Source of the DNA: Geotalea daltonii FRC-32
Lineage (GTDB): Bacteria > Desulfobacterota > Desulfuromonadia > Geobacterales > Geobacteraceae
Direction of reading: 5' to 3'
NCBI RefSeq assembly: GCF_000022265.1
Contig: NC_011979.1
Location: 2,700,001 to 2,732,000, forward strand
Length of the DNA: 32,000 nt
Shown here: positions 1-32,000 of the stretch, piece after piece
How the letters are laid out: every line of letters begins with the position of its first letter
How positions within the stretch are numbered: the first letter of the stretch is position 1
Translations under genes and position numbers: made by a program
The notes under the pieces: generated by a model
Database searches by the model: none
Told to the model about the DNA's origin: nothing
What the model saw: the letters and a program-made list of their open reading frames with translations, nothing else

Positions 1-1
1 C

Positions 2-445
2 AAATATGCTTTGAAAGCTCTTATATACCTTTCCCGGACCAAAAAGGGAGAGCCTGTACTCATTGCCGATCTGGCAGAAGACGAGAAAATTCCCAAGAAA
101 TTCCTGGAGTTGATTCTACTTACATTGAAAAACAACGGCATTCTCCACAGCCGCAAGGGAAAGGGGGGAGGGTACTCCTTGGGCAAACTGCCCAGGGAAA
201 TAAGTATGGGCAGTGTCATCAGGATGTTGGAAGGGCCGTTGGCGCCTGTACCGTGTGTCAGTGAAACAGCCTATTCAAAATGTACCGAATGCGAGGATGA
301 GACTACCTGTGGAATAAGGCTGGTTATGAAAGATGTGCGTGACGCAATTACCCAGATCCTCGATCACACAACTTTGCAGGATGTTTTAGAACGTACGGAA
401 AGGGCAGCACTGCTGGAAAAAGGTGTTTTGAATTACGTGATATAA
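2..445 (+). CDS. Rrf2-family (IscR/CymR-like) transcriptional regulator, 5' end cut by window edge
   Basis: The frame is open from the window edge and reads [11 protein letters not shown]..., the N-terminal wHTH helix typical of Rrf2 proteins. TTG at 11 is therefore not the real start. The C-terminal half has 4 Cys ([21 protein letters not shown]), plausible Fe-S ligands. Stop TAA at 443-445. Confidence 0.85.
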
Positions 446-451
446 ATTTTT

Positions 452-485
452 TTGCCAGTTTAGTCTATTTATTCTATAGACTAAA
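452..485 (+). promoter_or_regulatory. Sigma70-type promoter of the sulfate-binding-protein gene, overlapped by a perfect palindromic operator
   Basis: -35 TTGCCA (452-457), 17-nt spacer, -10 TATAGA (475-480). Perfect inverted repeat TTTAGTCTAT (459-468) / ATAGACTAAA (476-485) with a 7-nt spacer covers the promoter spacer and the -10. Confidence 0.6.
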
Positions 486-504
486 ACAAAAAGGAGATGA
501 AAAA

Positions 505-1512
505 ATGATCAGAATCAAGATGGCTGCAATTTTTGCGGGATTGGCCCTTGCTTTGCCTGGTGGTGCACTGGCGGAGGTAAACCTCTTGAACGTATCCTAT
601 GATCCCACCAGGGAACTGTATCAAGAGTACAACGCTGCTTTTTCCAGATATTGGAAAGGCAAAACAGGCCAGGATGTGACATTCAAGCAATCCCATGGCG
701 GCTCCGGCAAGCAGGCACGTGCTGTCATCGATGGTCTTGAGGCGGACGTGGTCACATTGGCTTTGGCTTACGACATCGATCAGATCCACGACAAGGCAAA
801 GCTGATTCCTGAAAACTGGCAGAAGCGCCTGCCCAACAACAGTGCCCCGTATACATCCACCATCGTTTTCCTGGTGCGCAAGGGCAACCCGAAAAAGATC
901 AAAGACTGGAATGATCTGGTCAAGCCTGGCGTCTCCATAATCACTCCCAATCCGAAAACTTCAGGCGGTGCCCGCTGGAATTATCTTGCTGCCTGGGCCT
1001 ATGCGCTTAAACAAAAGGGTGGCACTGATGTAAAGGCAAAGGAGTTTGTCGGTACACTCTTCAGGAATGTACCGGTTCTGGATTCGGGTGCCAGGGGATC
1101 AACAACCACTTTTGTGCAACGGGGTATCGGCGATGTTCTTCTGGCATGGGAAAATGAAGCTTTTCTTGCTGTCAATGAGCTGGGTAAGGACAAGTTTGAA
1201 ATAGTCGTTCCATCACTAAGCATTCTTGCCGAACCGTCGGTGAGCATTGTTGACAAGGTGGTTGATAAGAAGGGTACGCGCAAGGTTGCAGAAGAATATC
1301 TGAAATACCTGTACTCCAGGGAAGGCCAAGAGATCGCTGCCAATAACTATTACCGTCCACGGGATAAAAAAGTTGCAGCAAAATACGCCAAGGCTTTCCC
1401 CAAAGTGAAGCTTTTTACCATAGACGATGTCTTTGGTGGGTGGCGGAAAGCGCAATTGACACATTTTGCTGATGGTGGGGTCTTTGACCAGATTTACATA
1501 CCTACGAAATGA
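505..1512 (+). CDS. sbp: Sulfate/thiosulfate ABC-transporter periplasmic binding protein (Sbp/CysP family)
   Basis: 335 aa with a signal peptide (..[12 protein letters not shown]). Recognised Sbp/CysP blocks: [62 protein letters not shown] at 491-496. No cysTWA permease/ATPase genes follow. Confidence 0.9.
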
Positions 1513-1560
1513 AATTGACGTCCAGGTGATCGATCGAGCGCGGTAGAGGAGGCAACCAAC

Positions 1561-1725
1561 ATGGGTGATGGTGGAGTCAACGGGACGCAGGAACAATGGA
1601 ACGTGGAGTTGGAGCGTAAAATTCGTAATGCGCTGCAGTCAATTAAATTCGGGACCGTGACTCTTGTGATTCAGGACGGCAAGGTAATTCAAATCGACAA
1701 GAACGAAAAAATCCGGCTGACCTGA
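1561..1725 (+). CDS. YezD/DUF2292-family small protein (54 aa), not in the supplied ORF track
   Basis: Hand translation: MGDGGVNGTQEQWNVELERKIRNALQSIKFGTVTLVIQDGKVIQIDKNEKIRLT*. The core IKFGTVTLVIQDGKVIQIDKNEKIRL matches the DUF2292 signature as I remember it. GAGGAGG RBS at 1546-1552, 8 nt before the ATG. Confidence 0.7.
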   Translation: MGDGGVNGTQEQWNVELERKIRNALQSIKFGTVTLVIQDGKVIQIDKNEKIRLT

Positions 1726-1774
1726 AGCCGCCAGGGGATGGTATCGGCAATCAGCTGGCATCATGGAGGCTGCC

Positions 1775-2602
1775 ATGGCAGAACATATTATTGTTGTAGG
1801 CAAGGGGGGGGTAGGTAAATCCACCACTTCTGCTAATCTGGCTGCAGCTTTGGCGGAGGCCGGGCATCGGGTCGTCTTGATCGGTTATGATCCCCGTTGG
1901 AGCGCAACCGCCACCCTGCGTGGCACCTCGCCTCTGCTGCCGGTTCCTGAATGGCAGAACGGAGACGTGGTTCCCCATTATGCTGTCGGTTTCAAGGGAG
2001 CCCTCTGCATAGAAGCAGGGGAGCTTACCATTGAGGGGGAAACTTCCCGTAGTGCGGAACTCCTGTACCACCCGCTATTAGTACGGCATCGTCCCAATTT
2101 TATAGTTCATGATGTGGCATGGGAACCGGGGGCTTCCTTCTTGTTGCCGCCTGCTTCTGAAGGTGTGCCAAGGCTTCTGGTGGTCACATCGGGGGACATG
2201 ACGTCAATCAATGTCGTTAATGAACTCTTCAGTTGGTTGAATACTGTGGCATCAAGCAATTGCCGTTTTAGTGGGGTAGTGATCAATAATCTGAAGGGAC
2301 CTCTCTATGAATCGATCATTTCCGATTTTGTCTCCAGGACCGGCACTGTCGTTATGGCCAGTGTCCCCCATTCCGTAATGGTATCGGTGAGTGATTTTTA
2401 TAACCAGACTTTGATCGAGGCCGCTCCCTGGTCACATAATGCCTATGCCTACCGCAAATTGGCACGCCAGATCGAAGATTCTGCCGTGGTTCCCCGGCCG
2501 GTTTATCTCAACGGAGAAGAACTTGCAAATTGGGCAAGGAAGTGGGGAGAAATAATTTCAGAACTGGAGACAGGGGTAGTAAGGGACGGTTCAAGCATAT
2601 GA
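1775..2602 (+). CDS. Divergent NifH/BchL-family ATPase paralog lacking both [4Fe-4S] cysteine ligands
   Basis: P-loop GKGGVGKST is present. The family-specific C-terminus (ELANWARKWGEIISELETGVVR) is shared with the canonical paralog at 3923. Where that paralog has GVGCAGRG and DVVCGGF, this one has TIEGETSRS and AWEPGASF. I prefer the start at ATG 1775 (GGAGG at 1765-1769, 5-nt spacing) over ATG 1763. Confidence 0.8.
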   Translation: MAEHIIVVGKGGVGKSTTSANLAAALAEAGHRVVLIGYDPRWSATATLRGTSPLLPVPEWQNGDVVPHYAVGFKGALCIEAGELTIEGETSRSAELLYHPLLVRHRPNFIVHDVAWEPGASFLLPPASEGVPRLLVVTSGDMTSINVVNELFSWLNTVASSNCRFSGVVINNLKGPLYESIISDFVSRTGTVVMASVPHSVMVSVSDFYNQTLIEAAPWSHNAYAYRKLARQIEDSAVVPRPVYLNGEELANWARKWGEIISELETGVVRDGSSI

Positions 2603-2658
2603 CAGGTGACAGCTCATTGCATCAGATCCTGTGGTGGAATTGGGCAGCATAAAAAAGC

Positions 2659-2708
2659 TTGACAATAAAATCTTTTTCCGTTATTAATCTATCTAAAAGA
2701 TAGACTAA
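2659..2708 (+). promoter_or_regulatory. Sigma70-type promoter plus palindromic operator upstream of the NifB-like gene
   Basis: -35 TTGACA (2659-2664), 17-nt spacer, -10 TATTAA (2682-2687). Operator TTAATCTAT (2684-2692)-N7-ATAGACTAA (2700-2708) has the same 9-7-9 architecture as the site at 459-485. Confidence 0.6.
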
Positions 2709-2728
2709 TAAGTTTAATCAATTTCAAA

Positions 2729-2781
2729 GGCTCACTGGACAAACCGGAGGCCAAGGATATTTTCCTTGGCCTCTTTTTTTT
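2729..2781 (+). terminator. Leader hairpin module copy A: small hairpin plus intrinsic-terminator-like stem and T8, between promoter and start codon
   Basis: The small stem is CTGG-acaaa-CCGG (one G-U pair). The 11-bp stem is GAGGCCAAGGA (2747-2757) / TCCTTGGCCTC (2763-2773) with a 5-nt loop, then T8 (2774-2781). The leader contains no ATG, so it is not a leader-peptide attenuator. Confidence 0.55.
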
Positions 2782-2802
2782 CAGCAACGGAGGGGGATAC
2801 CC

Positions 2803-3678
2803 ATGGCGAGTACATGCTCGGGCAGGAACAACATTCAGGGTCATCCCTGTTTCGGCGGCAACAGACACAAAAATGGCCGGATTCATCTGGCTGTGGCACC
2901 TCGCTGCAACATACAGTGTGGTTATTGCACCCGCAGGCATGACTGCGTCAATGAGTCCCGCCCTGGCGTTACCAGCCGGATCCAGACGCCGCAGGAAGCT
3001 CTTGAGACCGTACGTGCCGTCATGAAAAACGACTTGAGCGATATTATCAAGGTGGTCGGTATAGCAGGCCCAGGGGACCCCCTGGCCAACGAAGAGACAT
3101 TCGAGACCTTTCGGCTGGTCGGGGAAGAGTTTCCTCAGCTGATCAAATGTCTGAGCACCAATGGGCTGCTTCTCCCGGAGTCATTGGATAGTCTTGCCGA
3201 ACTCGGCCTTGGCAGCCTTACGGTAACGATCAATGCCATAGATCCGGTGATCGCCGGACGGATTTACAAGCATGTCCTGTACCAGGGCAAACGATATAGC
3301 GGCAGAGAAGGAGGCGAGCTGATCATCTCCAGACAGTTTGCCGGTGTAGAAAGGGCGGTTGAACTGGGCCTGACCGTGAAGGTGAACAGTGTCCTGATTC
3401 CAGGCGTGAATGAGCAGCAGATCGGACTCATAGCAGAAAGGATCAAAAAATCAGGGGCATTCGTCATGAATGTCATGCCCCTTATACCCCAGGCGGACTT
3501 TGCCCACATTGTTCCACCTTCACCCGAGGAGCTTGAACTGGTATGCACCGCCAACGAAAAAATCATCGGCCAGTTCCGCCATTGTCGGCAATGCCGCGCA
3601 GATGCCATCGGGCTCATAGGGCAGGACAGTCAGGGCGCCGACAGCGGCTGTTCCATAAGCCAATTGGCCGTCGTCTGA
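2803..3678 (+). CDS. NifB-like radical SAM protein (SAM domain only, no fused NifX domain)
   Basis: 291 aa. Motifs: HPCF, APRCNIQCGYCTR (CxxxCxxC radical-SAM), ESRPGV, GIAGPGDPLAN, LSTNGLLLP, TVTINAIDP, KVNSVLIPGVN, HCRQCRADAIG. All are classic NifB blocks. GGAGGGGG RBS at 2790-2797. Confidence 0.9.
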   Translation: MASTCSGRNNIQGHPCFGGNRHKNGRIHLAVAPRCNIQCGYCTRRHDCVNESRPGVTSRIQTPQEALETVRAVMKNDLSDIIKVVGIAGPGDPLANEETFETFRLVGEEFPQLIKCLSTNGLLLPESLDSLAELGLGSLTVTINAIDPVIAGRIYKHVLYQGKRYSGREGGELIISRQFAGVERAVELGLTVKVNSVLIPGVNEQQIGLIAERIKKSGAFVMNVMPLIPQADFAHIVPPSPEELELVCTANEKIIGQFRHCRQCRADAIGLIGQDSQGADSGCSISQLAVV

Positions 3679-3713
3679 GAAAACATTTCTTCAACTGGTT
3701 GTAGAGGTGCAAT

Positions 3714-3893
3714 ATGACGCAAGTTCCTGTAATCATTAGAAAATGTTCGGATTCCCTGCCAGAGGGGGCACTGGACACGCTGGCCGAAATGGTAAAAGGG
3801 GTGCGCTATGGGTCCATCACCCTGGTGGTGCAGAACGGCAGGTTGGCACAGATAGACAAGACAGAGAAGTTTCGGTTGAGCAAGGCACAATAA
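3714..3893 (+). CDS. YezD/DUF2292-family small protein (59 aa), not in the supplied ORF track
   Basis: Hand translation: [59 protein letters not shown]. It has the same core as the 1561 ORF ([26 protein letters not shown]). Stop TAA at 3891-3893. Confidence 0.7.
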
Positions 3894-3922
3894 TTCATGG
3901 AAAGAGAAAAGGAGCAGAAACA

Positions 3923-4801
3923 ATGTCCCAGAAAAAAGTAAAAACCATTGCAATCTACGGTAAAGGAGGAATCGGCAAATCGACGACCACCTCAAACATC
4001 ACGGCAGCCCTGTCGACACTGGGTCTCAAGGTGATGCAGATCGGCTGCGACCCCAAGAGCGATTCCACCACAACCTTGAGGGGAGGGGGCTACATACCGA
4101 CCATCCTTGATACGCTCAGGGACAAGAAGTCGGTCAAATCCAACGAAATCATCTTCGATGGCTTCAATGGAATCTATTGCGTAGAAGCAGGCGGTCCAGC
4201 CCCTGGAGTAGGCTGTGCCGGCCGCGGCATCATCACTTCGGTGGAACTTCTCAAGCAGCTCAGAGTCTTCGACGAACTGGACCTGGACGTGGTGGTCTAT
4301 GACGTTCTGGGGGACGTCGTATGCGGCGGGTTTGCGGTACCGATCAGGGAAGGGATTGCCGATCATGTCTTTACCGTTTCTTCATCCGACTTCATGGCCA
4401 TCTATGCCGCCAACAACCTTTTCAAGGGGATCCAGAAATATTCCAATAACGGCGGCGCCCTCCTTGGCGGCGTTATCGCCAACTCCGTCAACACCGGCTA
4501 TGCCAAAGAGATCATAGACGATTTCGTCACCCAGACAAAAACCCAGGTGATCGAGTACGTGCCCCGATCGGTCACGGTCACCCAGAGCGAGCTGCAGGGC
4601 AAAACCACCATCGAAGCCTTCCCCGAGTCCGAGCAGGCAAAGGTTTACCGGGGCCTGGCCCAGAAGATCTACGATCACACCGAATCAAAGGTTCCGACAC
4701 CCCTGAACGACAAGGAACTCCATGAGTGGGCCTTCAAATGGGCCGATACCCTGCTTGCCATGGAGACCGGAGAAGTCCGCAGCAAAGCAGCGAATATTTA
4801 A
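3923..4801 (+). CDS. Canonical NifH-like Fe-protein (nitrogenase-like reductase component)
   Basis: Motifs: [39 protein letters not shown] (Cys97 equivalent), [15 protein letters not shown] (Cys132 equivalent). The true start is ATG 3923 (AAAAGGAG at 3907-3914). The 60-aa N-terminal extension in the ORF track (from 3743) overlaps the yezD-like ORF and is rejected. Confidence 0.9.
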
Positions 4802-4836
4802 ATTTATAACATCTCACATATCAGGAGGAATTTCAG

Positions 4837-5763
4837 ATGGGACGCATTTACAACAATTTAACTGACCTTATCGGCGGAACACCGCTACTTCATCTGCACC
4901 GGCTGGGCAAAGGGCTCGGCGCCGATATTATCGCAAAGCTTGAATCCTTCAACCCCGGCGGCAGCGTCAAAGACCGCATCGGCTTCTCCATGATCAAGGC
5001 CGCCGAAGAAAAAGGGCTGTTGAAAAAAGACTCGGTCATTATCGAGCCAACCAGCGGCAATACCGGCATAGCCCTGGCCTTTGTCGCCGCCGCCCGCGGT
5101 TATCGGCTGATCCTGACCATGCCCGACACCATGAGCATTGAAAGGCGGAACCTGCTCAGGGCCTACGGTGCGGAACTCGTATTGACACCAGGCGCCAAGG
5201 GAATGAAAGGAGCCATCGAGGCGGCAGATGAGTTGGCAGCCACTACTCCCAATTCATTCGTCCCACAGCAGTTCAAGAATCCGGCGAATCCCGCCATTCA
5301 CAGAGCCACCACAGCCGAAGAAATATGGGCTGATACCGACGGCAAGATCGACATCCTTGTTGGAGGCGTCGGTACCGGCGGCACCGTCACCGGTGTCGGC
5401 GAAGTCCTGAAGGAGCGCAAACCCGGCTTGCAGGTGATCGCAGTAGAACCATTCGATTCGCCGGTATTGTCCGGAGGAACCCCCGGTCCCCACAAAATCC
5501 AAGGTATCGGCGCCGGTTTTATCCCGGAGGTGCTCAATCAGTCAGTCGTCAACGAGGTCTACAAGGTCCGCAACGAAGAGGCATTCCTGACCGGAAGACG
5601 ACTTGCCCGGGAAGAGGGGCTTCTGGTGGGAATTTCCGGTGGTGCTGCAGCCTTCGCCGCTTTGCAGATTGCTGCCCGGCCGGAGAATGCCGGCAAAAAG
5701 ATCGTGGTGGTCCTCCCCGATACGGGCGAACGCTACCTTTCCACACCGCTTTTCGAAGAGTAG
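4837..5763 (+). CDS. cysK: Cysteine synthase A (O-acetylserine sulfhydrylase, PLP-dependent)
   Basis: 308 aa. Motifs: [20 protein letters not shown] (PLP lysine), [42 protein letters not shown] upstream. Confidence 0.95.
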
Positions 5764-5872
5764 GTCATGGGAAAGCGGTATCGGTGAGACAGGCTGGTTT
5801 GGTTCAAAAGGGTAGTAGGCCGTTCCCTTGGGAGTCGGAGGAAAAAAGCATTTTAGAAAAGGAAATAAATAC

Positions 5873-7387
5873 ATGAGCGAAAAAATTGACCTCAGTACAA
5901 ATAGCTGCCCCAACAGGGAACAGAGGGCAAACGGCGTCAACATTTTTTACGGCAAGGCCACGGAGCTGGTGGCTGACGCCCGTGCCGGAAAACTGAAGCA
6001 TCAAGAGCGGGCGTTTCAGCAGACTTCCGGCTGTATCCTCAACTTCTACCTGACTGTACGCGTCATGACGATCCGCGACGCCGTCATGATCGTCCACGCC
6101 CCGGTTGGCTGTTCGTCTTCCGCACTGGGATACCGGGAGCTGTTCAAGGGGATTCGGAAAGGGCTCGGGGGAATGCCGGAAGATTTCGAGTTCCATTGGC
6201 TCACCACCAACCTGAACGAACGTGATGTGGTGTACGGTGCCGCCGACAAGCTGAAGGCCGCCATTCATGAGGCCCAGAATCGCTACAATCCGAAGGCCAT
6301 CTTCATCATGTCTTCATGCACCTCAGGCATTATCGGCGAGGACATTGACGGTGTAGTGGCCGACATTCAACCGGAGATCTCAGCAACCATCGTTCCTGTC
6401 CATTGCGAAGGAACAAAATCGCGCCTGGTTCAGACCGGATATGACGTATTCTGGCATGCGGTTCTCAAGTACCTGGTGAAGCCACCGAAGAAAAAGCAGC
6501 CTGATCTGGTCAATATCGCCAGCATGTTGTCTTACACCTGGCAGGACAGAATGGAGATCACCCGGTTGCTGGGCAAGGTGGGGCTTCGCGTCAACTTCAT
6601 CCCGGAATTCGCCACTGTCGAGCAGTTTGAACAGCTCTCCGAGGCGGCGGTAACGGCGCCCATGTGTCCTTCCTATACGGATTACCTGTCGCGCGGCCTT
6701 GAGCAGGAATACGGAGTCCCGTTCTTCCTTTATCCTTCGCCGATCGGTATCGCGCACACCGACGAATGGCTGCGGACAATCGCCAAATATACCGGCAAGG
6801 AAAAAGAGGTTGAGGCGCTTATCGCTGAAGAACACGCCACCTGGGTTCCACAGCTGGAAAATATTCAGGGTGAGTTCAAGAGCCTGGCCCCCGAAGGTGA
6901 CAAACTTGATGTGCTCGGCTCCTTGGGACAAGGGCGGCTTCTGACGCAAACACCATTTTTCAACGAGCTTGGCGTCAAGGCAACCGCTGCCATAGTGCAG
7001 GACTTCGATAATCTGGTCCTGGATGAAATGGATAAGATGATCGAGGAAACAGGTGATTTCGATGTGCTGATCAATACTTTCCAGGCGGCAGAGGTCGCCC
7101 ACATTGCCAAGAATCGGGCACCGGACATCGTGCTGAGTTGCCCGTTCCAGGGGAGCGCCTATAAAAGGGACAAGGGGATGACCAGGATACACGCTCTGCG
7201 TGGTGACGCCCGTGAATGGAGCACCCAGGCCGGTTACAAGGGGGCGGTGGCTGCGGGAAATTTCCTGCTTCAGTCCACAAAGAACAAGTCATTTCAGCAG
7301 ACCATGAAGGCCAATACGGAAGAAACTTATACCGACTGGTGGTTTAAGCGGCCAAACCCGGTCTACCTGAAAGAGGAGGGGGCATAG
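5873..7387 (+). CDS. NifD-like subunit of nitrogenase-like enzyme, copy 1
   Basis: Cys-containing blocks sit where NifD has its P-cluster ligands: SGCILN, HAPVGCSS, SSCTSGIIGEDIDG. Cofactor-ligand-like positions are also present: TAPMCPSY and TRIHALRGD. Start taken at ATG 5873 (MSEKIDL), not the upstream alternative start at 5828. Confidence 0.85.
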   Translation: MSEKIDLSTNSCPNREQRANGVNIFYGKATELVADARAGKLKHQERAFQQTSGCILNFYLTVRVMTIRDAVMIVHAPVGCSSSALGYRELFKGIRKGLGGMPEDFEFHWLTTNLNERDVVYGAADKLKAAIHEAQNRYNPKAIFIMSSCTSGIIGEDIDGVVADIQPEISATIVPVHCEGTKSRLVQTGYDVFWHAVLKYLVKPPKKKQPDLVNIASMLSYTWQDRMEITRLLGKVGLRVNFIPEFATVEQFEQLSEAAVTAPMCPSYTDYLSRGLEQEYGVPFFLYPSPIGIAHTDEWLRTIAKYTGKEKEVEALIAEEHATWVPQLENIQGEFKSLAPEGDKLDVLGSLGQGRLLTQTPFFNELGVKATAAIVQDFDNLVLDEMDKMIEETGDFDVLINTFQAAEVAHIAKNRAPDIVLSCPFQGSAYKRDKGMTRIHALRGDAREWSTQAGYKGAVAAGNFLLQSTKNKSFQQTMKANTEETYTDWWFKRPNPVYLKEEGA

Positions 7388-7389
7388 CA

Positions 7390-8715
7390 ATGAGTCAAGC
7401 AAAAGTTGTCGAACTTTATCCCGATATTGCCGAAGCGCCGCGGTATTCCTGTGCCCTTGGCGGAGCTTATGTAACCGCACTTGCAGTCACCCATGCGGCT
7501 CCCATTCTTCATTCGGGTGCCGGATGCGGCCTTGGCCAGCAGTTCGGCCAGAACTATGCCGGCGGCATGAATGCCGCAGGCCGCCATGGCAACACAAGCA
7601 CTCCCTGCTCCTGCCTGGTGGAAGAGCATGTGGTATTCGGTGGAGAGGAGAAACTGCGCGACCTGATTGCATCGACCCTCAAGGTTGTCAAGGCTGACCT
7701 GTTCGCCGTAATTTCCGGCTGTGTTCCTTCCCTCATTGGTGACGATGTCGCGGCAGTGGTGAAAGAATTCAAAGGGCAAACGAATATAATTCATGTGCAA
7801 ACTGCCGGTTTTCTGGGCAATTCCTATCTGGGCTATGAACATTTCTTCGAGGCGGTAGTGGACCAGTTGCTGGCGCCGCTCCCGAAGCAGAAGAAACTTG
7901 TCAATATTTTCGGCATAGTGCCCAGCCAGCATATTCAGTGGAAGGGTCATCTGAGGGTTTTAAAGGCGCTGCTTGGAAAAATCGGCGTAGAGGCCAACAT
8001 CATTTTTACGGAAAAGGACGGTCTTGCGGCCCTGAAAAAGATCCCGGCTGCTGAATTGAACCTTGTCTTTTCACCATGGCTCGGGCTCAAGGTCGTTGAA
8101 AAATTGAAGGAAAAGTTTGAAACCCCATATGAGGTGATTCCTTTTGTGCCGGTAGGACCCCAGGACACTACCAGCTTCCTCAGGCAGATAGGTGAGCTGC
8201 TTCATATCCCGAAGAAGACGATTGAGGCGGTCGTGAAACCAGAGGAATGGGATGCCTACAATACCGCTGAATATTTCGGCGATCTTCTGGTAGTCGGCCT
8301 TCCCAATGCCTATTTCGGTGTGATTGCCGACAGCGGCACGGCCATCGGGCTGACCCGCTACGGCACCAATGAAATCGGTTTGCTTCCGGAGTTGGTGATT
8401 GTCAGCGATAATCCGCCTGAAGATTCGAGGGAGAATATTACTCGATTATTGACTGAGGGGCTGGCCAGCAGTATCAAACCCAAGGTCATTTTTGAGACAG
8501 ATAGTCACAAGATCAAGCTCATCCTGCAAAAGCACACCCTGCAGCTTCTGCTGGGTAGCTCGCTTGAAAAGCATCTGCCAAAGGGAGATGCCGGGTTTTT
8601 AAGCGTATCGTTTCCAACGTTCGACCGGATAGTTCTCGACCGGAGCTACGCCGGTTACCGGGGGGGGCTGAACTTTATTGAAGACGTGGGCGCACAGTTC
8701 TGCGGACCGTTGTAA
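7390..8715 (+). CDS. NifK-like subunit of nitrogenase-like enzyme, copy 1
   Basis: It starts 2 nt after the D1 stop. Blocks YSCALGGAY, HSGAGCG and ISGCVPSLIGDD correspond to the three NifK P-cluster cysteines. Confidence 0.85.
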   Translation: MSQAKVVELYPDIAEAPRYSCALGGAYVTALAVTHAAPILHSGAGCGLGQQFGQNYAGGMNAAGRHGNTSTPCSCLVEEHVVFGGEEKLRDLIASTLKVVKADLFAVISGCVPSLIGDDVAAVVKEFKGQTNIIHVQTAGFLGNSYLGYEHFFEAVVDQLLAPLPKQKKLVNIFGIVPSQHIQWKGHLRVLKALLGKIGVEANIIFTEKDGLAALKKIPAAELNLVFSPWLGLKVVEKLKEKFETPYEVIPFVPVGPQDTTSFLRQIGELLHIPKKTIEAVVKPEEWDAYNTAEYFGDLLVVGLPNAYFGVIADSGTAIGLTRYGTNEIGLLPELVIVSDNPPEDSRENITRLLTEGLASSIKPKVIFETDSHKIKLILQKHTLQLLLGSSLEKHLPKGDAGFLSVSFPTFDRIVLDRSYAGYRGGLNFIEDVGAQFCGPL

Positions 8716-8779
8716 TAAGTATCGGGATTGTCTCTGCTTGGTGGTAGAAGCGAGAAAGAAACAACTGCTGTAGAAGATG

Positions 8780-8837
8780 TGCTAACCAGAGATCTGGAGG
8801 CCGGTTATGCCTGATAAGGGCTACCGGCCTTTTTTTT
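8780..8837 (+). terminator. Hairpin module copy C: intrinsic terminator after the NifK-like gene
   Basis: TGCTAACCAGAGATCTGGAGGCC (small CCAG-agat-CTGG hairpin), then stem GGCCGGT (8799-8805) / ACCGGCC (8823-8829), then T8 (8830-8837). Confidence 0.7.
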
Positions 8838-8885
8838 AGGCGGCACCGGATCGCCGGACAGGTCGCCGGTGAAGGAGGGGAAACT

Positions 8886-11216
8886 TTGATACGGAAAATT
8901 GCAGAGAAAATCATCAGGTACAGGGTACAGGTCCTTCTGGTTATTGTGGCCTTGACCATATTCTTTGCCTGGCATCTTAAGGATATCAAGATTGCTTTCG
9001 GCGGTGGTGATATCGTTCCTCCCAACCATCCTTATGTAAAGTTGACTGAGAGGATGGTGGAGAAGTACGGCGGCGAGCATCTTGTGGAGATTGCCATCCA
9101 GGTAAAGCAGGGGGATGTTCTCGATCCGGTGAATCTGGCCAAGGTTTACAGGATCGACCAGAAACTGCGTGAAATGCAGGGAGTGGTTACCTCGAAGATT
9201 ATCTCGGTCGCATCCCGCAAGTTCTCGCGGGTTAACTTCGCCTATGACGAACTTGGATATTCCACCCTCCACTTCGAAAAGTATCAGGACCTTGTCCGGA
9301 AGATCAACGACGGAGACAGCAAGGAGGCTACTGCGTTCAGGGAAGAGGTGCTGAACAATGACATGATCTCCGGTACCATTGTGTCCCCCGACCGAAAGAG
9401 GACGCTCATTCTGGCCGGTTTCAGGTATGAAGAGGATTACCGGTACATATTCGAGACGTTACAGAAGATAGTAAACGAAGAAAAGGATGCAAACACAGAA
9501 TTTTTCCTGGCCGGGCGGCCGATCATGCTCGGTTATATTGACTCGGCATTCAGGGGAATTCTGGTCGTCTTCGCCATTGCCGTTCTGGTGATGGTGGTAA
9601 CCCTCTATCTGGACTTCCGGACCATCCGTGGCGTCCTTCTCCCTCTCTCTTCAGGTCTGATCGGCGTTGTCTGGGGACTCGGTTTCATGTCCCTCCTCGG
9701 GCACAGGATAGATGTCCTTGGGGTGACCATACCCTTCTTGCTGGTTGCACTGGCCCACGGTCATTCAGTCCAAATTCTCTCGCGGTACTACTATGAGTAT
9801 GCCAACGGCCGCAATCGGGAGGAAGCGGCAGTAGAGTCGATGATCGGCCTCTTGAAACCTATGACCACCTCTATTTTTGCCGATGCAGTGGGTCTGTTCG
9901 TCCTGATACTGATGCCTTTCCGAAGTATCCAGTCCATGGCGCTGGTGGGGACTGCAGGCATCGTGGCTATCTGCGTCGGCTGCTTTGTCTTGATACCGGT
10001 ATCCCTTGCACTACTCCCCCCCATGAAACAATCTTCAGTCAATCGTGAAGAGAGCTGGTTCGGGCCGATCTTCGAACGTTTGGCTAAATTTTCCCTTGGT
10101 AAGGGCAAAGTGCCGATCCTCGCTCTTACCGGTGTAGTGCTGGTAATTGCACTTGTGGGTGCTTTCAAGGTACGGGTCGGCGAACTACAGTCCGGTTCGC
10201 CCGATTTCTGGCCGAATGCCCCCTACAACAAGGCAGAGAAGGTCGTTGAGCAGATGACCGGCGGGAACCTCTATTGGATAAACATAGAGGGTGACCGCAC
10301 CGGCGCTCTTTACGATGCAAAGGTGATCAGTGACATCAACGCCCTTCAGCGACACCTGGGTGAGATGCCTGAGGTGGGTTACTCCATATCCTATGTGGAC
10401 GCCCTGAAAAAAGTAAATGCAGCAATGCATGAGAATGATCCGCGCTGGGAGATCCTTCCGAACGATACTGCTTCGGCGGGGGAACTGATTGGAATGATCG
10501 GGGGAAGCGAGGGGTACGACGAAAGCAAGGACATGTTCACCAAGGACTACAAGTCAGGCACCATCGCGGTTTTTCTCAAGGACCGCAAGCCGGAAACACT
10601 GAAAAACGTCATTTCCGGCACCTGTGACTTCCTGAAGAAAAATCAGGCGAGCGACATACGCTTCGAACTCCCTGGCGGAACAGCGGGCATCTATTCGGCA
10701 ATCAACGAGGAGATTGAGAAAAACGAGTTCCTTAGCGTCGTCATCGTCGTTGTGGCGTGTCTGATTCTTACCGTTCTTGCCTTCAAGTCATGGCTTGCCG
10801 CTCTCATCATCTTTGTACCCCTGCTTATCGGCAAGGCGATCACCATGGCCTTCATGGGTTATGGAGGCATTGGCTTCTTCATCTATACCTTGCCGGTTGT
10901 AACCCTCGGTTTCGGGCTGGGAATCGATTTCTCCCTCTACATTCTGGCCAGGCTTAAGGAAGAAATCTCTGAATCCGGTGATTTTGTCACGGGATACATC
11001 AAGGCGCTCGGCACTTCGGGGCGTGCCGTGCTCTTTACCGGTCTGACCATGACCGGCGGCCTGCTAACCCTTTGTCTGTCCGAGATGCGTTTCCAGGCGA
11101 TCCTCGGTTCCATGCTGAGCGTGGTGGTAATGGCCAACACGATCATCGCGCTACTGTTTTTCCCGGTTTTACTATCGGTCATCAAACCTAAATTCTTGTT
11201 TCAAAGAGGGGAATAA
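8886..11216 (+). CDS. RND-superfamily (MMPL/HpnN-like) inner-membrane permease
   Basis: 776 aa. TTG start preceded by GAAGGAGGGG (8871-8880, 5-nt spacing). Two blocks of about 6 hydrophobic helices each follow a large soluble loop, which is the RND/MMPL topology. No adaptor or OMF gene is adjacent. Confidence 0.8.
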   Translation: MIRKIAEKIIRYRVQVLLVIVALTIFFAWHLKDIKIAFGGGDIVPPNHPYVKLTERMVEKYGGEHLVEIAIQVKQGDVLDPVNLAKVYRIDQKLREMQGVVTSKIISVASRKFSRVNFAYDELGYSTLHFEKYQDLVRKINDGDSKEATAFREEVLNNDMISGTIVSPDRKRTLILAGFRYEEDYRYIFETLQKIVNEEKDANTEFFLAGRPIMLGYIDSAFRGILVVFAIAVLVMVVTLYLDFRTIRGVLLPLSSGLIGVVWGLGFMSLLGHRIDVLGVTIPFLLVALAHGHSVQILSRYYYEYANGRNREEAAVESMIGLLKPMTTSIFADAVGLFVLILMPFRSIQSMALVGTAGIVAICVGCFVLIPVSLALLPPMKQSSVNREESWFGPIFERLAKFSLGKGKVPILALTGVVLVIALVGAFKVRVGELQSGSPDFWPNAPYNKAEKVVEQMTGGNLYWINIEGDRTGALYDAKVISDINALQRHLGEMPEVGYSISYVDALKKVNAAMHENDPRWEILPNDTASAGELIGMIGGSEGYDESKDMFTKDYKSGTIAVFLKDRKPETLKNVISGTCDFLKKNQASDIRFELPGGTAGIYSAINEEIEKNEFLSVVIVVVACLILTVLAFKSWLAALIIFVPLLIGKAITMAFMGYGGIGFFIYTLPVVTLGFGLGIDFSLYILARLKEEISESGDFVTGYIKALGTSGRAVLFTGLTMTGGLLTLCLSEMRFQAILGSMLSVVVMANTIIALLFFPVLLSVIKPKFLFQRGE

Positions 11217-11254
11217 CCCCTTCTGCATGCAATCTAAAAGAAGGAGAGTACGGT

Positions 11255-12967
11255 ATGAATTTCAAACTGAAGAAGCTGGTCCCCTTGCTGGCATTGCTGG
11301 TGCTGGTGTCGAGCAGCATCAACGCCTGGTCCGCGGACGATAATGCGTCCGGGCAGGAAGCCACCGCTAACACCACCTCCACTGCCGAAACAACTGCGCC
11401 GGAAAATGCCGCTGGTGAAAGTGGTGCCATTGCCACTACCGCTTCCACTTCTGAAACAGCAGCGCCAGAAAATGCCGCCGGTGAAAATGACACCGTCGCT
11501 GCCACCGCTTCGGAACCGGGCAACGCCGCGGATACTGGGGCGGTGGAGACCCTGCAGGAGCCATTCGACCCGTTCAATGTGATCGTGTACAAGCCACTCT
11601 GGGCTCTTACCTCCGCGATCGGCGATTTCAACCCCATCGGTAAGCACGTTTCAGCTCCCCTTGAGGAGTCAGTCCCGGGGCTACGCGTAAAGGGTTTCAT
11701 CAACAGCATAACGCAGATCAACACTACCTCCACCGATCACAATACGGGCCTTGGGGGAAGAAACAAGGACTGGAGGCTGCAGAAGCAAGAGTTCCGCACC
11801 CAGCTCGAACTCAAATACCAGGCAAATGAGAACATCGAATTCGTCAACGTTAACAATTTCCAGTATGACGGCGCCTACGACTTTCAGGACAGCGACGGCC
11901 TCTACACGGATGGTTCCTCCAACCAGAAATACTATTCCCAGTTCAAACGGATCGTTCGCGAGGCCTATGTCCGCGGTAACTATGGAAACGTCAACTTCAC
12001 CCTTGGCAAGCAGATCGTCAACTGGGGCAAGATGGATGGTAAGGTCATCGATTTCGTCAATGCTGCCGACGGCCGTGACGTTGTAGATTTCCATATCGGT
12101 GATTACGAGTGGCGGGCCATCGGCCAATGGATGGCAAACGTATCGTTGCGACCAACCGAGAACATAACTACCACCTTTCTGTGGAACCCTGATTTCCAAC
12201 CCAATGTGGGGCCTGCGGGAGGTTCGCCGTGGTGGTTTCCTTTCGCTCAATCGCCCGTTTCCAGCGCCCAGCGACCTCCCGAGAGAAATCCTTCCGGTTT
12301 TGACCGGCTCGCGGATAGCGAAGGCGGGGTGCGAGTGGATACGACCATCGGCGCCTTGTCATTGAGTGGAATTTATTACAACGGATTTGATCGTGACGCG
12401 GTTTTCAACACATCAGATAACACTCTCCATCACACCCGCCTCAACCGCTATGGCTACGCGCTCGACTACGGAACCAGTATCTTCGGACAGCGGCTGATCA
12501 TCCGTTCGGAAGCACTCTATTCCCATGGTAAGGCATTCAGTACTTCGGATCCTTCGGCACCTGGCGGGATCGTAAAGAAAGACCAGCTCAAACTTGCCGT
12601 CGCCTTCGAGACCTCCGTGGGCTCGGACGAAAACAAGATCGACATCCTTTATCAGCCGATCTGGACCCGTCAGCTGGGATGGGATAGTCGCACCGGCGCC
12701 AAACTCAACGACCTCCTCCATGTCGTAAACCTGAGCCATTCCGTGCGCAAGACGAACGACAGGCTGAAACTGAGCACTACCGGGTACATTTCGGGGGGAT
12801 CAGGCTATGACGGCCTCAGCTACAACGTCTCGGCAGGATGGAAATTCAATGATTACCTCAAGGCAACGCTGGCCTATAACGATTTCGTCGGCAAAGACGA
12901 CGATATCCCCTGGGGTGCATATAGAAAATGGAAGAACGTGACGCTGGACGTCAAGTACGAGTTCTAA
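11255..12967 (+). CDS. Outer-membrane beta-barrel protein, DUF1302-like
   Basis: Signal peptide (LLALLVLVSSSINA/WS), Thr/Ala/Glu-rich linker, then alternating beta-strand-like sequence ending in the OMP signature ...DVKYEF with a C-terminal Phe. The DUF1302 assignment comes from overall pattern and gene neighbourhood, not from a search. Confidence 0.6.
   Translation: MNFKLKKLVPLLALLVLVSSSINAWSADDNASGQEATANTTSTAETTAPENAAGESGAIATTASTSETAAPENAAGENDTVAATASEPGNAADTGAVETLQEPFDPFNVIVYKPLWALTSAIGDFNPIGKHVSAPLEESVPGLRVKGFINSITQINTTSTDHNTGLGGRNKDWRLQKQEFRTQLELKYQANENIEFVNVNNFQYDGAYDFQDSDGLYTDGSSNQKYYSQFKRIVREAYVRGNYGNVNFTLGKQIVNWGKMDGKVIDFVNAADGRDVVDFHIGDYEWRAIGQWMANVSLRPTENITTTFLWNPDFQPNVGPAGGSPWWFPFAQSPVSSAQRPPERNPSGFDRLADSEGGVRVDTTIGALSLSGIYYNGFDRDAVFNTSDNTLHHTRLNRYGYALDYGTSIFGQRLIIRSEALYSHGKAFSTSDPSAPGGIVKKDQLKLAVAFETSVGSDENKIDILYQPIWTRQLGWDSRTGAKLNDLLHVVNLSHSVRKTNDRLKLSTTGYISGGSGYDGLSYNVSAGWKFNDYLKATLAYNDFVGKDDDIPWGAYRKWKNVTLDVKYEF
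11372..11500 (+). repeat. In-frame tandem duplication (~21 aa x2) in the linker of the DUF1302-like protein
   Basis: TTSTAETTAPENAAGESGAIA followed by TTASTSETAAPENAAGENDTVA. The nucleotide units are similar but not identical. Confidence 0.6.
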
Positions 12968-13024
12968 AAGAAAGCAACCCAGTGCACAAATGGAAATCGG
13001 ACCAACAAAAGAAGGAGATGCGAC

Positions 13025-13996
13025 ATGAAGATCGCAGATGTTGAAATGAAGACCCATCAGTTGAGGAAACCCGGTGCCCTTATCCACAGAATGGGGATTT
13101 CTCTGGTGATGCTGACAGTCGTCTCCATGCTTTTCGCCTGCTCAGGAAAAGGGGGAGAGAAGGTCAGTGCGTCGACGTGGAAAACTTATCAACTGCCCTT
13201 TAACCATGTGGTCTTCGATCTGAAGCAGACAGGAGAGAAGGATGGGTGGGCGGTTGGAGAGAGAGGGCTTATACTTCGGTTCGACGGCACGAAATGGGAG
13301 CAAGTCGAATCCCCGGTGGCTGTCCCCCTCTTTGCCATTGCCTTCCCTGAATCTGACCGCAGATGGGCAGTCGGGGCCGATGGGACGATTCTGGAAGGAA
13401 ATAGCGATGGTTGGAAGGAGGTTCAAAAGCCGGACAAGTGGCACCTCATGTCGGTTGCTTTCCCATCGCCGGCAGACGGATGGGCTGTCGGAGAGAGAGG
13501 TTCCATTGTTCACTATGACGGCAAGGAATGGAAAAAGGTTGAGTCACCAAAAAAAGTGGCCCTGAACCGAGTCGTATTCAACAACCCCAACGATGGATGG
13601 GCCGTGGGCAATCAGGGGGTGATCCTCCATTACGACGGCAAAGGATGGAAGGAGATTTCATCTTCCACTGACCGGACGCTGTACGGGATAGCATTCCGGA
13701 ACTCGAATGACGCCTGGGCGGTTGGAGAGAAGGGCACCATTCTTCATTATGACGGCAAGTCCTGGTCGAAAGCCGAAAGCCCGGTCGAACGAACCTTCCT
13801 CAATGTGGCCGTTTCCAATGGAAAGGATGCATATATCGTCGGGCGTGGCGGAGAACTGCTTTCCCTGCATGAAGGCAAGTGGACACAGGGCGCCGATTCC
13901 CTAACCAGAAAGACCCTGTATGCCATTGATATTCCGCCGGACGGGAAACCGTGGGTTGGGGCAACCACCCGCGATATCTTCAAAAAACAACTTTAA
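13025..13996 (+). CDS. Ycf48/BNR-like beta-propeller lipoprotein
   Basis: Lipobox MLFAC/SG. About 6-7 repeats of a ~47-aa unit (DGWAVGERGxILHYDGKxWxxVESP...), typical of photosystem-II-assembly-factor-like (Ycf48/Hcf136) propellers. Confidence 0.7.
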   Translation: MKIADVEMKTHQLRKPGALIHRMGISLVMLTVVSMLFACSGKGGEKVSASTWKTYQLPFNHVVFDLKQTGEKDGWAVGERGLILRFDGTKWEQVESPVAVPLFAIAFPESDRRWAVGADGTILEGNSDGWKEVQKPDKWHLMSVAFPSPADGWAVGERGSIVHYDGKEWKKVESPKKVALNRVVFNNPNDGWAVGNQGVILHYDGKGWKEISSSTDRTLYGIAFRNSNDAWAVGEKGTILHYDGKSWSKAESPVERTFLNVAVSNGKDAYIVGRGGELLSLHEGKWTQGADSLTRKTLYAIDIPPDGKPWVGATTRDIFKKQL

Positions 13997-14052
13997 GCTT
14001 TATCTGCTGAAATCATGCGGAAATTCATAAACCGTAGCGAAAGGAGAAAGAA

Positions 14053-15498
14053 ATGAAGAATCAGAAAATGAAGGGCGTGGTCGCGCTTGCCACCTTGGCT
14101 GCTATTGCAGCCACAGACCTATCGGTCGTGGCCCGGTTCGGTATCGCCAAGGAAAATGTTGATTGGGGTAAGGTAGCATGGACGCCGGCAAAATCTACTT
14201 CACCCTGGAAAGAGTGGAACTGGAACCCGAAGAAGGAAGGGCGGTCCTGGAAATATGTGGAGGAACTGTCGCAGGCAGAAAAGGATTACTGGCAGATCGA
14301 CGGGCGCTGGTCCCACGAGATCCCCAGGGACAAGGAGTATCCCAAATTGCCGGAGGAGAGATATCCGTTCAAGGCCCCATACAGTGGGGAGGAACTTAGC
14401 GCTCTTGGGGAAGCCGGGGGCGGGGGTACCGTTATGTGCGGCCTGCAGGCCCATAGTGGATACCACATTTCCCGGACCAAAGACCGGAACGGAGTTATCA
14501 GCAAATCAGACACGATCTGCAATACGATCAGGCACTACAAGACCTTTGCCGAACAACTCTACAAGTTCAAGCCTGGGCAGGAGACCGGCGCCTACCTCGT
14601 TGTCGTGGCCAATCCGCCCGAGTCCGCAGGCACCGTCTCGCTTTCAAAATTCTACAAGGATGGCCCCGGTGTTTCCAAGCTTGAAGACCGTTGGGCATAT
14701 CTGCCGTCGCTACGGCGTGTTCGCAGGATCTCCGGCGCCAGCGGCTCGGACTATATCCCCGGTTCGGTCGCTACCTATGATGACGTATTCCTTCGGGATT
14801 TCTGGAAATACGACTCGAAAATCATCGGTGTGGACATTCTCTATCAGGCCGTTAACAGCAAAAAGCCTTACGGACCCATTGCGGGGCCATATCGCGCCGA
14901 TGGCGGCATAGAGACCTATGTGGTTTTAAGCAAACCTGTAAAGAATGGGTACTATCTCAGTCAGTGGATCAGCTGGCATGAGAAAAAAACCGGTCATATC
15001 ATTCGTCAAGAACAATGGGACCGCAAGGGTAACTTTAAGAAGGTTTCGGAAAAAGGTCTTTCCGGGCAGGTCTTATACTTTAATAAACTCATCTACCCTT
15101 GGTCGGAAGGGTTCAAGGGCGGGCTGACCGAGAGCGGCGCCGAGCGACGGGCGATTTTGCACGGCGGAGGACCTGATCAGGTATGGGACGTGGAGCAGGA
15201 CGTGCAGACCTATACTATTCCCGACACTCCTGACAAAAAGATCTCCTATGAGAAGTTCGGCAACCTGGATGCCTATGCCGGCAAGGAGACATGGAAACAG
15301 CTGTTCCAGCCGCAAAGGATCGAGAATCCATTCGTGAAGCCGGTACCTGTGGTGAAATTCGAGGCAACGGATTTCCCTCCCACCCCTCCTCTCTATCGAG
15401 ATAAGTTTTCAAAGTTCCGCAAGATCTCGCTTCCTGCCGAGATCCTGCAAAAGATCAAGAAGGATGAACAGAGCAAGCGGGGACTTTTTAAATCTTAA
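14053..15498 (+). CDS. DUF1329-like periplasmic/outer-membrane-associated protein (LolA-like fold family)
   Basis: Signal peptide present. Block WAYLPSLRRVRRISGASGSDYIPGSVATYDDVF matches the DUF1329 core I recall (..PalRRvRR...tyDD..). AAAGGAGAAAG RBS upstream. Confidence 0.65.
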   Translation: MKNQKMKGVVALATLAAIAATDLSVVARFGIAKENVDWGKVAWTPAKSTSPWKEWNWNPKKEGRSWKYVEELSQAEKDYWQIDGRWSHEIPRDKEYPKLPEERYPFKAPYSGEELSALGEAGGGGTVMCGLQAHSGYHISRTKDRNGVISKSDTICNTIRHYKTFAEQLYKFKPGQETGAYLVVVANPPESAGTVSLSKFYKDGPGVSKLEDRWAYLPSLRRVRRISGASGSDYIPGSVATYDDVFLRDFWKYDSKIIGVDILYQAVNSKKPYGPIAGPYRADGGIETYVVLSKPVKNGYYLSQWISWHEKKTGHIIRQEQWDRKGNFKKVSEKGLSGQVLYFNKLIYPWSEGFKGGLTESGAERRAILHGGGPDQVWDVEQDVQTYTIPDTPDKKISYEKFGNLDAYAGKETWKQLFQPQRIENPFVKPVPVVKFEATDFPPTPPLYRDKFSKFRKISLPAEILQKIKKDEQSKRGLFKS

Positions 15499-15513
15499 GA
15501 CAAAAACAGATGA

Positions 15514-15549
15514 GAAGACGGGCCATTGGGACTCCACTGGCCCGTCTTC
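15514..15549 (+). terminator. Strong hairpin after the envelope operon (no U-tract)
   Basis: GAAGACGGGCCA (15514-15525) / TGGCCCGTCTTC (15538-15549), a 12-bp perfect stem followed by CTTGGGGGG rather than a T-run. Confidence 0.4.
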
Positions 15550-15567
15550 CTTGGGGGGATATTATAA

Positions 15568-17283
15568 ATGCATGATAATTTGAGTGAGCTGCCCATAACG
15601 GATGATACACCCATAAACCTTAAGGAAAACACTTGCCCGACCCGTGAACAACGGTTGTCGGTCGCCATAAACGCCTATTACGGTACCATGAGCGATCTGG
15701 TCAAGGGGACTCGTGAAAAGAGCCTCGTTCAGCCGGACCGCTGTTTTGAACAGTCTGGGAACTGCCTTCTGGCTCTTAATGCCCAACGGCTCATCAGCAT
15801 TCGCGATTCCGTGCTCCTGTTTCACTCACCCATAGGGTGTGCAGCAGGCCAGCACAGCAGTCACGAACTCTTTCAGCATATTCCCATCGAGCAGGGGCGA
15901 CCTGCCGATCTGGGTTTTTTCCATGCGGTCAGCACCAATCTGACTGACAGCGATGTGGTTTTCGGCGGCGGCGAGAAGCTGGTCGCCGCCCTCAAGGAAG
16001 CTGACCGGCGCTATTCGCCCCGGGCCATTTTTGTCGTCACCTCCTGTGCCTCCGGTATCATCGGCGACGACCTGGAAGGGGCTGTCAATGAGGCCCAGCC
16101 GCACGTTAAGGCAAAGATCGTCCCCTGTCACACCGAAGGATTCCGTTCCCGTGTAACGCAGACCGGCTACGATGCCTTCTGGCACGGGGTTCTCAAGTAT
16201 CTGGTGCGAAAGGACCTGCCGAGAGAGAAGGATCTGGTGAACGTTACCAACATGTTCTCCTACACCTGGATGGACAAGATCGAAATAAACCGGCTCCTCA
16301 CCAAGCTGGGGCTCAGGGTCAATTTCATACCCGAATTCGCCTCGGTGGAAGATCTGGAGCGGATGGGGGCTGCAGCGGTGACCGCGCCGATCTGCCCGAC
16401 ATTCGCCGACTATCTGATGCGGGGGCTGGATGAGCACTTCGGCGTTCCCTATTTCAACGACGTAATCCCCTTCGGCATCAAAAAGACCGACGAGTGGCTC
16501 CGCAGGATCGCCAGCTATACGGGCAAGGAAAAGGAGGTGGAGGAGCTCATCAAGGAGGAGCACGCCACCTACATCCCGAAGGTGGACAAAATCCGGCAGG
16601 GGTTGGAGGACATCCGCAGGCGGATGGTGGCAAAAGGGACCAAGAAGGAGGGGGAGAAGCTGACCGCCATCGGTGCGGTCGGCCAGGGCCGCGTCATCGG
16701 GCATGCCGTATTCCTGGAAGAGCTGGGTTTGGAAGTCGCAGCTGCTTGCGCCATTGATTACGATTCCCTCATCGCCGATTCCTTTGATTCCCTGGTCAAG
16801 GAAGTGGGTGATTTCATCGTTCTCGTCTCAACTTTCCAGGCTGCTGACTACGCTAATCTCTTTGCCAGGCTCAAGCCGGACCTTTCCCTCCAGGCCCCCT
16901 TCAAGGGGGGTGTAATCAAGACCGCCCACACCATTGGAACCATCCATTGGCTCAGGGGCCACAATCATCCTTCACAGGTTCAAGCCGGTTATGCCGGCGC
17001 CGTCGGATACGGGGATATGGTCCTGCGGAGTTTCCAGAACACTGCACTGACCAAGCTGCTTGCCGACTTCGATGACTCCCCCTACAAGGATTGGTGGTAC
17101 AAAGCCGATCCGCTGCATTATGTGAAGGGAAGGGACGAGATCTTCAAGTCCAACCCTCTAACAATACCGGATGATCCGGATCACGGTCACGAACATGATG
17201 ATCACCGTCATCACGACCACGGCCACACCCACAGCCATGGTCACGACCACGGTCAGGATCATGCTCACGGCCACAAGCATTAA
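15568..17283 (+). CDS. NifD-like subunit, copy 2, with C-terminal His-rich tail
   Basis: Paralog of the 5873 gene; long blocks are identical by eye (LGLRVNFIPEF, AAVTAP.CP, TDEWLR.IA.YTGKEKEVE). Ligand-type blocks: SGNCLLAL, HSPIGCAAG, TSCASGIIGDDLEG, TAPICPTF, TIHWLRGH. The tail is HGHEHDDHRHHDHGHTHSHGHDHGQDHAHGHKH. Confidence 0.85.
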   Translation: MHDNLSELPITDDTPINLKENTCPTREQRLSVAINAYYGTMSDLVKGTREKSLVQPDRCFEQSGNCLLALNAQRLISIRDSVLLFHSPIGCAAGQHSSHELFQHIPIEQGRPADLGFFHAVSTNLTDSDVVFGGGEKLVAALKEADRRYSPRAIFVVTSCASGIIGDDLEGAVNEAQPHVKAKIVPCHTEGFRSRVTQTGYDAFWHGVLKYLVRKDLPREKDLVNVTNMFSYTWMDKIEINRLLTKLGLRVNFIPEFASVEDLERMGAAAVTAPICPTFADYLMRGLDEHFGVPYFNDVIPFGIKKTDEWLRRIASYTGKEKEVEELIKEEHATYIPKVDKIRQGLEDIRRRMVAKGTKKEGEKLTAIGAVGQGRVIGHAVFLEELGLEVAAACAIDYDSLIADSFDSLVKEVGDFIVLVSTFQAADYANLFARLKPDLSLQAPFKGGVIKTAHTIGTIHWLRGHNHPSQVQAGYAGAVGYGDMVLRSFQNTALTKLLADFDDSPYKDWWYKADPLHYVKGRDEIFKSNPLTIPDDPDHGHEHDDHRHHDHGHTHSHGHDHGQDHAHGHKH

Positions 17284-17309
17284 AAGAATATAAAGGAGAT
17301 GCAAATTAC

Positions 17310-18683
17310 ATGACTGCGACAAATGTACTGAAATTTACCGATGAAGACGAGCGCATTGCCGCTCTTGATCCCAAGGACCGTCCCTTGCAGGAGACACCTC
17401 GCCATACGTGCGCCTTGGGCGGCGCGTTTGTGGCAGCTACCGCCGTGTCAGGGGTGATGCCGATCCTCCATTCGGGAGGAGGATGCGGCTGGTCCAATTT
17501 CTTCGGCTTTATCGGCGCCAGCGGCGGCGGGCAGATCGGCGACGGCGGTGCATTGACTACCCCCTGTTCGACCCTGCTGGAAAAGCATGTGGTCTTCGGC
17601 GGTGAGGAAAGGCTGCGCGACCAGATCGCTTCGACCATGGAACTTATGAACGGGGACCTGTTCGTCACGGTGTCGGGTTGTATCCCGGCGCTTATCGGTG
17701 ACGATGTTGAAGGGGTCGTCTCCGAATTCAGGAAACCGGAATACCCTCCCATCATTAACGTCAAATCATCGGGATTCAACGGGACCTCCTACGATGGCTA
17801 CGACCTGTTCCTGGATGCGGTTATCGACCAGTATCTGGAAGAGCGACCGGTCCGGAAAGGCTTGGTAAACATCCTCGGTATCCAGCCCTGCCAGCACATA
17901 TTCTGGAAGGGAGACCTGGATCTTTTCAAGACCAACCTGGATGCCATCGGTCTGGAGACCAACCAGATCTTCGGCGGCAGATACGGTGTTGAAGGGCTGA
18001 AGAATATTCCGGCCGCCCAGTTGAACATTGTCCTCAGTCCCTGGCAGGGTTTGAAAGCCGCGGAAAAACTCAAGGAGAAATACGGCACCCCCTATATCGT
18101 CTATCCTGGGTTGCCCATGGGCCCCAAGGAAATGACCCGCTTTCTGCGTACGGTGGCCGAACATCTGGATGTGGAACAGGAGCGCCTGGATAAATGGATC
18201 AGGAAGCAGACAGAGATTGCCTACGACGACTTCAATCTGATTGCCACGGCTCTATATACCGGGTTTTGCAACGTTCACTTCGCGGTCGTCGCGGAATCGA
18301 ATATGGCCATCGGGTTGGTCAGGTACCTGACCAATGAATGCGGCCTGCTTCCCAGTGTGGTGGTCGTGACCGACAATCCCCCTGCAGAAGTGCGTGACCT
18401 CATCACCGACAGGCTCACCAATGGACTCGAAGGCATAATCGTTCCCGACGTCTACTTCGAGAACGATACCTACCTGATTCACAAGAGACTGACGAAATAC
18501 ACTTTCATGCTCCTTTTCGCCAGCTCCATGGAAAAGTACGCTGCCAGCAAGTACATGGCCGGCCATCACACGATTTCTTTTCCCGCCTTTGACCGGGTTA
18601 TCCTCAAGCGCACCTATGCCGGGTTCGGGGGAGGAAATATCCTCCTGGAAGACCTGTTCAGCAAATTCGCCAGGCCGTTCTAA
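17310..18683 (+). CDS. NifK-like subunit, copy 2
   Basis: Blocks HTCALGGAF, HSGGGCG and VSGCIPALIGDD parallel copy 1. AAAGGAGA RBS upstream. Confidence 0.85.
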   Translation: MTATNVLKFTDEDERIAALDPKDRPLQETPRHTCALGGAFVAATAVSGVMPILHSGGGCGWSNFFGFIGASGGGQIGDGGALTTPCSTLLEKHVVFGGEERLRDQIASTMELMNGDLFVTVSGCIPALIGDDVEGVVSEFRKPEYPPIINVKSSGFNGTSYDGYDLFLDAVIDQYLEERPVRKGLVNILGIQPCQHIFWKGDLDLFKTNLDAIGLETNQIFGGRYGVEGLKNIPAAQLNIVLSPWQGLKAAEKLKEKYGTPYIVYPGLPMGPKEMTRFLRTVAEHLDVEQERLDKWIRKQTEIAYDDFNLIATALYTGFCNVHFAVVAESNMAIGLVRYLTNECGLLPSVVVVTDNPPAEVRDLITDRLTNGLEGIIVPDVYFENDTYLIHKRLTKYTFMLLFASSMEKYAASKYMAGHHTISFPAFDRVILKRTYAGFGGGNILLEDLFSKFARPF

Positions 18684-18728
18684 GGTGCCCGGCATCAAAT
18701 CATGGAAAAAACCTATGGAGAGCCGATC

Positions 18729-19112
18729 ATGAGCTGGGTACGGGTTGCCGTCGCCTCGACGGACGGAATAGCAATCGACCAGTCACTACAGGAGGTCTCT
18801 TCCTTCAGCATTTATGATGTAGCTGTGGAGGGCCCCCGGTTCGTGGAAACACGCAAGGCAGCCGGGGCCTCTGCTTTGCCCGGCCCTGGCGGGGAGCCAA
18901 CCGGCCTGTCCATGGATGAATTTCTGGATATCATCTCCGATTGCTCACTCCTGGTTGTAAGGTCTTTGGGAGTTGAAGCCGGGGGGAAGATACAGATCGG
19001 GTGGCTGACCGTCTATGAGGCAGATATGCAGGTTGAAAAGGCATTGAAGAGGTTTTCCAGCAGTCCCCTGATCAAAAACTTGTTTGGGAATAAAGCAGAC
19101 CCAACCGATTGA
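18729..19112 (+). CDS. NifX/NafY/NifB-C-terminal-like cofactor-binding domain protein
   Basis: VRVAVASTDGIAIDQSLQEVSSFSIYDV..., then a central DC (IISDCSLLVV), then GVEAGGKI. This is the dinitrogenase Fe-Mo-cofactor-binding domain pattern. ATG 18729 has GGAGAG 6 nt upstream; the alternative start is ATG 18702. Confidence 0.7.
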   Translation: MSWVRVAVASTDGIAIDQSLQEVSSFSIYDVAVEGPRFVETRKAAGASALPGPGGEPTGLSMDEFLDIISDCSLLVVRSLGVEAGGKIQIGWLTVYEADMQVEKALKRFSSSPLIKNLFGNKADPTD

Positions 19113-19198
19113 TCTGGGTTGCCATGAACCGGGCAAGTCAATTTTGCCGATGACTTAGGTCCGGTGCGATCTTTTCGGTATGGGGTGGAGAGCATTTC

Positions 19199-19621
19199 AT
19201 GAACGATATATTGATGGTCATTCAAACGATGGTATTTGCTGTTCATTGGCTGCCCGTCATTGTCGTGACGGCGCTGTCGCTTGTCGTCGCGGCCATATGG
19301 CATTTACCTTTTCTGTTCGGGAACACCTGGGAAAGGGAAGTCAATCCGGAAGGGACCGAACGAAAGATCAACAAGCCCTTTGTTTTAGGCGTTTCGGGTA
19401 TATTGCACTTCATCGCCTTCACCAATGTGAGCCTGGTTGTCGCCGGTCAAGGATGGAGGTCAGGTTTGCTGACTGCGTTGATGATCAGCCTTGTCTGGAT
19501 CGTTACCGCTTTGGGAGCTATTTACTTTTTCGCCGGACGCTCCTGGCGTCTATTCGCCATCGATGCGGGGCTGTACGTGGTCGTATTCTCTCTTGCTGGA
19601 CTGGTGCTGGGGGCGTGGTAA
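19199..19621 (+). CDS. DUF1761-like small integral membrane protein
   Basis: 140 aa with 4 predicted hydrophobic helices. The N-terminal W-x-P/LPFLFGNTW motif and the C-terminal ...GLVLGAW resemble DUF1761 as I recall it. Confidence 0.55.
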   Translation: MNDILMVIQTMVFAVHWLPVIVVTALSLVVAAIWHLPFLFGNTWEREVNPEGTERKINKPFVLGVSGILHFIAFTNVSLVVAGQGWRSGLLTALMISLVWIVTALGAIYFFAGRSWRLFAIDAGLYVVVFSLAGLVLGAW

Positions 19622-19660
19622 AGCAGTTTACCCTCTGCGCAGCTTGAGCATGACATTTAA

Positions 19661-19802
19661 CAGGTTGTTGAAAAACGTGATGAGGAGGTCGGGATGCAAG
19701 GCTCAAGTGAAGGAGGGAGCGAAACGTACTGTGATGTACGTTGAGTTTCCGAGTGAGCGGCAACACAGCAGACCGGCCCCGCAATAGTTTTTCAACAGCC
19801 TG
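19661..19802 (+). other. Unassigned structured 5' leader upstream of the SsuA-like gene
   Basis: A 16-bp closing helix CAGGTTGTTGAAAAAC (19661-19676) / GTTTTTCAACAGCCTG (19787-19802), with one G-U pair, encloses ~110 nt. The enclosed region contains an internal 7-bp hairpin AACGTAC-tgtgat-GTACGTT. It lies in a 227-nt intergenic gap. Confidence 0.35.
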
Positions 19803-19848
19803 TTTGAGGAGCCCATTGGGCTTGCGGAGCAAAGAAGGAGGATTAAAC

Positions 19849-20889
19849 ATGCCGGGATTCATGAACAAAGCCATCAGGATTGTAGCAATTGCCATTGCCC
19901 TGTCGTCAGTTGCGAGCTTGCTGGGGGCATGCAAGAAAGAGACTAAAGGGGCAACCGTCGGCGATGGGCTGTTCCCGATCAAAGCCATCACCAGGAAAGA
20001 CTGCTCACTTGCACCCTGGCTGGTGACCGAAAAACTCGGTTTCTTTGCACAGGAGGGGATCAGGATTGTCTACACCGGTGAAACACAGCCCGCTCTGGTC
20101 CTCCCTTCTGTATTGAAGGGGGATAACGACGTGGCCGGCGACCACCCCAACGCCCTGGCGGTGGCCAAAGCCGGAGGGGCGAAGATCACCGGTGTGGTGC
20201 GCAGCGGCATAGACCCTGCTCCAGACCTTAATCCGGAACTGCGCCACATGTTCTGGTACGTAAACCCTGAGAAATATCCCGATGTCAAATCCTTTGCGGA
20301 TTTGAAGAAGTTGCCGGGCAAACTCAAATTCTCCACCATCACCAACAACATCTGTTCGGACTTCCTGGCCAACAGGATCGCCGATAAAAACGGGATTCCG
20401 AGGGATAAATTCGAATGGGTGACGATGCCTGACGTTCAGGCGATCCAGGCACTGAAACAGGGGTTGGTGGACGTGGCCGGTGTACATCCACCCTTCTACA
20501 AGCCAATGGTAATTTCCGGAGCGCGCAAAATTTCGGATTCATTGGAAACAGGCCTGGGTCCCTCAGCAGGCGTTAGTTTTACCTATTTTCGGGACGATTT
20601 CATAGAGAAACACCCGGATGTGGTCCGTGGTTTCATCCGGGCCATGGGCCGGGGAGGGGCATGGATCAATGACCATCCCGAAATGGCCGCCAAATGGACT
20701 TCGGAGGCGATTGGGGTGCCTGTGACCGGCAACCATTATTACTCACCCAAAAATGACATCCTGGAGAGCGAGATCGAGCCATGGATTCAAGACCTGGAGG
20801 AGCATAAGGTGATCCCTCGCGGCAAAGTCAAGCCCTCTGACCTGGTGTCTCACCAGTTCGAGACGCACGAGGTTTACTCGTGGAAATAA
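19849..20889 (+). CDS. NMT1/SsuA/TauA-family ABC-transporter substrate-binding lipoprotein (orphan)
   Basis: ATG 19849 is preceded by AAGGAGG (19834-19840). Lipobox SLLGAC/KK. The body has the two-lobe SBP pattern of the NitT/TauT family. The ORF-track start at 19741 is rejected. No permease or ATPase gene is adjacent. Confidence 0.7.
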   Translation: MPGFMNKAIRIVAIAIALSSVASLLGACKKETKGATVGDGLFPIKAITRKDCSLAPWLVTEKLGFFAQEGIRIVYTGETQPALVLPSVLKGDNDVAGDHPNALAVAKAGGAKITGVVRSGIDPAPDLNPELRHMFWYVNPEKYPDVKSFADLKKLPGKLKFSTITNNICSDFLANRIADKNGIPRDKFEWVTMPDVQAIQALKQGLVDVAGVHPPFYKPMVISGARKISDSLETGLGPSAGVSFTYFRDDFIEKHPDVVRGFIRAMGRGGAWINDHPEMAAKWTSEAIGVPVTGNHYYSPKNDILESEIEPWIQDLEEHKVIPRGKVKPSDLVSHQFETHEVYSWK

Positions 20890-20931
20890 AAGGGCTGATA
20901 AATCATTTCATTACTGAAAGGAGACTATCCA

Positions 20932-21243
20932 ATGGCATTGGAAGAAAAAGTTCGTGAGCTTATCGCAGTAGGCGCGTCTATCGCCGCAAACAACCCCCCG
21001 GAGGTGAAATATCATATCATTCGTGCCCGTGAGTTGGGGGCCGACGATGCGGCACTCAACGATGCAGTCGATATCGGGAAGCAGGTGCGCCGCGGTGCCG
21101 CATCAAAGACAGACGCCTTTGCCTTGAGTCTGGCAACGACCCCGGTGCAGCGGGAGAGGGGCGGCTGCCGCAAAGGTGGTGGCGGACGCGGAAACGGCCA
21201 GGGAGACGGCTGCGGATGCAATGGGCAGAAAGCGGAACAGTAG
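20932..21243 (+). CDS. Carboxymuconolactone-decarboxylase (CMD/AhpD-like) family small protein lacking the CxxC motif, with a Gly/Cys-rich tail
   Basis: ELIAVGASIAANNPPEVKYHI..ARELGADDAALNDAVDIGKQVRRGAASK fits the short CMD-domain pattern, but N and E occupy the usual Cys positions. The tail is GGCRKGGGGRGNGQGDGCGCNG. Confidence 0.6.
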   Translation: MALEEKVRELIAVGASIAANNPPEVKYHIIRARELGADDAALNDAVDIGKQVRRGAASKTDAFALSLATTPVQRERGGCRKGGGGRGNGQGDGCGCNGQKAEQ

Positions 21244-21292
21244 TAGCTGCCGGTGAGGGTTCAGCCGAAGGAAGGTTTATCTGACCATCACA

Positions 21293-22069
21293 ATGCAGCC
21301 AACCGATGAAAGGATACGACAAGTGAAAGAGCCATATTTAGACCAGATTCGTACCGCTGTTCGTCAAAGATACGATGCGGTAGCGCGATCCCCCAGGCCG
21401 CTGTTTCAATACCCCACCGGCCGTGAGGGGATGCTGAAGTTGGGCTATGGGGAAGAGTTCATTGATTCGTTGCCGGCGTCGGTGGCGGAATCGTTCTGCG
21501 GTGTGGGTAATCCCTTACTGGCAGGAAAGATCCGGCCAGGGGAGACTGTACTTGATGTGGGGTGCGGGGCTGGAGTCGATATTATTCGTGCGGCCGGTTT
21601 GGCCGGTCCTGACGGCAAAGTTTACGGGGTGGACCTGACTTCTTCCATGGTAGAAAGAGCGGCAGATAACATCAAGAAGATGCAGATTGCCAATGCATGG
21701 GCGGAGGAGGGCGCTGCAGAGTCGCTGCCGTTTCCGGATAAAATCTTCGATGTCGTGACCTCCAACGGTGTGCTGAATCTCTCCCCCGAAAAGAGGGACT
21801 GGCTAGGGGAAATCCATCGCGTGCTCAAGCCTGGCGGCAGATTATACCTTGCAGATATGATTCTGGAGGATGGAATGGCAGGAGAGTCTCCAAACAACCT
21901 CGATGCCTGGTCTGCTTGAATTGGCGGCGCCATCCCCGGGCGGGATGTTGAAAGGCTTCTGTGGGAAACCGGGTTCCTGGACATAAAAAGTCTCGGCACC
22001 AGCGGCTTCAGGACTTCCCCGAAAACAATCGGAGCAGTATTCGGTGCAACTAGGGTCTGTCGGACTTAG
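21293..22069 (+). CDS. ArsM/UbiE-like SAM-dependent methyltransferase, candidate selenoprotein (in-frame TGA at 21917-21919 read as Sec)
   Basis: SAM motif VLDVGCGAGVD plus LKPGGRLYLADMI. The ORF track stops at TGA after ..LDAWSA. The same frame continues as IGGAIPGRDVERLLWETGFLDIK... to TAG 22067-22069. The TGA lies where ArsM-type enzymes have the conserved Cys of the W/Y-x-G-C-I-x-G-A block. The start is uncertain (ATG 21293, or GTG 21323 with a better RBS). Confidence 0.55.
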
Positions 22070-22215
22070 AATGAATCGGCTGCGAAAATGGCAAATCGGT
22101 CTGGATCTCCGTAAATTTTCGACAAATAGGTCCACTATTCGCTCTCAAATTTCCAAATATCCGTCCTCGATTTTCCATTCTCTCGCTTCGATCCCTAAGT
22201 CCGACAGACTCCTAG
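22050..22215. repeat. ~166-bp element bounded by 20-bp inverted repeats (MITE-like or long hairpin)
   Basis: CTAGGGTCTGTCGGACTTAG (22050-22069) versus CTAAGTCCGACAGACTCCTAG (22195-22215). This is a 15-bp perfect core plus a 5-bp extension with one bulged base, with an AT-richer interior. The left arm encodes the last residues and the stop of the methyltransferase. Confidence 0.45.
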
Positions 22216-22294
22216 AAATAGATTATGGTCTGGAAATTCATGGTCCTGGTTTTCTTACAGCCTTTCCGAATAAGGTGTTAGTGCCCATGAACTG

Positions 22295-22328
22295 CTCGAC
22301 CCTTCCACTTGAACGGGGAAGGGTCGAG
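22295..22328. terminator. 12-bp perfect hairpin between convergent transcription units (no U-tract)
   Basis: CTCGACCCTTCC (22295-22306) / GGAAGGGTCGAG (22317-22328), 10-nt loop. It lies 44 nt beyond the stop of the minus-strand gene. Confidence 0.35.
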
Positions 22329-22371
22329 GCAGCTAAAGGCGCATCAATGGTACGCGGGGCTGGTCCCATTC

Positions 22372-22824
22372 TCAGCTTTTCGAATCTCCCTCCGGCGTTA
22401 TCATGATTCGTCCATAGGTCCACGACCAGTATCTTTCAGCATAGTCAGGGAGGTGATAGCGATATTCCAGCCTGATGTTTCTGGCGTTCATGGACAGATT
22501 GCCGGGAAGCGTCAGGTTGAATTGTTGCGACTGGTCCAGGGCGAGGCTGGCGGGACCGATGAAAACCGCCTCATTTCCTGACGGTTTGCCGTTTTCATCA
22601 AGAACAACCGCGAAGAGCTGTAACTGATAAATCTTGTGGTGGAGGTTGTTCCTGGCTAACCCTTTGATGGCGAGGTTGCCGGGTACCTGCTTGATTTCCA
22701 AGGAAAACGACACATCACGATTCTGATCTCCTGCCACGGTGGACGCCGTGGCGATGTTTGGTGTACAGACGGCAAATGCAGGGATCATGATAAAAAGTGC
22801 GATGAGAGTTTTTTTCCAGTTCAT
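22372..22824 (-). CDS. Hypothetical secreted protein or lipoprotein (150 aa)
   Basis: AAAGGAGA RBS on the minus strand. Signal peptide MNWKKTLIALFIMIPAFAVC. I recognise no family. Confidence 0.6.
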   Translation of the reverse strand: MNWKKTLIALFIMIPAFAVCTPNIATASTVAGDQNRDVSFSLEIKQVPGNLAIKGLARNNLHHKIYQLQLFAVVLDENGKPSGNEAVFIGPASLALDQSQQFNLTLPGNLSMNARNIRLEYRYHLPDYAERYWSWTYGRIMITPEGDSKS

Positions 22825-22929
22825 GGCGCCATCTCCTTTCGTTTATTTTACTCCTTTGAAGCCCAGTCTATCCCCCATTTGTCTCAAGTCAATATCCTTA
22901 AGTGCATATAACTCCTTAATTTTATTTGA

Positions 22930-22954
22930 ATTATCTATTGATCAACTAGACAGA
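22930..22954. promoter_or_regulatory. Degenerate copy of the 9-7-9 operator in the divergent intergenic region
   Basis: ATTATCTAT-TGATCAA-CTAGACAGA keeps the TCTAT-N7-nTAGAC core of the sites at 459-485 and 2684-2708. Confidence 0.4.
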
Positions 22955-22982
22955 TGGTCTCCTGAACATTAAAAAAATTCTG

Positions 22983-23040
22983 TTGACCGGAAGGAATGGT
23001 TGCTGTATAAAAGAATAAAACTATAGATTAAGTAGTCTAA
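22983..23040 (+). promoter_or_regulatory. Sigma70-type promoter of the cbiM operon followed by operator-like half sites
   Basis: -35 TTGACC (22983-22988), 17-nt spacer, -10 TATAAA (23006-23011). ATAGATTAA (23023-23031) and TAGTCTAA (23033-23040) resemble operator arms but in an everted arrangement. Confidence 0.5.
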
Positions 23041-23041
23041 T

Positions 23042-23100
23042 TGCTGACCAGACAACTGGAGGCCAAAGATAGTGAATATCTTTGGCCTTTTTTTGTTTTT
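23042..23100 (+). terminator. Leader hairpin module copy B: small hairpin plus terminator-like stem and T-run, between promoter and cbiM
   Basis: TGCTGACCAGACAACTGGAGGCC (CCAG-acaa-CTGG). Stem GGCCAAAGATA (23061-23071) / TATCTTTGGCC (23077-23087) with a 5-nt loop, then T7-G-T5. The leader contains no ATG. Confidence 0.55.
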
Positions 23101-23138
23101 GGCGAAAGCGAAAACAGTATTCCCGGGAGTAAATGAAT

Positions 23139-24167
23139 ATGCATATGGCTGATGCTTTGGTCTCACCCGCAGTGGGTGGGACAACATGGCTGGTAACGGC
23201 AGGAGCCATAGCCCATGCGGCCCGCAGGTTGGGTAGAGATGCTGACGAGCGAATCGTACCACTCATGGGGGCACTGGGAGCCTTTGTGTTCACGGTGCAG
23301 ATGATAAACTTTTCCATTCCCGGAACCGGTTCCAGTGGGCACTTGGTAGGTGGGGTTCTCCTTGCGGCACTTCTGGGCCCTCACGGCGCGTTTCTTGCCA
23401 TTGCGTCCATCCTGGTGGTGCAGGCCCTGGTTTTTGCCGACGGCGGCCTTTTGTCCCTTGGCTGTAATATTCTCAATCTGGGGTTTATCCCATCTTACCT
23501 GGCGTATCCCTTCATCTATAAAAGCATCGCTTACGGCTTTCCAGGACGGAGCAGGATTGCACTTGCGGCTGTTGCAGCCGCAGTGTTCAGCCTCGTGCTG
23601 GGGGCACTGGCAGTGGTAGTGGAAACGTCCCTATCCCAGGTGTCTGCGCTTCCATTCCTCCCCTTCATTGCCCTCATGCTCCCGGTCCATCTGGCAATCG
23701 GCGTCGTCGAAGGCATGGTGACGGCCGCGCTCCTCTCCTGGCTTCTGCAGGCCCGCCCCGACCTGATGCGTTCCGATCGTTTCCATACATCCTTCGGCCT
23801 ACCGCTTTCACGCCGGTTGCTGATGCCCGTTCTTGGCGCCACCATCATCATCGGCGGGGTCCTGTTCCGCCACGGGTCGGAACGTCCCGACGGGCTGGAA
23901 TGGGCTATGGCCAAGGTGGCCGGGCAAAAAGAACTGCAGGGGAAGGACGGGGACATGCACCGGGCCTTTGCCCGGATTCAGGAGAAGACAGCTCTCTTTC
24001 CCGGATACACAATCGGTAGCCATCCGGCCACAGGGCATGGAATTGGGGGGAATGGTGACACGGAGAAGAAAGGAGATGGGGCGGCAGGCGTTGTCGGTGG
24101 CGCCATAACCCTCATCGCCATCTTTTCCGTCGGTGTGATCGTTAACCGCCGCAGGTGCGACAGGTAA
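23139..24167 (+). CDS. cbiM: CbiM/NikM-family ECF transporter substrate-capture component fused to a C-terminal PDGLE domain
   Basis: The N-terminus MHMADALVSPAVGG fits the family, which needs an N-terminal Met-His. I therefore prefer ATG 23139 (9 nt after GGGAG) over ATG 23133. There are multiple TM helices, and the C-terminal ..SERPDGLEWAMAK.. is the PDGLE motif that replaces CbiN/NikN. Confidence 0.8.
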   Translation: MHMADALVSPAVGGTTWLVTAGAIAHAARRLGRDADERIVPLMGALGAFVFTVQMINFSIPGTGSSGHLVGGVLLAALLGPHGAFLAIASILVVQALVFADGGLLSLGCNILNLGFIPSYLAYPFIYKSIAYGFPGRSRIALAAVAAAVFSLVLGALAVVVETSLSQVSALPFLPFIALMLPVHLAIGVVEGMVTAALLSWLLQARPDLMRSDRFHTSFGLPLSRRLLMPVLGATIIIGGVLFRHGSERPDGLEWAMAKVAGQKELQGKDGDMHRAFARIQEKTALFPGYTIGSHPATGHGIGGNGDTEKKGDGAAGVVGGAITLIAIFSVGVIVNRRRCDR

Positions 24168-24218
24168 CCTTTCTGCCGGGCCGGCAGAGGCTCGACACCT
24201 TATGGGAGAATGACAGAC

Positions 24219-25040
24219 ATGGGCACCATGTTGCGCCTCGAAAAACATTTGGCCGATCTGAAACAGCTGGACCTGCTTGGAGGCATGGATTCGCCGGTCC
24301 ATCGTCTCGACTCGCGCGCCAAGCTGATCACCGTGCTCGTCTTTCTCGTCTGCCTGCTCTCTTTCGATCGATACGAAGTGGCGGCGCTGCTCCCGTACCT
24401 GCTTTTCCCGATTGCGATTGCTGCCCTGGGAAATATTTCCCCGGCCCACATTTACCCACGGCTCCTGTTATTTTTGCCCTTTGCCCTTCTGGCAGGGGGA
24501 CTCAATCCGCTCTTCGACCGCCAGGTAATCGTCACCATCGGCACCGTTCCCATCTCCGGCGGATGCCTGTCCTTCATATCCATCCTGCTGCGTTTCGTTC
24601 TCACACTGGGGGTGGTGCTGCTGCTCATTGCCACAACCGGCTTCAACGACATCTGCGCTTCCCTGGAGCGACTGGGAATGCCGCGCCCCTTTGCCGTGCA
24701 ACTCCTCTTCCTCTACCGGTACATTTTCGTCCTGGGCGAGGAAGGGCTGAGAATGGTGCGGGCATGGGAACTACGGGCATTGCATGGCGGTAACATGAAG
24801 GCGAAAGTATTCGGGTCGCTGGTGGGACACCTGTTGCTGCGGACCTTCGACCGTGCCCGGCGGATTCACCTGGCCATGCTTTCCCGGGGGTTCCATGGAA
24901 GGTTTCACGTGCACAAGCGGCAGGAATTCGGTCGGCGGGAGGCGGGCTACGTGGCGGGGTGGTCTCTTTTCTTCGTCGCATGCCGCCTCTGGAATCTTCC
25001 CTTTCTTGTGGGGAGCATCGTCACCGGAGGGCTGCCGTGA
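24219..25040 (+). CDS. cbiQ: ECF transporter transmembrane (T) component, CbiQ family
   Basis: Hydrophobic protein of ~273 aa with HRLDSRAKL near the N-terminus and the ARG-type coupling region (..RAWELRAL.. / RARRIHLAMLSRGF). The start is ambiguous: ATG 24219 lies 9 nt after GGGAGA, and ATG 24210 is the alternative. Confidence 0.8.
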   Translation: MGTMLRLEKHLADLKQLDLLGGMDSPVHRLDSRAKLITVLVFLVCLLSFDRYEVAALLPYLLFPIAIAALGNISPAHIYPRLLLFLPFALLAGGLNPLFDRQVIVTIGTVPISGGCLSFISILLRFVLTLGVVLLLIATTGFNDICASLERLGMPRPFAVQLLFLYRYIFVLGEEGLRMVRAWELRALHGGNMKAKVFGSLVGHLLLRTFDRARRIHLAMLSRGFHGRFHVHKRQEFGRREAGYVAGWSLFFVACRLWNLPFLVGSIVTGGLP

Positions 25041-25795
25041 GTCATCATCTTGTGGAAGTGTCAGAGCTTGTTCACCACTATCCGGACGGCACGCCGGCAC
25101 TGCGCGGCATATCCTTCCGTATTTGCCATGGGGAGTCGGTGGCGGTGGTCGGCGCAAACGGTGCTGGTAAATCGACGCTGCTCCTCCATCTCAACGGTTA
25201 TCTCGCCCCCACCTCGGGAACGGTGCGCATTGGGGACTTTCCCATGAATGACGAGACGGTGCGGGAAATCCGCCGCACCGTGGGAATGGTCTTCCAGGAC
25301 CCCGACGACCAGCTCTTCATGCCGACGGTGTACGACGACGTCGCCTTCGGCCCGCGGAACCTGGGTTTTCCAGACTACGAGGTGGAGCGGCGGGTGACTG
25401 CGGCGCTTGAGAAGGTGGGAGCCGGGCACCTGAAGGGGAAGCCCCCCTATCACCTCTCCGGCGGGGAAAAGAGGCGGGTTGCAATTGCCACGGTCCTTTC
25501 CATGGAACCGGCTATTCTCGTCATGGATGAGCCGACCACCGGCCTCGATCCCTTTGCCCGCCGGCAACTGATCTCTCTGGTGCGGGAATTCGAACACACG
25601 AGAATCATCGTCACCCACGACCTGGATCTGGTTGCCACCCTTTGCGAGCGGATCATCGTCCTCAAGGACGGGACCATCGCGGCCGACGGCCCGGCCGGCG
25701 AGATTTTCCGTGACGGCAAGCTGCTCGCTTCCTGCCGTCTCGAACAGCCCCTCTCCATGCAAGGCTGCCCCCGCTGTGGCGGCATGGCAGGATGA
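25037..25795 (+). CDS. cbiO: ECF transporter ATPase (A) component, CbiO family
   Basis: GTG 25037 overlaps the cbiQ stop (GTGA). Walker [11 protein letters not shown]-loop, signature [12 protein letters not shown], Walker B ILVMDEPT. The ORF-track start at 24959 is rejected. Confidence 0.9.
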
Positions 25796-25897
25796 TCGTC
25801 AAACGCTGGTGGGTTTAAATATAGTGTGCTGTCGGCTGGCTCTGCCTTGGCGAAAAATGGGGAAAATCTGGAGCCTTGGCCGACTTCGAGGTATGAG

Positions 25898-27223
25898 ATG
25901 AAACTGGGAACTGATCTGGCGAACGAAACTATCAAAATCCGGCTTGCAGCTGCGGTCATCGCCGTGTTGATCATTGGGGCAGCCATTGTGTATCTGGCTG
26001 TCCCGGCTGCCAGGAAGGCCGCTGTACCCCGTGACGGCGGCAAGGAAAAGTTGAAAGCAGCACCGGCCGTCACTTACCTCTGCCCCATGCATCCCTTCGT
26101 CACTACCCCTCGTCCTTCTGCCTGCCCCATCTGCGGCATGAACCTCGTTCTGAAGGAGGGGGCTGCGTCGGAGAAAAAGAGTGCCGATTCCGGGCAGACA
26201 CCGCCTGGTGTGACTCTAAGTTCCCAACAGCAGATCTTGGCCAATGTGGCGACCGCCCAGGTTGCCCAGCGGGAATTTTCCACCGAGACTGTAGCAGCCG
26301 GCAGGGTATCGTGGGACGAGCGGCGGTTGAACAGGGTTTCCTCACGGGTACAGGGCCGCGTAGAGCGGCTTGATGTTAATTTTACCGGTGCCCGGGTTCG
26401 CGCAGGGGAACCGCTGCTGGACATCTACTCACCAGATCTCATATCGGCCCAGAAGGAATACCTTCTTGCAATCGACGGGGCCGAGCGGGCAAAGGAAAGC
26501 CCTCTGCCCGAATCGCGATCAATGATGGAAGGGTTGCGTGACGCTTCACGTTCACGGCTGAAAGTGTGGGGGGTGTCCGATCAGCAGATTGCCGAACTTG
26601 AACGGAGCCGCCAGCCGAAAAAGGTTGTTTCCATCAAGTCGCCTGTTACAGGAGTGGTCACGGAACGCCTGGTGACAACCGGCCAGTATGTGAACGAGGG
26701 ATCACCACTTTTTTCTGTCGGATCCCTGTCCGGTGTCTGGATATTTGCCGAACTGTATGAAAATGACTTGGGCAGGATAGAGACAGGCACACCTGCCCTG
26801 GTGACTACCGAGGCATTTCCCGGAAAGGTCTTTCAGGGGAGGGTGGCTTTTGTAGACCCGGTTGTCAATCCGGAGACGCGTACCTTGAAGGTGCGAGTTG
26901 ATCTTGATAACAGGGCAGGGCTTTTGAAACCCGAGATGTTCGTCAAGGTCATACTCAAAGGGCGCAAGATCAAAGAGCTGGCGGTCCCCGAGGGAGCAGC
27001 GATCTTCAGCGGCGACCGGTCCATGGTATGGGTGGAAAGTGCCCCCGGTAAATTTTTGCCAAGGAATGTCACGCTCGGGCGTAAGGGAGACGGATACTAC
27101 CAGGTGATTTCAGGCCTTTCCGGCGGTGAATCGGTGGCAGCCTCCGGCGGTTTTCTGATTGATGCGGAGAGCCGGCTGAATGCCGTGCAATCCGGCGCCC
27201 CTGGCGAGAGTAGGCGCCAATGA
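25898..27223 (+). CDS. cusB: Heavy-metal RND periplasmic adaptor (CusB-like) with N-terminal Cys-rich metal-binding domain
   Basis: TM anchor, then [25 protein letters not shown] (CPMHP...CPxCGM domain), then the MFP barrel/lipoyl pattern. ATG 25898 is preceded by GAGG. Confidence 0.8.
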
Positions 27224-30200
27224 TCTCCAGAGTCATTTCTGCCTGCCTGAATAATCGCTCCCTTACGATCCTTTGTGCATTCCTGCTCCTTATTTTCGGC
27301 TGCCTGGCCCTTGTGCGCACGCCGGTTGATGCCATACCCGATCTCTCGGACAATCAGTTGATCGTCTATACCATGTGGGAAGGCCGTTCGCCCAAAATCA
27401 TCGAGGACCAGGTTACCTATCCCCTTGCCAGCAATCTCCGGGGGCTGCCCCATGTTCGGTCGGTCCGCTCATCGACCATGTTCGGCACATCGATGATCTA
27501 TCTCATATTCGAAGACCGCGTCGATCTCAACCGGGCGCGGACACGGGTTCTGGAACGCCTCTCACAAATGGCCAGTCGCCTGCCGAAGGGAGTCACTCCC
27601 GTTCTTGGCCCGGATGGCACCGGTGTGGGGCATGTCTACTGGTATGTTATCAAGAGCCGTCGCCATAATCTGGCCGAACTGAGGGCTCTCCAGGACTGGC
27701 ATCTTCGGAGTTCCCTTGAAACGGTATCGGGCGTGGCGGAGGTAGCTTCGGTGGGAGGCTTCGTCAAGCAGTACCAGATAGACCTGGATCCGGTGAAACT
27801 GATTGCTTACAGGGTGCCGGTTCAGTCGGTGGTTCGGGCGGTATCCATGTCCAACAACGTCGTAGGTGGTGATGTCGTCGAAAAAAATTCGGCTGAGTAC
27901 CAGGTACAGGGTTCAGGATATCTGCGGAGCAAGGAAGATATCGAGAATATAGTCGTTGCCACCTCGGTTTCGGGTGTGCCGGTTTGTGTGAAGAATCTGG
28001 GTGTTGTTCAGGTCGGAGGCGGCAGCCGGCGCGGGGTGCTCGATGAGAACGGCGAGGGGGAAGTTGTCGGCGGCATCGTGGTCATGCGGTCCGGTGAAAA
28101 CGCCAAGGCAGTCATCAGCCGGATAAAGTCAAAGCTTGAAAGTCTGGAAAAGGGGTTGCCCGAGGGAGTTTCCATCGTAACTGCCTACGACAGGAGCAAC
28201 CTCATAGACCGGGCGACCGAGACGCTTAAACATGCGCTTGTGCAAGAAATCCTGCTGGTTACGCTGGTGCACATCCTTTTCCTGTGGCATTTCCGCTCAA
28301 TACTGATTGTGACCGCTCCGCTGCCCCTTGCGGTTCTCTGCTCCTTCATCGGCATGTACTATACGGGGATCAACTCCAACATCATGAGCCTGGGTGGGAT
28401 TGCCATCGCCATCGGGGTGCTGGTCGATGCGGGAATCGTCATGGCCGAGAATGTCATACGACAGGCAAGCCAGCACGGCCCAGGGTACGAGAAGGATATT
28501 CTCAAGATCACCGAAAAGGCCGCACATCAAGTTGGCCGGCCGATCTTTTTTGCTATGGCCATCATCATACTCGCCTTCGTTCCTGTTTTCGCCCTGACCG
28601 GAATTGAAGGGAAAATGTTCCATCCCCTTGCTTCAACCAAGACCTTTGCCATGATCGGCTCATCCATCCTGGCAGTGACGCTCGTGCCCGTGCTCTGTTC
28701 GCTGCTGATCAGGGGCAGGCTGCACAGGGAAGAAGAGAACAGGCTGATGAACACCCTGATGAATGTGTACAGGCCGGTGCTTTCATGGGCTCTTTCCCAC
28801 CGCCGGTTGACGGTCACTACCGCGGCTCTTCTTTTTGCCCTGGCCCTTTTCCTTGGAACTCGCATCGGCAATGAATTCATGCCCCCCCTCAACGAAGGGA
28901 GTCTGCTGTTCATGCCGGTCACCCAGCCGAACATTTCCATCAGCGAGGCAAAGCGCCTGGCAACGATACAGGACCGGATTATCAAGGCAACGCCCGAGGT
29001 TGAGTACGTTCTGGGCAAGGTCGGCCGGGCAGATACAGCCACCGATCCCTCACCCCTCTCCATGTTCGAGACTATCATTCTGCTGAAGCCCCAGGAAAAG
29101 TGGCGTCCCGGCATGACGACAGAAAAGCTGATCGGAGAGCTGAACGGGAAATTGCAGATCCCCGGAGTTGTCAATGGCTGGACAATGCCGATCATAAACA
29201 GGATCAACATGCTGTCGACCGGCGTTAGAACCGATCTCGGCCTGAAGATCTATGGCAACAGCCAGGATACCCTGTCGGAACTCTCTAAACGTGCTGCGGA
29301 ACTGATCAAACAGATTCCAGGGGCTGCAGATGTGGCTGCGGAGCAGACACAGGCCGGCGACTATCTGGAGATCGAGGTGGACCGGGAGGCGGCTGCCAGA
29401 TATGGGCTCAATGTGGAAACGGTCAATGAAACCGTCGAGACTGCACTTGGCGGGGTGGTCGTCACCAACACCATCGAGGGACGGGAACGGTTCCCCGTTC
29501 GCGTCCGGTTTCTGAAGGACCATCGGCAGGAGATAGAATCAATACGCAGGATCCGGATTCCACGGGAGTCGTTCATCCCGCGGCAGGTAACGGCTCCGCT
29601 AACGGTAACTGCTTATCAGCCGGGAATGCCTGATGGGGTGATGTCAGCCCCTATGGGAAGCAACTCTGCTTCCCCGGCAGGAGATAATGTTCCTGTTGTC
29701 TCCATGGGGAGCGGGCTGTCCGGGGGAGGTCAGGTACAACTTGGACAGATTGCCAGGATCTCTTATGCTCCCGGCCCTTCCATGATCAATGCCGAAAACT
29801 CTTTCCTCCGGTCCCTTGTGTTTCTCAACGTTCGCGGACGCGACACGGGGCGCTTTGTCGAAGAAGCAAAGGCAGCTCTGGAGAAAAATCTGAAGCTTCC
29901 GACCGGCTATTTCCTGGAATGGTCCGGGCAGTACGAGAACCAGATCCGGGCGAAGAAGACCCTGCAGCTCGTCGTGCCCCTGGTGCTTCTGATCATCTTC
30001 GTGCTGCTGGTAATGGTCTATCGCTCGGTCAAAGAGGCACTCCACGTGATTCTTGCAGTTCCTTTCGCCTTGACCGGCGGCGTCTATCTGCTCTACTTCA
30101 CCGGTTACAACTTTTCCGTCGCGGTCTGGGTAGGATTCATCGCCCTGTTCGGCACCGCGGTGCAGACCGGCGTGGTTATGGTCATCTATTTGGAGGAAGC

Positions 30201-30519
30201 GGTGGAGCGGGTTGTGAAGAGAGACTCCAGGCTGACGCGTGAGAGCCTGCACGAAGCGGTGATGGAAGGTGCATTGTTGCGCTTGAGACCCAAGCTGATG
30301 ACGGTCTCCACCATTGTGGCAGGACTTGTTCCCATCTTCTGGAGCAGCCGCACCGGCGCCGAGGTGATGAAGCCGTTGGCAACACCGGTGCTGGGAGGGA
30401 TGGTTTCTTCACTTCTCCATGTGCTCATCGTTACCCCAGTGATCTTTACCTGGCTTCGGGAGAGGGAGCTGGCGAAGCTTGACGAGGCTGCCAAGGTTGG
30501 CAAGGCCGAGGGTATCTGA
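27220..30519 (+). CDS. cusA: Heavy-metal efflux RND pump, CusA (Cu/Ag, HME4) type
   Basis: 1099 aa. The ATGA overlaps the cusB stop. TM4 reads [20 protein letters not shown], i.e. the AIGxxVDAxxVxxEN form I associate with CusA rather than the DFGxxxDGAxxxVEN of CzcA. Confidence 0.8.
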
Positions 30520-30578
30520 ACATATTACTAATCCGTTTGCCCATCCATTTTGGCACATGGGCACGGCATGAAGGGGAG

Positions 30579-30845
30579 GTGTTTGTCATCAACGGTAAGG
30601 CAATAATTTCAGTGACCATGGCACTTGCCGTGGCTGCCGCCATGGAGGCGCGGGCAAACCTGAACGGCAGGGCACTATTGGAGTCGAGATGCACCTCTTG
30701 TCACGAGGTGAAAACGGTCATTGCCATGAAAAAAACGCGGCGGCAGTGGCATGGCGTTATCGTCGACATGAGAAGAACTGGTGCAAAGGTGAGTGATGCT
30801 GAAGCAGCGGCGATAGTCAACTATCTCTCCAAACCGGGGAAGTAG
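30579..30845 (+). CDS. Small secreted CxxCH (monohaem cytochrome c-like) protein
   Basis: Signal-like segment GKAIISVTMALAVAAAMEA, then RCTSCHE (CxxCH), then ..RRQWHGVIVDMRRTGAKVSDAEAAAIVNYL. The start is uncertain (GTG 30579, TTG 30537 or ATG 30618). Confidence 0.5.
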   Translation: MFVINGKAIISVTMALAVAAAMEARANLNGRALLESRCTSCHEVKTVIAMKKTRRQWHGVIVDMRRTGAKVSDAEAAAIVNYLSKPGK

Positions 30846-30852
30846 ATCAGGT

Positions 30853-30901
30853 GGAGGTTATGGCGGGCGGCTCGGTCCCGGCGCTGCCCGCCATAACCTC
30901 C
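30853..30901. terminator. 16-bp perfect hairpin between convergent genes (no U-tract)
   Basis: GGAGGTTATGGCGGGC (30853-30868) / GCCCGCCATAACCTCC (30886-30901), 17-nt loop. Confidence 0.45.
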
Positions 30902-30918
30902 CAGTGCAGGAAAGGTCT

Positions 30919-31215
30919 TCAGCAGGAGCAGCCGGCTTTTCCCTCCTTGCGCGAGCGCTTTTCCGCCTCCCGCAGTTGTGCATTGACCCGACCGGCCGAT
31001 ACGGCCATGACCACCGCCTGGACGGCGCCGATTTCCTGGTCGGTTATTCCCTGTTCCTTGGCCACGCCAAGGTAGTAATCCATTCAGGGAGAGCAGCCAA
31101 GGGCCATTGCCGTTCCCAAGTGGATGAGAAGCGTGGTCTTGGGATCGAGGATGTCGTTGTTGCGGGCCGAGTAATAAAAATCGGCATATTTTTTCTGGTG
31201 TTGTTCGGAAAGCAT
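30919..31215 (-). CDS. AhpD/CMD-like protein with CxxU motif, candidate selenoprotein (in-frame TGA at 31084-31086)
   Basis: The minus-strand ATG at 31215 is preceded by AAGGAGGAAAC. The sequence is MLSEQHQKKYADFYYSARNNDILDPKTTLLIHLGTAMALGCSP-TGA-MDYYLGVAKEQGITDQEIGAVQAVVMAVSAGRVNAQLREAEKRSRKEGKAGCSC*. The TGA falls at the second Cys of the family's CxxC redox motif, and the CMD-domain pattern continues downstream of it. Confidence 0.6.
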
Positions 31216-31270
31216 GTTTCCTCCTTGAGGTATGGGGGATGGTGGTTTGCTAGGAGTCTGTCGGACACTC

Positions 31271-31558
31271 CTAACAGCAGCCGCTGCCGCCGAGACGGAT
31301 ATTGTGGTCCTTGAGCCATTCGTTGATGATCCCGCTGGCACAGCCTACTCCGGCATCGACCCGGATGGCATCGGCCGGACAATTCCTTTGGCAGGCTCCG
31401 CATTCCATGCAGGTATCCCGGTCCGCCATGCGTGCCCTTTTGTCCGCAAGGGTGAAGACCTGGTGCGGACAAACCTCAAGGCATCTGCCGCAGCCGATGC
31501 AGGCGGATTCGTTCAGCTCGAGGGTCGTGGCGTTTTGCAGGTATCTGAAACCTTTCAT
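31271..31558 (-). CDS. hgcB: HgcB-like 2x[4Fe-4S] ferredoxin (mercury methylation)
   Basis: 95 aa: MKGFRYLQNATTLELNESACIGCGRCLEVCPH...CMECGACQRNCP...GVGCASGIINEWL...GGSGCC*. It has two CxxCxxCxxxCP motifs, the extra conserved Cys (GVGCA) and the vicinal C-terminal CC characteristic of HgcB. AAAGGAGAAGACC RBS. The ORF-track start at 31816 is rejected. Confidence 0.75.
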   Translation of the reverse strand: MKGFRYLQNATTLELNESACIGCGRCLEVCPHQVFTLADKRARMADRDTCMECGACQRNCPADAIRVDAGVGCASGIINEWLKDHNIRLGGSGCC

Positions 31559-31572
31559 GGTCTTCTCCTTTT

Positions 31573-32000
31573 CTAACAGATTACACAAATCTTCCCTGCC
31601 ACGAACAGCAGGACACCAAGGGCAACGGCACCTCCCATGAGCGGCAAAGCACGGCGCATTTCCCGTTTCACGCCGGTGCGGGAGGTATAGGTGGAACAGC
31701 CGGTAAAATTGAGGGCATAAAAAGCTGAGACGGCGGGGAGCGCCAGGAAAGCGCCGATAGTCGCCGGCAGGCCCCAGGTGGCGCCGTTTCCGGCAAAGTA
31801 CCACAGGATGCACCACAGCACACCCGTTACGGTTCCCTTAATGGAAAAGCTTTTTCCCGGAAGCCAGGGGAGCAGAAGCGGGGTGGCCACGAGACCGGCC
31901 AGTGTTGCCCCAAGGTAGGCGATTGCTGCCTGTAAACCGCTGGTGGCACCGCCGAAAAGGGTGCCGCAGAGAAACAGGCAGAGGATGATGACGGCGGTCG
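31573..32000 (-). CDS. hgcA: C-terminal transmembrane domain of HgcA-like corrinoid protein (5' part lies beyond the window)
   Basis: The frame is open from the window edge to TAG at 31573-31575. The segment is very hydrophobic with multiple TM helices (..LNFTGCSTYTSRTGVKREM..). It ends 14 nt upstream of hgcB, which is the canonical hgcA-hgcB arrangement. The diagnostic cap-helix motif is outside the window. Confidence 0.6.
   Translation of the reverse strand, partial: TAVIILCLFLCGTLFGGATSGLQAAIAYLGATLAGLVATPLLLPWLPGKSFSIKGTVTGVLWCILWYFAGNGATWGLPATIGAFLALPAVSAFYALNFTGCSTYTSRTGVKREMRRALPLMGGAVALGVLLFVAGKICVIC

What the first reader, a model, noticed from the sequence alone, without database searches (positions are those of the whole stretch)
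1561..19112. Nitrogenase-like (Nfl/Mar-type) island inside a sulfur-acquisition regulon, with two DK cores
Seen: the island holds a NifB-like radical-SAM gene (2803-3678), a canonical NifH-like gene (3923-4801), two NifD-like/NifK-like pairs (5873-8715 and 15568-18683) and a NifX-like gene (18729-19112). All four D/K proteins keep three Cys in the sequence blocks where NifD and NifK carry their P-cluster ligands. In D1/D2 these are SGC/GNC, HxPxGC and S/TSCxSGIIGxD; in K1/K2 they are xxCALGGA, HSGxGCG and SGCxPxLIGDD. Both D-like proteins also keep a Cys (TAPMCPSY / TAPICPTF) and a His (TRIHALRGD / TIHWLRGH) where NifD has the FeMo-co ligands Cys275 and His442. There are no nifE/N/V/Q/S/U-type genes. 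The neighbours are instead an Rrf2 regulator, a sulfate-binding protein, CysK and an SsuA-like binding protein.
Established: the nitrogenase-like methylthio-alkane reductase MarBHDK of Rhodospirillum rubrum cleaves C-S bonds of volatile organosulfur compounds under sulfate limitation and has the same B-H-D-K gene order.
Inference: module 1 (B-yezD-H-cysK-D-K) is a Mar-like organosulfur reductase. Module 2 (D2-K2-NifX, with no B or canonical H of its own) has no characterised counterpart that I know of. It may be a second catalytic core sharing the same reductase and cofactor machinery, with a different substrate.
Basis: partly seen in the sequence, partly recalled or inferred. Interest (0 to 1): 0.85.

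Follow-up and report, generated by a model that had tools for sequence, protein, structure and literature searches.

The report
Two-core nitrogenase-like sulfur-scavenging island
This stretch of the Geotalea (Geobacter) daltonii chromosome encodes one nitrogenase-type electron donor and cofactor synthase serving two different nitrogenase-like catalytic cores, set among sulfur-uptake genes; both cores belong to an untested lineage separate from the known methylthio-alkane reductase, so their substrates are unknown.

Summary
Window 1561-19112 holds a NifB-like radical-SAM gene, a MarH-like NifH, two NifD/NifK-like pairs and a NifX-like gene. They sit among Rrf2, a sulfate-binding protein, CysK and an SsuA-like protein. 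There are no nifENVQSU genes. All six P-cluster cysteines and the cofactor cysteine align with solved MarDK.

D1 and D2 are about 33% identical to R. rubrum MarD. They lack Mar's Loop-I Arg-His ligand and its HWS/F/H pocket. They form a separate clade: D1+D2 97% and Mar core 98% in NJ bootstrap. Instead they have an invariant His, 22 residues after the conserved KPD strand; NifD His442 is the 23rd. D1 belongs to a large clade found in methanogens, Clostridia and Geobacteraceae. D2 belongs to a small sister clade.

- D2K2-NifX always follows an AmeABCD-type hydrophobe RND cassette (4 of 4 loci).
- D2 has a conserved His-rich disordered tail.
- The upstream NifH paralogue lacks both [4Fe-4S] cysteines, as does its whole family.

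Arrays of several DK pairs sharing one H/B/X are already published for Heliophilum and R. palustris.

Verdict: a new variant of a known kind, most likely anaerobic organosulfur reductases with unknown substrates.

The parts
11..445 (+). Rrf2-family regulator. It is cut by the window start and carries a Cys-rich C-X8-C-X2-C-X5-C segment. Candidate regulator of the island.
   Evidence: PF02082 E=2e-34. The best specific NCBIfam model is CymR, below its cut-off. An Rrf2 gene also sits next to the homologous genes in L009 and L010.
505..1512 (+). Periplasmic sulfate/thiosulfate-binding protein (Sbp/CysP type).
   Evidence: NF008022 572.6 bits and TIGR00971 521 bits.
1561..1725 (+). YezD/DUF2292 small protein, copy 1.
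   Evidence: PF10055 E=1.5e-19. DUF2292 precedes NifH-type or NifB-type genes in L003, L005, L009 and L010.
1775..2602 (+). NifH paralogue without [4Fe-4S] ligands. The Walker A motif GKGGVGKST is kept. The Cys97 loop is deleted and Cys132 is replaced.
   Evidence: PF00142 E=4e-29. It is 33% identical to the canonical H. All 66 family members (P0320-P0385, mostly Geobacteraceae) lack both Cys.
2746..2774 (+). Terminator-like hairpin (12 bp stem followed by T8). It separates yezD-H' from the B operon.
   Evidence: (I16).
2803..3678 (+). NifB/MarB-like radical-SAM cofactor (L-cluster) synthase without a NifX domain.
   Evidence: TIGR01290 321 bits over model positions 7-281 of 441. The CNIQCGYC motif is visible in the sequence.
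3714..3893 (+). YezD/DUF2292 small protein, copy 2.
   Evidence: PF10055 E=1.5e-16.
3923..4801 (+). NflH, a MarH-type ATP-dependent reductase with both cluster Cys and the P-loop.
   Evidence: TIGR01287 409 bits. 476 bits to MarH 9fmg_D. The motifs GVGCAGRG and DVVCGGF are present.
4837..5763 (+). CysK (O-acetylserine sulfhydrylase), embedded between H and D1.
   Evidence: TIGR01139 471 bits, above the cut-off of 351.
5873..7387 (+). D1, the alpha-type subunit of catalytic core 1. It belongs to a widespread clade found in methanogens, Clostridia and Geobacteraceae.
   Evidence: PF00148. It is 62-73% identical to about 100 clusters. Ligands C54/C80/C149, C265 and H440.
7390..8715 (+). K1, the beta-type subunit of core 1, with Cys C21/C46/C111.
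   Evidence: PF00148. It is 49% identical to K2. Cysteines assigned from the K1-K2 alignment and the K2-MarK alignment.
8816..8832 (+). Terminator-like hairpin followed by a T run after K1. Probable end of the module-1 operon.
8886..11216 (+). AmeD-like inner-membrane RND transporter of the HAE3/MMPL family.
   Evidence: PF03176. TIGR00921 HAE3 192 bits.
11255..12967 (+). AmeA-like outer-membrane protein (DUF1302-like), with a signal peptide and a low-complexity linker.
   Evidence: It has no Pfam hit itself. UniRef calls it 'Alginate export domain-containing'. The positional orthologue in L005 hits PF06980 DUF1302.
13025..13996 (+). AmeC-like periplasmic BNR/Ycf48-type beta-propeller.
   Evidence: PF14870 E=5e-24. 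Repeats with a 117-nt period, matching propeller blades (D2 family).
14053..15498 (+). AmeB-like DUF1329/LolA-like periplasmic protein.
   Evidence: PF17131 and PF07044.
15514..15549 (+). Strong intercistronic stem-loop between the transporter cassette and D2, with no U tract.
   Evidence: -28.2 kcal/mol, z = -3.96, 0 of 200 shuffles fold as well.
15568..17283 (+). D2, the alpha-type subunit of core 2, from a small sister clade. Nucleotides 17158-17280 encode a disordered His/Asp-rich tail.
   Evidence: PF00148. Ligands C66/C91/C160, C276 and H460. The tail is present in 13 of 13 D2a clusters. Tail pLDDT is below 50. Fold closest to MarD.
17310..18683 (+). K2, the beta-type subunit of core 2, with Cys C34/C59/C124.
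   Evidence: 270 bits to MarK 9d9u_C, with the three P-cluster Cys aligned.
18729..19112 (+). NifX/NafY-like cofactor carrier.
   Evidence: PF02579 E=1e-11. The same gene follows D2K2 in L001, L003 and L005.
19849..20889 (+). SsuA/NMT1-family substrate-binding lipoprotein. The ORF opens at 19741; the likely start is MPGFMNK, followed by a lipobox.
   Evidence: PF09084. TIGR01728, weak. NMT1 proteins recur in related loci.
20932..21243 (+). CMD/AhpD-like small protein.
   Evidence: PF02627. It recurs downstream of D2K2X in L001 and L003.
21293..22069 (+). ArsM-like SAM methyltransferase, probably a selenoprotein with an in-frame TGA at 21917.
   Evidence: NF041537, NF047649 and NF041536 at 222-235 bits. 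Read-through translation.

Best explanation
The island (Geotalea daltonii FRC-32; protein accessions ACM20809-ACM20821, locus tags around Geob_2463/2465) is a sulfur-scavenging unit built around a shared nitrogenase-like 'chassis'. The chassis is one MarH-type ATP-driven Fe protein, one NifB/MarB-type radical-SAM enzyme that makes an [Fe8S9C] L-type cluster, and a NifX-like carrier. It serves two paralogous catalytic heterotetramers, D1K1 and D2K2.

Each core should hold a P-cluster at the D/K interface (six Cys). Each should also hold a buried L-type cluster, anchored by one Cys and by an invariant His. That His sits in the NifD-type loop, not in the Mar-type loop.

Both cores belong to an uncharacterised Group-IV lineage, distinct from Mar (IV-C) and with a different active-site lining. 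I infer that they reductively release sulfur from organosulfur compounds other than, or additional to, the Mar substrates. The released sulfide or thiol would feed the CysK encoded inside the operon.

D2K2-NifX is co-transcribed with an AmeABCD-type hydrophobe RND system. I infer that it handles a hydrophobic substrate or a hydrocarbon product that must cross the cell envelope.

Shown here: gene content, ligand conservation, clade placement and conserved synteny.
Inferred: the cofactor types, sharing of H/B/X between the cores, sulfur-limitation control (probably through the adjacent Rrf2 regulator), C-S cleavage chemistry and the role of the transporter.
For: - Domain assignments.
- H is Mar-type.
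- All P-cluster Cys and the cofactor Cys align with solved MarDK and are 99-100% conserved.
- An invariant His lies 22 residues after the conserved KPD strand. NifD His442 is the 23rd residue and MarD His429 the 6th. In the AlphaFold model this His directly follows a beta-strand.
- The D2 model matches MarD best, with TM 0.89.
- There is only one canonical H and one NifB-like gene for two DK pairs in the window. Relatives show the same economy: H-DK-DK-B-X in L004, and B-H-Ame-DK-X-DK in L005.
- Sulfur context here: Sbp, CysK, SsuA-like and Rrf2. Sulfur context in relatives: Cys_Met_Meta_PP, PALP and NMT1 ABC transporters.
- Published precedent: Mar, Mar2 and NflDK3 are all induced by sulfur limitation, and an Nfl-linked NifX is essential in R. 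palustris. Group IV genes in general associate with sulfur genes.
- The Ame cassette lies immediately upstream of D2K2X in 4 of 4 D2a loci, although the upstream neighbours differ.
- AmeABCD is a hydrocarbon/hydrophobe efflux system.
Against: - There is no expression or activity data for this clade.
- D1 and D2 lack the Mar pocket residues, so C-S cleavage is argued by analogy only.
- The His-to-NifD-loop assignment rests on spacing and a predicted structure, not on a solved one.
- The link between the Ame cassette and the His tail is confounded by phylogeny, because all D2a loci may come from Geobacteraceae.
- Terminator-like hairpins show the modules are separate transcription units, so co-regulation is not demonstrated.
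- Nearby ArsM-like selenoprotein, CusBA and CbiMQO genes could point to metal, metalloid or selenium chemistry instead.
Confidence: 0.55

Rival explanations
1. D1K1 is a true methylthio-alkane reductase isozyme. It would have the same substrates as R. rubrum/R. palustris Mar (DMS, ethyl methyl sulfide, methylthioethanol) and yield methanethiol plus hydrocarbon. D2K2 would be a specialised second Mar, as Mar2 is in R. palustris.
For: The B-H-D-K logic is the same, H is Mar-type, the fold is closest to MarD, the cluster ligands are the same apart from the His, and the setting is sulfur assimilation. There is a precedent for two Mar isozymes with split substrate ranges.
Against: D1 and D2 are 33% identical to MarD, whereas Mar1, Mar2 and NflDK3 share 52-65% with each other. 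They fall outside the Mar clade (97-98% NJ support). Residues H194, W195, S196, F199 and H375, which are conserved between Mar and Mar2, are replaced by L/V, V/T, Q, Y and D. The Loop-I Arg-His is absent. The operon's sulfur-fixing enzyme is CysK rather than an O-acetylhomoserine sulfhydrylase.
Confidence: 0.15
2. D2K2-NifX is a NifEN-NifX-like scaffold/maturase that matures or modifies the cofactor, possibly adding a metal delivered by the His-rich tail. D1K1, or another core elsewhere, would be the only catalyst.
For: GenBank names the proteins 'VnfE/VnfN-related'. NifX lies directly after K2, as in nifENX. The His-rich tail suggests metal handling. Among curated models NifE scores about as well as NifD for D2.
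Against: K2 keeps all three P-cluster Cys. NifN contributes only one Cys to a [4Fe-4S] cluster (established NifEN structure, 3PDI; from my own knowledge). D2 keeps the invariant His, whereas NifE is reported to lack one at the His442 position (own knowledge, not checked here). The NifE model scores 134 bits against a cut-off of 505. D2K2X occurs without any D1-type pair in L003 and L005. It is coupled to a transporter, not to biosynthetic genes.
Confidence: 0.08
3. The cores act on organo-selenium, organo-arsenic or other organometal(loid) compounds (C-Se, C-As or C-metal cleavage) rather than on organosulfur compounds.
For: An ArsM-like selenoprotein and an AhpD/CMD protein lie downstream here, and in L001. 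CusBA-type metal efflux lies downstream in 3 of 4 D2a loci. D2 has a His-rich tail. The cluster-less NifH sits behind a corrinoid S/Se-methyltransferase set in L010. The literature links Mar-like genes to such clusters.
Against: The genes most tightly embedded are sulfur-assimilation genes: Sbp, CysK, and MetY-like genes in relatives. There are no ars, mer or selenium-specific genes inside the nfl operons. The metal-efflux synteny may be inherited among close relatives and is absent from L005.
Confidence: 0.08
4. One core is an alternative dinitrogenase of the Nfa type (Group IV-A).
For: It has full P-cluster ligands and a His at the NifD-like position. The set is NifB, NifH and NifX without NifEN, as in Endomicrobium.
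Against: The NifD pocket residues Gln191 and His195 are not kept at their aligned positions (ungapped comparison of the sequences with the NifD motif recalled from memory). The nifD/anfD/vnfD models score far below their cut-offs. There are no PII, nifA or nifV genes. The context is sulfur, not nitrogen.
Confidence: 0.03
5. The cores are tetrapyrrole or other cofactor-biosynthetic reductases, like CfbCD or DPOR.
For: URO-D family genes and a CbiMQO transporter occur in or near related loci.
Against: CfbD and BchNB lack P-cluster ligand sets and NifB dependence. Here all six Cys, the cofactor Cys/His pair and a NifB-like gene are present. The URO-D genes in L010 belong to a corrinoid methyltransferase set that also includes RACo.
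Confidence: 0.03

Closest known systems
Methylthio-alkane reductase MarBHDK of Rhodospirillum rubrum (Group IV-C; PDB 9fmg, 9d9u)
   Same: The component set is the same: NifB-like, NifH-like, D and K. H is very similar (476 bits). The six P-cluster Cys and the Cys270 equivalent are conserved. It is the best structural match (TM 0.89). The genomic context is sulfur assimilation.
   Different: D identity is only about 33% and the clade is separate. The His ligand is not in Mar's Loop I (the Arg428-His429 motif is absent). The pocket residues H194, W195, S196, F199 and H375 are replaced. CysK is in the operon rather than a methanethiol-to-methionine route. An Rrf2 regulator is the neighbour, not the LysR-type SalR. 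There are two cores, an Ame transporter and a His-rich tail.
R. palustris Mar1, Mar2 and NflDK3 (bioRxiv 10.64898/2026.08.20.746119)
   Same: One genome carries several Mar-like DK pairs among sulfur genes. One pair (NflDK3) has no H or B of its own. A NifX homologue is involved. Function is proposed to be split by substrate.
   Different: Those pairs are 52-65% identical to each other and keep the Mar His429. The pairs here are a different lineage, lie in one contiguous island and are split by a transporter cassette.
Heliophilum fasciatum NflDK1-5 cluster (PMC9147875)
   Same: Multiple clustered DK pairs are served by single nifB-, nifH- and nifX-like genes.
   Different: The organism is a Firmicute and those pairs were assigned to Nfa-like, Mar-like and unknown clades. 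No outer-membrane transporter, His-rich tail or cluster-less NifH was reported.
Mo-nitrogenase NifDK
   Same: The alpha2beta2-type D/K pairing, the P-cluster ligand set, the Cys275 equivalent, and a His at almost the same spacing from the KPD strand as His442.
   Different: Identity is about 20%. There is no Gln191, His195 or Val70 pocket, and no homocitrate or NifEN machinery. All nitrogenase HMMs score far below their cut-offs.
AmeABCD tetrapartite HAE3 RND system of Castellaniella defragrans (PMC6394551)
   Same: The four protein types are the same: a DUF1302-type outer-membrane protein, a DUF1329/LolA-like protein, a Ycf48/BNR propeller and an HAE3 RND pump. It too is embedded in a pathway that handles hydrophobic compounds.
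   Different: The gene order here is D-A-C-B. The cassette is linked to a nitrogenase-like enzyme instead of monoterpene catabolism. The direction of transport and the substrate are unknown.

Membership tests
[quoted passage not shown] | A gene set of NifB-like, NifH-like, D and K | tested here: met
   H scores 476 bits to MarH.
[quoted passage not shown] | Six P-cluster cysteines (MarD 66/91/158, MarK 32/56/121) and the cofactor ligand Cys270 | tested here: met
   Alignments to 9fmg/9d9u and to 120 relatives.
[quoted passage not shown] | His429 (with Arg428) on the MarD-specific Loop I, ligating Fe8 | tested here: not met
   D1 has SCPFQG and D2 has QAPFKG at that position. The R-H-x-G motif is present in the core and in most of the extended Mar-clade representatives and absent from the D1/D2 clades.
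[quoted passage not shown] | Active-site lining H194/W195/S196/F199/H375, conserved in Mar, Mar1 and Mar2 | tested here: not met
   Replaced by L/V, V/T, Q, Y and an invariant D.
[quoted passage not shown] | Phylogenetic placement inside the MarD clade | tested here: not met
   In the NJ tree of 50%-identity representatives, D1+D2+P0050 has 97% support and the Mar core 98%, and the two are separate. This is NJ only and the references are unnamed.
[quoted passage not shown] | Reduces DMS, EMS and methylthioethanol; induced below about 100 uM sulfate | not testable with these tools
   Needs culture and enzyme assays.
Group IV nitrogenase-like (NFL) enzymes in general | PF00148 D/K pair plus a NifH-type reductase, falling outside the Nif, Vnf, Anf and NifEN families | tested here: met
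   All nitrogenase and NifEN equivalog models score far below their cut-offs, for example nifD 139 against 654. None of 10 sampled neighbours among the 150 closest representatives is a bona fide NifD or NifE.
Nitrogenase NifDK/VnfDK/AnfDK | Curated equivalog score, the Gln191/His195 pocket, and the nifEN/nifV machinery | tested here: not met
   HMM scores. Pocket residues by manual ungapped comparison of the sequences with the NifD motif, which I recalled from memory. No such genes are in the window.
Nitrogenase NifDK/VnfDK/AnfDK | A His ligand at the His442 (Loop II) position | tested here: inconclusive
   The spacing from the KPD strand is 22 residues against 23, and the His follows a beta-strand in the model. 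No coordinates or solved structure were available for confirmation.
NifEN cofactor scaffold | NifE/NifN equivalog score, and a NifN-type subunit contributing a single Cys to a [4Fe-4S] cluster | tested here: not met
   nifE 134 against 505 and nifN 28-50 against 327. K1 and K2 keep three Cys.
Isethionate reductase IsrBHDK (Group IV-F) | D/K that diverge at the P-cluster Cys positions, and a BciD-like rather than NifB-like radical-SAM partner | tested here: not met
   All Cys are present, and the partner is NifB-like at 321 bits.
AmeABCD-type tetrapartite HAE3 RND transporter | Co-located HAE3 RND pump, DUF1302 outer-membrane protein, DUF1329 protein and Ycf48/BNR propeller | tested here: met
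   DUF1302 is seen only through the L005 positional orthologue. Family description. Transport itself was not tested.

The most novel reading that the evidence does not exclude
D2K2 would be a new kind of nitrogenase-like reductase, defined by a NifD-position His ligand, a conserved His-rich metal-binding tail, and obligate genomic coupling to an Ame-type hydrophobe transporter. It would anaerobically desulfurise hydrophobic organosulfur compounds such as long-chain or aryl thioethers, or thiophenic compounds, and export the hydrocarbon product. Alternatively, it would carry a heterometal-modified L-type cofactor loaded through its tail. The cluster-less NifH paralogue would then be a dedicated, redox-inactive maturation or insertion ATPase, a natural counterpart of the apo-NifH activity known from nitrogenase assembly.
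Probability: 0.15. Interest if true: 0.85.

Novelty: new variant of a known kind. Interest (0 to 1): 0.6.

Why it matters
Only four Group-IV nitrogenase-like functions are known: Nfa, CfbCD, Mar and Isr. The 2026 review names the lack of functional clues for the remaining clades as the field's bottleneck.

This locus defines a large untested lineage by clear sequence signatures: QTGYD..WH, C/A-P-F-x-G and IHxLRG. The D1 branch of the lineage is common in methanogens, Methanoperedenaceae, Clostridia and Geobacteraceae. The lineage appears to combine Mar-like architecture with a nitrogenase-like His anchor. That bears on the published open question of how the ancestral [Fe8S9C] cluster was ligated.

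It also gives concrete handles on substrate class. CysK sits inside one operon. A hydrophobe transporter and a His-rich tail accompany the other core. If these enzymes cleave C-S bonds of new compound classes, they would add an anaerobic route for turning over organosulfur compounds and for releasing hydrocarbons (methane, ethylene or larger) in sediments and aquifers where Geobacteraceae and methanogens dominate.

Tried and rejected
- Literature search for these genes or this organism together with 'nitrogenase-like' found nothing.
- I could not map the clade onto the published IV-D/IV-E labels. The papers held give no member lists.
- Rfam at gathering thresholds found no riboswitch or other RNA in the window.
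- A repeat search for a shared operator between the modules found only coding-sequence similarity between the paralogues.
- The promoter scan was at background level: 14 sites against 13.2 expected.
- The genome-contig scan with D2 alone returned only 4 loci, so the taxonomic range of D2a rests mainly on metagenome contigs.
- Cluster look-ups of the sister-clade representatives gave almost no organism names.
- I looked for a remnant of the third (P0177-type) DK pair after NifX and found none.
- The SECIS test downstream of the in-frame TGA was not significant.
- The structure tools give no coordinates, so the Cys-His geometry could not be measured.
- Rejected as a bona fide nitrogenase or NifEN.
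- Rejected as Isr-type.
- Rejected the idea that the cluster-less NifH is a one-off pseudogene, because a conserved family of 66 clusters shares the same losses.

Full report
**Source and layout.**
The window is from the Geotalea (formerly Geobacter) daltonii FRC-32 chromosome. D1, K1, D2, K2, H, B and X are identical to ACM20813, 20814, 20819, 20820, 20811, 20809 and 20821, and the two unnamed proteins between the pairs are Geob_2463 and Geob_2465. No paper in the searchable library mentions these genes. All genes of interest are on the + strand. In order they are:
- Rrf2 regulator (11-445, cut by the window start)
- sulfate-binding protein (505-1512)
- YezD/DUF2292 (1561-1725)
- a NifH paralogue (1775-2602)
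- NifB-like (2803-3678)
- a second YezD (3714-3893)
- NifH-like (3923-4801)
- CysK (4837-5763)
- D1 (5873-7387) and K1 (7390-8715)
- MMPL/HAE3 RND pump (8886-11216)
- a 570-aa outer-membrane protein (11255-12967)
- BNR/Ycf48 propeller (13025-13996)
- DUF1329/LolA-like protein (14053-15498)
- D2 (15568-17283) and K2 (17310-18683)
- NifX-like (18729-19112)
- SsuA-like lipoprotein, a CMD protein and an ArsM-like methyltransferase
- CbiMQO and a CusBA-type pump

**Checking the observation.**
The domain E-values (1e-67 to 1e-102) exclude chance. I aligned D1 and D2 to solved R. rubrum MarD, and K2 to MarK, K1 following from its alignment to K2 (PDB 9fmg/9d9u). The published ligand list comes from PMC12552129.
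- The three P-cluster cysteines of the D subunit are D1 C54/C80/C149 and D2 C66/C91/C160.
- Those of the K subunit are K1 C21/C46/C111 and K2 C34/C59/C124.
- The cofactor cysteine is D1 C265 and D2 C276.

In a MAFFT alignment of 120 relatives these D-subunit positions are 99-100% conserved. No nifE, N, V, Q, S or U gene is present.

**Not Mar orthologues.**
Both D proteins hit MarD best in the PDB (E about 1e-70). However, identity over trimmed columns is only 33%, while D1 and D2 share 46% with each other. For scale, R. palustris Mar1, Mar2 and NflDK3 are 52-65% identical to each other.

A full HMMER search of 1.84 billion 50%-identity representatives found 194 relatives at E below 1e-30. None of ten sampled across the tree reaches a NifD or NifE cut-off. 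In NJ trees of the full-length representatives plus transcribed MarD:
- the D1 clade and the D2 clade each have 100% bootstrap support;
- D1+D2+P0050 has 97%;
- adding P0171/P0172 gives 96%;
- the Mar core has 98%, and it is separate from the D1/D2 group.

The sequence signatures agree with the tree.
- The core Mar-clade representatives and most of the extended set carry R-H-x-G directly after the 'KPD' beta-strand. This is Loop I, holding the Fe8 ligand His429 and Arg428. The D1/D2 group has (C/A)-P-F-x-G at that position.
- MarD H194, W195, S196, F199 and H375 are conserved in Mar, Mar1 and Mar2. Here they are replaced by L/V, V/T, an invariant Q, an invariant Y and an invariant D.

**Where the His sits.**
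I verified the A. vinelandii NifD C-terminal sequence against the PDB. His442 is the 23rd residue after Asp419 of the KPD strand. The invariant His of D1 and D2 is the 22nd residue after the same Asp. MarD His429 is the 6th.

The AlphaFold model of D2 (pLDDT 85, pTM 0.85) puts this His immediately after a beta-strand (455-458) that follows the KPD strand (439-442). From my own knowledge of the NifD structure, this matches the topology around its Loop II. It is not supported by a solved structure.

This is notable for two reasons. The 2026 review states that most Group IV sequences lack the nitrogenase His. The Mar structure paper could not infer the ancestral His position.

Overall the D2 model is nearest to MarD (TM 0.89, rmsd 2.9 A) and then to NifD (about 0.75).

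**The two clades.**
The D1 type is widespread. About 100 clusters are 62-73% identical to D1. They come from Methanobrevibacter, Methanobacterium, Methanosarcina, Methanothrix, Methanoperedenaceae, Syntrophobotulus, Clostridia and Geobacteraceae.

The D2 type is rare and splits in two:
- D2a (at least 71% identical to D2; 68% for one fragment; 13 clusters) always carries a His/Asp-rich C-terminal tail of variable sequence.
- D2b (60-64% identical, including Methanoperedenaceae) has no tail.

The tail is predicted to be disordered. A scan of GTDB species genomes with D2 found D2a only in G. toluenoxydans and one Geobacteraceae MAG.

**Synteny.**
Arrays of several DK pairs are the rule in this family.
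- L004 (Methanoperedenaceae): H-D2b-K-D-K-B-X.
- L016: H-D2b-K-D-K-H-D-K.
- L007 (Methanobacterium): an NMT1 ABC transporter followed by three DK pairs.
- L006: three pairs.
- L005: yezD-B-H-[Ame cassette]-D2-K2-X-D-K-CysK-like-MetY-like-ABC.
- L001: D-like pairs on both sides of the same Ame-D2-K2-X block.

The pair that follows D2K2X in L001, L004 and L005 belongs to a third clade (P0177 type) with no His in the loop region. It is absent here and has left no remnant.

The four-gene MMPL/DUF1302/BNR/DUF1329 cassette lies immediately upstream of D2 in all four D2a loci, although the genes upstream of the cassette differ. It is absent from the three D2b loci. This cassette matches the AmeABCD tetrapartite HAE3 RND system. 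AmeABCD was shown to protect Castellaniella defragrans against monoterpene hydrocarbons, and its homologues show co-fitness in other bacteria.

**Transcription units.**
- A 12-bp stem followed by T8 at 2746-2774 separates yezD-H' from B-yezD-H-cysK-D1-K1.
- A hairpin followed by a T run at 8816-8832 follows K1.
- A very stable stem-loop without a U tract (15514-15549; -28.2 kcal/mol, z = -3.96) lies between the cassette and D2.

The two modules are therefore probably separate operons. Co-regulation is plausible because an Rrf2 gene is adjacent here and in L009 and L010, but it has not been shown.

**The second NifH.**
The paralogue at 1775-2602 keeps the Walker A motif. It lacks both [4Fe-4S] cysteines and has a six-residue deletion at the Cys97 loop. 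All 66 family members share these losses. They come from Geotalea, Geomonas, Geomesophilobacter and metagenomes.

This is therefore a conserved, redox-inactive NifH-like ATPase. It sits next to Rrf2, YezD and the canonical H, and once behind a corrinoid methyltransferase set. From my own knowledge, apo-NifH supports FeMo-co synthesis and apo-dinitrogenase maturation. By that analogy a maturation or insertion role is the best guess, but it is pure inference.

**Mechanistic reading.**
I consider a shared chassis most likely. H delivers electrons with ATP hydrolysis. B builds an L-type cluster, and X carries it. Two paralogous cores use P-cluster-to-L-cluster electron flow to release sulfur reductively from organosulfur compounds. 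CysK then captures the product.

The different pocket residues, and the D1-specific Cys (C423, 85% conserved in the 120-sequence D1/D2 alignment and Ala in D2) at the position of MarD Arg428, argue that the substrates differ from those of Mar and differ between the two cores. The conserved Ame coupling suggests that D2K2 deals with a hydrophobic substrate or product.

Published work supplies the precedent. Mar cleaves C-S bonds. In R. palustris all three Nfl loci are induced by sulfur limitation, Mar1 and Mar2 split the substrate range, and a NifX homologue is essential. What is missing here is any expression or activity data. My confidence in this reading is about 0.55.

**Rival readings.**
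- A true Mar isozyme: 0.15. The pocket residues and the clade placement argue against it.
- A NifEN-like scaffold role for D2K2-X: 0.08. The full three-Cys K subunit, the retained His, and the occurrence of D2K2X without D1 argue against it.
- Selenium, arsenic or metal organometallic chemistry: 0.08. The ArsM-like selenoprotein, CusBA and the His tail suggest it, but these are peripheral genes.
- Nfa-type nitrogen fixation: 0.03.
- Tetrapyrrole chemistry: 0.03.

**Novelty.**
The following are already published: nitrogenase-like enzymes in sulfur scavenging, multi-DK arrays sharing H/B/X, and involvement of NifX. The new points are:
- these cores belong to a well-supported, uncharacterised lineage with a nitrogenase-position His and its own pocket signature;
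- the D2a subclade combines a His-rich tail with an Ame-type transporter;
- Geobacteraceae carry a dedicated cluster-less NifH paralogue.

I therefore rate it a new variant of a known kind, with interest 0.6.

**Limits.**
- The trees are NJ on unnamed representatives.
- MarD was transcribed from HMMER alignment output (residues 2-498).
- The published IV-D/IV-E labels could not be mapped onto these clades.
- No coordinates were available to measure ligand geometry.

Noticed in passing
window 21293-22069: The ArsM-like SAM methyltransferase ORF stops at a TGA (21917-21919). Reading through gives ...LDAWSA-U-IGGAIPG... and continues to a TAG at 22067. The best NCBIfam hits are ArsM-type selenoprotein families (222-235 bits). 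It is probably a selenocysteine protein of 258 aa. No significant SECIS-like hairpin was found downstream.
   Followed up: partly
window 1775-2602; P0320-P0385; L009, L010: A conserved family of NifH paralogues that lack both [4Fe-4S] cysteines and carry a six-residue deletion at the Cys97 loop. Members come mostly from Geobacteraceae. They sit beside Rrf2, YezD and the canonical NifH-like gene, and once behind a corrinoid methyltransferase/RACo set.
   Followed up: partly
window 17158-17280 (D2 residues 531-571): A His/Asp-rich disordered C-terminal tail (DHGHEHDDHRHHDHGHTHSHGHDHGQDHAHGHKH). A tail of this composition, with drifting sequence, is present in all 13 D2a relatives and absent from D2b and D1.
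   Followed up: partly
window 8886-15498: An AmeABCD-type tetrapartite HAE3 RND cassette (RND pump, DUF1302-like outer-membrane protein, BNR/Ycf48 propeller, DUF1329). It is inserted between the two DK pairs and is always directly upstream of His-tailed D2 in relatives.
   Followed up: yes
window 15514-15549: A very stable intercistronic stem-loop (-28.2 kcal/mol, z = -3.96, no U tract) just upstream of the D2 ribosome-binding site. It may be an mRNA processing or stability element, or an attenuator.
   Followed up: partly
window 11360-11491: A 66-nt tandem duplication (76% identical) encoding a Thr/Ala/Glu-rich linker near the N-terminus of the DUF1302-like outer-membrane protein.
   Followed up: no
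window 19113-19848 and 22070-23132: Two long stretches (about 0.74 and 1.06 kb) without credible ORFs or Rfam matches. The ORFs called there (19180-19647, 22044-22406) have no family hits. An 18-nt inverted repeat, 94% complementary, lies at 19659-19676 / 19787-19804.
   Followed up: no
L001 14054-16812; L005 13554-16243; L004 13014-15766: Relatives carry a third DK pair directly after D2K2(-NifX). Its D subunit belongs to the P0177-type clade and has no His at all in the loop region. G. daltonii lacks this pair and shows no remnant of it.
   Followed up: yes
window 1561-1725 and 3714-3893: Two YezD/DUF2292 small ORFs, each just upstream of a NifH-type gene. DUF2292 also precedes NifB- or NifH-like genes in L003, L005, L009 and L010, which suggests a conserved but unknown role in these systems.
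   Followed up: partly
window 23133-30519: CbiM(-PDGLE)/CbiQ/CbiO Ni/Co uptake genes, followed by a CusB/CzcB-CusA/CzcA heavy-metal efflux pair. CMD plus CusBA also follow D2K2X in L001 and L003 but not in L005. No cobalamin riboswitch was detected upstream of cbiM.
   Followed up: partly
D1 residue C423 (window about 7139-7141): D1 and most D1-clade members have a Cys here (85% of the 120-sequence D1/D2 alignment). It falls at the position of MarD Arg428, next to Mar's His429 ligand site. D2 and the D2-clade members inspected have Ala there. It may be a second-sphere residue or an alternative cluster ligand that distinguishes the two cores.
   Followed up: no

What the first reader, a model, noticed from the sequence alone, without database searches (positions are those of the whole stretch)
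1775..2602. NifH-family paralog that has lost both [4Fe-4S] ligands but keeps the P-loop and the family C-terminus
Seen: I aligned this protein by eye to the canonical paralog at 3923-4801. GKGGVGKST is intact, and the unusual C-terminal motif (E-L-x-x-W-A-x-K-W....E-T-G-x-V-R) is shared, so the two are true paralogs. [17 protein letters not shown] is replaced by CIEAGELTIEGETSRS, and [15 protein letters not shown] by HDVAWEPGASFLLPP. Switch I is also altered (GYDPRWSAT versus GCDPKSDST).
Established: in NifH/BchL/CfbC homodimers these two Cys (NifH Cys97 and Cys132) hold the bridging cluster that delivers electrons.
Inference: this protein cannot be an electron-donating Fe protein in the usual way. 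It could be an ATP-dependent maturation or insertase factor for one of the DK cores, form a heterodimer with the canonical H, or act as a regulatory decoy. A cluster-less NifH-like partner in an Nfl system is not something I know to have been described.
Basis: partly seen in the sequence, partly recalled or inferred. Interest (0 to 1): 0.75.

Follow-up and report, generated by a model that had tools for sequence, protein, structure and literature searches.

The report
Cluster-less MarH-like ATPase paralog family
This Geotalea daltonii gene encodes a conserved relative of the electron-donating 'iron protein' of a nitrogenase-like sulfur-scavenging enzyme that has lost its iron-sulfur cluster site, so it cannot pass electrons and must serve some other, still unknown, role during sulfur starvation.

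Summary
Window 1775-2602 (+) encodes a 275-aa NifH-fold protein, identical to Geotalea daltonii FRC-32 ACM20808.1. Its Walker A motif is intact, but both [4Fe-4S] ligands (NifH Cys97/Cys132) are missing. The cluster loop is shortened and acidic, Switch I and II are altered, and the docking arginines are gone.

It is not a pseudogene. At least 56 orthologue clusters (44-100% identity, mostly Geobacteraceae) share the same losses; some contain 0-1 Cys in total. dN/dS is 0.18-0.34. AlphaFold gives pLDDT 89, and the best structural match is MarH of methylthio-alkane reductase (9FMG, TM 0.8).

The gene sits deep inside a wider radiation of divergent MarH-like paralogs. In that radiation Cys ligands, docking residues and P-loop lysines were lost repeatedly, while the MarH-type C-terminal arm stays nearly invariant.

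Its conserved company is a sulfur-starvation unit, Rrf2-Sbp-DUF2292-degH, often with a second H-type gene in tandem. NflDK is not always nearby. The former cluster and docking face is the least conserved part; the nucleotide core and C-terminal arm are the most conserved.

Best reading: a non-redox, nucleotide-binding, dimer-forming accessory subunit of the sulfur-starvation NFL/organosulfur machinery. The exact partner is unresolved. I found no published description. I rate it a new variant of a known kind.

The parts
1775..2602 (+). degH: 275-aa cluster-less MarH-like P-loop protein (ACM20808.1 / WP_012647537.1)
   Evidence: ORF. 100% match to the G. daltonii protein. Fer4_NifH 102 bits. AlphaFold pLDDT 89, best fold match MarH 9FMG, TM 0.8.
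1799..1825 (+). Walker A / deviant P-loop GKGGVGKST (K10 and K15 equivalents intact)
   Evidence: Most conserved block of the family. The lysines are lost only in some distant members.
1883..1909 (+). Altered Switch I, GYDPRWSAT (D39 kept; K41R; D43S)
2006..2053 (+). Former Cys97 cluster loop, shortened and acidic (CIEAGELTIEGETSRS); Cys97 and Arg100 are gone
   Evidence: pLDDT about 65 here. Low family conservation.
2108..2152 (+). Former Switch II / Cys132 region, HDVAWEPGASFLLPP (D125 kept, D129E, Cys132 to Ala; R140 region to Ser/Ala)
2498..2599 (+). MarH-clade C-terminal arm (P-x-x-L...W-A-x-K-W-G-E-I...E-T-G-V-V-R-D-G-S-S-I-COOH)
   Evidence: W253, W257, E265, G267, G272 and I275 are invariant in 56 orthologues. 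The motif is shared by canonical and degenerate MarH-like proteins but not by NifH.
1561..1725 (+). Small DUF2292 (YezD-like) gene directly upstream of degH
   Evidence: Pfam PF10055, 69.7 bits. The same adjacency is seen in most related loci.
505..1512 (+). Sulfate-binding protein Sbp, upstream in the same unit
   Evidence: NCBIfam NF008022, 572 bits. Sbp precedes degH in 12 related loci.
2..445 (+). Rrf2-family regulator (CymR/IscR-like), 5' end cut by the window edge
   Evidence: Pfam Rrf2, 119 bits. An Rrf2 gene heads the unit in most related loci.
2746..2782 (+). Terminator-like hairpin (12-bp stem) plus U8, between degH and the marB-like gene
   Evidence: RNA fold -27.3 kcal/mol, z = -5.9.
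2803..3678 (+). MarB/NifB-like radical SAM protein (no NifX domain)
   Evidence: TIGR01290, 321 bits over the N-terminal 281 positions.
3714..3893 (+). Second DUF2292 gene, directly upstream of canonical MarH
   Evidence: Pfam PF10055, 60 bits; coordinates.
3923..4801 (+). Canonical MarH-type Fe protein with both Cys ligands, R100 and R140
   Evidence: 476 bits to 9FMG_D. Motifs.
5873..8715 (+). NflD1/NflK1 catalytic-core pair (after cysK at 4837-5763)
   Evidence: Oxidored_nitro domains. Best PDB hit is MarD, 9FMG_A, 241 bits.
15568..18683 (+). Second NflD2/NflK2 pair
   Evidence: Oxidored_nitro domains. Paralogous DNA repeats with the first pair.

Best explanation
Shown:
- The gene encodes a functional, selectively maintained derivative of the MarH (methylthio-alkane reductase Fe protein) lineage.
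- It keeps the NifH fold, the nucleotide-binding core (Walker A with both lysines, and the D39 and D125 equivalents) and the MarH-type C-terminal arm.
- It has lost both [4Fe-4S] ligands, the docking arginines and the docking helix. It therefore cannot deliver electrons.

Inferred:
- It acts as a non-redox, nucleotide-binding subunit that works through NifH-style dimerisation. The dimer could be a homodimer or a heterodimer with another H-type protein (canonical MarH, or a second degenerate paralog where one is encoded next to it).
- It serves as an accessory factor (scaffolding, assembly or regulatory) of the Rrf2-controlled sulfur-starvation machinery. That machinery includes the NFL/Mar-type organosulfur reductases.
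- Its effector surface is not the old cluster face. It is more likely the conserved core, the dimer interface and the C-terminal arm.
For: Conserved loss: 56 orthologue clusters all lack Cys at both ligand positions. One member has no Cys at all and five have a single Cys.

Selection: dN/dS is 0.18-0.34, against 0.03-0.11 for canonical MarH in the same loci.

Fold: pLDDT 89, pTM 0.88, top Foldseek hit MarH 9FMG_D/E at TM 0.80-0.81.

Conservation pattern:
- Highest in the P-loop to Switch I stretch (residues 8-50), residues 133-180, residues 196-230 and the C-terminal residues 250-275.
- Lowest in residues 51-72 and 84-108, the former docking and cluster face.
- K10 (by memory, the lysine that acts in trans across the dimer) and K15 are kept in most members.

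Tandem H-H gene pairs:
- degH-degH2 in L085, L092, L095 and L097
- degH-MarH in L093
- H1(Cys)-H2(Cys-less) in L107

Sulfur-starvation context: the order Rrf2-Sbp-DUF2292-degH recurs, followed by CysK, CysTWA, MetK, MarH/MarB or NifX-like genes.

Same-contig co-occurrence with canonical MarH in the window, L001, L086, L087, L089 and L093, and by matching contig lengths for five further clusters.

Mar expression is known to be induced by sulfate limitation (review PMC13474568).
Against:
- In several loci degH is the only H-type gene within 10 kb: L002, L003, L091 and L094.
- In the window a terminator-like hairpin separates it from marB-marH.
- Walker lysines decay in some orthologues (K15 in 7 of 56, K10 in 6 of 56). 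Nucleotide dependence may therefore not be universal.
- D129E and D43S may abolish hydrolysis. This rests on my memory of A. vinelandii NifH mutants and was not tested.
- Canonical MarH-type genes occur in many genomes with no named degH, so degH is dispensable for basic Mar function.
Confidence: 0.45

Rival explanations
1. Dedicated maturation or insertase chaperone. On this reading NifH's cluster-independent moonlighting role has become a separate protein. degH would dock on apo-NflDK/MarDK and hold it open for P-cluster or L-cluster (MarB product) insertion.
For: - In the window it lies next to the marB-like gene. A degH2-like gene is followed directly by a MarB homologue in L087.
- MarB or NifX-like carrier genes lie within 10 kb in the window, L004, L085, L087, L089, L092, L093 and L097.
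[quoted passage not shown] I saw this title only as a citation; the paper itself was not readable.
Against: - The canonical docking elements are lost: R100, R140, and no helix is predicted in region 50-67 (NifH docking helix). That face is the least conserved part of the family.
- NflDK lies within 10 kb only in the window and L097.
- R. rubrum MarBHDK is active when expressed in R. capsulatus from the marBHDK cluster (Nat Catal 2025, PMC12552129).
Confidence: 0.2
2. A sulfur-starvation function independent of NFL enzymes. For example, a nucleotide-dependent sensor or regulatory partner of the Rrf2 regulator, of DUF2292, or of the sulfate ABC transporter.
For: - The most constant neighbours are Rrf2, Sbp and DUF2292.
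- degH lies inside sbp-...-cysTWA operons in L002, L091 and L094.
- In the window it ends the Rrf2-Sbp-DUF2292-degH unit, before a terminator-like hairpin.
- Related H-like lineages sit in Rrf2-CysK-DUF2292-H-methyltransferase modules with no DK within 10 kb.
Against: - I know of no precedent for a NifH-family protein in transport or transcriptional control.
- Canonical MarH is on the same contig wherever contigs are long enough to tell.
- Gene order in these regulons is fluid, so adjacency to sbp may reflect only co-regulation.
Confidence: 0.2
3. Competitive decoy that occupies the Fe-protein docking site on NflDK and so throttles the enzyme. This would be analogous in outcome to the PadR-family protein MarS.
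For: - It has the same fold as MarH.
- Post-translational inhibition of MarDK by blocking the MarH site is known for MarS (review PMC13474568).
Against: - The docking residues are lost and the docking face is variable and acidic.
- It is encoded alongside the genes it would inhibit and lies in the Rrf2-Sbp sulfur-starvation unit.
Confidence: 0.05
4. It still carries a metal cluster or metal ion, using non-canonical ligands such as the conserved acidic loop or Cys78/Cys163. It would then act as an unusual redox or metal-carrier protein.
For: - Cys78 is conserved in at least 90% of members and Cys163 is common.
- The replacement loop is rich in Glu.
- The sister lineage degH2 has gained a Cys-rich insert.
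Against: - Cys78 aligns with NifH Cys85, which by my memory is a non-ligand core residue.
- Orthologues with 0 or 1 Cys exist: P0039, P0034, P0035, P0043, P0048 and P0055.
- The loop is poorly conserved.
- I could not measure 3D distances, because model coordinates are not exposed.
Confidence: 0.05
5. A decaying relic (pseudogene in progress) of a duplicated marH.
For: - Loss of catalytic residues.
- Non-synonymous rate 4-6 times faster than canonical MarH.
Against: - Intact ORFs of constant length in 56 clusters, down to 44% identity.
- 20 invariant columns.
- dN/dS 0.18-0.34.
- A good ribosome-binding site.
- A confident fold.
Confidence: 0.03

Closest known systems
MarH, Fe protein of methylthio-alkane reductase (R. 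rubrum, PDB 9FMG; North 2020; Lago-Maciel 2025, PMC12552129)
   Same: - Closest by sequence: 140 bits, against about 80 bits for NifH.
- Closest by fold: TM 0.80-0.81.
- Shares the MarH-clade C-terminal W-x3-W...E-x-G...I-COOH arm with the Geobacteraceae and Firmicutes MarH-type proteins; the R. rubrum tail itself diverges after ...IEIER.
- Encoded in the same sulfur-limitation gene neighbourhood, with marB-like and D/K genes.
   Different: - Lacks Cys97 and Cys133, the cluster loop, R100 and R140; no helix is predicted in region 50-67 (NifH docking helix).
- Switch I and II are altered.
- Only about 32-34% identical.
- Evolves 4-6 times faster.
NifH in its non-redox roles (apo-NifH in FeMo-co synthesis and apo-dinitrogenase maturation; Rangaraj et al. 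1997, seen as a citation only)
   Same: An Fe-protein scaffold acting without its cluster, as an assembly factor for a D/K-type partner.
   Different: - That activity belongs to the normal, Cys-containing NifH and presumably uses the normal docking face.
- Here the cluster site and docking residues are genetically deleted.
- No link to DK maturation has been shown.
MarS (PadR-family inhibitor of MarDK; review PMC13474568)
   Same: An accessory protein of the Mar system.
   Different: - Unrelated fold.
- Predicted to bind the MarH docking surface of MarDK.
- degH lacks the docking residues.
SIMIBI-class dimerising ATPases with accessory roles (MinD/ParA, Get3/ArsA, CooC/HypB/UreG, Mrp/NBP35)
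   Same: - Deviant Walker A with a signature lysine.
- Function through nucleotide-dependent dimerisation rather than redox chemistry. This is what degH may have reverted to.
   Different: - degH is unmistakably nested in the NifH/MarH clade.
- It has no CXXC cluster-carrier motif, no membrane-targeting helix and no metal-binding Cys/His motif.
CfbC, BchL/ChlL, BchX and IsrH (other NFL reductase components)
   Same: Same family and fold.
   Different: The reviews I read describe all of these as ATP-dependent reductases, with the two Cys ligands stated for MarH and CfbC. None is reported as naturally cluster-less.

Membership tests
Pfam Fer4_NifH (PF00142) / NifH fold | Significant match to the family HMM and a NifH-like three-dimensional fold | tested here: met
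   102.5 bits against a 25-bit cutoff, covering profile positions 2-257 of 271. Foldseek TM 0.72-0.81 to MarH and NifH structures.
Functional Fe protein (NifH/MarH/BchL/CfbC-type ATP-dependent reductase) | Two Cys per subunit (NifH Cys97, Cys132) ligating the bridging [4Fe-4S] cluster | tested here: not met
   Both are absent in the window protein and in all 56 orthologue clusters.
Functional Fe protein (NifH/MarH/BchL/CfbC-type ATP-dependent reductase) | Walker A GKGG(I/V)GKS(T) with K10 and K15 | tested here: met
   GKGGVGKST at residues 9-17. The lysines are lost in 6-7 of 56 distant orthologues.
Functional Fe protein (NifH/MarH/BchL/CfbC-type ATP-dependent reductase) | Intact Switch I (D39, K41, D43) and Switch II (D125, D129) linking the nucleotide to the cluster | tested here: not met
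   D39 and D125 are kept, but K41R, D43S and D129E are changed and the Switch II tip is rebuilt.
Functional Fe protein (NifH/MarH/BchL/CfbC-type ATP-dependent reductase) | Docking residues for the D/K component (R100, R140; helix 59-67) | tested here: not met
   R100 is deleted with the loop, and R140 is Ala or Ser. No helix is predicted in residues 50-67. The roles of these residues come from my memory of the NifH literature.
NCBIfam nifH equivalog (TIGR01287) and CfbC (NF033200) | Score above the curated cutoff | tested here: not met
   123 bits against 394, and 105 bits against 402.
MarH clade | Closest relatives are MarH-type proteins, and the C-terminal W-x3-W...E-x-G...I-COOH arm is present | tested here: met
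   NJ tree: MarH plus the divergent radiation has 96% bootstrap support.
MarH clade | Acts as electron donor to MarDK with ATP | not testable with these tools
   Biochemistry is required. The sequence argues against it, since there is no cluster site.
Mrp/NBP35/ApbC Fe-S carrier ATPases | C-terminal CXXC motif bridging a transferable cluster | tested here: not met
   No CXXC in the sequence. HMM hits are restricted to the P-loop, residues 5-39.
Pseudogene | Frameshifts or stops, no conservation, dN/dS near 1 | tested here: not met
   Intact ORF; 56 orthologue clusters; dN/dS 0.18-0.34.

The most novel reading that the evidence does not exclude
degH and its sister lineages would be a natural family of cluster-less Fe-protein homologues. 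On this reading they have been sub-functionalised for a non-redox job on nitrogenase-like enzymes. Two forms are conceivable: they pair with a canonical MarH (or with each other) as asymmetric 'half-dead' dimers, or they act as nucleotide-gated chaperones for cofactor or P-cluster insertion under sulfur starvation. Either would be nature's own separation of the Fe protein's chaperone function from its electron-transfer function.
Probability: 0.2. Interest if true: 0.8.

Novelty: new variant of a known kind. Interest (0 to 1): 0.6.

Why it matters
By my reading of the field, Fe proteins of nitrogenase and its relatives are treated as obligate [4Fe-4S] electron donors, and whether their additional assembly roles need the cluster has long been debated.

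A conserved, naturally cluster-less member of the MarH lineage offers a ready-made system for asking what an Fe-protein scaffold can do without redox chemistry. It sits within a wider radiation that has lost, in various combinations, the cluster ligands, the docking residues or the P-loop lysines.

It also shows that genome annotation and nifH-type marker surveys can mislabel non-redox proteins. In the databases this family appears variously as 'nitrogenase iron protein NifH', 'iron-sulfur cluster-binding ATPase' and 'AAA family ATPase'.

Finally, it points to uncharted parts of the anaerobic sulfur-starvation regulon of Geobacteraceae: the DUF2292 genes, and H-like plus methyltransferase modules with no DK nearby.

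Tried and rejected
1. The genome-contig scan with the full-length family alignment was wasted. No true orthologue was returned.

2. A second scan of metagenome contigs, using an alignment trimmed to the C-terminal two-thirds, worked.

3. The pseudogene reading was rejected.

4. Alternative Cys ligands were rejected on alignment grounds and because Cys-free orthologues exist.

5. Canonical DK docking (decoy or classical chaperone) was down-weighted because the docking residues are lost and that face is poorly conserved.

6. Rfam found no riboswitch or RNA family anywhere in the window.

7. The palindrome TCTATCTAAAAGATAGA upstream of the marB-like gene occurs only once in the window, so no shared operator could be defined.

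8. Literature searches found no description of a Cys-less MarH/NifH paralog. I searched by accession numbers, by 'Geobacter daltonii' plus nitrogenase-like, by DUF2292/YezD, and by NifH lacking cysteine ligands.

9. I considered a linker-fused dimer prediction and did not run it.

10. I tried to test whether Geomonas sp. Red32 has NflD or MarH through homologue lists. The result was inconclusive, because the lists are truncated at 120 and clustered.
Full report
**1. Observation**

The window is from Geotalea (Geobacter) daltonii FRC-32. The protein encoded at 1775-2599 is 100% identical to ACM20808.1 / WP_012647537.1 / UniProt B9M028.

The ORF listing reports the ORF as 1763-2602. The ATG at 1775 is the probable start. 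A GGAGG lies 5 nt upstream, and orthologues are 270-281 aa and begin M-x-AEH.

BLASTP against the neighbouring canonical H protein (3923-4798) gives 34% identity over the whole length, E 3e-43.

- GKGGVGKST, residues 9-17
- GYDPRWSAT, residues 37-45
- CIEAGELTIEGETSRS, residues 78-93
- HDVAWEPGASFLLPP, residues 112-126
- the C-terminal ...EELANWARKWGEIISELETGVVRDGSSI

Two independent alignments show no Cys at the NifH Cys97 and Cys132 positions, and a cluster loop shortened by about 6 residues. The second is HMMER against R. rubrum MarH, PDB 9FMG_D.

Pfam Fer4_NifH scores 102 bits for this protein and 342 bits for the canonical paralog. NCBIfam nifH scores 123 bits, below its 394-bit cutoff.

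**2. Gene map of the window**

All genes below are on the + strand.

| Coordinates | Gene |
|---|---|
| 2-445 | Rrf2 regulator, cut at the window edge |
| 505-1512 | Sulfate-binding protein Sbp |
| 1561-1725 | DUF2292 (small gene) |
| 1775-2602 | degH (my working name for the degenerate H gene) |
| 2746-2782 | Terminator-like hairpin plus U8 |
| 2803-3678 | MarB/NifB-like radical SAM |
| 3714-3893 | Second DUF2292 |
| 3923-4801 | Canonical MarH-type Fe protein |
| 4837-5763 | CysK |
| 5873-8715 | NflD1K1 |
| 8886-15498 | MMPL-type transporter, outer-membrane-like protein, BNR/Ycf48-like, DUF1329/LolA-like |
| 15568-18683 | NflD2K2 |
| 19741 onward | NMT1/SsuA-like binding protein, methyltransferase, CbiMQO, CusBA-like |

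The canonical H protein scores 476 bits to R. rubrum MarH. NflD1 has MarD as its best solved relative, but only at 241 bits. NflD1 belongs to a very widespread, highly conserved Nfl group found in Firmicutes, methanogens and Geobacteraceae.

The setting is therefore a sulfur-acquisition NFL cluster of the Mar/Isr kind (PMC12552129, PMC11423573, bioRxiv 10.64898/2026.08.20.746119).

**3. Conserved loss, not decay**

A search of 5.8 billion proteins returned 56 clusters at 44-100% identity and 270-281 aa. Named sources are Geotalea daltonii, G. toluenoxydans, Geotalea sp. SG265, Geomesophilobacter sediminis, Geomonas sp. Red32 and Geobacter MAGs, plus many metagenomes.

- Every one lacks Cys at both ligand positions.
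- Stray Cys near those positions are sporadic.
- One orthologue has no Cys at all, and five have a single Cys.
- The family alignment has 20 invariant and 46 nearly invariant columns.
- dN/dS is 0.18-0.34 for pairs with dS 0.7-1.5.
- Canonical MarH in the same loci shows 0.03-0.11, and degH accumulates non-synonymous change about 4-6 times faster.

Constraint is therefore relaxed but clearly purifying. The pseudogene reading is rejected.

**4. Structure**

AlphaFold2 with the family alignment gives pLDDT 89 and pTM 0.88. Foldseek ranks MarH (9FMG chains D and E, TM 0.80-0.81, 32% identity) above all NifH structures (TM 0.72-0.78).

No helix is predicted in residues 50-67, which is the NifH docking-helix region by my memory of the NifH-MoFe complexes. 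The former cluster loop has pLDDT of about 65.

**5. Which parts are constrained**

Per-column conservation:
- Highest: the P-loop through Switch I (residues 8-50), residues 133-180, residues 196-230, and the C-terminal residues 250-275.
- Lowest: residues 51-72 and 84-108. These formed the docking and cluster face in a real Fe protein.

Feature by feature (residue roles come from my memory of the NifH literature):
- Kept in degH proper: the equivalents of K10, K15, D39 and D125.
- Changed: D129 becomes E.
- Absent: R100 and R140.

In distant orthologues the Walker lysines also decay. K15 is lost in 7 of 56 and K10 in 6 of 56.

The C-terminal motif is P-x-P-[LM]-x4-[LF]-x2-W-[AG]-x2-W-[GA]-[DE]-x-[IL]-x3-E-x-G-x-[VI]-x2-3-[GA]-x-I-COOH. 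It is a signature of the whole MarH clade, including Firmicutes MarH, and is absent from NifH. W253, W257, E265, G267, G272 and I275 are invariant in degH.

**6. degH is one twig of a larger radiation**

A profile search of 1.84 billion representatives and an NJ tree of 65 sequences with 100 bootstraps give this picture:
- Canonical MarH plus a divergent 'MarH-like radiation' form a clade with 96% support.
- The radiation itself has 100% support.
- It contains intermediates that keep both Cys but have already lost R140 (for example 'nitrogenase iron protein 2' of Geobacter sp. OR-1).
- It contains several independent Cys-less lineages.
- It contains a lineage that keeps the Cys but has lost Walker K15 (GKGGAGTTT).
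- degH (100% support) is sister to degH2, a Cys-less lineage with a dead P-loop (GRSGSGVST) and a new Cys-rich insert.

NJ on such long branches is only indicative. Even so, the repeated and combinatorial loss of redox, docking and ATPase motifs, with retention of the C-terminal arm, is robust at the motif level.

**7. Genomic context elsewhere**

I obtained 7 loci by exact-protein look-up and 18 from a metagenome scan with a C-terminal-trimmed alignment. I annotated them by BLASTP against a reference set.

The recurrent order is Rrf2 - Sbp - DUF2292 - (MTase23 / ThiF / MetK) - degH, followed by one of degH2, CysK, CysTWA or MarH-MarB.

- degH lies inside sulfate-transporter operons in L002, L091 and L094.
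- It lies directly after a corrinoid-methyltransferase/RACo operon in L004.
- NflDK lies within 10 kb only in the window and L097.
- A canonical MarH lies within 10 kb in the window, L001, L086, L087, L089 and L093.
- Tandem H-H pairs recur: degH-degH2 (L085, L092, L095, L097), degH-MarH (L093), and H1(Cys)-H2(Cys-less) in L107.
- A DUF2292 gene precedes H-type genes of every kind, including both in the window.
- Canonical MarH-type proteins are far more widespread than degH: several Geobacter and Geomonas species, Pelosinus, Acetivibrio and Heliophilum. degH is therefore an accessory found in a subset of genomes.

In the window, a 12-bp GC-rich hairpin plus U8 (-27.3 kcal/mol, z = -5.9) lies 144 nt after the degH stop and 30 nt before the marB-like start. 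It is preceded by a TTGACA-17-TATTAA promoter-like site and a perfect palindrome. Here degH most likely ends the Rrf2-Sbp-DUF2292-degH transcript.

**8. Mechanism**

Shown: this is a maintained, MarH-derived protein with a NifH fold. It has an intact nucleotide-binding core, no cluster ligands and no canonical docking residues. It cannot be a conventional electron donor.

Inferred: the constrained surfaces are the nucleotide and dimer core and the MarH-type C-terminal arm. The old 'business end' drifts freely. H-type genes often come in tandem pairs with unequal degeneracy.

I therefore favour a non-redox, nucleotide-binding subunit that acts by NifH-style dimerisation, either as a homodimer or as a heterodimer with another H-type protein. 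It would serve as an accessory (assembly or regulatory) component of the sulfur-starvation NFL/organosulfur machinery. My confidence in this is about 0.45.

Rivals:
- A DK maturation chaperone, 0.2. It is attractive because of the MarB and NifX-like neighbours and the apo-NifH precedent cited. It is weakened by the lost and variable docking face.
- An NFL-independent regulatory or transport-linked role with Rrf2, DUF2292 or the Sbp/CysTWA transporter, 0.2.
- A decoy inhibitor, 0.05.
- A cryptic metal site, 0.05.
- A relic, 0.03.

**9. Comparison with known systems, and novelty**

The closest known protein is MarH. degH fails the defining test of a functional Fe protein (cluster ligands, switch integrity, docking residues) but passes the fold and clade membership tests.

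Known Mar regulators are SalR and the PadR-type MarS. Neither resembles degH.

The recent reviews and primary papers I could read describe the NFL 'H' components as Cys-ligated reductases. They do not mention a Cys-less paralog. Accession-based and keyword searches also found nothing.

Databases label the family inconsistently, as 'iron-sulfur cluster-binding ATPase', 'nitrogenase iron protein NifH' and 'AAA family ATPase'.

I rate it a new variant of a known kind, with interest 0.6. The finding is solid and would surprise NFL specialists, but the function is unresolved.

**10. Limits**

- No complex prediction, no coordinates and no experiments were available.
- The genome-wide scan was lost to a generic pattern, so co-occurrence statistics rest on about 15 non-redundant loci.
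- Residue roles in NifH (K10, K15, D39, D43, D125, D129, R100, R140, Cys85) are from memory of the literature, not from a tool.

Noticed in passing
window 1561-1725 and 3714-3893 (+): Two small DUF2292 (YezD-like) genes of 54 and about 59 aa lie directly upstream of degH and of canonical MarH. They fall below the 80-aa ORF cutoff I used for the ORF listing. Across related loci a DUF2292 gene precedes H-type genes of every kind: canonical, intermediate and Cys-less. This suggests a functional pairing that I found nowhere described.
   Followed up: partly
window 2655-2802 (+): The intergenic region between degH and the marB-like gene holds three features. There is a promoter-like TTGACA-17-TATTAA site at 2659-2687. 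There is a perfect 17-nt palindrome, TCTATCTAAAAGATAGA, at 2688-2704, unique in the window. There is a very stable hairpin plus U8 at 2746-2782 (-27.3 kcal/mol, z = -5.9). The hairpin could be the terminator of the upstream unit or a leader attenuator of the marB operon. Rfam has no match.
   Followed up: partly
L085 11016-11855 (also L092, L095, L096, L097, L101); P0110, P0112, P0056: A second Cys-less MarH-like lineage (degH2) lies immediately downstream of degH in several metagenomic loci. Its Walker A has lost the P-loop lysine (GRSGSGVST). It has gained a Cys-rich insert (for example CGNACKDLCNDTKYHC) in the former docking-helix region. This could be a new metal site.
   Followed up: partly
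L102-L105 (metagenome loci): Another MarH-like lineage keeps both cluster Cys but has lost Walker lysine K15 (GKGGAGTTT). It sits in a CysA-DUF2292-H-CysK arrangement. This is the reverse degeneration of degH.
   Followed up: no
L106 (Geobacter sp. OR-1) and L107: The module Rrf2-CysK-DUF2292-H-like(-H-like2)-small methyltransferase recurs with no NifD/K-like gene within 10 kb. In L107 it is followed by ThiS-ThiF-JAB-sulfite-reductase-like-TusA. These H-like proteins may serve partners other than DK cores.
   Followed up: no
window 15568-17283 (+), C-terminus: NflD2 ends in a long His-rich tail (…DHGHEHDDHRHHDHGHTHSHGHDHGQDHAHGHKH), which suggests metal binding. A CbiMQO Ni/Co-type uptake system (23133-25795) and a CusBA-like efflux pair (25826-30519) lie downstream.
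   Followed up: no
window 8886-15498 (+): A four-gene block lies between the two NflDK pairs: an MMPL/RND-type transporter, a 570-aa protein with a signal-peptide-like N-terminus and no Pfam hit, a BNR/Ycf48-like beta-propeller, and a DUF1329/LolA-like protein. It may be an envelope uptake system for the (organosulfur?) substrate.
   Followed up: no
window 11360-11491 (+): A 66-nt tandem duplication (76% identical) lies inside the outer-membrane-like gene. It encodes an Ala/Thr/Glu-rich repeat near the N-terminus.
   Followed up: no
P0120, P0121, P0135, P0136, P0142 (about 570-600 aa); P0128, P0145, P0164 and others: The representative search also returned natural fusions. Some have two complete NifH-like domains in one chain, both with Cys ligands (covalent pseudo-dimers). 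Others are NifH-NifD/K-like fusions of 730-1080 aa.
   Followed up: no
window 2-445 (+): The Rrf2 regulator that heads the unit has a Cys-rich segment ([20 protein letters not shown]). That is more Cys than the three-Cys pattern I recall for IscR/NsrR. It may be an Fe-S or redox-sensing regulator of the sulfur-starvation regulon. The gene is truncated by the window edge.
   Followed up: no

Follow-up and report, generated by a model that had tools for sequence, protein, structure and literature searches.

An AmeABCD-type four-component RND cassette adjoining nitrogenase-like reductase genes in Geotalea daltonii FRC-32

The closest described counterparts of the locus analysed here are AmeABCD of Castellaniella defragrans and the DUF1302/DUF1329/COG4447/COG1033 cassettes of Pseudomonas, Shewanella, Thauera and Aromatoleum. 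In these cassettes, genes of four families are adjacent and co-directional, the HAE3-type RND permease has no classical MFP or OMF partner, and the whole is embedded in a pathway-specific cluster for hydrophobic compounds (terpene, aromatic or fatty-acid islands). Strains deleted for ameABCD tolerate monoterpenes less well and accumulate more Nile Red, and an ameB transposon mutant grows more weakly on monoterpenes (PMC6394551). Pseudomonas putida mutants in the homologous DUF1302, DUF1329, BNR and RND genes do not grow on Tween 20 or butyl stearate. Cofitness has been reported among the four families, and Price et al. propose export of a cell-wall component. The first-pass annotation rightly stated that these families recur as a cluster in Proteobacteria, but its view that their function is not settled overlooked the deletion phenotypes in Castellaniella.

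A quartet of this kind is present in the window (the whole 32,000-nucleotide stretch analysed, NC_011979.1:2700001-2732000), on the plus strand, as are all features described below. Four co-directional ORFs encode a 776-aa HAE3/MMPL-type RND inner-membrane permease with a TTG start (8886-11216), a 570-aa outer-membrane β-barrel of divergent DUF1302 type (11255-12967), a Ycf48/BNR-like β-propeller lipoprotein (13025-13996) and a 481-aa periplasmic LolA-like/DUF1329 protein (14053-15498). All four products are thus envelope proteins, and the genes lie between two hairpins, as the annotation had described (stems at 8799-8829 and 15514-15549). It had also noted a permease without an MFP or OMF partner, which holds: neither gene is found inside the quartet, and a domain search detected no HlyD or OEP domain in any of the three RND partner proteins. 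MFP and TolC-type channel genes are likewise missing from the quartets of the related loci examined. The quartet does not fit a classical tripartite pump (RND, MFP and OMF), which has an adjacent HlyD-type protein and TolC/OEP channel. Like the tripartite HAE1/HME systems AcrAB-TolC and CusCBA, the quartet would be an RND-driven, envelope-spanning assembly, and a true cusBA pair is located in the same island, but the other parts of the quartet have unrelated folds (LolA-like, β-propeller and porin-like barrel).

The permease scores 124 bits against Pfam MMPL (cut-off, 20.5), with two stretches matched, and its hydropathy profile has a 1+5/1+5 transmembrane pattern, giving the 12 transmembrane segments and two periplasmic loops (about 190 aa each) of the HAE3/MMPL class (COG1033). 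Its best NCBIfam match is TIGR00921 (HAE3), at 192 bits, under the model's cut-off of 351.9. Its nearest relatives of solved structure are MmpL4/5/3 and HpnN. With BstA, these HAE3/MMPL exporters of lipids, siderophores and sterols are the closest solved or curated proteins; the matches to this group are weak (PDB chains at E 6e-12 or worse, NCBIfam far under cut-offs), and these systems, unlike the quartet, have no DUF1302, DUF1329 or Ycf48-like partners. Within the Nfl-linked clade the permease is 72-99% identical, whereas it shares no more than 25-30% identity with the RNDs of canonical cassettes (30% over the full length for that of Aromatoleum EbN1), so that the window RND is at best a sister branch of the AmeD lineage.

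The barrel protein carries a signal peptide and ends in ...VKYEF, in agreement with the annotated ...YEF end; its N-terminal region (about residues 27-100) is disordered and rich in Thr, Ala and Glu. Its AF2 model (pLDDT 69) matches 16-18-stranded porins with probability 1.0. The proposed DUF1302 identity is more indirect. The protein itself has no Pfam match, even at E≤10, but PF06980 (DUF1302) is matched by eight of 27 close homologues that are 44-80% identical to it (best E 1.4e-13), and a Nitrospinota protein with 31% identity (E 7e-48; locus L007) scores 54 bits on PF06980. Membership in DUF1302 is thus confirmed indirectly.

The propeller scores 85.5 bits against PSII_BNR (PF14870) and has the lipobox LFAC; its true start is probably the ATG at 13091. 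The lipoprotein propeller that was annotated therefore stands, with the correction that the repeat period is 117 nt, or 39 aa, in six clear repeats, rather than about 47 aa. The fourth protein has a predicted signal peptide and exceeds the cut-offs of both LolA_like (PF17131, 54.7 bits) and DUF1329 (PF07044, 40 bits), and the annotated RRVRR...YDD block is present; PDB sequence matches are 9TP6, 3BK5 and 4Z48. Profile searches thus recover MMPL/RND, BNR/Ycf48 and DUF1329 directly, and DUF1302 via homologues only.

A canonical four-gene cassette of matching composition is carried on a plasmid of Aromatoleum EbN1. Its YCF48-related protein is 26-28% identical to the window propeller, and its DUF1302 protein aligns with the LGKQxVxWG motif of the barrel. 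Divergence from it is considerable: identity between the DUF1329 proteins (36%) is confined to the 66-residue RRVRR block, and the barrels align over one 59-residue motif only (E 0.002). The quartet differs from Ame-type cassettes also in a barrel below Pfam detection, in its gene order (RND-barrel-propeller-DUF1329), in the lineage-specific leader RNA that precedes it, and in its partners, which are nitrogenase-like reductases in a sulfur-starvation island. Judged by sequence, the quartet is a deep-branching form of the already described AmeABCD-type four-component HAE3 RND cassette, likewise embedded in a pathway-specific cluster.

The reductase genes resemble MarBHDK of Rhodospirillum rubrum and Rhodopseudomonas palustris. 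Upstream of the quartet, a Mar-like module (2724-8715) comprises nifB-like (2803-3678), nflH (3743-4801), cysK (4837-5763), nflD1 (5828-7387) and nflK1 (7390-8715) genes; downstream are nflD2 (15568-17283), nflK2 (17310-18683) and a NifX-like gene (18702-19112); these three follow the quartet as its conserved partners. The NflD1K1 and NflD2K2 proteins are paralogous, with 45-48% identity, and at the DNA level their genes share patches of about 70% identity that are always 9728 nt apart. The best PDB match of both NflD proteins is R. rubrum MarD (9FMG, 9FMG_A), with E values of 1e-70 for NflD1 and 1e-68 for NflD2, compared with about 1e-30 for NifD. P-cluster Cys66, Cys91 and Cys158 and cofactor Cys270 of MarD align with Cys in both proteins, and NifB-like, NifH-like, NifX-like and cysteine/methionine-synthesis genes adjoin the Nfl genes, as in Mar loci. 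Unlike in MarD, the pocket residues Cys73/Gln74, Trp195 and Phe199 are not conserved in the alignment, and NflD2 has a His-rich tail. At the proposed Mar hallmark Arg428-His429, phmmer places A/C-PF-K/Q instead of RH, in a loop where the alignment is unreliable; IHxLRG is conserved in NflD1 and NflD2 about 15-20 residues past this position. Because no Arg428-His429 is aligned, the enzyme chemistry itself is uncertain. The Mar paper and the NFL review that were searched are both silent on any envelope transporter partner.

The linkage of the quartet to Nfl genes was assessed in 16 RND lineages (15 separated at ≤97% identity, plus L042 at 60%), whose loci are not phylogenetically independent. 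NifH, NifB, NflD or NflK genes directly adjoin the quartet in 12 of the 16. In five, a nifH-like gene is located upstream of the quartet, which is placed within a nifB/nifH/nflDK set or bordered by one: the order is nifH-[quartet]-nflD2(K2) in L005, L027 and L038 (L005 and L038 also have a nifB-like gene farther upstream), nifB-nifH-[quartet]-metY in L010, and, in L042, the quartet is between a nifH-like gene (with a small DUF2325 gene) and a nifB-like gene. Neighbours vary by lineage, both upstream (nflK1, nifH, MtaA-like, metY, DUF2325, NMT1 or dsbC) and downstream (nflD2, metY, an SDR gene then cusBA, cusBA, a nifB-like radical SAM gene, or a methyltransferase gene directly or after a small ORF). 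The named relatives are mostly Geobacteraceae, including the close relative Geotalea toluenoxydans (98% identity), and one Nfl-linked locus is from a Bryobacterales (acidobacterial) MAG; the linkage is thus kept across many rearranged loci in at least two phyla. No Nfl gene is present in the visible flanks of four lineages, several of which are short contigs; the arrangement there is NMT1, quartet, methyltransferase (L003, L004 and L006) or methyltransferases and DsbC, quartet, cusBA (L015).

In the reverse search, all bacterial NflD2-clade loci examined at ≥72% identity have the quartet directly upstream, whereas NflD2 relatives at 62-64% identity, one of them from Methanoperedenaceae, are without it. 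Most of these quartet-less relatives have an MFS transporter, SsuA-like ABC uptake genes or both: in the Methanoperedenaceae locus and in L040, the nifH-like gene comes after an MFS gene whose matches are weak and of efflux type, and SsuA-like binding proteins are encoded in L020 and L041, with ABC permeases alongside in L020 (archaeal). An RND protein at 41% identity (L043) adjoins an acyl-CoA ligase rather than Nfl genes. The earlier proposal that the quartet belongs with Nfl genes is borne out by the 12/16 adjacency, the reverse search and a common covarying leader, and functional coupling of the two is well supported. Across loci, the conserved unit is the quartet followed by nflD2K2, not a quartet wedged between two nitrogenase-like modules. 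In the literature searched, no paper connects NFL or Mar systems to RND, efflux, outer-membrane or DUF1329 components. The novelty appears to lie in the Nfl gene context, the cassette type being already known, and an envelope machine in Nfl clusters suggests that the enzymes handle something greasy that needs transport across the envelope.

The common leader is an element of about 60 nt with a small covarying hairpin and a terminator. Copy C, which precedes the quartet (8775-8836; covariance model R1, 65.7 bits, E 6e-15), consists of GCUAAC, hairpin P1 (8786-8789 pairing with 8794-8797), GGAGG and a terminator-like stem (8799-8829) followed by a run of eight U residues. The same model scores copy A ahead of the nifB-like operon (2724-2778) and copy B ahead of cbiM (23037-23094), at E 5e-11 and 1.5e-13, which substantiates the suggested relationship of the three leaders. 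All 36 copies detected with R1 lie in leaders and in sense orientation, ahead of the quartet, nifB-like, cbiM, cusB, NMT1 or nfl genes. P1 covaries across the 36 copies: it is 95% paired, with CG/UA/UG and AU/GC/GU exchanges. The whole window has no match in Rfam at gathering thresholds, and permissive scans of two leaders gave only sub-threshold, terminator-driven sRNA matches.

At the other end of the quartet, the GC-rich hairpin before nflD2 (15514-15549; -28.2 kcal/mol, z = -4.3) is without a U tract, and no U-tract terminator is present between the quartet and nflD2. A comparable hairpin of different sequence occupies this position in L002, L009, L024 and L027, and the window hairpin probably serves in mRNA processing or stability rather than as a full terminator. 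The quartet is probably transcribed together with nflD2K2-nifX.

Sulfur-starvation markers around the quartet are a CymR-like Rrf2 regulator (11-445), a sulfate-binding protein (505-1512), an OscA-like small ORF (1561-1727) and CysK; a second NifH-like ATPase gene (1763-2602) completes the 11-2602 block. Recurrent companions further downstream encode an SsuA-like NMT1 binding protein (19741-20889), an AhpD/CMD protein (20932-21243) and an ArsM-like SAM methyltransferase (21293-21919). Behind leader copy B are cbiM-PDGLE, cbiQ and cbiO (23133-25795), then cusB and cusA (25826-30519); the cusBA pair is separate from the quartet in the window, 10 kb downstream, and elsewhere it follows the quartet and carries its own leader copy. 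These neighbouring genes suggest that the quartet is under sulfur-starvation control, with one terminator-type leader possibly gating the quartet, nifB-like and cbiM operons within a sulfur-starvation island.

We favour, with a probability of roughly 55%, a reading in which the quartet is an Ame-type, four-component envelope machine and a dedicated accessory of the Mar-like Nfl reductases, whose nearest relative of characterised function cleaves C-S bonds, and in which it moves hydrophobic cargo outward. The proton-driven RND permease would act in the inner membrane, the LolA-like (DUF1329) protein would be a periplasmic carrier with a hydrophobic pocket, the lipoprotein propeller is probably an assembly or adaptor subunit, and the DUF1302 barrel would be the outer-membrane component. 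A hydrophobic or amphiphilic small molecule would most likely leave the inner membrane, cross the periplasm and reach the outer membrane or exterior; the best candidate is a hydrocarbon or thiol by-product left after sulfur removal from a greasy organosulfur substrate. The outward direction is suggested by the lipophile export of characterised RND-class relatives and by the ameABCD deletion phenotype. To our knowledge, all characterised relatives in the permease's class (MmpL3/4/5 and HpnN) export lipophilic molecules. Several points weigh against this reading. The known Mar substrates are DMS, EMS and methylthioethanol, and the products are methane, ethylene and methanethiol; such small, membrane-permeant compounds should need no pump, so the outward model requires bulkier putative substrates. 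In addition, four lineages carry the quartet without visible Nfl genes, the presence of cusBA and an ArsM-like methyltransferase with the quartet would suit a more general module for stress or detoxification, and the fatty-ester phenotype of P. putida looks closer to uptake or surface processing than to efflux.

That phenotype, with the poorer growth of the ameB mutant on monoterpenes, gives some credit to uptake, which we consider possible but clearly less probable: the barrel and LolA-like carrier would capture hydrophobic organosulfur compounds (e.g., long-chain or aromatic thioethers) at the outer membrane and pass them inward to the Nfl enzymes, with the RND permease supplying energy or clearing the carrier. 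The quartet travels with an SsuA-like NMT1 protein that has no ABC permease nearby in bacterial loci, whereas archaeal L020 pairs its SsuA-like binding protein with permeases; also, G. toluenoxydans is a toluene oxidiser. Conversely, the closest solved relatives of the permease are all exporters, the Nile Red data for Ame point to efflux, and the archaeal gene at the corresponding position encodes an MFS protein whose best, weak matches are of efflux type. We know of no RND-superfamily protein that drives net import across the bacterial inner membrane.

It is rather unlikely that the quartet, cusBA, ArsM-like and AhpD-like genes are a thiol/thiophilic-metal or membrane-homeostasis unit that is co-induced with the sulfur-starvation regulon and does not handle Nfl substrates or products. 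Such a unit would explain why cusBA follows the quartet in L004, L010, L012, L015, L018, L023, L032 and L038, often with its own copy of the common leader, and why most lineages, L004 and L015 among them, have cusBA and the ArsM-like methyltransferase together with the quartet. In L015, the quartet and cusBA occur with cytochrome c, TehB-like methyltransferases, a nitroreductase and DsbC, with no Nfl gene within 10 kb, and the cell-wall export that Price et al. proposed from cofitness is compatible with this role. Placement between nifH-like and nflD/nifB-like genes (L005, L027, L038 and L042; after nifB-nifH in L010) is hard to explain on this basis, as is adjacency to nflD2 in every bacterial D2-clade locus examined (≥72% identity). 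Relatives at ≤41% identity are located in catabolic clusters and have no Nfl genes beside them, indicating that genomic context tracks pathway.

Chance landing of the cassette between duplicated nflDK modules, with no functional link, is very improbable: paralogues do flank the quartet and a terminator-like hairpin does separate nflK1 from the RND gene, but that terminator belongs to the conserved leader family common to the nifB-like operon, and recurrence of the adjacency in 12 lineages with different flanking genes, in two phyla, already contradicts it. Between this terminator and the ribosome-binding site of the RND gene (GAAGGAGGGG), a second stem-loop (8844-8871) is present in both the MFE and centroid folds.

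The large genes of the Geobacteraceae window all lie on the + strand and start with a 5′ block that encodes a CymR-like Rrf2 regulator, a sulfate-binding protein, an OscA-like small ORF and a NifH-like ATPase. Leader copy A (2724–2778) precedes a nifB-like gene, nflH, cysK, nflD1 and nflK1, the last two being the first nitrogenase-like (Nfl) pair. Leader copy C (8775–8836) precedes the quartet (8886–15498), which consists of genes for an RND permease, a barrel, a propeller and a DUF1329/LolA-like protein and is followed by a hairpin. Downstream are nflD2, nflK2, a nifX-like gene, a 155-aa ORF, and genes for an SsuA-like NMT1 protein, an AhpD/CMD protein and an ArsM-like methyltransferase, and then leader copy B (23037–23094) with cbiM, cbiQ, cbiO, cusB, cusA and a cytochrome c gene. 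The first-pass annotation had described the quartet as four co-directional ORFs flanked by two hairpins, and all of these elements lie where it placed them. The same region is present in Geotalea toluenoxydans JCM 15764, whose barrel is 98% identical at the protein level.

A family search classifies the permease, previously called MMPL/RND-type, as MMPL/HAE3-type. It has a topology of 1+5/1+5 transmembrane segments, among solved structures it is nearest to MmpL4/5/3 and HpnN, which export lipids or siderophores, and neither an MFP nor an OMF partner is found within the quartet, as had been claimed. The barrel has a signal peptide as well as the predicted C-terminal YEF. Its proposed membership of DUF1302 (PF06980) holds indirectly: the protein itself has no Pfam match, even at E ≤ 10, and direct NCBIfam assignment was likewise unsuccessful, whereas membership rests on three lines, namely close homologues (8 of 27 match PF06980), a Nitrospinota intermediate (31% identity to the barrel, E 7e-48; 54 bits on PF06980), and an AlphaFold model (pLDDT 69; strands from residue 143 to the end) with a porin match at Foldseek probability 1.0. 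Residues of about 27–100 of the barrel (window 11330–11560) form a disordered Thr/Ala/Glu-rich N-terminus that includes a 66-nt tandem repeat (11360–11491) and differs in length among homologues. The propeller is a Ycf48/BNR-like lipoprotein with a lipobox, as proposed, but its repeat is 39 aa (117-nt spacing) rather than about 47 aa. The fourth protein exceeds the LolA_like and DUF1329 cut-offs and contains the expected RRVRR…YDD block.

These families make up a known cassette type. In Castellaniella defragrans, the cassette is AmeABCD, which is induced on monoterpenes and whose deletion decreases monoterpene tolerance and increases Nile Red uptake (PMC6394551). The four cassette genes show cofitness in Shewanella, Kangiella and Pseudomonas (bioRxiv 10.1101/072470), and in P. 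putida they are required on fatty esters (bioRxiv 10.1101/2020.07.04.188060). A canonical copy lies amid beta-oxidation-type genes on a plasmid of Aromatoleum EbN1. Compared with this copy, the window RND permease has 30% identity and the propeller 26–28%, whereas identity of the DUF1329 protein (36%) is limited to the 66-residue RRVRR block, and only a single 59-residue motif of the barrel aligns with the EbN1 DUF1302 protein in a pairwise BLASTP comparison that is nearly uninformative taken alone. Sequence comparison thus places the window quartet as a deep branch of the Ame-type cassette.

Related loci (numbered with the prefix L) were gathered from genomes, metagenomes and assemblies via the barrel and the RND permease, and all window proteins were mapped onto them; the RND set comprises 15 lineages defined at ≤97% identity, together with L042 (60%). 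In 12 of the 16 RND lineages, NifH, NifB, NflD or NflK genes directly adjoin the quartet, and none is visible beside it in the other four; these loci are connected through descent or transfer rather than being independent trials. The arrangement of the surrounding genes differs from lineage to lineage. The order nifH–quartet–nflD2(K2) is found in L005 (a Bryobacterales MAG), L027 (truncated by the contig ends) and L038, with a nifB-like gene farther upstream in L005 and L038, and L010 has the order nifB–nifH–quartet–metY. In L042, the quartet is flanked by nifH-like (plus a small DUF2325 gene) and nifB-like genes, with an OscA-like DUF2292 gene adjoining. Lineages that depart from this pattern are three uncultured Geobacter/Desulfuromonadales MAG contigs that are close relatives of one another (two of them short), in which the quartet lies between NMT1 and methyltransferase genes, and L015, in which methyltransferase and DsbC genes precede it and cusBA follows. 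In a reverse search from NflD2, the quartet is directly upstream in every examined member with at least 72% identity; relatives at 62–64% identity, one of which is from Methanoperedenaceae, are without it. An MFS gene with weak, efflux-type best matches directly precedes the nifH-like gene in L020/L021 and L040, SsuA-like binding proteins are encoded in L020 and L041, and L020 also has ABC permeases. Insertion of the quartet between tandem nflDK duplicates was rejected, as nflD2K2 is the constant downstream partner and the upstream neighbor varies.

In L043 (RND 41% identity), the neighbor of the permease gene is an acyl-CoA ligase gene, and in L007 (a Nitrospinota MAG; 6455–14213) a DUF1302 plus LolA-like pair lies between two pairs of HGD-D genes (benzoyl-CoA-reductase/2-hydroxyacyl-CoA-dehydratase type), a further instance of this outer-membrane pair inside an anaerobic reductase cluster. 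Cassette context therefore follows the pathway. A heavy-metal RND pair, CusB (with HMBD) and CusA (window 25826–30519), is located 3′ of the quartet in most lineages (L004, L010, L012, L015, L018, L023, L032, L038), often with its own leader copy, and the association persists even where no Nfl gene is visible. In one Geobacteraceae lineage (L018 1718–2791 and the L002 equivalent), a gene of the MtaA/CmuA family (corrinoid-dependent methyl transfer) is directly upstream of the quartet, which may account for the inclusion of CbiMQO, a cobalt/nickel ECF importer, in the regulon.

NflD1 and NflD2 are 45–48% identical to each other. The closest protein to both is R. rubrum MarD (E 1e-70 and 1e-68, respectively; NifD, about 1e-30), a component of methylthio-alkane reductase (Mar) identified as PDB 9FMG (PMC12552129). 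Both proteins have aligned counterparts of the cofactor cysteine and all three P-cluster cysteines of MarD. Several pocket residues have no such counterpart, and neither does Arg428-His429, the hallmark proposed for Mar, in an alignment that is unreliable at this loop; NflD1 and NflD2 are therefore termed Mar-like rather than Mar. The island belongs to sulfur scavenging, to judge from its CymR-like regulator, sulfate-binding protein, OscA-like ORF and CysK and from metY in related loci, in agreement with the induction of all Mar homologues of R. palustris by sulfur limitation (bioRxiv 10.64898/2026.08.20.746119). The C-terminus of NflD2 (window about 17185–17283) is a His-rich tail, HGHEHDDHRHHDHGHTHSHGHDHGQDHAHGHKH, with no counterpart in NflD1 or MarD; most NflD2 clade members with at least 72% identity are about 50–110 residues longer than their roughly 510-aa relatives. 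The occurrence of this tail together with cbiMQO and cusBA in one regulon hints that metal handling is involved. In L002/L018, L005 and L009/L024, the nifX-like gene is followed by an additional nflDK pair, the third and a more distant one (about 490 and 430 aa), at the position that the 155-aa ORF occupies in the window. The AhpD/CMD and ArsM-like methyltransferase genes (window 20932–21919), which are again beside the quartet in other loci, resemble a split NCBIfam NF041537 (“arsenite methyltransferase/AhpD domain selenoprotein”).

From 5′ to 3′, the 60-nt leader has GCUGAC, a 4-bp hairpin (P1) whose A-rich loop is 4–5 nt long, a junction that is invariably GGAGG/AGAGG, and an intrinsic terminator with a GGCC-based stem and a U run; copy C is thus more than a terminator alone. 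A covariance model with a seed of 19 copies finds 36 at E < 0.001 (window copies A, B and C, and copies in L002–L035), all on the sense strand and none antisense. These lie upstream of the quartet, nifB-like and cbiM genes, and also of cusB, NMT1 and nfl genes outside the seed, so that the relationship proposed between copy C and the nifB-like and cbiM leaders is confirmed as a common element. P1 is 95% paired, its two middle pairs vary among CG/UA/UG and AU/GC/GU, and its score exceeds those of all 500 shuffles and all slid registers. In nearly every Geobacteraceae-type locus the leader, frequently in tandem copies, precedes the RND gene. L005, L038, the archaeal loci and canonical cassettes lack it, so the synteny is independent of it. 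No Rfam family matches the leaders at gathering thresholds, and permissive scans, covering two leaders, yielded only sRNA matches that were below threshold and due to the terminator. A leader peptide was rejected: a GGAGG plus ATG mini-ORF seen by eye in copy C, L003, L004 and L006 is not kept in copies A and B, L002 and L010, where it is either missing or shifted in register. Also rejected was an ANTAR-type target with its two hairpins, as there is one 4-bp hairpin with a 4–5-nt loop and no hexaloops.

The leader places the quartet, the nifB-like operon and cbiM–cusBA under one type of control in the window, and is a candidate for a new cis-regulatory RNA, an attenuator or riboswitch, that defines a regulon. 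A simple promoter scan of the nflK1–RND gap yielded nothing convincing, and copy C probably modulates read-through from the upstream nfl operon. Upstream of copies A and B, promoter-like hexamers are visible by eye, with AT-rich inverted repeats (TAGA…TCTA type) between hexamers and leader (2680–2712 and 23012–23042); copy C has neither. Such repeats, also found in the leaders of L009, L015 and L023, might serve as operators for the CymR-like Rrf2 regulator (gene at 11–445).

The genes for four Ame-type envelope proteins are coupled physically, in a conserved manner, to Nfl genes and have a leader in common with the nifB-like and cbiM operons. The favored reading, to which we assign a probability of roughly 0.55, is that they form a machine exporting a hydrocarbon or thiol by-product of sulfur stripping. 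The RND permease would use the proton gradient to pull a hydrophobic or amphiphilic molecule out of the inner membrane, the LolA-like protein would ferry it across the periplasm, the lipoprotein propeller would serve as the scaffold of the assembly, and the barrel would let the molecule go at or through the outer membrane. Export is favored on three grounds: the characterized relatives in this RND class are all exporters, the Ame data indicate efflux, and the archaeal gene at the equivalent position resembles an efflux-type MFS gene. Uptake of greasy organosulfur substrates, the main rival, is consistent with the P. putida fatty-ester phenotype and with the orphan SsuA-like binding protein near the quartet; set against the three arguments for export, it seems unlikely. 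A general role in envelope or thiophilic-metal stress, alongside cusBA and the ArsM-like methyltransferase, is less likely still. Chance hitch-hiking is effectively excluded, and adjacency to Nfl genes, which number only a handful per genome, cannot be coincidental.

It is possible, and proposed here tentatively, that the NflD2K2 clade with the His-rich tail acts on hydrophobic organosulfur compounds rather than small volatiles, and has recruited the Ame-type quartet as a trans-envelope conduit for substrate delivery or disposal of the hydrocarbon or thiol by-product, the whole unit (quartet, nfl, cbiMQO, cusBA and NMT1) being switched by an undescribed riboswitch-like attenuator that senses sulfur status. 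If so, this would provide the first defined physiological cargo for the DUF1302/DUF1329 cassette and a new substrate range for the Mar family. Nitrogenase-like C–S reductases are a young field, in which the substrates known so far are small volatiles, and published, searchable Mar/NFL clusters list no envelope component. A pump adjoining, and often between, nifB, nifH and nflDK across lineages implies that at least one clade handles a cargo that crosses membranes poorly or is toxic within them, which would broaden the likely substrate range of anaerobic sulfur scavenging. The searchable literature (subscription journals being outside its coverage) yielded no mention of the deep cassette branch, of the quartet beside or often between Nfl cluster genes in at least two phyla, or of a leader RNA tying it to nifB-like, cbiM, cusBA and NMT1 genes, and no report of an Nfl system with a dedicated envelope machine, in keeping with the novelty claimed by the first-pass annotation. 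The DUF1302/DUF1329/Ycf48/HAE3 cassette is found widely, Pseudomonas and Acinetobacter included, and still awaits a defined cargo; the Nfl-tied version involves one enzyme system in a group that includes isolates (Geotalea toluenoxydans, Geobacter pickeringii), which makes the cargo question directly testable.

The hairpin at 15514–15549, in the gap from the stop codon of the DUF1329 gene to the start codon of nflD2, is strong and GC-rich and has no U tract. Its counterparts at the same position in L002, L009, L024 and L027 keep the structure but not the sequence; a possible role is in mRNA processing or stability, setting the relative amounts of membrane and cytoplasmic products.

Follow-up and report, generated by a model that had tools for sequence, protein, structure and literature searches.

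A conserved histidine-rich C-terminal tail on a nitrogenase-like D subunit of Geotalea daltonii and its metal-related gene neighbourhood

The nitrogenase-like locus and its enzymes

The window, a stretch of 32,000 nucleotides from Geotalea daltonii FRC-32 (NC_011979.1, positions 2,700,001 to 2,732,000), encodes two paralogous pairs of nitrogenase-like subunits. A NifB-like protein (2803-3678, 321 bits) and NifH (3743-4801, 408 bits, above the nifH cut-off) are followed by the D1K1 pair (5873-8715, forward strand), in which D1 spans 5828/5873-7387. The second pair begins with D2 (15568-17283, forward strand), a protein of 571 amino acids that matches PF00148, the Oxidored_nitro fold, with an E-value of 6.8e-69 and is 46% identical to D1. 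Its partner K subunit, K2 (17310-18683, forward strand; PF00148, E 6e-70), stands after D2 in every orthologous locus, and a protein with a NifX/NafY-like cofactor-carrier domain (18702-19112, forward strand; PF02579) is conserved 3' of K2 in these loci. The possibility that D1K1 corresponds to the third DK pair of relatives was considered and rejected, as D3 shares only about 32% identity with D1 and with D2 alike and falls in a clade of its own.

Between the two pairs lies an AmeABCD-like HAE3-RND envelope cassette (8886-15498, forward strand) that encodes an MMPL protein, a DUF1302-like outer-membrane protein, a BNR/Ycf48-like protein and a DUF1329/LolA-like protein, as identified with Pfam and NCBIfam. 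The AmeABCD family has been described (PMC6394551). Such a cassette is found directly 5' of the His-tailed D2 in all six of the independent loci. Back-translated D2 patterns were too specific and recovered only four loci on genome contigs, and gene context was taken from the contigs encoding homologs. The locus also contains sulfur-related genes, namely those for Sbp, an OscA-like ORF, a CymR-like Rrf2 regulator, CysK and an SsuA-like binding protein, and it encodes sulfur-poor proteins. The D2 locus thus looks like a sulfur-starvation regulon.

D2 is assigned on the basis of its sequence as a Group IV nitrogenase-like D subunit, and its locus has the expected make-up, with an adjacent K2, a NifH-type reductase and a NifB-type radical SAM enzyme. 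The AF2 model of D2 has a pTM of 0.83 and its best PDB matches are MarD and NifD. Among solved structures, MarD (9fmg) comes nearest to D2, with E 2e-68, 31% identity and a target-normalised TM-score of 0.89. D2 keeps all of the Fe-S cluster cysteines and ligands of its family, and 40 homologs without exception have Cys66, Cys91, Cys160, Cys276 and His460. Cys66, Cys91 and Cys160 align with the P-cluster triad of MarD (Cys66, Cys91 and Cys158) and Cys276 aligns with the cofactor residue Cys270. However, the cofactor ligand His429 of MarD, which sits in the MarD-specific Loop I, aligns to a Lys in D2 (PFKGG); the D1/D2 clade instead has a different invariant residue, His460 (IHWLRG). In a profile search against the PDB for a correspondence between D2 His460 and NifD His442, the NifD alignments end before that region.

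MarDK of Rhodospirillum rubrum (Group IV-C; PDB 9fmg and 9d9u) is thus the best match to D2 in both sequence and fold, and the D2 locus likewise encodes NifH-like, NifB-like and sulfur-assimilation proteins. MarD has no His-rich tail, however, and D2 falls in a separate clade together with uncharacterised methanogen and Firmicute proteins. Nitrogenase-like enzymes occur beyond nitrogen fixation, and nitrogenase-type clusters and C-S cleavage have been demonstrated for them only recently. We know of no substrate for most Group IV clades, that of D2 included. The sulfur-assimilation gene context is the one feature seen that may link the D2 locus to the reduction of methylthio-alkanes (DMS, EMS, MT-EtOH) to methanethiol.

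The histidine-rich tail and its conservation

Translation of 15568-17283 gives D2 the C-terminus ...PDDPDHGHEHDDHRHHDHGHTHSHGHDHGQDHAHGHKH, which is followed by a TAA stop (17281-17283). The His-rich core (17182-17280, forward strand) comprises 33 residues, 16 of which are His, with 12 overlapping H-x-H motifs and no Cys or Met. A conserved linker of 18 residues (GRDEIFKSNPLTIPDDPD, 17128-17181, forward strand) joins the folded body to this core. The original prediction had described 16 His residues in the last 33, a mixture of CAC and CAT codons that is no simple repeat artefact, and a D1 paralog that ends without a tail, and all of this agrees with the present analysis. The His codons are 11 CAC and 5 CAT, TRF detects only a weak periodicity of 6 and 12 nucleotides (67-68% matches) with no clean repeat, and D1 ends ...WWFKRPNPVYLKEEGA. 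The tail had been placed from 17173, which adds three residues, D-P-D, before the core.

The body of D2 has a His content of 3.3%. At that rate the probability of at least 16 His among 33 residues is about 1e-15, or about 7e-11 when corrected for all six-frame windows. A six-frame scan of the window with a threshold of 7 His in 30 residues revealed no second stretch that is comparably His-rich; two out-of-frame stretches only just reached the threshold. The tail belongs to the translated D2 frame, which contains no stop before the TAA; this TAA is followed by a ribosome-binding site (AAGGAG) and then by the ATG of K2 (17310). A gene-calling or frameshift artefact is ruled out, since the reading frame runs uninterrupted from the folded domain to the TAA and the orthologs in independent assemblies share the architecture. 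A role for the His codons as a histidine attenuator is also ruled out because these codons come only at the close of a gene of 571 codons, and it is further disfavoured by the lack of a terminator/antiterminator structure 3' of the run and by the ordinary ribosome-binding site before K2. The core is predicted by AF2 to be disordered, with pLDDT values of 30-37; the mean for residues 521-530 is 55 and all residues from 527 on are below 50.

Absence of the tail from close orthologs had been named in advance as an observation that would count against the metal-related reading of the original prediction. Of the orthologs surveyed, each full-length protein of the D2 clade (72-99% identity) has the tail, and a stop codon truncates none of them. 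The cores of these proteins are 39-52% His in an alternating H-x-H pattern with 11-20 overlapping H-x-H motifs. They have no Met and almost no Cys (one residue, in the ortholog P0004). Core length ranges from about 27 to 67 residues, and both length and sequence drift by in-frame indels, such as the 12-nucleotide indel between the D2 of the window and that of G. toluenoxydans, with the frame always kept. The linker motif G[KR]DEIFK[ST]NP is common to the D2-clade orthologs. The tail is absent from the 102 D1-type homologs and the 149 family representatives that were examined. We conclude that D2 truly carries this translated appendage and that selection maintains it.

Metal-ligand residues of another kind are found at the same end of related proteins. 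The Methanotrichaceae, a sister archaeal clade, have a conserved C-x3-C-x4-C motif at the equivalent C-terminal position, and a subset of the His tails finish with a conserved P-C-E...A-C pair. These observations suggest that the C-terminus of the D2 lineage has been repeatedly equipped with metal-ligand residues. In the literature searched there is no mention of a clade-wide His-rich tail of conserved composition on a catalytic subunit. A search with the tail alone against a collection of 5.8 billion proteins returned three candidates sharing words with it and no match, which gives no anchor to a characterised family.

His-rich segments are known from the Ni/Zn/Co metallochaperones and storage proteins HypB, UreE, SlyD, CooJ and Hpn. 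These have long disordered terminal His runs with Asp, Gly and Ser, and the D2 tail, an (H-x)n run with Asp, Gly, Ser and Thr, resembles them in a comparison made by composition alone, with no sequence relationship found. However, in contrast to HypB, UreE, SlyD and CooJ, which are accessory proteins, D2, which carries the tail here, is the catalytic subunit of an enzyme with Fe-S clusters. None of the metallochaperone domains (G3E GTPase, UreE fold, FKBP/IF domain or CooJ coiled coil) is present in D2, for which Pfam reports only PF00148 and NCBIfam only nitrogenase-component models. Fused His-rich extensions that capture metal are found in the N-terminal domain of Haemophilus Cu,Zn-SOD and the C-terminal tail of Helicobacter pylori GroES/HspA. 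Like the D2 tail, these are terminal extensions of a working protein and are restricted to particular lineages, but the captured metal is known for them (Cu/Zn and Ni, respectively), whereas no non-iron metal site is known for D2K2. Stretches of (His-X)n/Asp classically prefer Ni(II), Zn(II) and Co(II) over Cu(I).

Metal transporters and a shared leader

Two metal transport systems are encoded downstream of D2. The first is a cbiM(+PDGLE)-cbiQ-cbiO ECF transporter (23139-25795, forward strand; PF01891 with E 7e-58, PF02361 and PF00005). It has a CbiM/NikM S-component with the N-terminal sequence M-N-M-H-M-A-D, which includes Met-His, together with a CbiQ T-component and a CbiO ATPase. The second is a heavy-metal efflux RND pump predicted to be of the Cu(I)/Ag(I) type, encoded by cusB, which has an HMBD domain, and cusA (25826-30519, forward strand; TIGR00914, 1086 bits). 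The window CusA scores 937 bits to E. coli CusA vs 580 to ZneA, and the Met573, Met623 and Met672 triad is conserved in its alignment. The pump thus resembles E. coli CusCFBA at the level of CusA and in having a CusB-like adaptor with a heavy-metal-binding domain. It differs in that cusC and cusF are absent from the window, where cusB and cusA are accompanied only by a small cytochrome-c-like ORF, and in that its leader is common with the nifB-like gene.

The region upstream of the nifB-like gene (2640-2790, forward strand) contains a promoter, a palindromic operator-like site (TCTATCTAAAAGATAGA, 2688-2704) and a leader consisting of a hairpin and a U-tract. A related promoter and leader (GGAGGCCAAAGATA...TCTTTGGCC, then a T-run) precede cbiM (22965-23100, forward strand). 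A comparison of both upstream regions bears out the kinship that had been claimed for them. An Rfam search with the shared leader found no known RNA family, the best score being 28.8 bits for SdsR_RyeB against a threshold of 38. In a Geobacteraceae relative with a D2 of 86% identity (locus L005), the same leader lies directly before cusB of a cusBA pair, so cbiMQO looks like an insertion between the leader and cusBA.

The original prediction had used this importer to connect the tail with Ni or Co. The promoter and leader are indeed common to cbiM and the nifB-like gene; however, cbiMQO is present at the D2 locus only in the G. daltonii/toluenoxydans lineage, and four other lineages lack it in their orthologous loci. 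As these four bear the tail and the importer looks inserted, the tail appears to predate the importer at the D2 locus. The pointer to Ni or Co itself is not upheld. No cobalamin or NiCo riboswitch was found with Rfam, and CbiM scores below all of the NCBIfam CbiM equivalog cut-offs (best 125 bits vs 219), so the importer cannot be assigned a Co/Ni specificity at this level. By contrast, cusBA adjoins the His-tailed D2 in four of five lineages, and two lineages besides that of L005 keep cusBA without cbiMQO. At one locus with the tail, L010, no CusBA is encoded within 10 kb. The conserved metal-related neighbour of the tailed D2 is, as judged by homology, a CusA-type Cu(I)/Ag(I) efflux pump and not a Ni/Co importer. 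A heavy-metal P-type ATPase is encoded inside one independent D1-type locus.

Possible roles of the tail

The reading that we favour, tentatively, is that the tail serves the Fe-S-rich D2K2 as a local, sulfur-free buffer or trap for metal and is deployed with CusBA in sulfur starvation. The (His-X)n core would be a built-in, multi-site binder of transition-metal ions of borderline or soft character (Cu, Zn, Ni, Co and, with weaker binding, Fe(II)). D2K2 would be made as part of the sulfur-starvation response, along with CusBA, an exporter of Cu(I) type under the shared leader, at a time when thiol-based metal buffering may be scarce. The tail could then keep stray thiophilic metal off the Fe-S clusters or their assembly. 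It might also hold metal that is freed from, or arrives with, hydrophobic organosulfur substrates of the adjacent AmeABCD-like system. The existence of the tail, its clade-wide composition and its genomic associations are observed and its disorder is predicted, whereas we infer metal binding in vivo, the choice of metal and the protective role. The His tail, the AmeABCD-like cassette and CusBA co-occur within one clade, so the association of the tail with CusBA could reflect shared ancestry and not function; the classical preference of (His-X)n/Asp stretches for metals other than Cu(I) and the lack of CusBA near the tailed D2 of L010 also count against the reading. If the reading is right, the tail, together with a Cu(I) pump that recurs and a leader that is shared, would suggest that sulfur starvation, the deployment of Fe-S enzymes and thiophilic-metal stress are managed jointly in Geobacterales.

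Low-complexity, disordered tails can be retained in evolution even if they do little or nothing. It is nevertheless rather unlikely that the D2 tail has no metal function and is a tolerated, slippage-prone extension, or that it has a purely physical role, for example in solubility, as a spacer, in the buffering of pH or in attachment to the membrane or to the AmeABCD-like system. The weak 6/12-nucleotide periodicity and the in-frame indels between close species do point to replication slippage, and neither the length nor the sequence of the tail is conserved, nor does AF2 give it any structure. However, the His frame and a content of 39-52% His are kept in every full-length ortholog, although the alternative frames of the tail DNA would give Thr/Val-rich or Arg/Ser/Pro-rich peptides, and sister clades have Cys motifs at the equivalent site. 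Selection on ligand residues fits the kept frame, the His content and these Cys motifs better than drift. Should the tail nevertheless be dispensable, the finding would shrink to a curiosity of low-complexity evolution.

An unlikely role is that of a self-chaperone for Fe-S maturation, in which the tail would concentrate Fe(II) or dock the NifB-like protein, the NifX-like protein or NifH during insertion of the P- and L-clusters. A D2K2 heterotetramer would need 32 Fe if it is Mar-like (PMC12552129). The NifX-like carrier gene comes right after K2 in all loci, and the Cys motif of the Methanotrichaceae could bind Fe or a cluster at the equivalent place. Against this, D1K1 and the rest of the family reach maturity with no tail of this kind, and His/Asp peptides have a low affinity for Fe(II).

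The proposal of the original prediction, that the tail is a store or a means of delivery for Ni or Co brought in by a co-regulated CbiMQO and that D2K2 needs a metal other than Fe, for example as a cofactor heterometal, now appears quite unlikely. The composition of the tail and the leader of cbiM are what it would lead one to expect, and the cofactor site of D1 and D2 differs from that of Mar, as the invariant His460 is not at the ligand position of MarD His429. However, the tail is older than the importer at the locus, the importer lacks an assignable specificity, and in the window we identified neither a homocitrate-synthase gene nor one of NifEN type. Mar, the only solved relative of D2K2, has all-iron clusters (PMC12552129), which also speaks against a heterometal.

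A broader proposal, which we consider improbable, is that the D2K2 enzymes of the D2 clade depend on a non-iron metal captured by the tail. This metal could be part of a heterometal cofactor, or the substrates could be metal-organosulfur compounds. In the latter version, the substrates would be metal-thiolate or metal-thioether complexes, and toxic metal set free by C-S cleavage would be caught by the tail and then exported by the co-regulated CusBA. Such a dependence would connect metal handling with the way in which nitrogenase-like enzymes scavenge sulfur under anaerobic conditions. Least probable of all is a regulatory sensor through which metal would switch the activity or oligomerisation of D2K2, or block NifH docking, and shut the enzyme down under metal stress; a flexible, multi-site tail in a metal-efflux neighbourhood is its sole support, no precedent in the nitrogenase family was found in the literature searched, and the variable length and sequence of the tail speak against a precise allosteric device.

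The His tail and the Cys-motif tail of Methanothrix at the equivalent position provide a concrete handle, and the metal phenotype that is predicted would be cheap to test. The tail would also permit tag-free purification of native D2K2 by IMAC.

The histidine-rich terminus of D2

Judged from its sequence, the feature is a metal-binding-type histidine-rich tail sited on a nitrogenase-like catalytic subunit, both parts being of known kinds. The D2 gene (15568-17283, + strand) encodes 571 residues, and the last 33 of these, HGHEHDDHRHHDHGHTHSHGHDHGQDHAHGHKH, include 16 His residues specified by 11 CAC and 5 CAT codons. Given 3.3% His elsewhere in D2, the chance of such a content is about 1e-15. 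In a six-frame scan of the window with a threshold of 7 His in 30 the tail stands alone; two out-of-frame stretches barely reach the threshold. The 6- and 12-nt periodicity of the tail is weak (67-68% matches, Tandem Repeats Finder), which marks this DNA as a degenerate, cryptic repeat and not a clean one. Its alternative frames encode Thr/Val-rich or Arg/Ser/Pro-rich peptides, and downstream of the tail come the stop codon TAA, an AAGGAG ribosome-binding site and the start codon ATG of the partner subunit K2 (17310-18683). The paralog D1 (of the D1K1 pair, 5873-8715) ends in PVYLKEEGA and has no tail. The original prediction had described a His-rich terminus with mixed codons that is missing from D1 and is not a simple repeat artefact, and all of this was borne out.

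In the survey of orthologs that the original prediction had proposed, the tail was also found to be conserved. Among the best 120 homologs, a His-rich C-terminal extension is present in all 13 proteins that are at least 68% identical (at least 72% for those of full length) and in none of the 102 D1-type proteins from methanogens, Firmicutes and other bacteria (46-52% identity). Additional members of the same 90% clusters are consistent with this pattern, the two exceptions being entries with an evident frameshift or truncation. HMMER, run exhaustively against 1.84 billion representatives, returned 95 family members at E <= 1e-30, and none of the 149 other representatives listed has a His-rich stretch.

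Each extension consists of a conserved linker, G[KR]DEIFK[ST]NP..., that is about 15-20 residues long, and a core of 27-67 residues that is 39-52% His, with 11-20 overlapping H-x-H motifs. The remainder of the core is Asp, Gly, Ser, Thr and Glu; Met is absent and Cys nearly so (one, in the ortholog P0004). Across the tails composition and reading frame are kept while length and sequence vary. The tails of the window and of G. toluenoxydans, whose D2 is 99% identical, differ by one in-frame 12-nt indel, which fits slippage under selection for the His frame. Residues 527-571 of D2 have a pLDDT of 30-37 in the AlphaFold2 model, so the tail is predicted to be disordered.

Other C-termini are found in related proteins. 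The D subunits of Methanoperedenaceae, an archaeal sister clade, have a short, Lys-rich end. Those of Methanotrichaceae (P0015-P0017, P0287-P0293) have a conserved G-C-G-x2-C-x4-C at the same position, and some bacterial His tails (P0006, P0007, P0271, P0273, P0274) have a conserved terminal P-C-E-x8-R-x-A-C. It is possible that these Cys motifs are metal or cluster sites. With Cys motifs in Methanotrichaceae and in some His tails, candidate metal-ligand residues have thus been added more than once at the C-terminus in this lineage. Neither a His-rich tail nor Geobacter or Geotalea enzymes are mentioned in the Chemical Reviews article of 2026 that surveys nitrogenase-like systems, in the structure paper on methylthio-alkane reductase (Mar) or in a 2026 preprint on Mar paralogs, and a full-text literature search (histidine-rich, C-terminal, nitrogenase, metallochaperone) found no mention of either. 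The presence of several Mar-like paralogs per genome is known already.

The D2 enzyme and its locus

PF00148 is the only Pfam match in D2, and the closest solved relatives are both MarD structures from Rhodospirillum rubrum (sequence E 2e-68). The AlphaFold2 model (mean pLDDT 81.6, pTM 0.83) matches 9fmg_A with a target-normalised TM-score of 0.89 at 31% identity. When the published cluster ligands of MarD (PMC12552129) were transferred by sequence alignment, the P-cluster cysteines (Cys66, Cys91, Cys160) and the cofactor cysteine (Cys276) were found to be retained in D2, and all four are invariant in an alignment of 40 sequences. The cofactor ligand His429 of MarD aligns with a Lys in D2. The D1/D2 clade has its own invariant His, His460 in D2 (about 16945-16947; motif IH[WYFAS]LRG), with an equivalent in D1. 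This residue may occupy the canonical NifD-type ligand position, and if so the cofactor environment is unlike that of Mar. These features place D2 among the Group IV nitrogenase-like D subunits, as a relative of Mar but not a Mar ortholog.

In every tail-bearing locus compared (the window, G. toluenoxydans, a Geobacteraceae MAG and three metagenomic lineages) the His-tailed D2 lies directly 3' of a four-gene MMPL/DUF1302/BNR/DUF1329 cassette (8886-15498), by sequence an AmeABCD type of HAE3-RND system; such systems have been described for hydrophobic compounds (PMC6394551). Downstream of D2 there are always K2 and a NifX-like protein. In most relatives a third pair, D3K3 (about 488 and 430 residues; about 32% identical to D1 and D2), comes right after the NifX-like gene (L005 14054-16812, L008 13574-16338, L010 13554-16243, L011 13014-15766). 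D3K3 is missing from the window, which instead carries D1K1 upstream.

The gene content of the locus suggests a sulfur-starvation regulon. It includes a CymR-like Rrf2 regulator, CysK, an SsuA-like binding protein, the sulfate-binding protein Sbp (573 bits) and a small OscA/DUF2292-like ORF (1561-1725) that falls below the 80-residue ORF cut-off. Cys plus Met make up 0-1.3% of several locus proteins (505-1512, 1561-1725, 4837-5763, 11255-12967, 14053-15498), with 0.3% in Sbp, 0.4% in the outer-membrane protein and 0.8% in the DUF1329 protein. Such extreme poverty is as expected for sulfate-starvation-induced proteins.

Metal transporters, the shared leader and the role of the tail

The promoter and leader regions of the nifB-like gene (2640-2790) and cbiM (22965-23100) are related, as had been predicted. 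Both combine a -35 element, TTGAC, with an AT-rich, operator-like element (perfectly palindromic at 2688-2704) and a hairpin, GGAGGCCAARGATA...TCTTTGGCC, followed by a T-run, a motif that occurs at only these two sites within the window. No Rfam family matches the leader, which might be an attenuator or small RNA, so far unrecognised, in a regulon that responds to sulfur or metal. The pattern GGACAA..GGAGGCCAA..TTGGCC with a T-run also occurs in the compared loci L002, L006 and L005 (20100-20140), the last from a Geobacteraceae relative (86% D2 identity) in which it lies directly upstream of cusB.

Among the tail-bearing loci compared, those of the window and G. toluenoxydans alone contain the ECF-type importer cbiMQO (23139-25795). 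In two further lineages the cusBA pump genes (25826-30519 in the window) follow the cluster without cbiMQO, and a fourth, L010, has neither within 10 kb. In view of this restriction and the position of the leader in L005, cbiMQO appears to have been inserted recently, separating the leader from cusBA, and the tail appears to be older than this insertion. In the G. daltonii/toluenoxydans lineage a single transcription unit appears to comprise both the importer and a Cu(I)-type exporter, an odd pairing. The pump scores 937 bits to CusA versus 580 to ZneA, and its Cu(I)/Ag(I) site, Met573/Met623/Met672, is intact. For CbiM every NCBIfam equivalog score is below cut-off, so that no metal specificity can be assigned, and Rfam gave no riboswitch and hence no cue to its metal. 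An independent D1-type nitrogenase-like sulfur locus (L015) contains a heavy-metal P-type ATPase with HMA and E1-E2 ATPase domains (4836-7118). This exporter is of a second kind beside the pump, which hints that such loci have repeatedly recruited thiophilic-metal exporters.

On chemical grounds it is close to certain that a tail-like sequence would bind metal in vitro. We tentatively favor, as the reading in line with the larger part of the evidence, a role in buffering or trapping metal at multiple sulfur-free sites: under sulfur starvation the Fe-S-rich D2K2-type enzyme would be deployed together with the Cu(I) exporter, and the tail would perhaps protect against metal by capturing it on the enzyme itself. 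The tail, the AmeABCD cassette and CusBA co-occur within one clade, which cannot by itself tell function from shared ancestry. A non-metal role, or a neutral low-complexity sequence, is unlikely, and a part in maturation of the enzyme's own clusters is somewhat more doubtful. The original prediction, that the tail may store or deliver a divalent metal and is linked to the Ni/Co-type importer, stands as to the tail and the related promoters and leaders; the importer, however, is lineage-specific and missing from other tail-bearing loci. Since, in addition, the only solved relative, Mar, has all-iron clusters, delivery of Ni or Co is improbable. A regulatory tail is very improbable. The tail is of moderate interest, chiefly as it is clade-wide and cheap to test and points to an unexplored tie of anaerobic sulfur scavenging to metal stress.

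Neighboring genes

The ArsM-like methyltransferase ORF (21293-22069, + strand) has a TGA at 21917-21919 followed by 50 more open codons in frame. Reading this TGA as Cys/Sec raises the bit score against 'arsenite methyltransferase/AhpD domain selenoprotein', an NCBIfam model, from 235 to 286, and moves the end of the match from model position 201 to 248. The product is probably a selenoprotein and the ORF at 22044-22406 spurious. The AhpD/CMD-family protein (20932-21243) has IAANNPPE where the usual CxxC would be expected, and carries a Gly/Cys-rich terminal tail, GGCRKGGGGRGNGQGDGCGCNGQ. The NifH ORF (3743-4801) has an N-terminal extension of 59 residues without homology, and translation probably begins at the ATG near 3920. 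An additional hairpin with a T-run (8780-8840), which also starts with CTGGAGGCC, is located in the gap from K1 to the MMPL gene and resembles a terminator or attenuator internal to the cluster. The DUF1302-like outer-membrane protein has a 66-nt tandem duplication in a Thr/Ala/Glu-rich N-terminal region (11360-11491), and the BNR/Ycf48-like gene has repeats spaced 117 nt (13241-13759), which match propeller blades.
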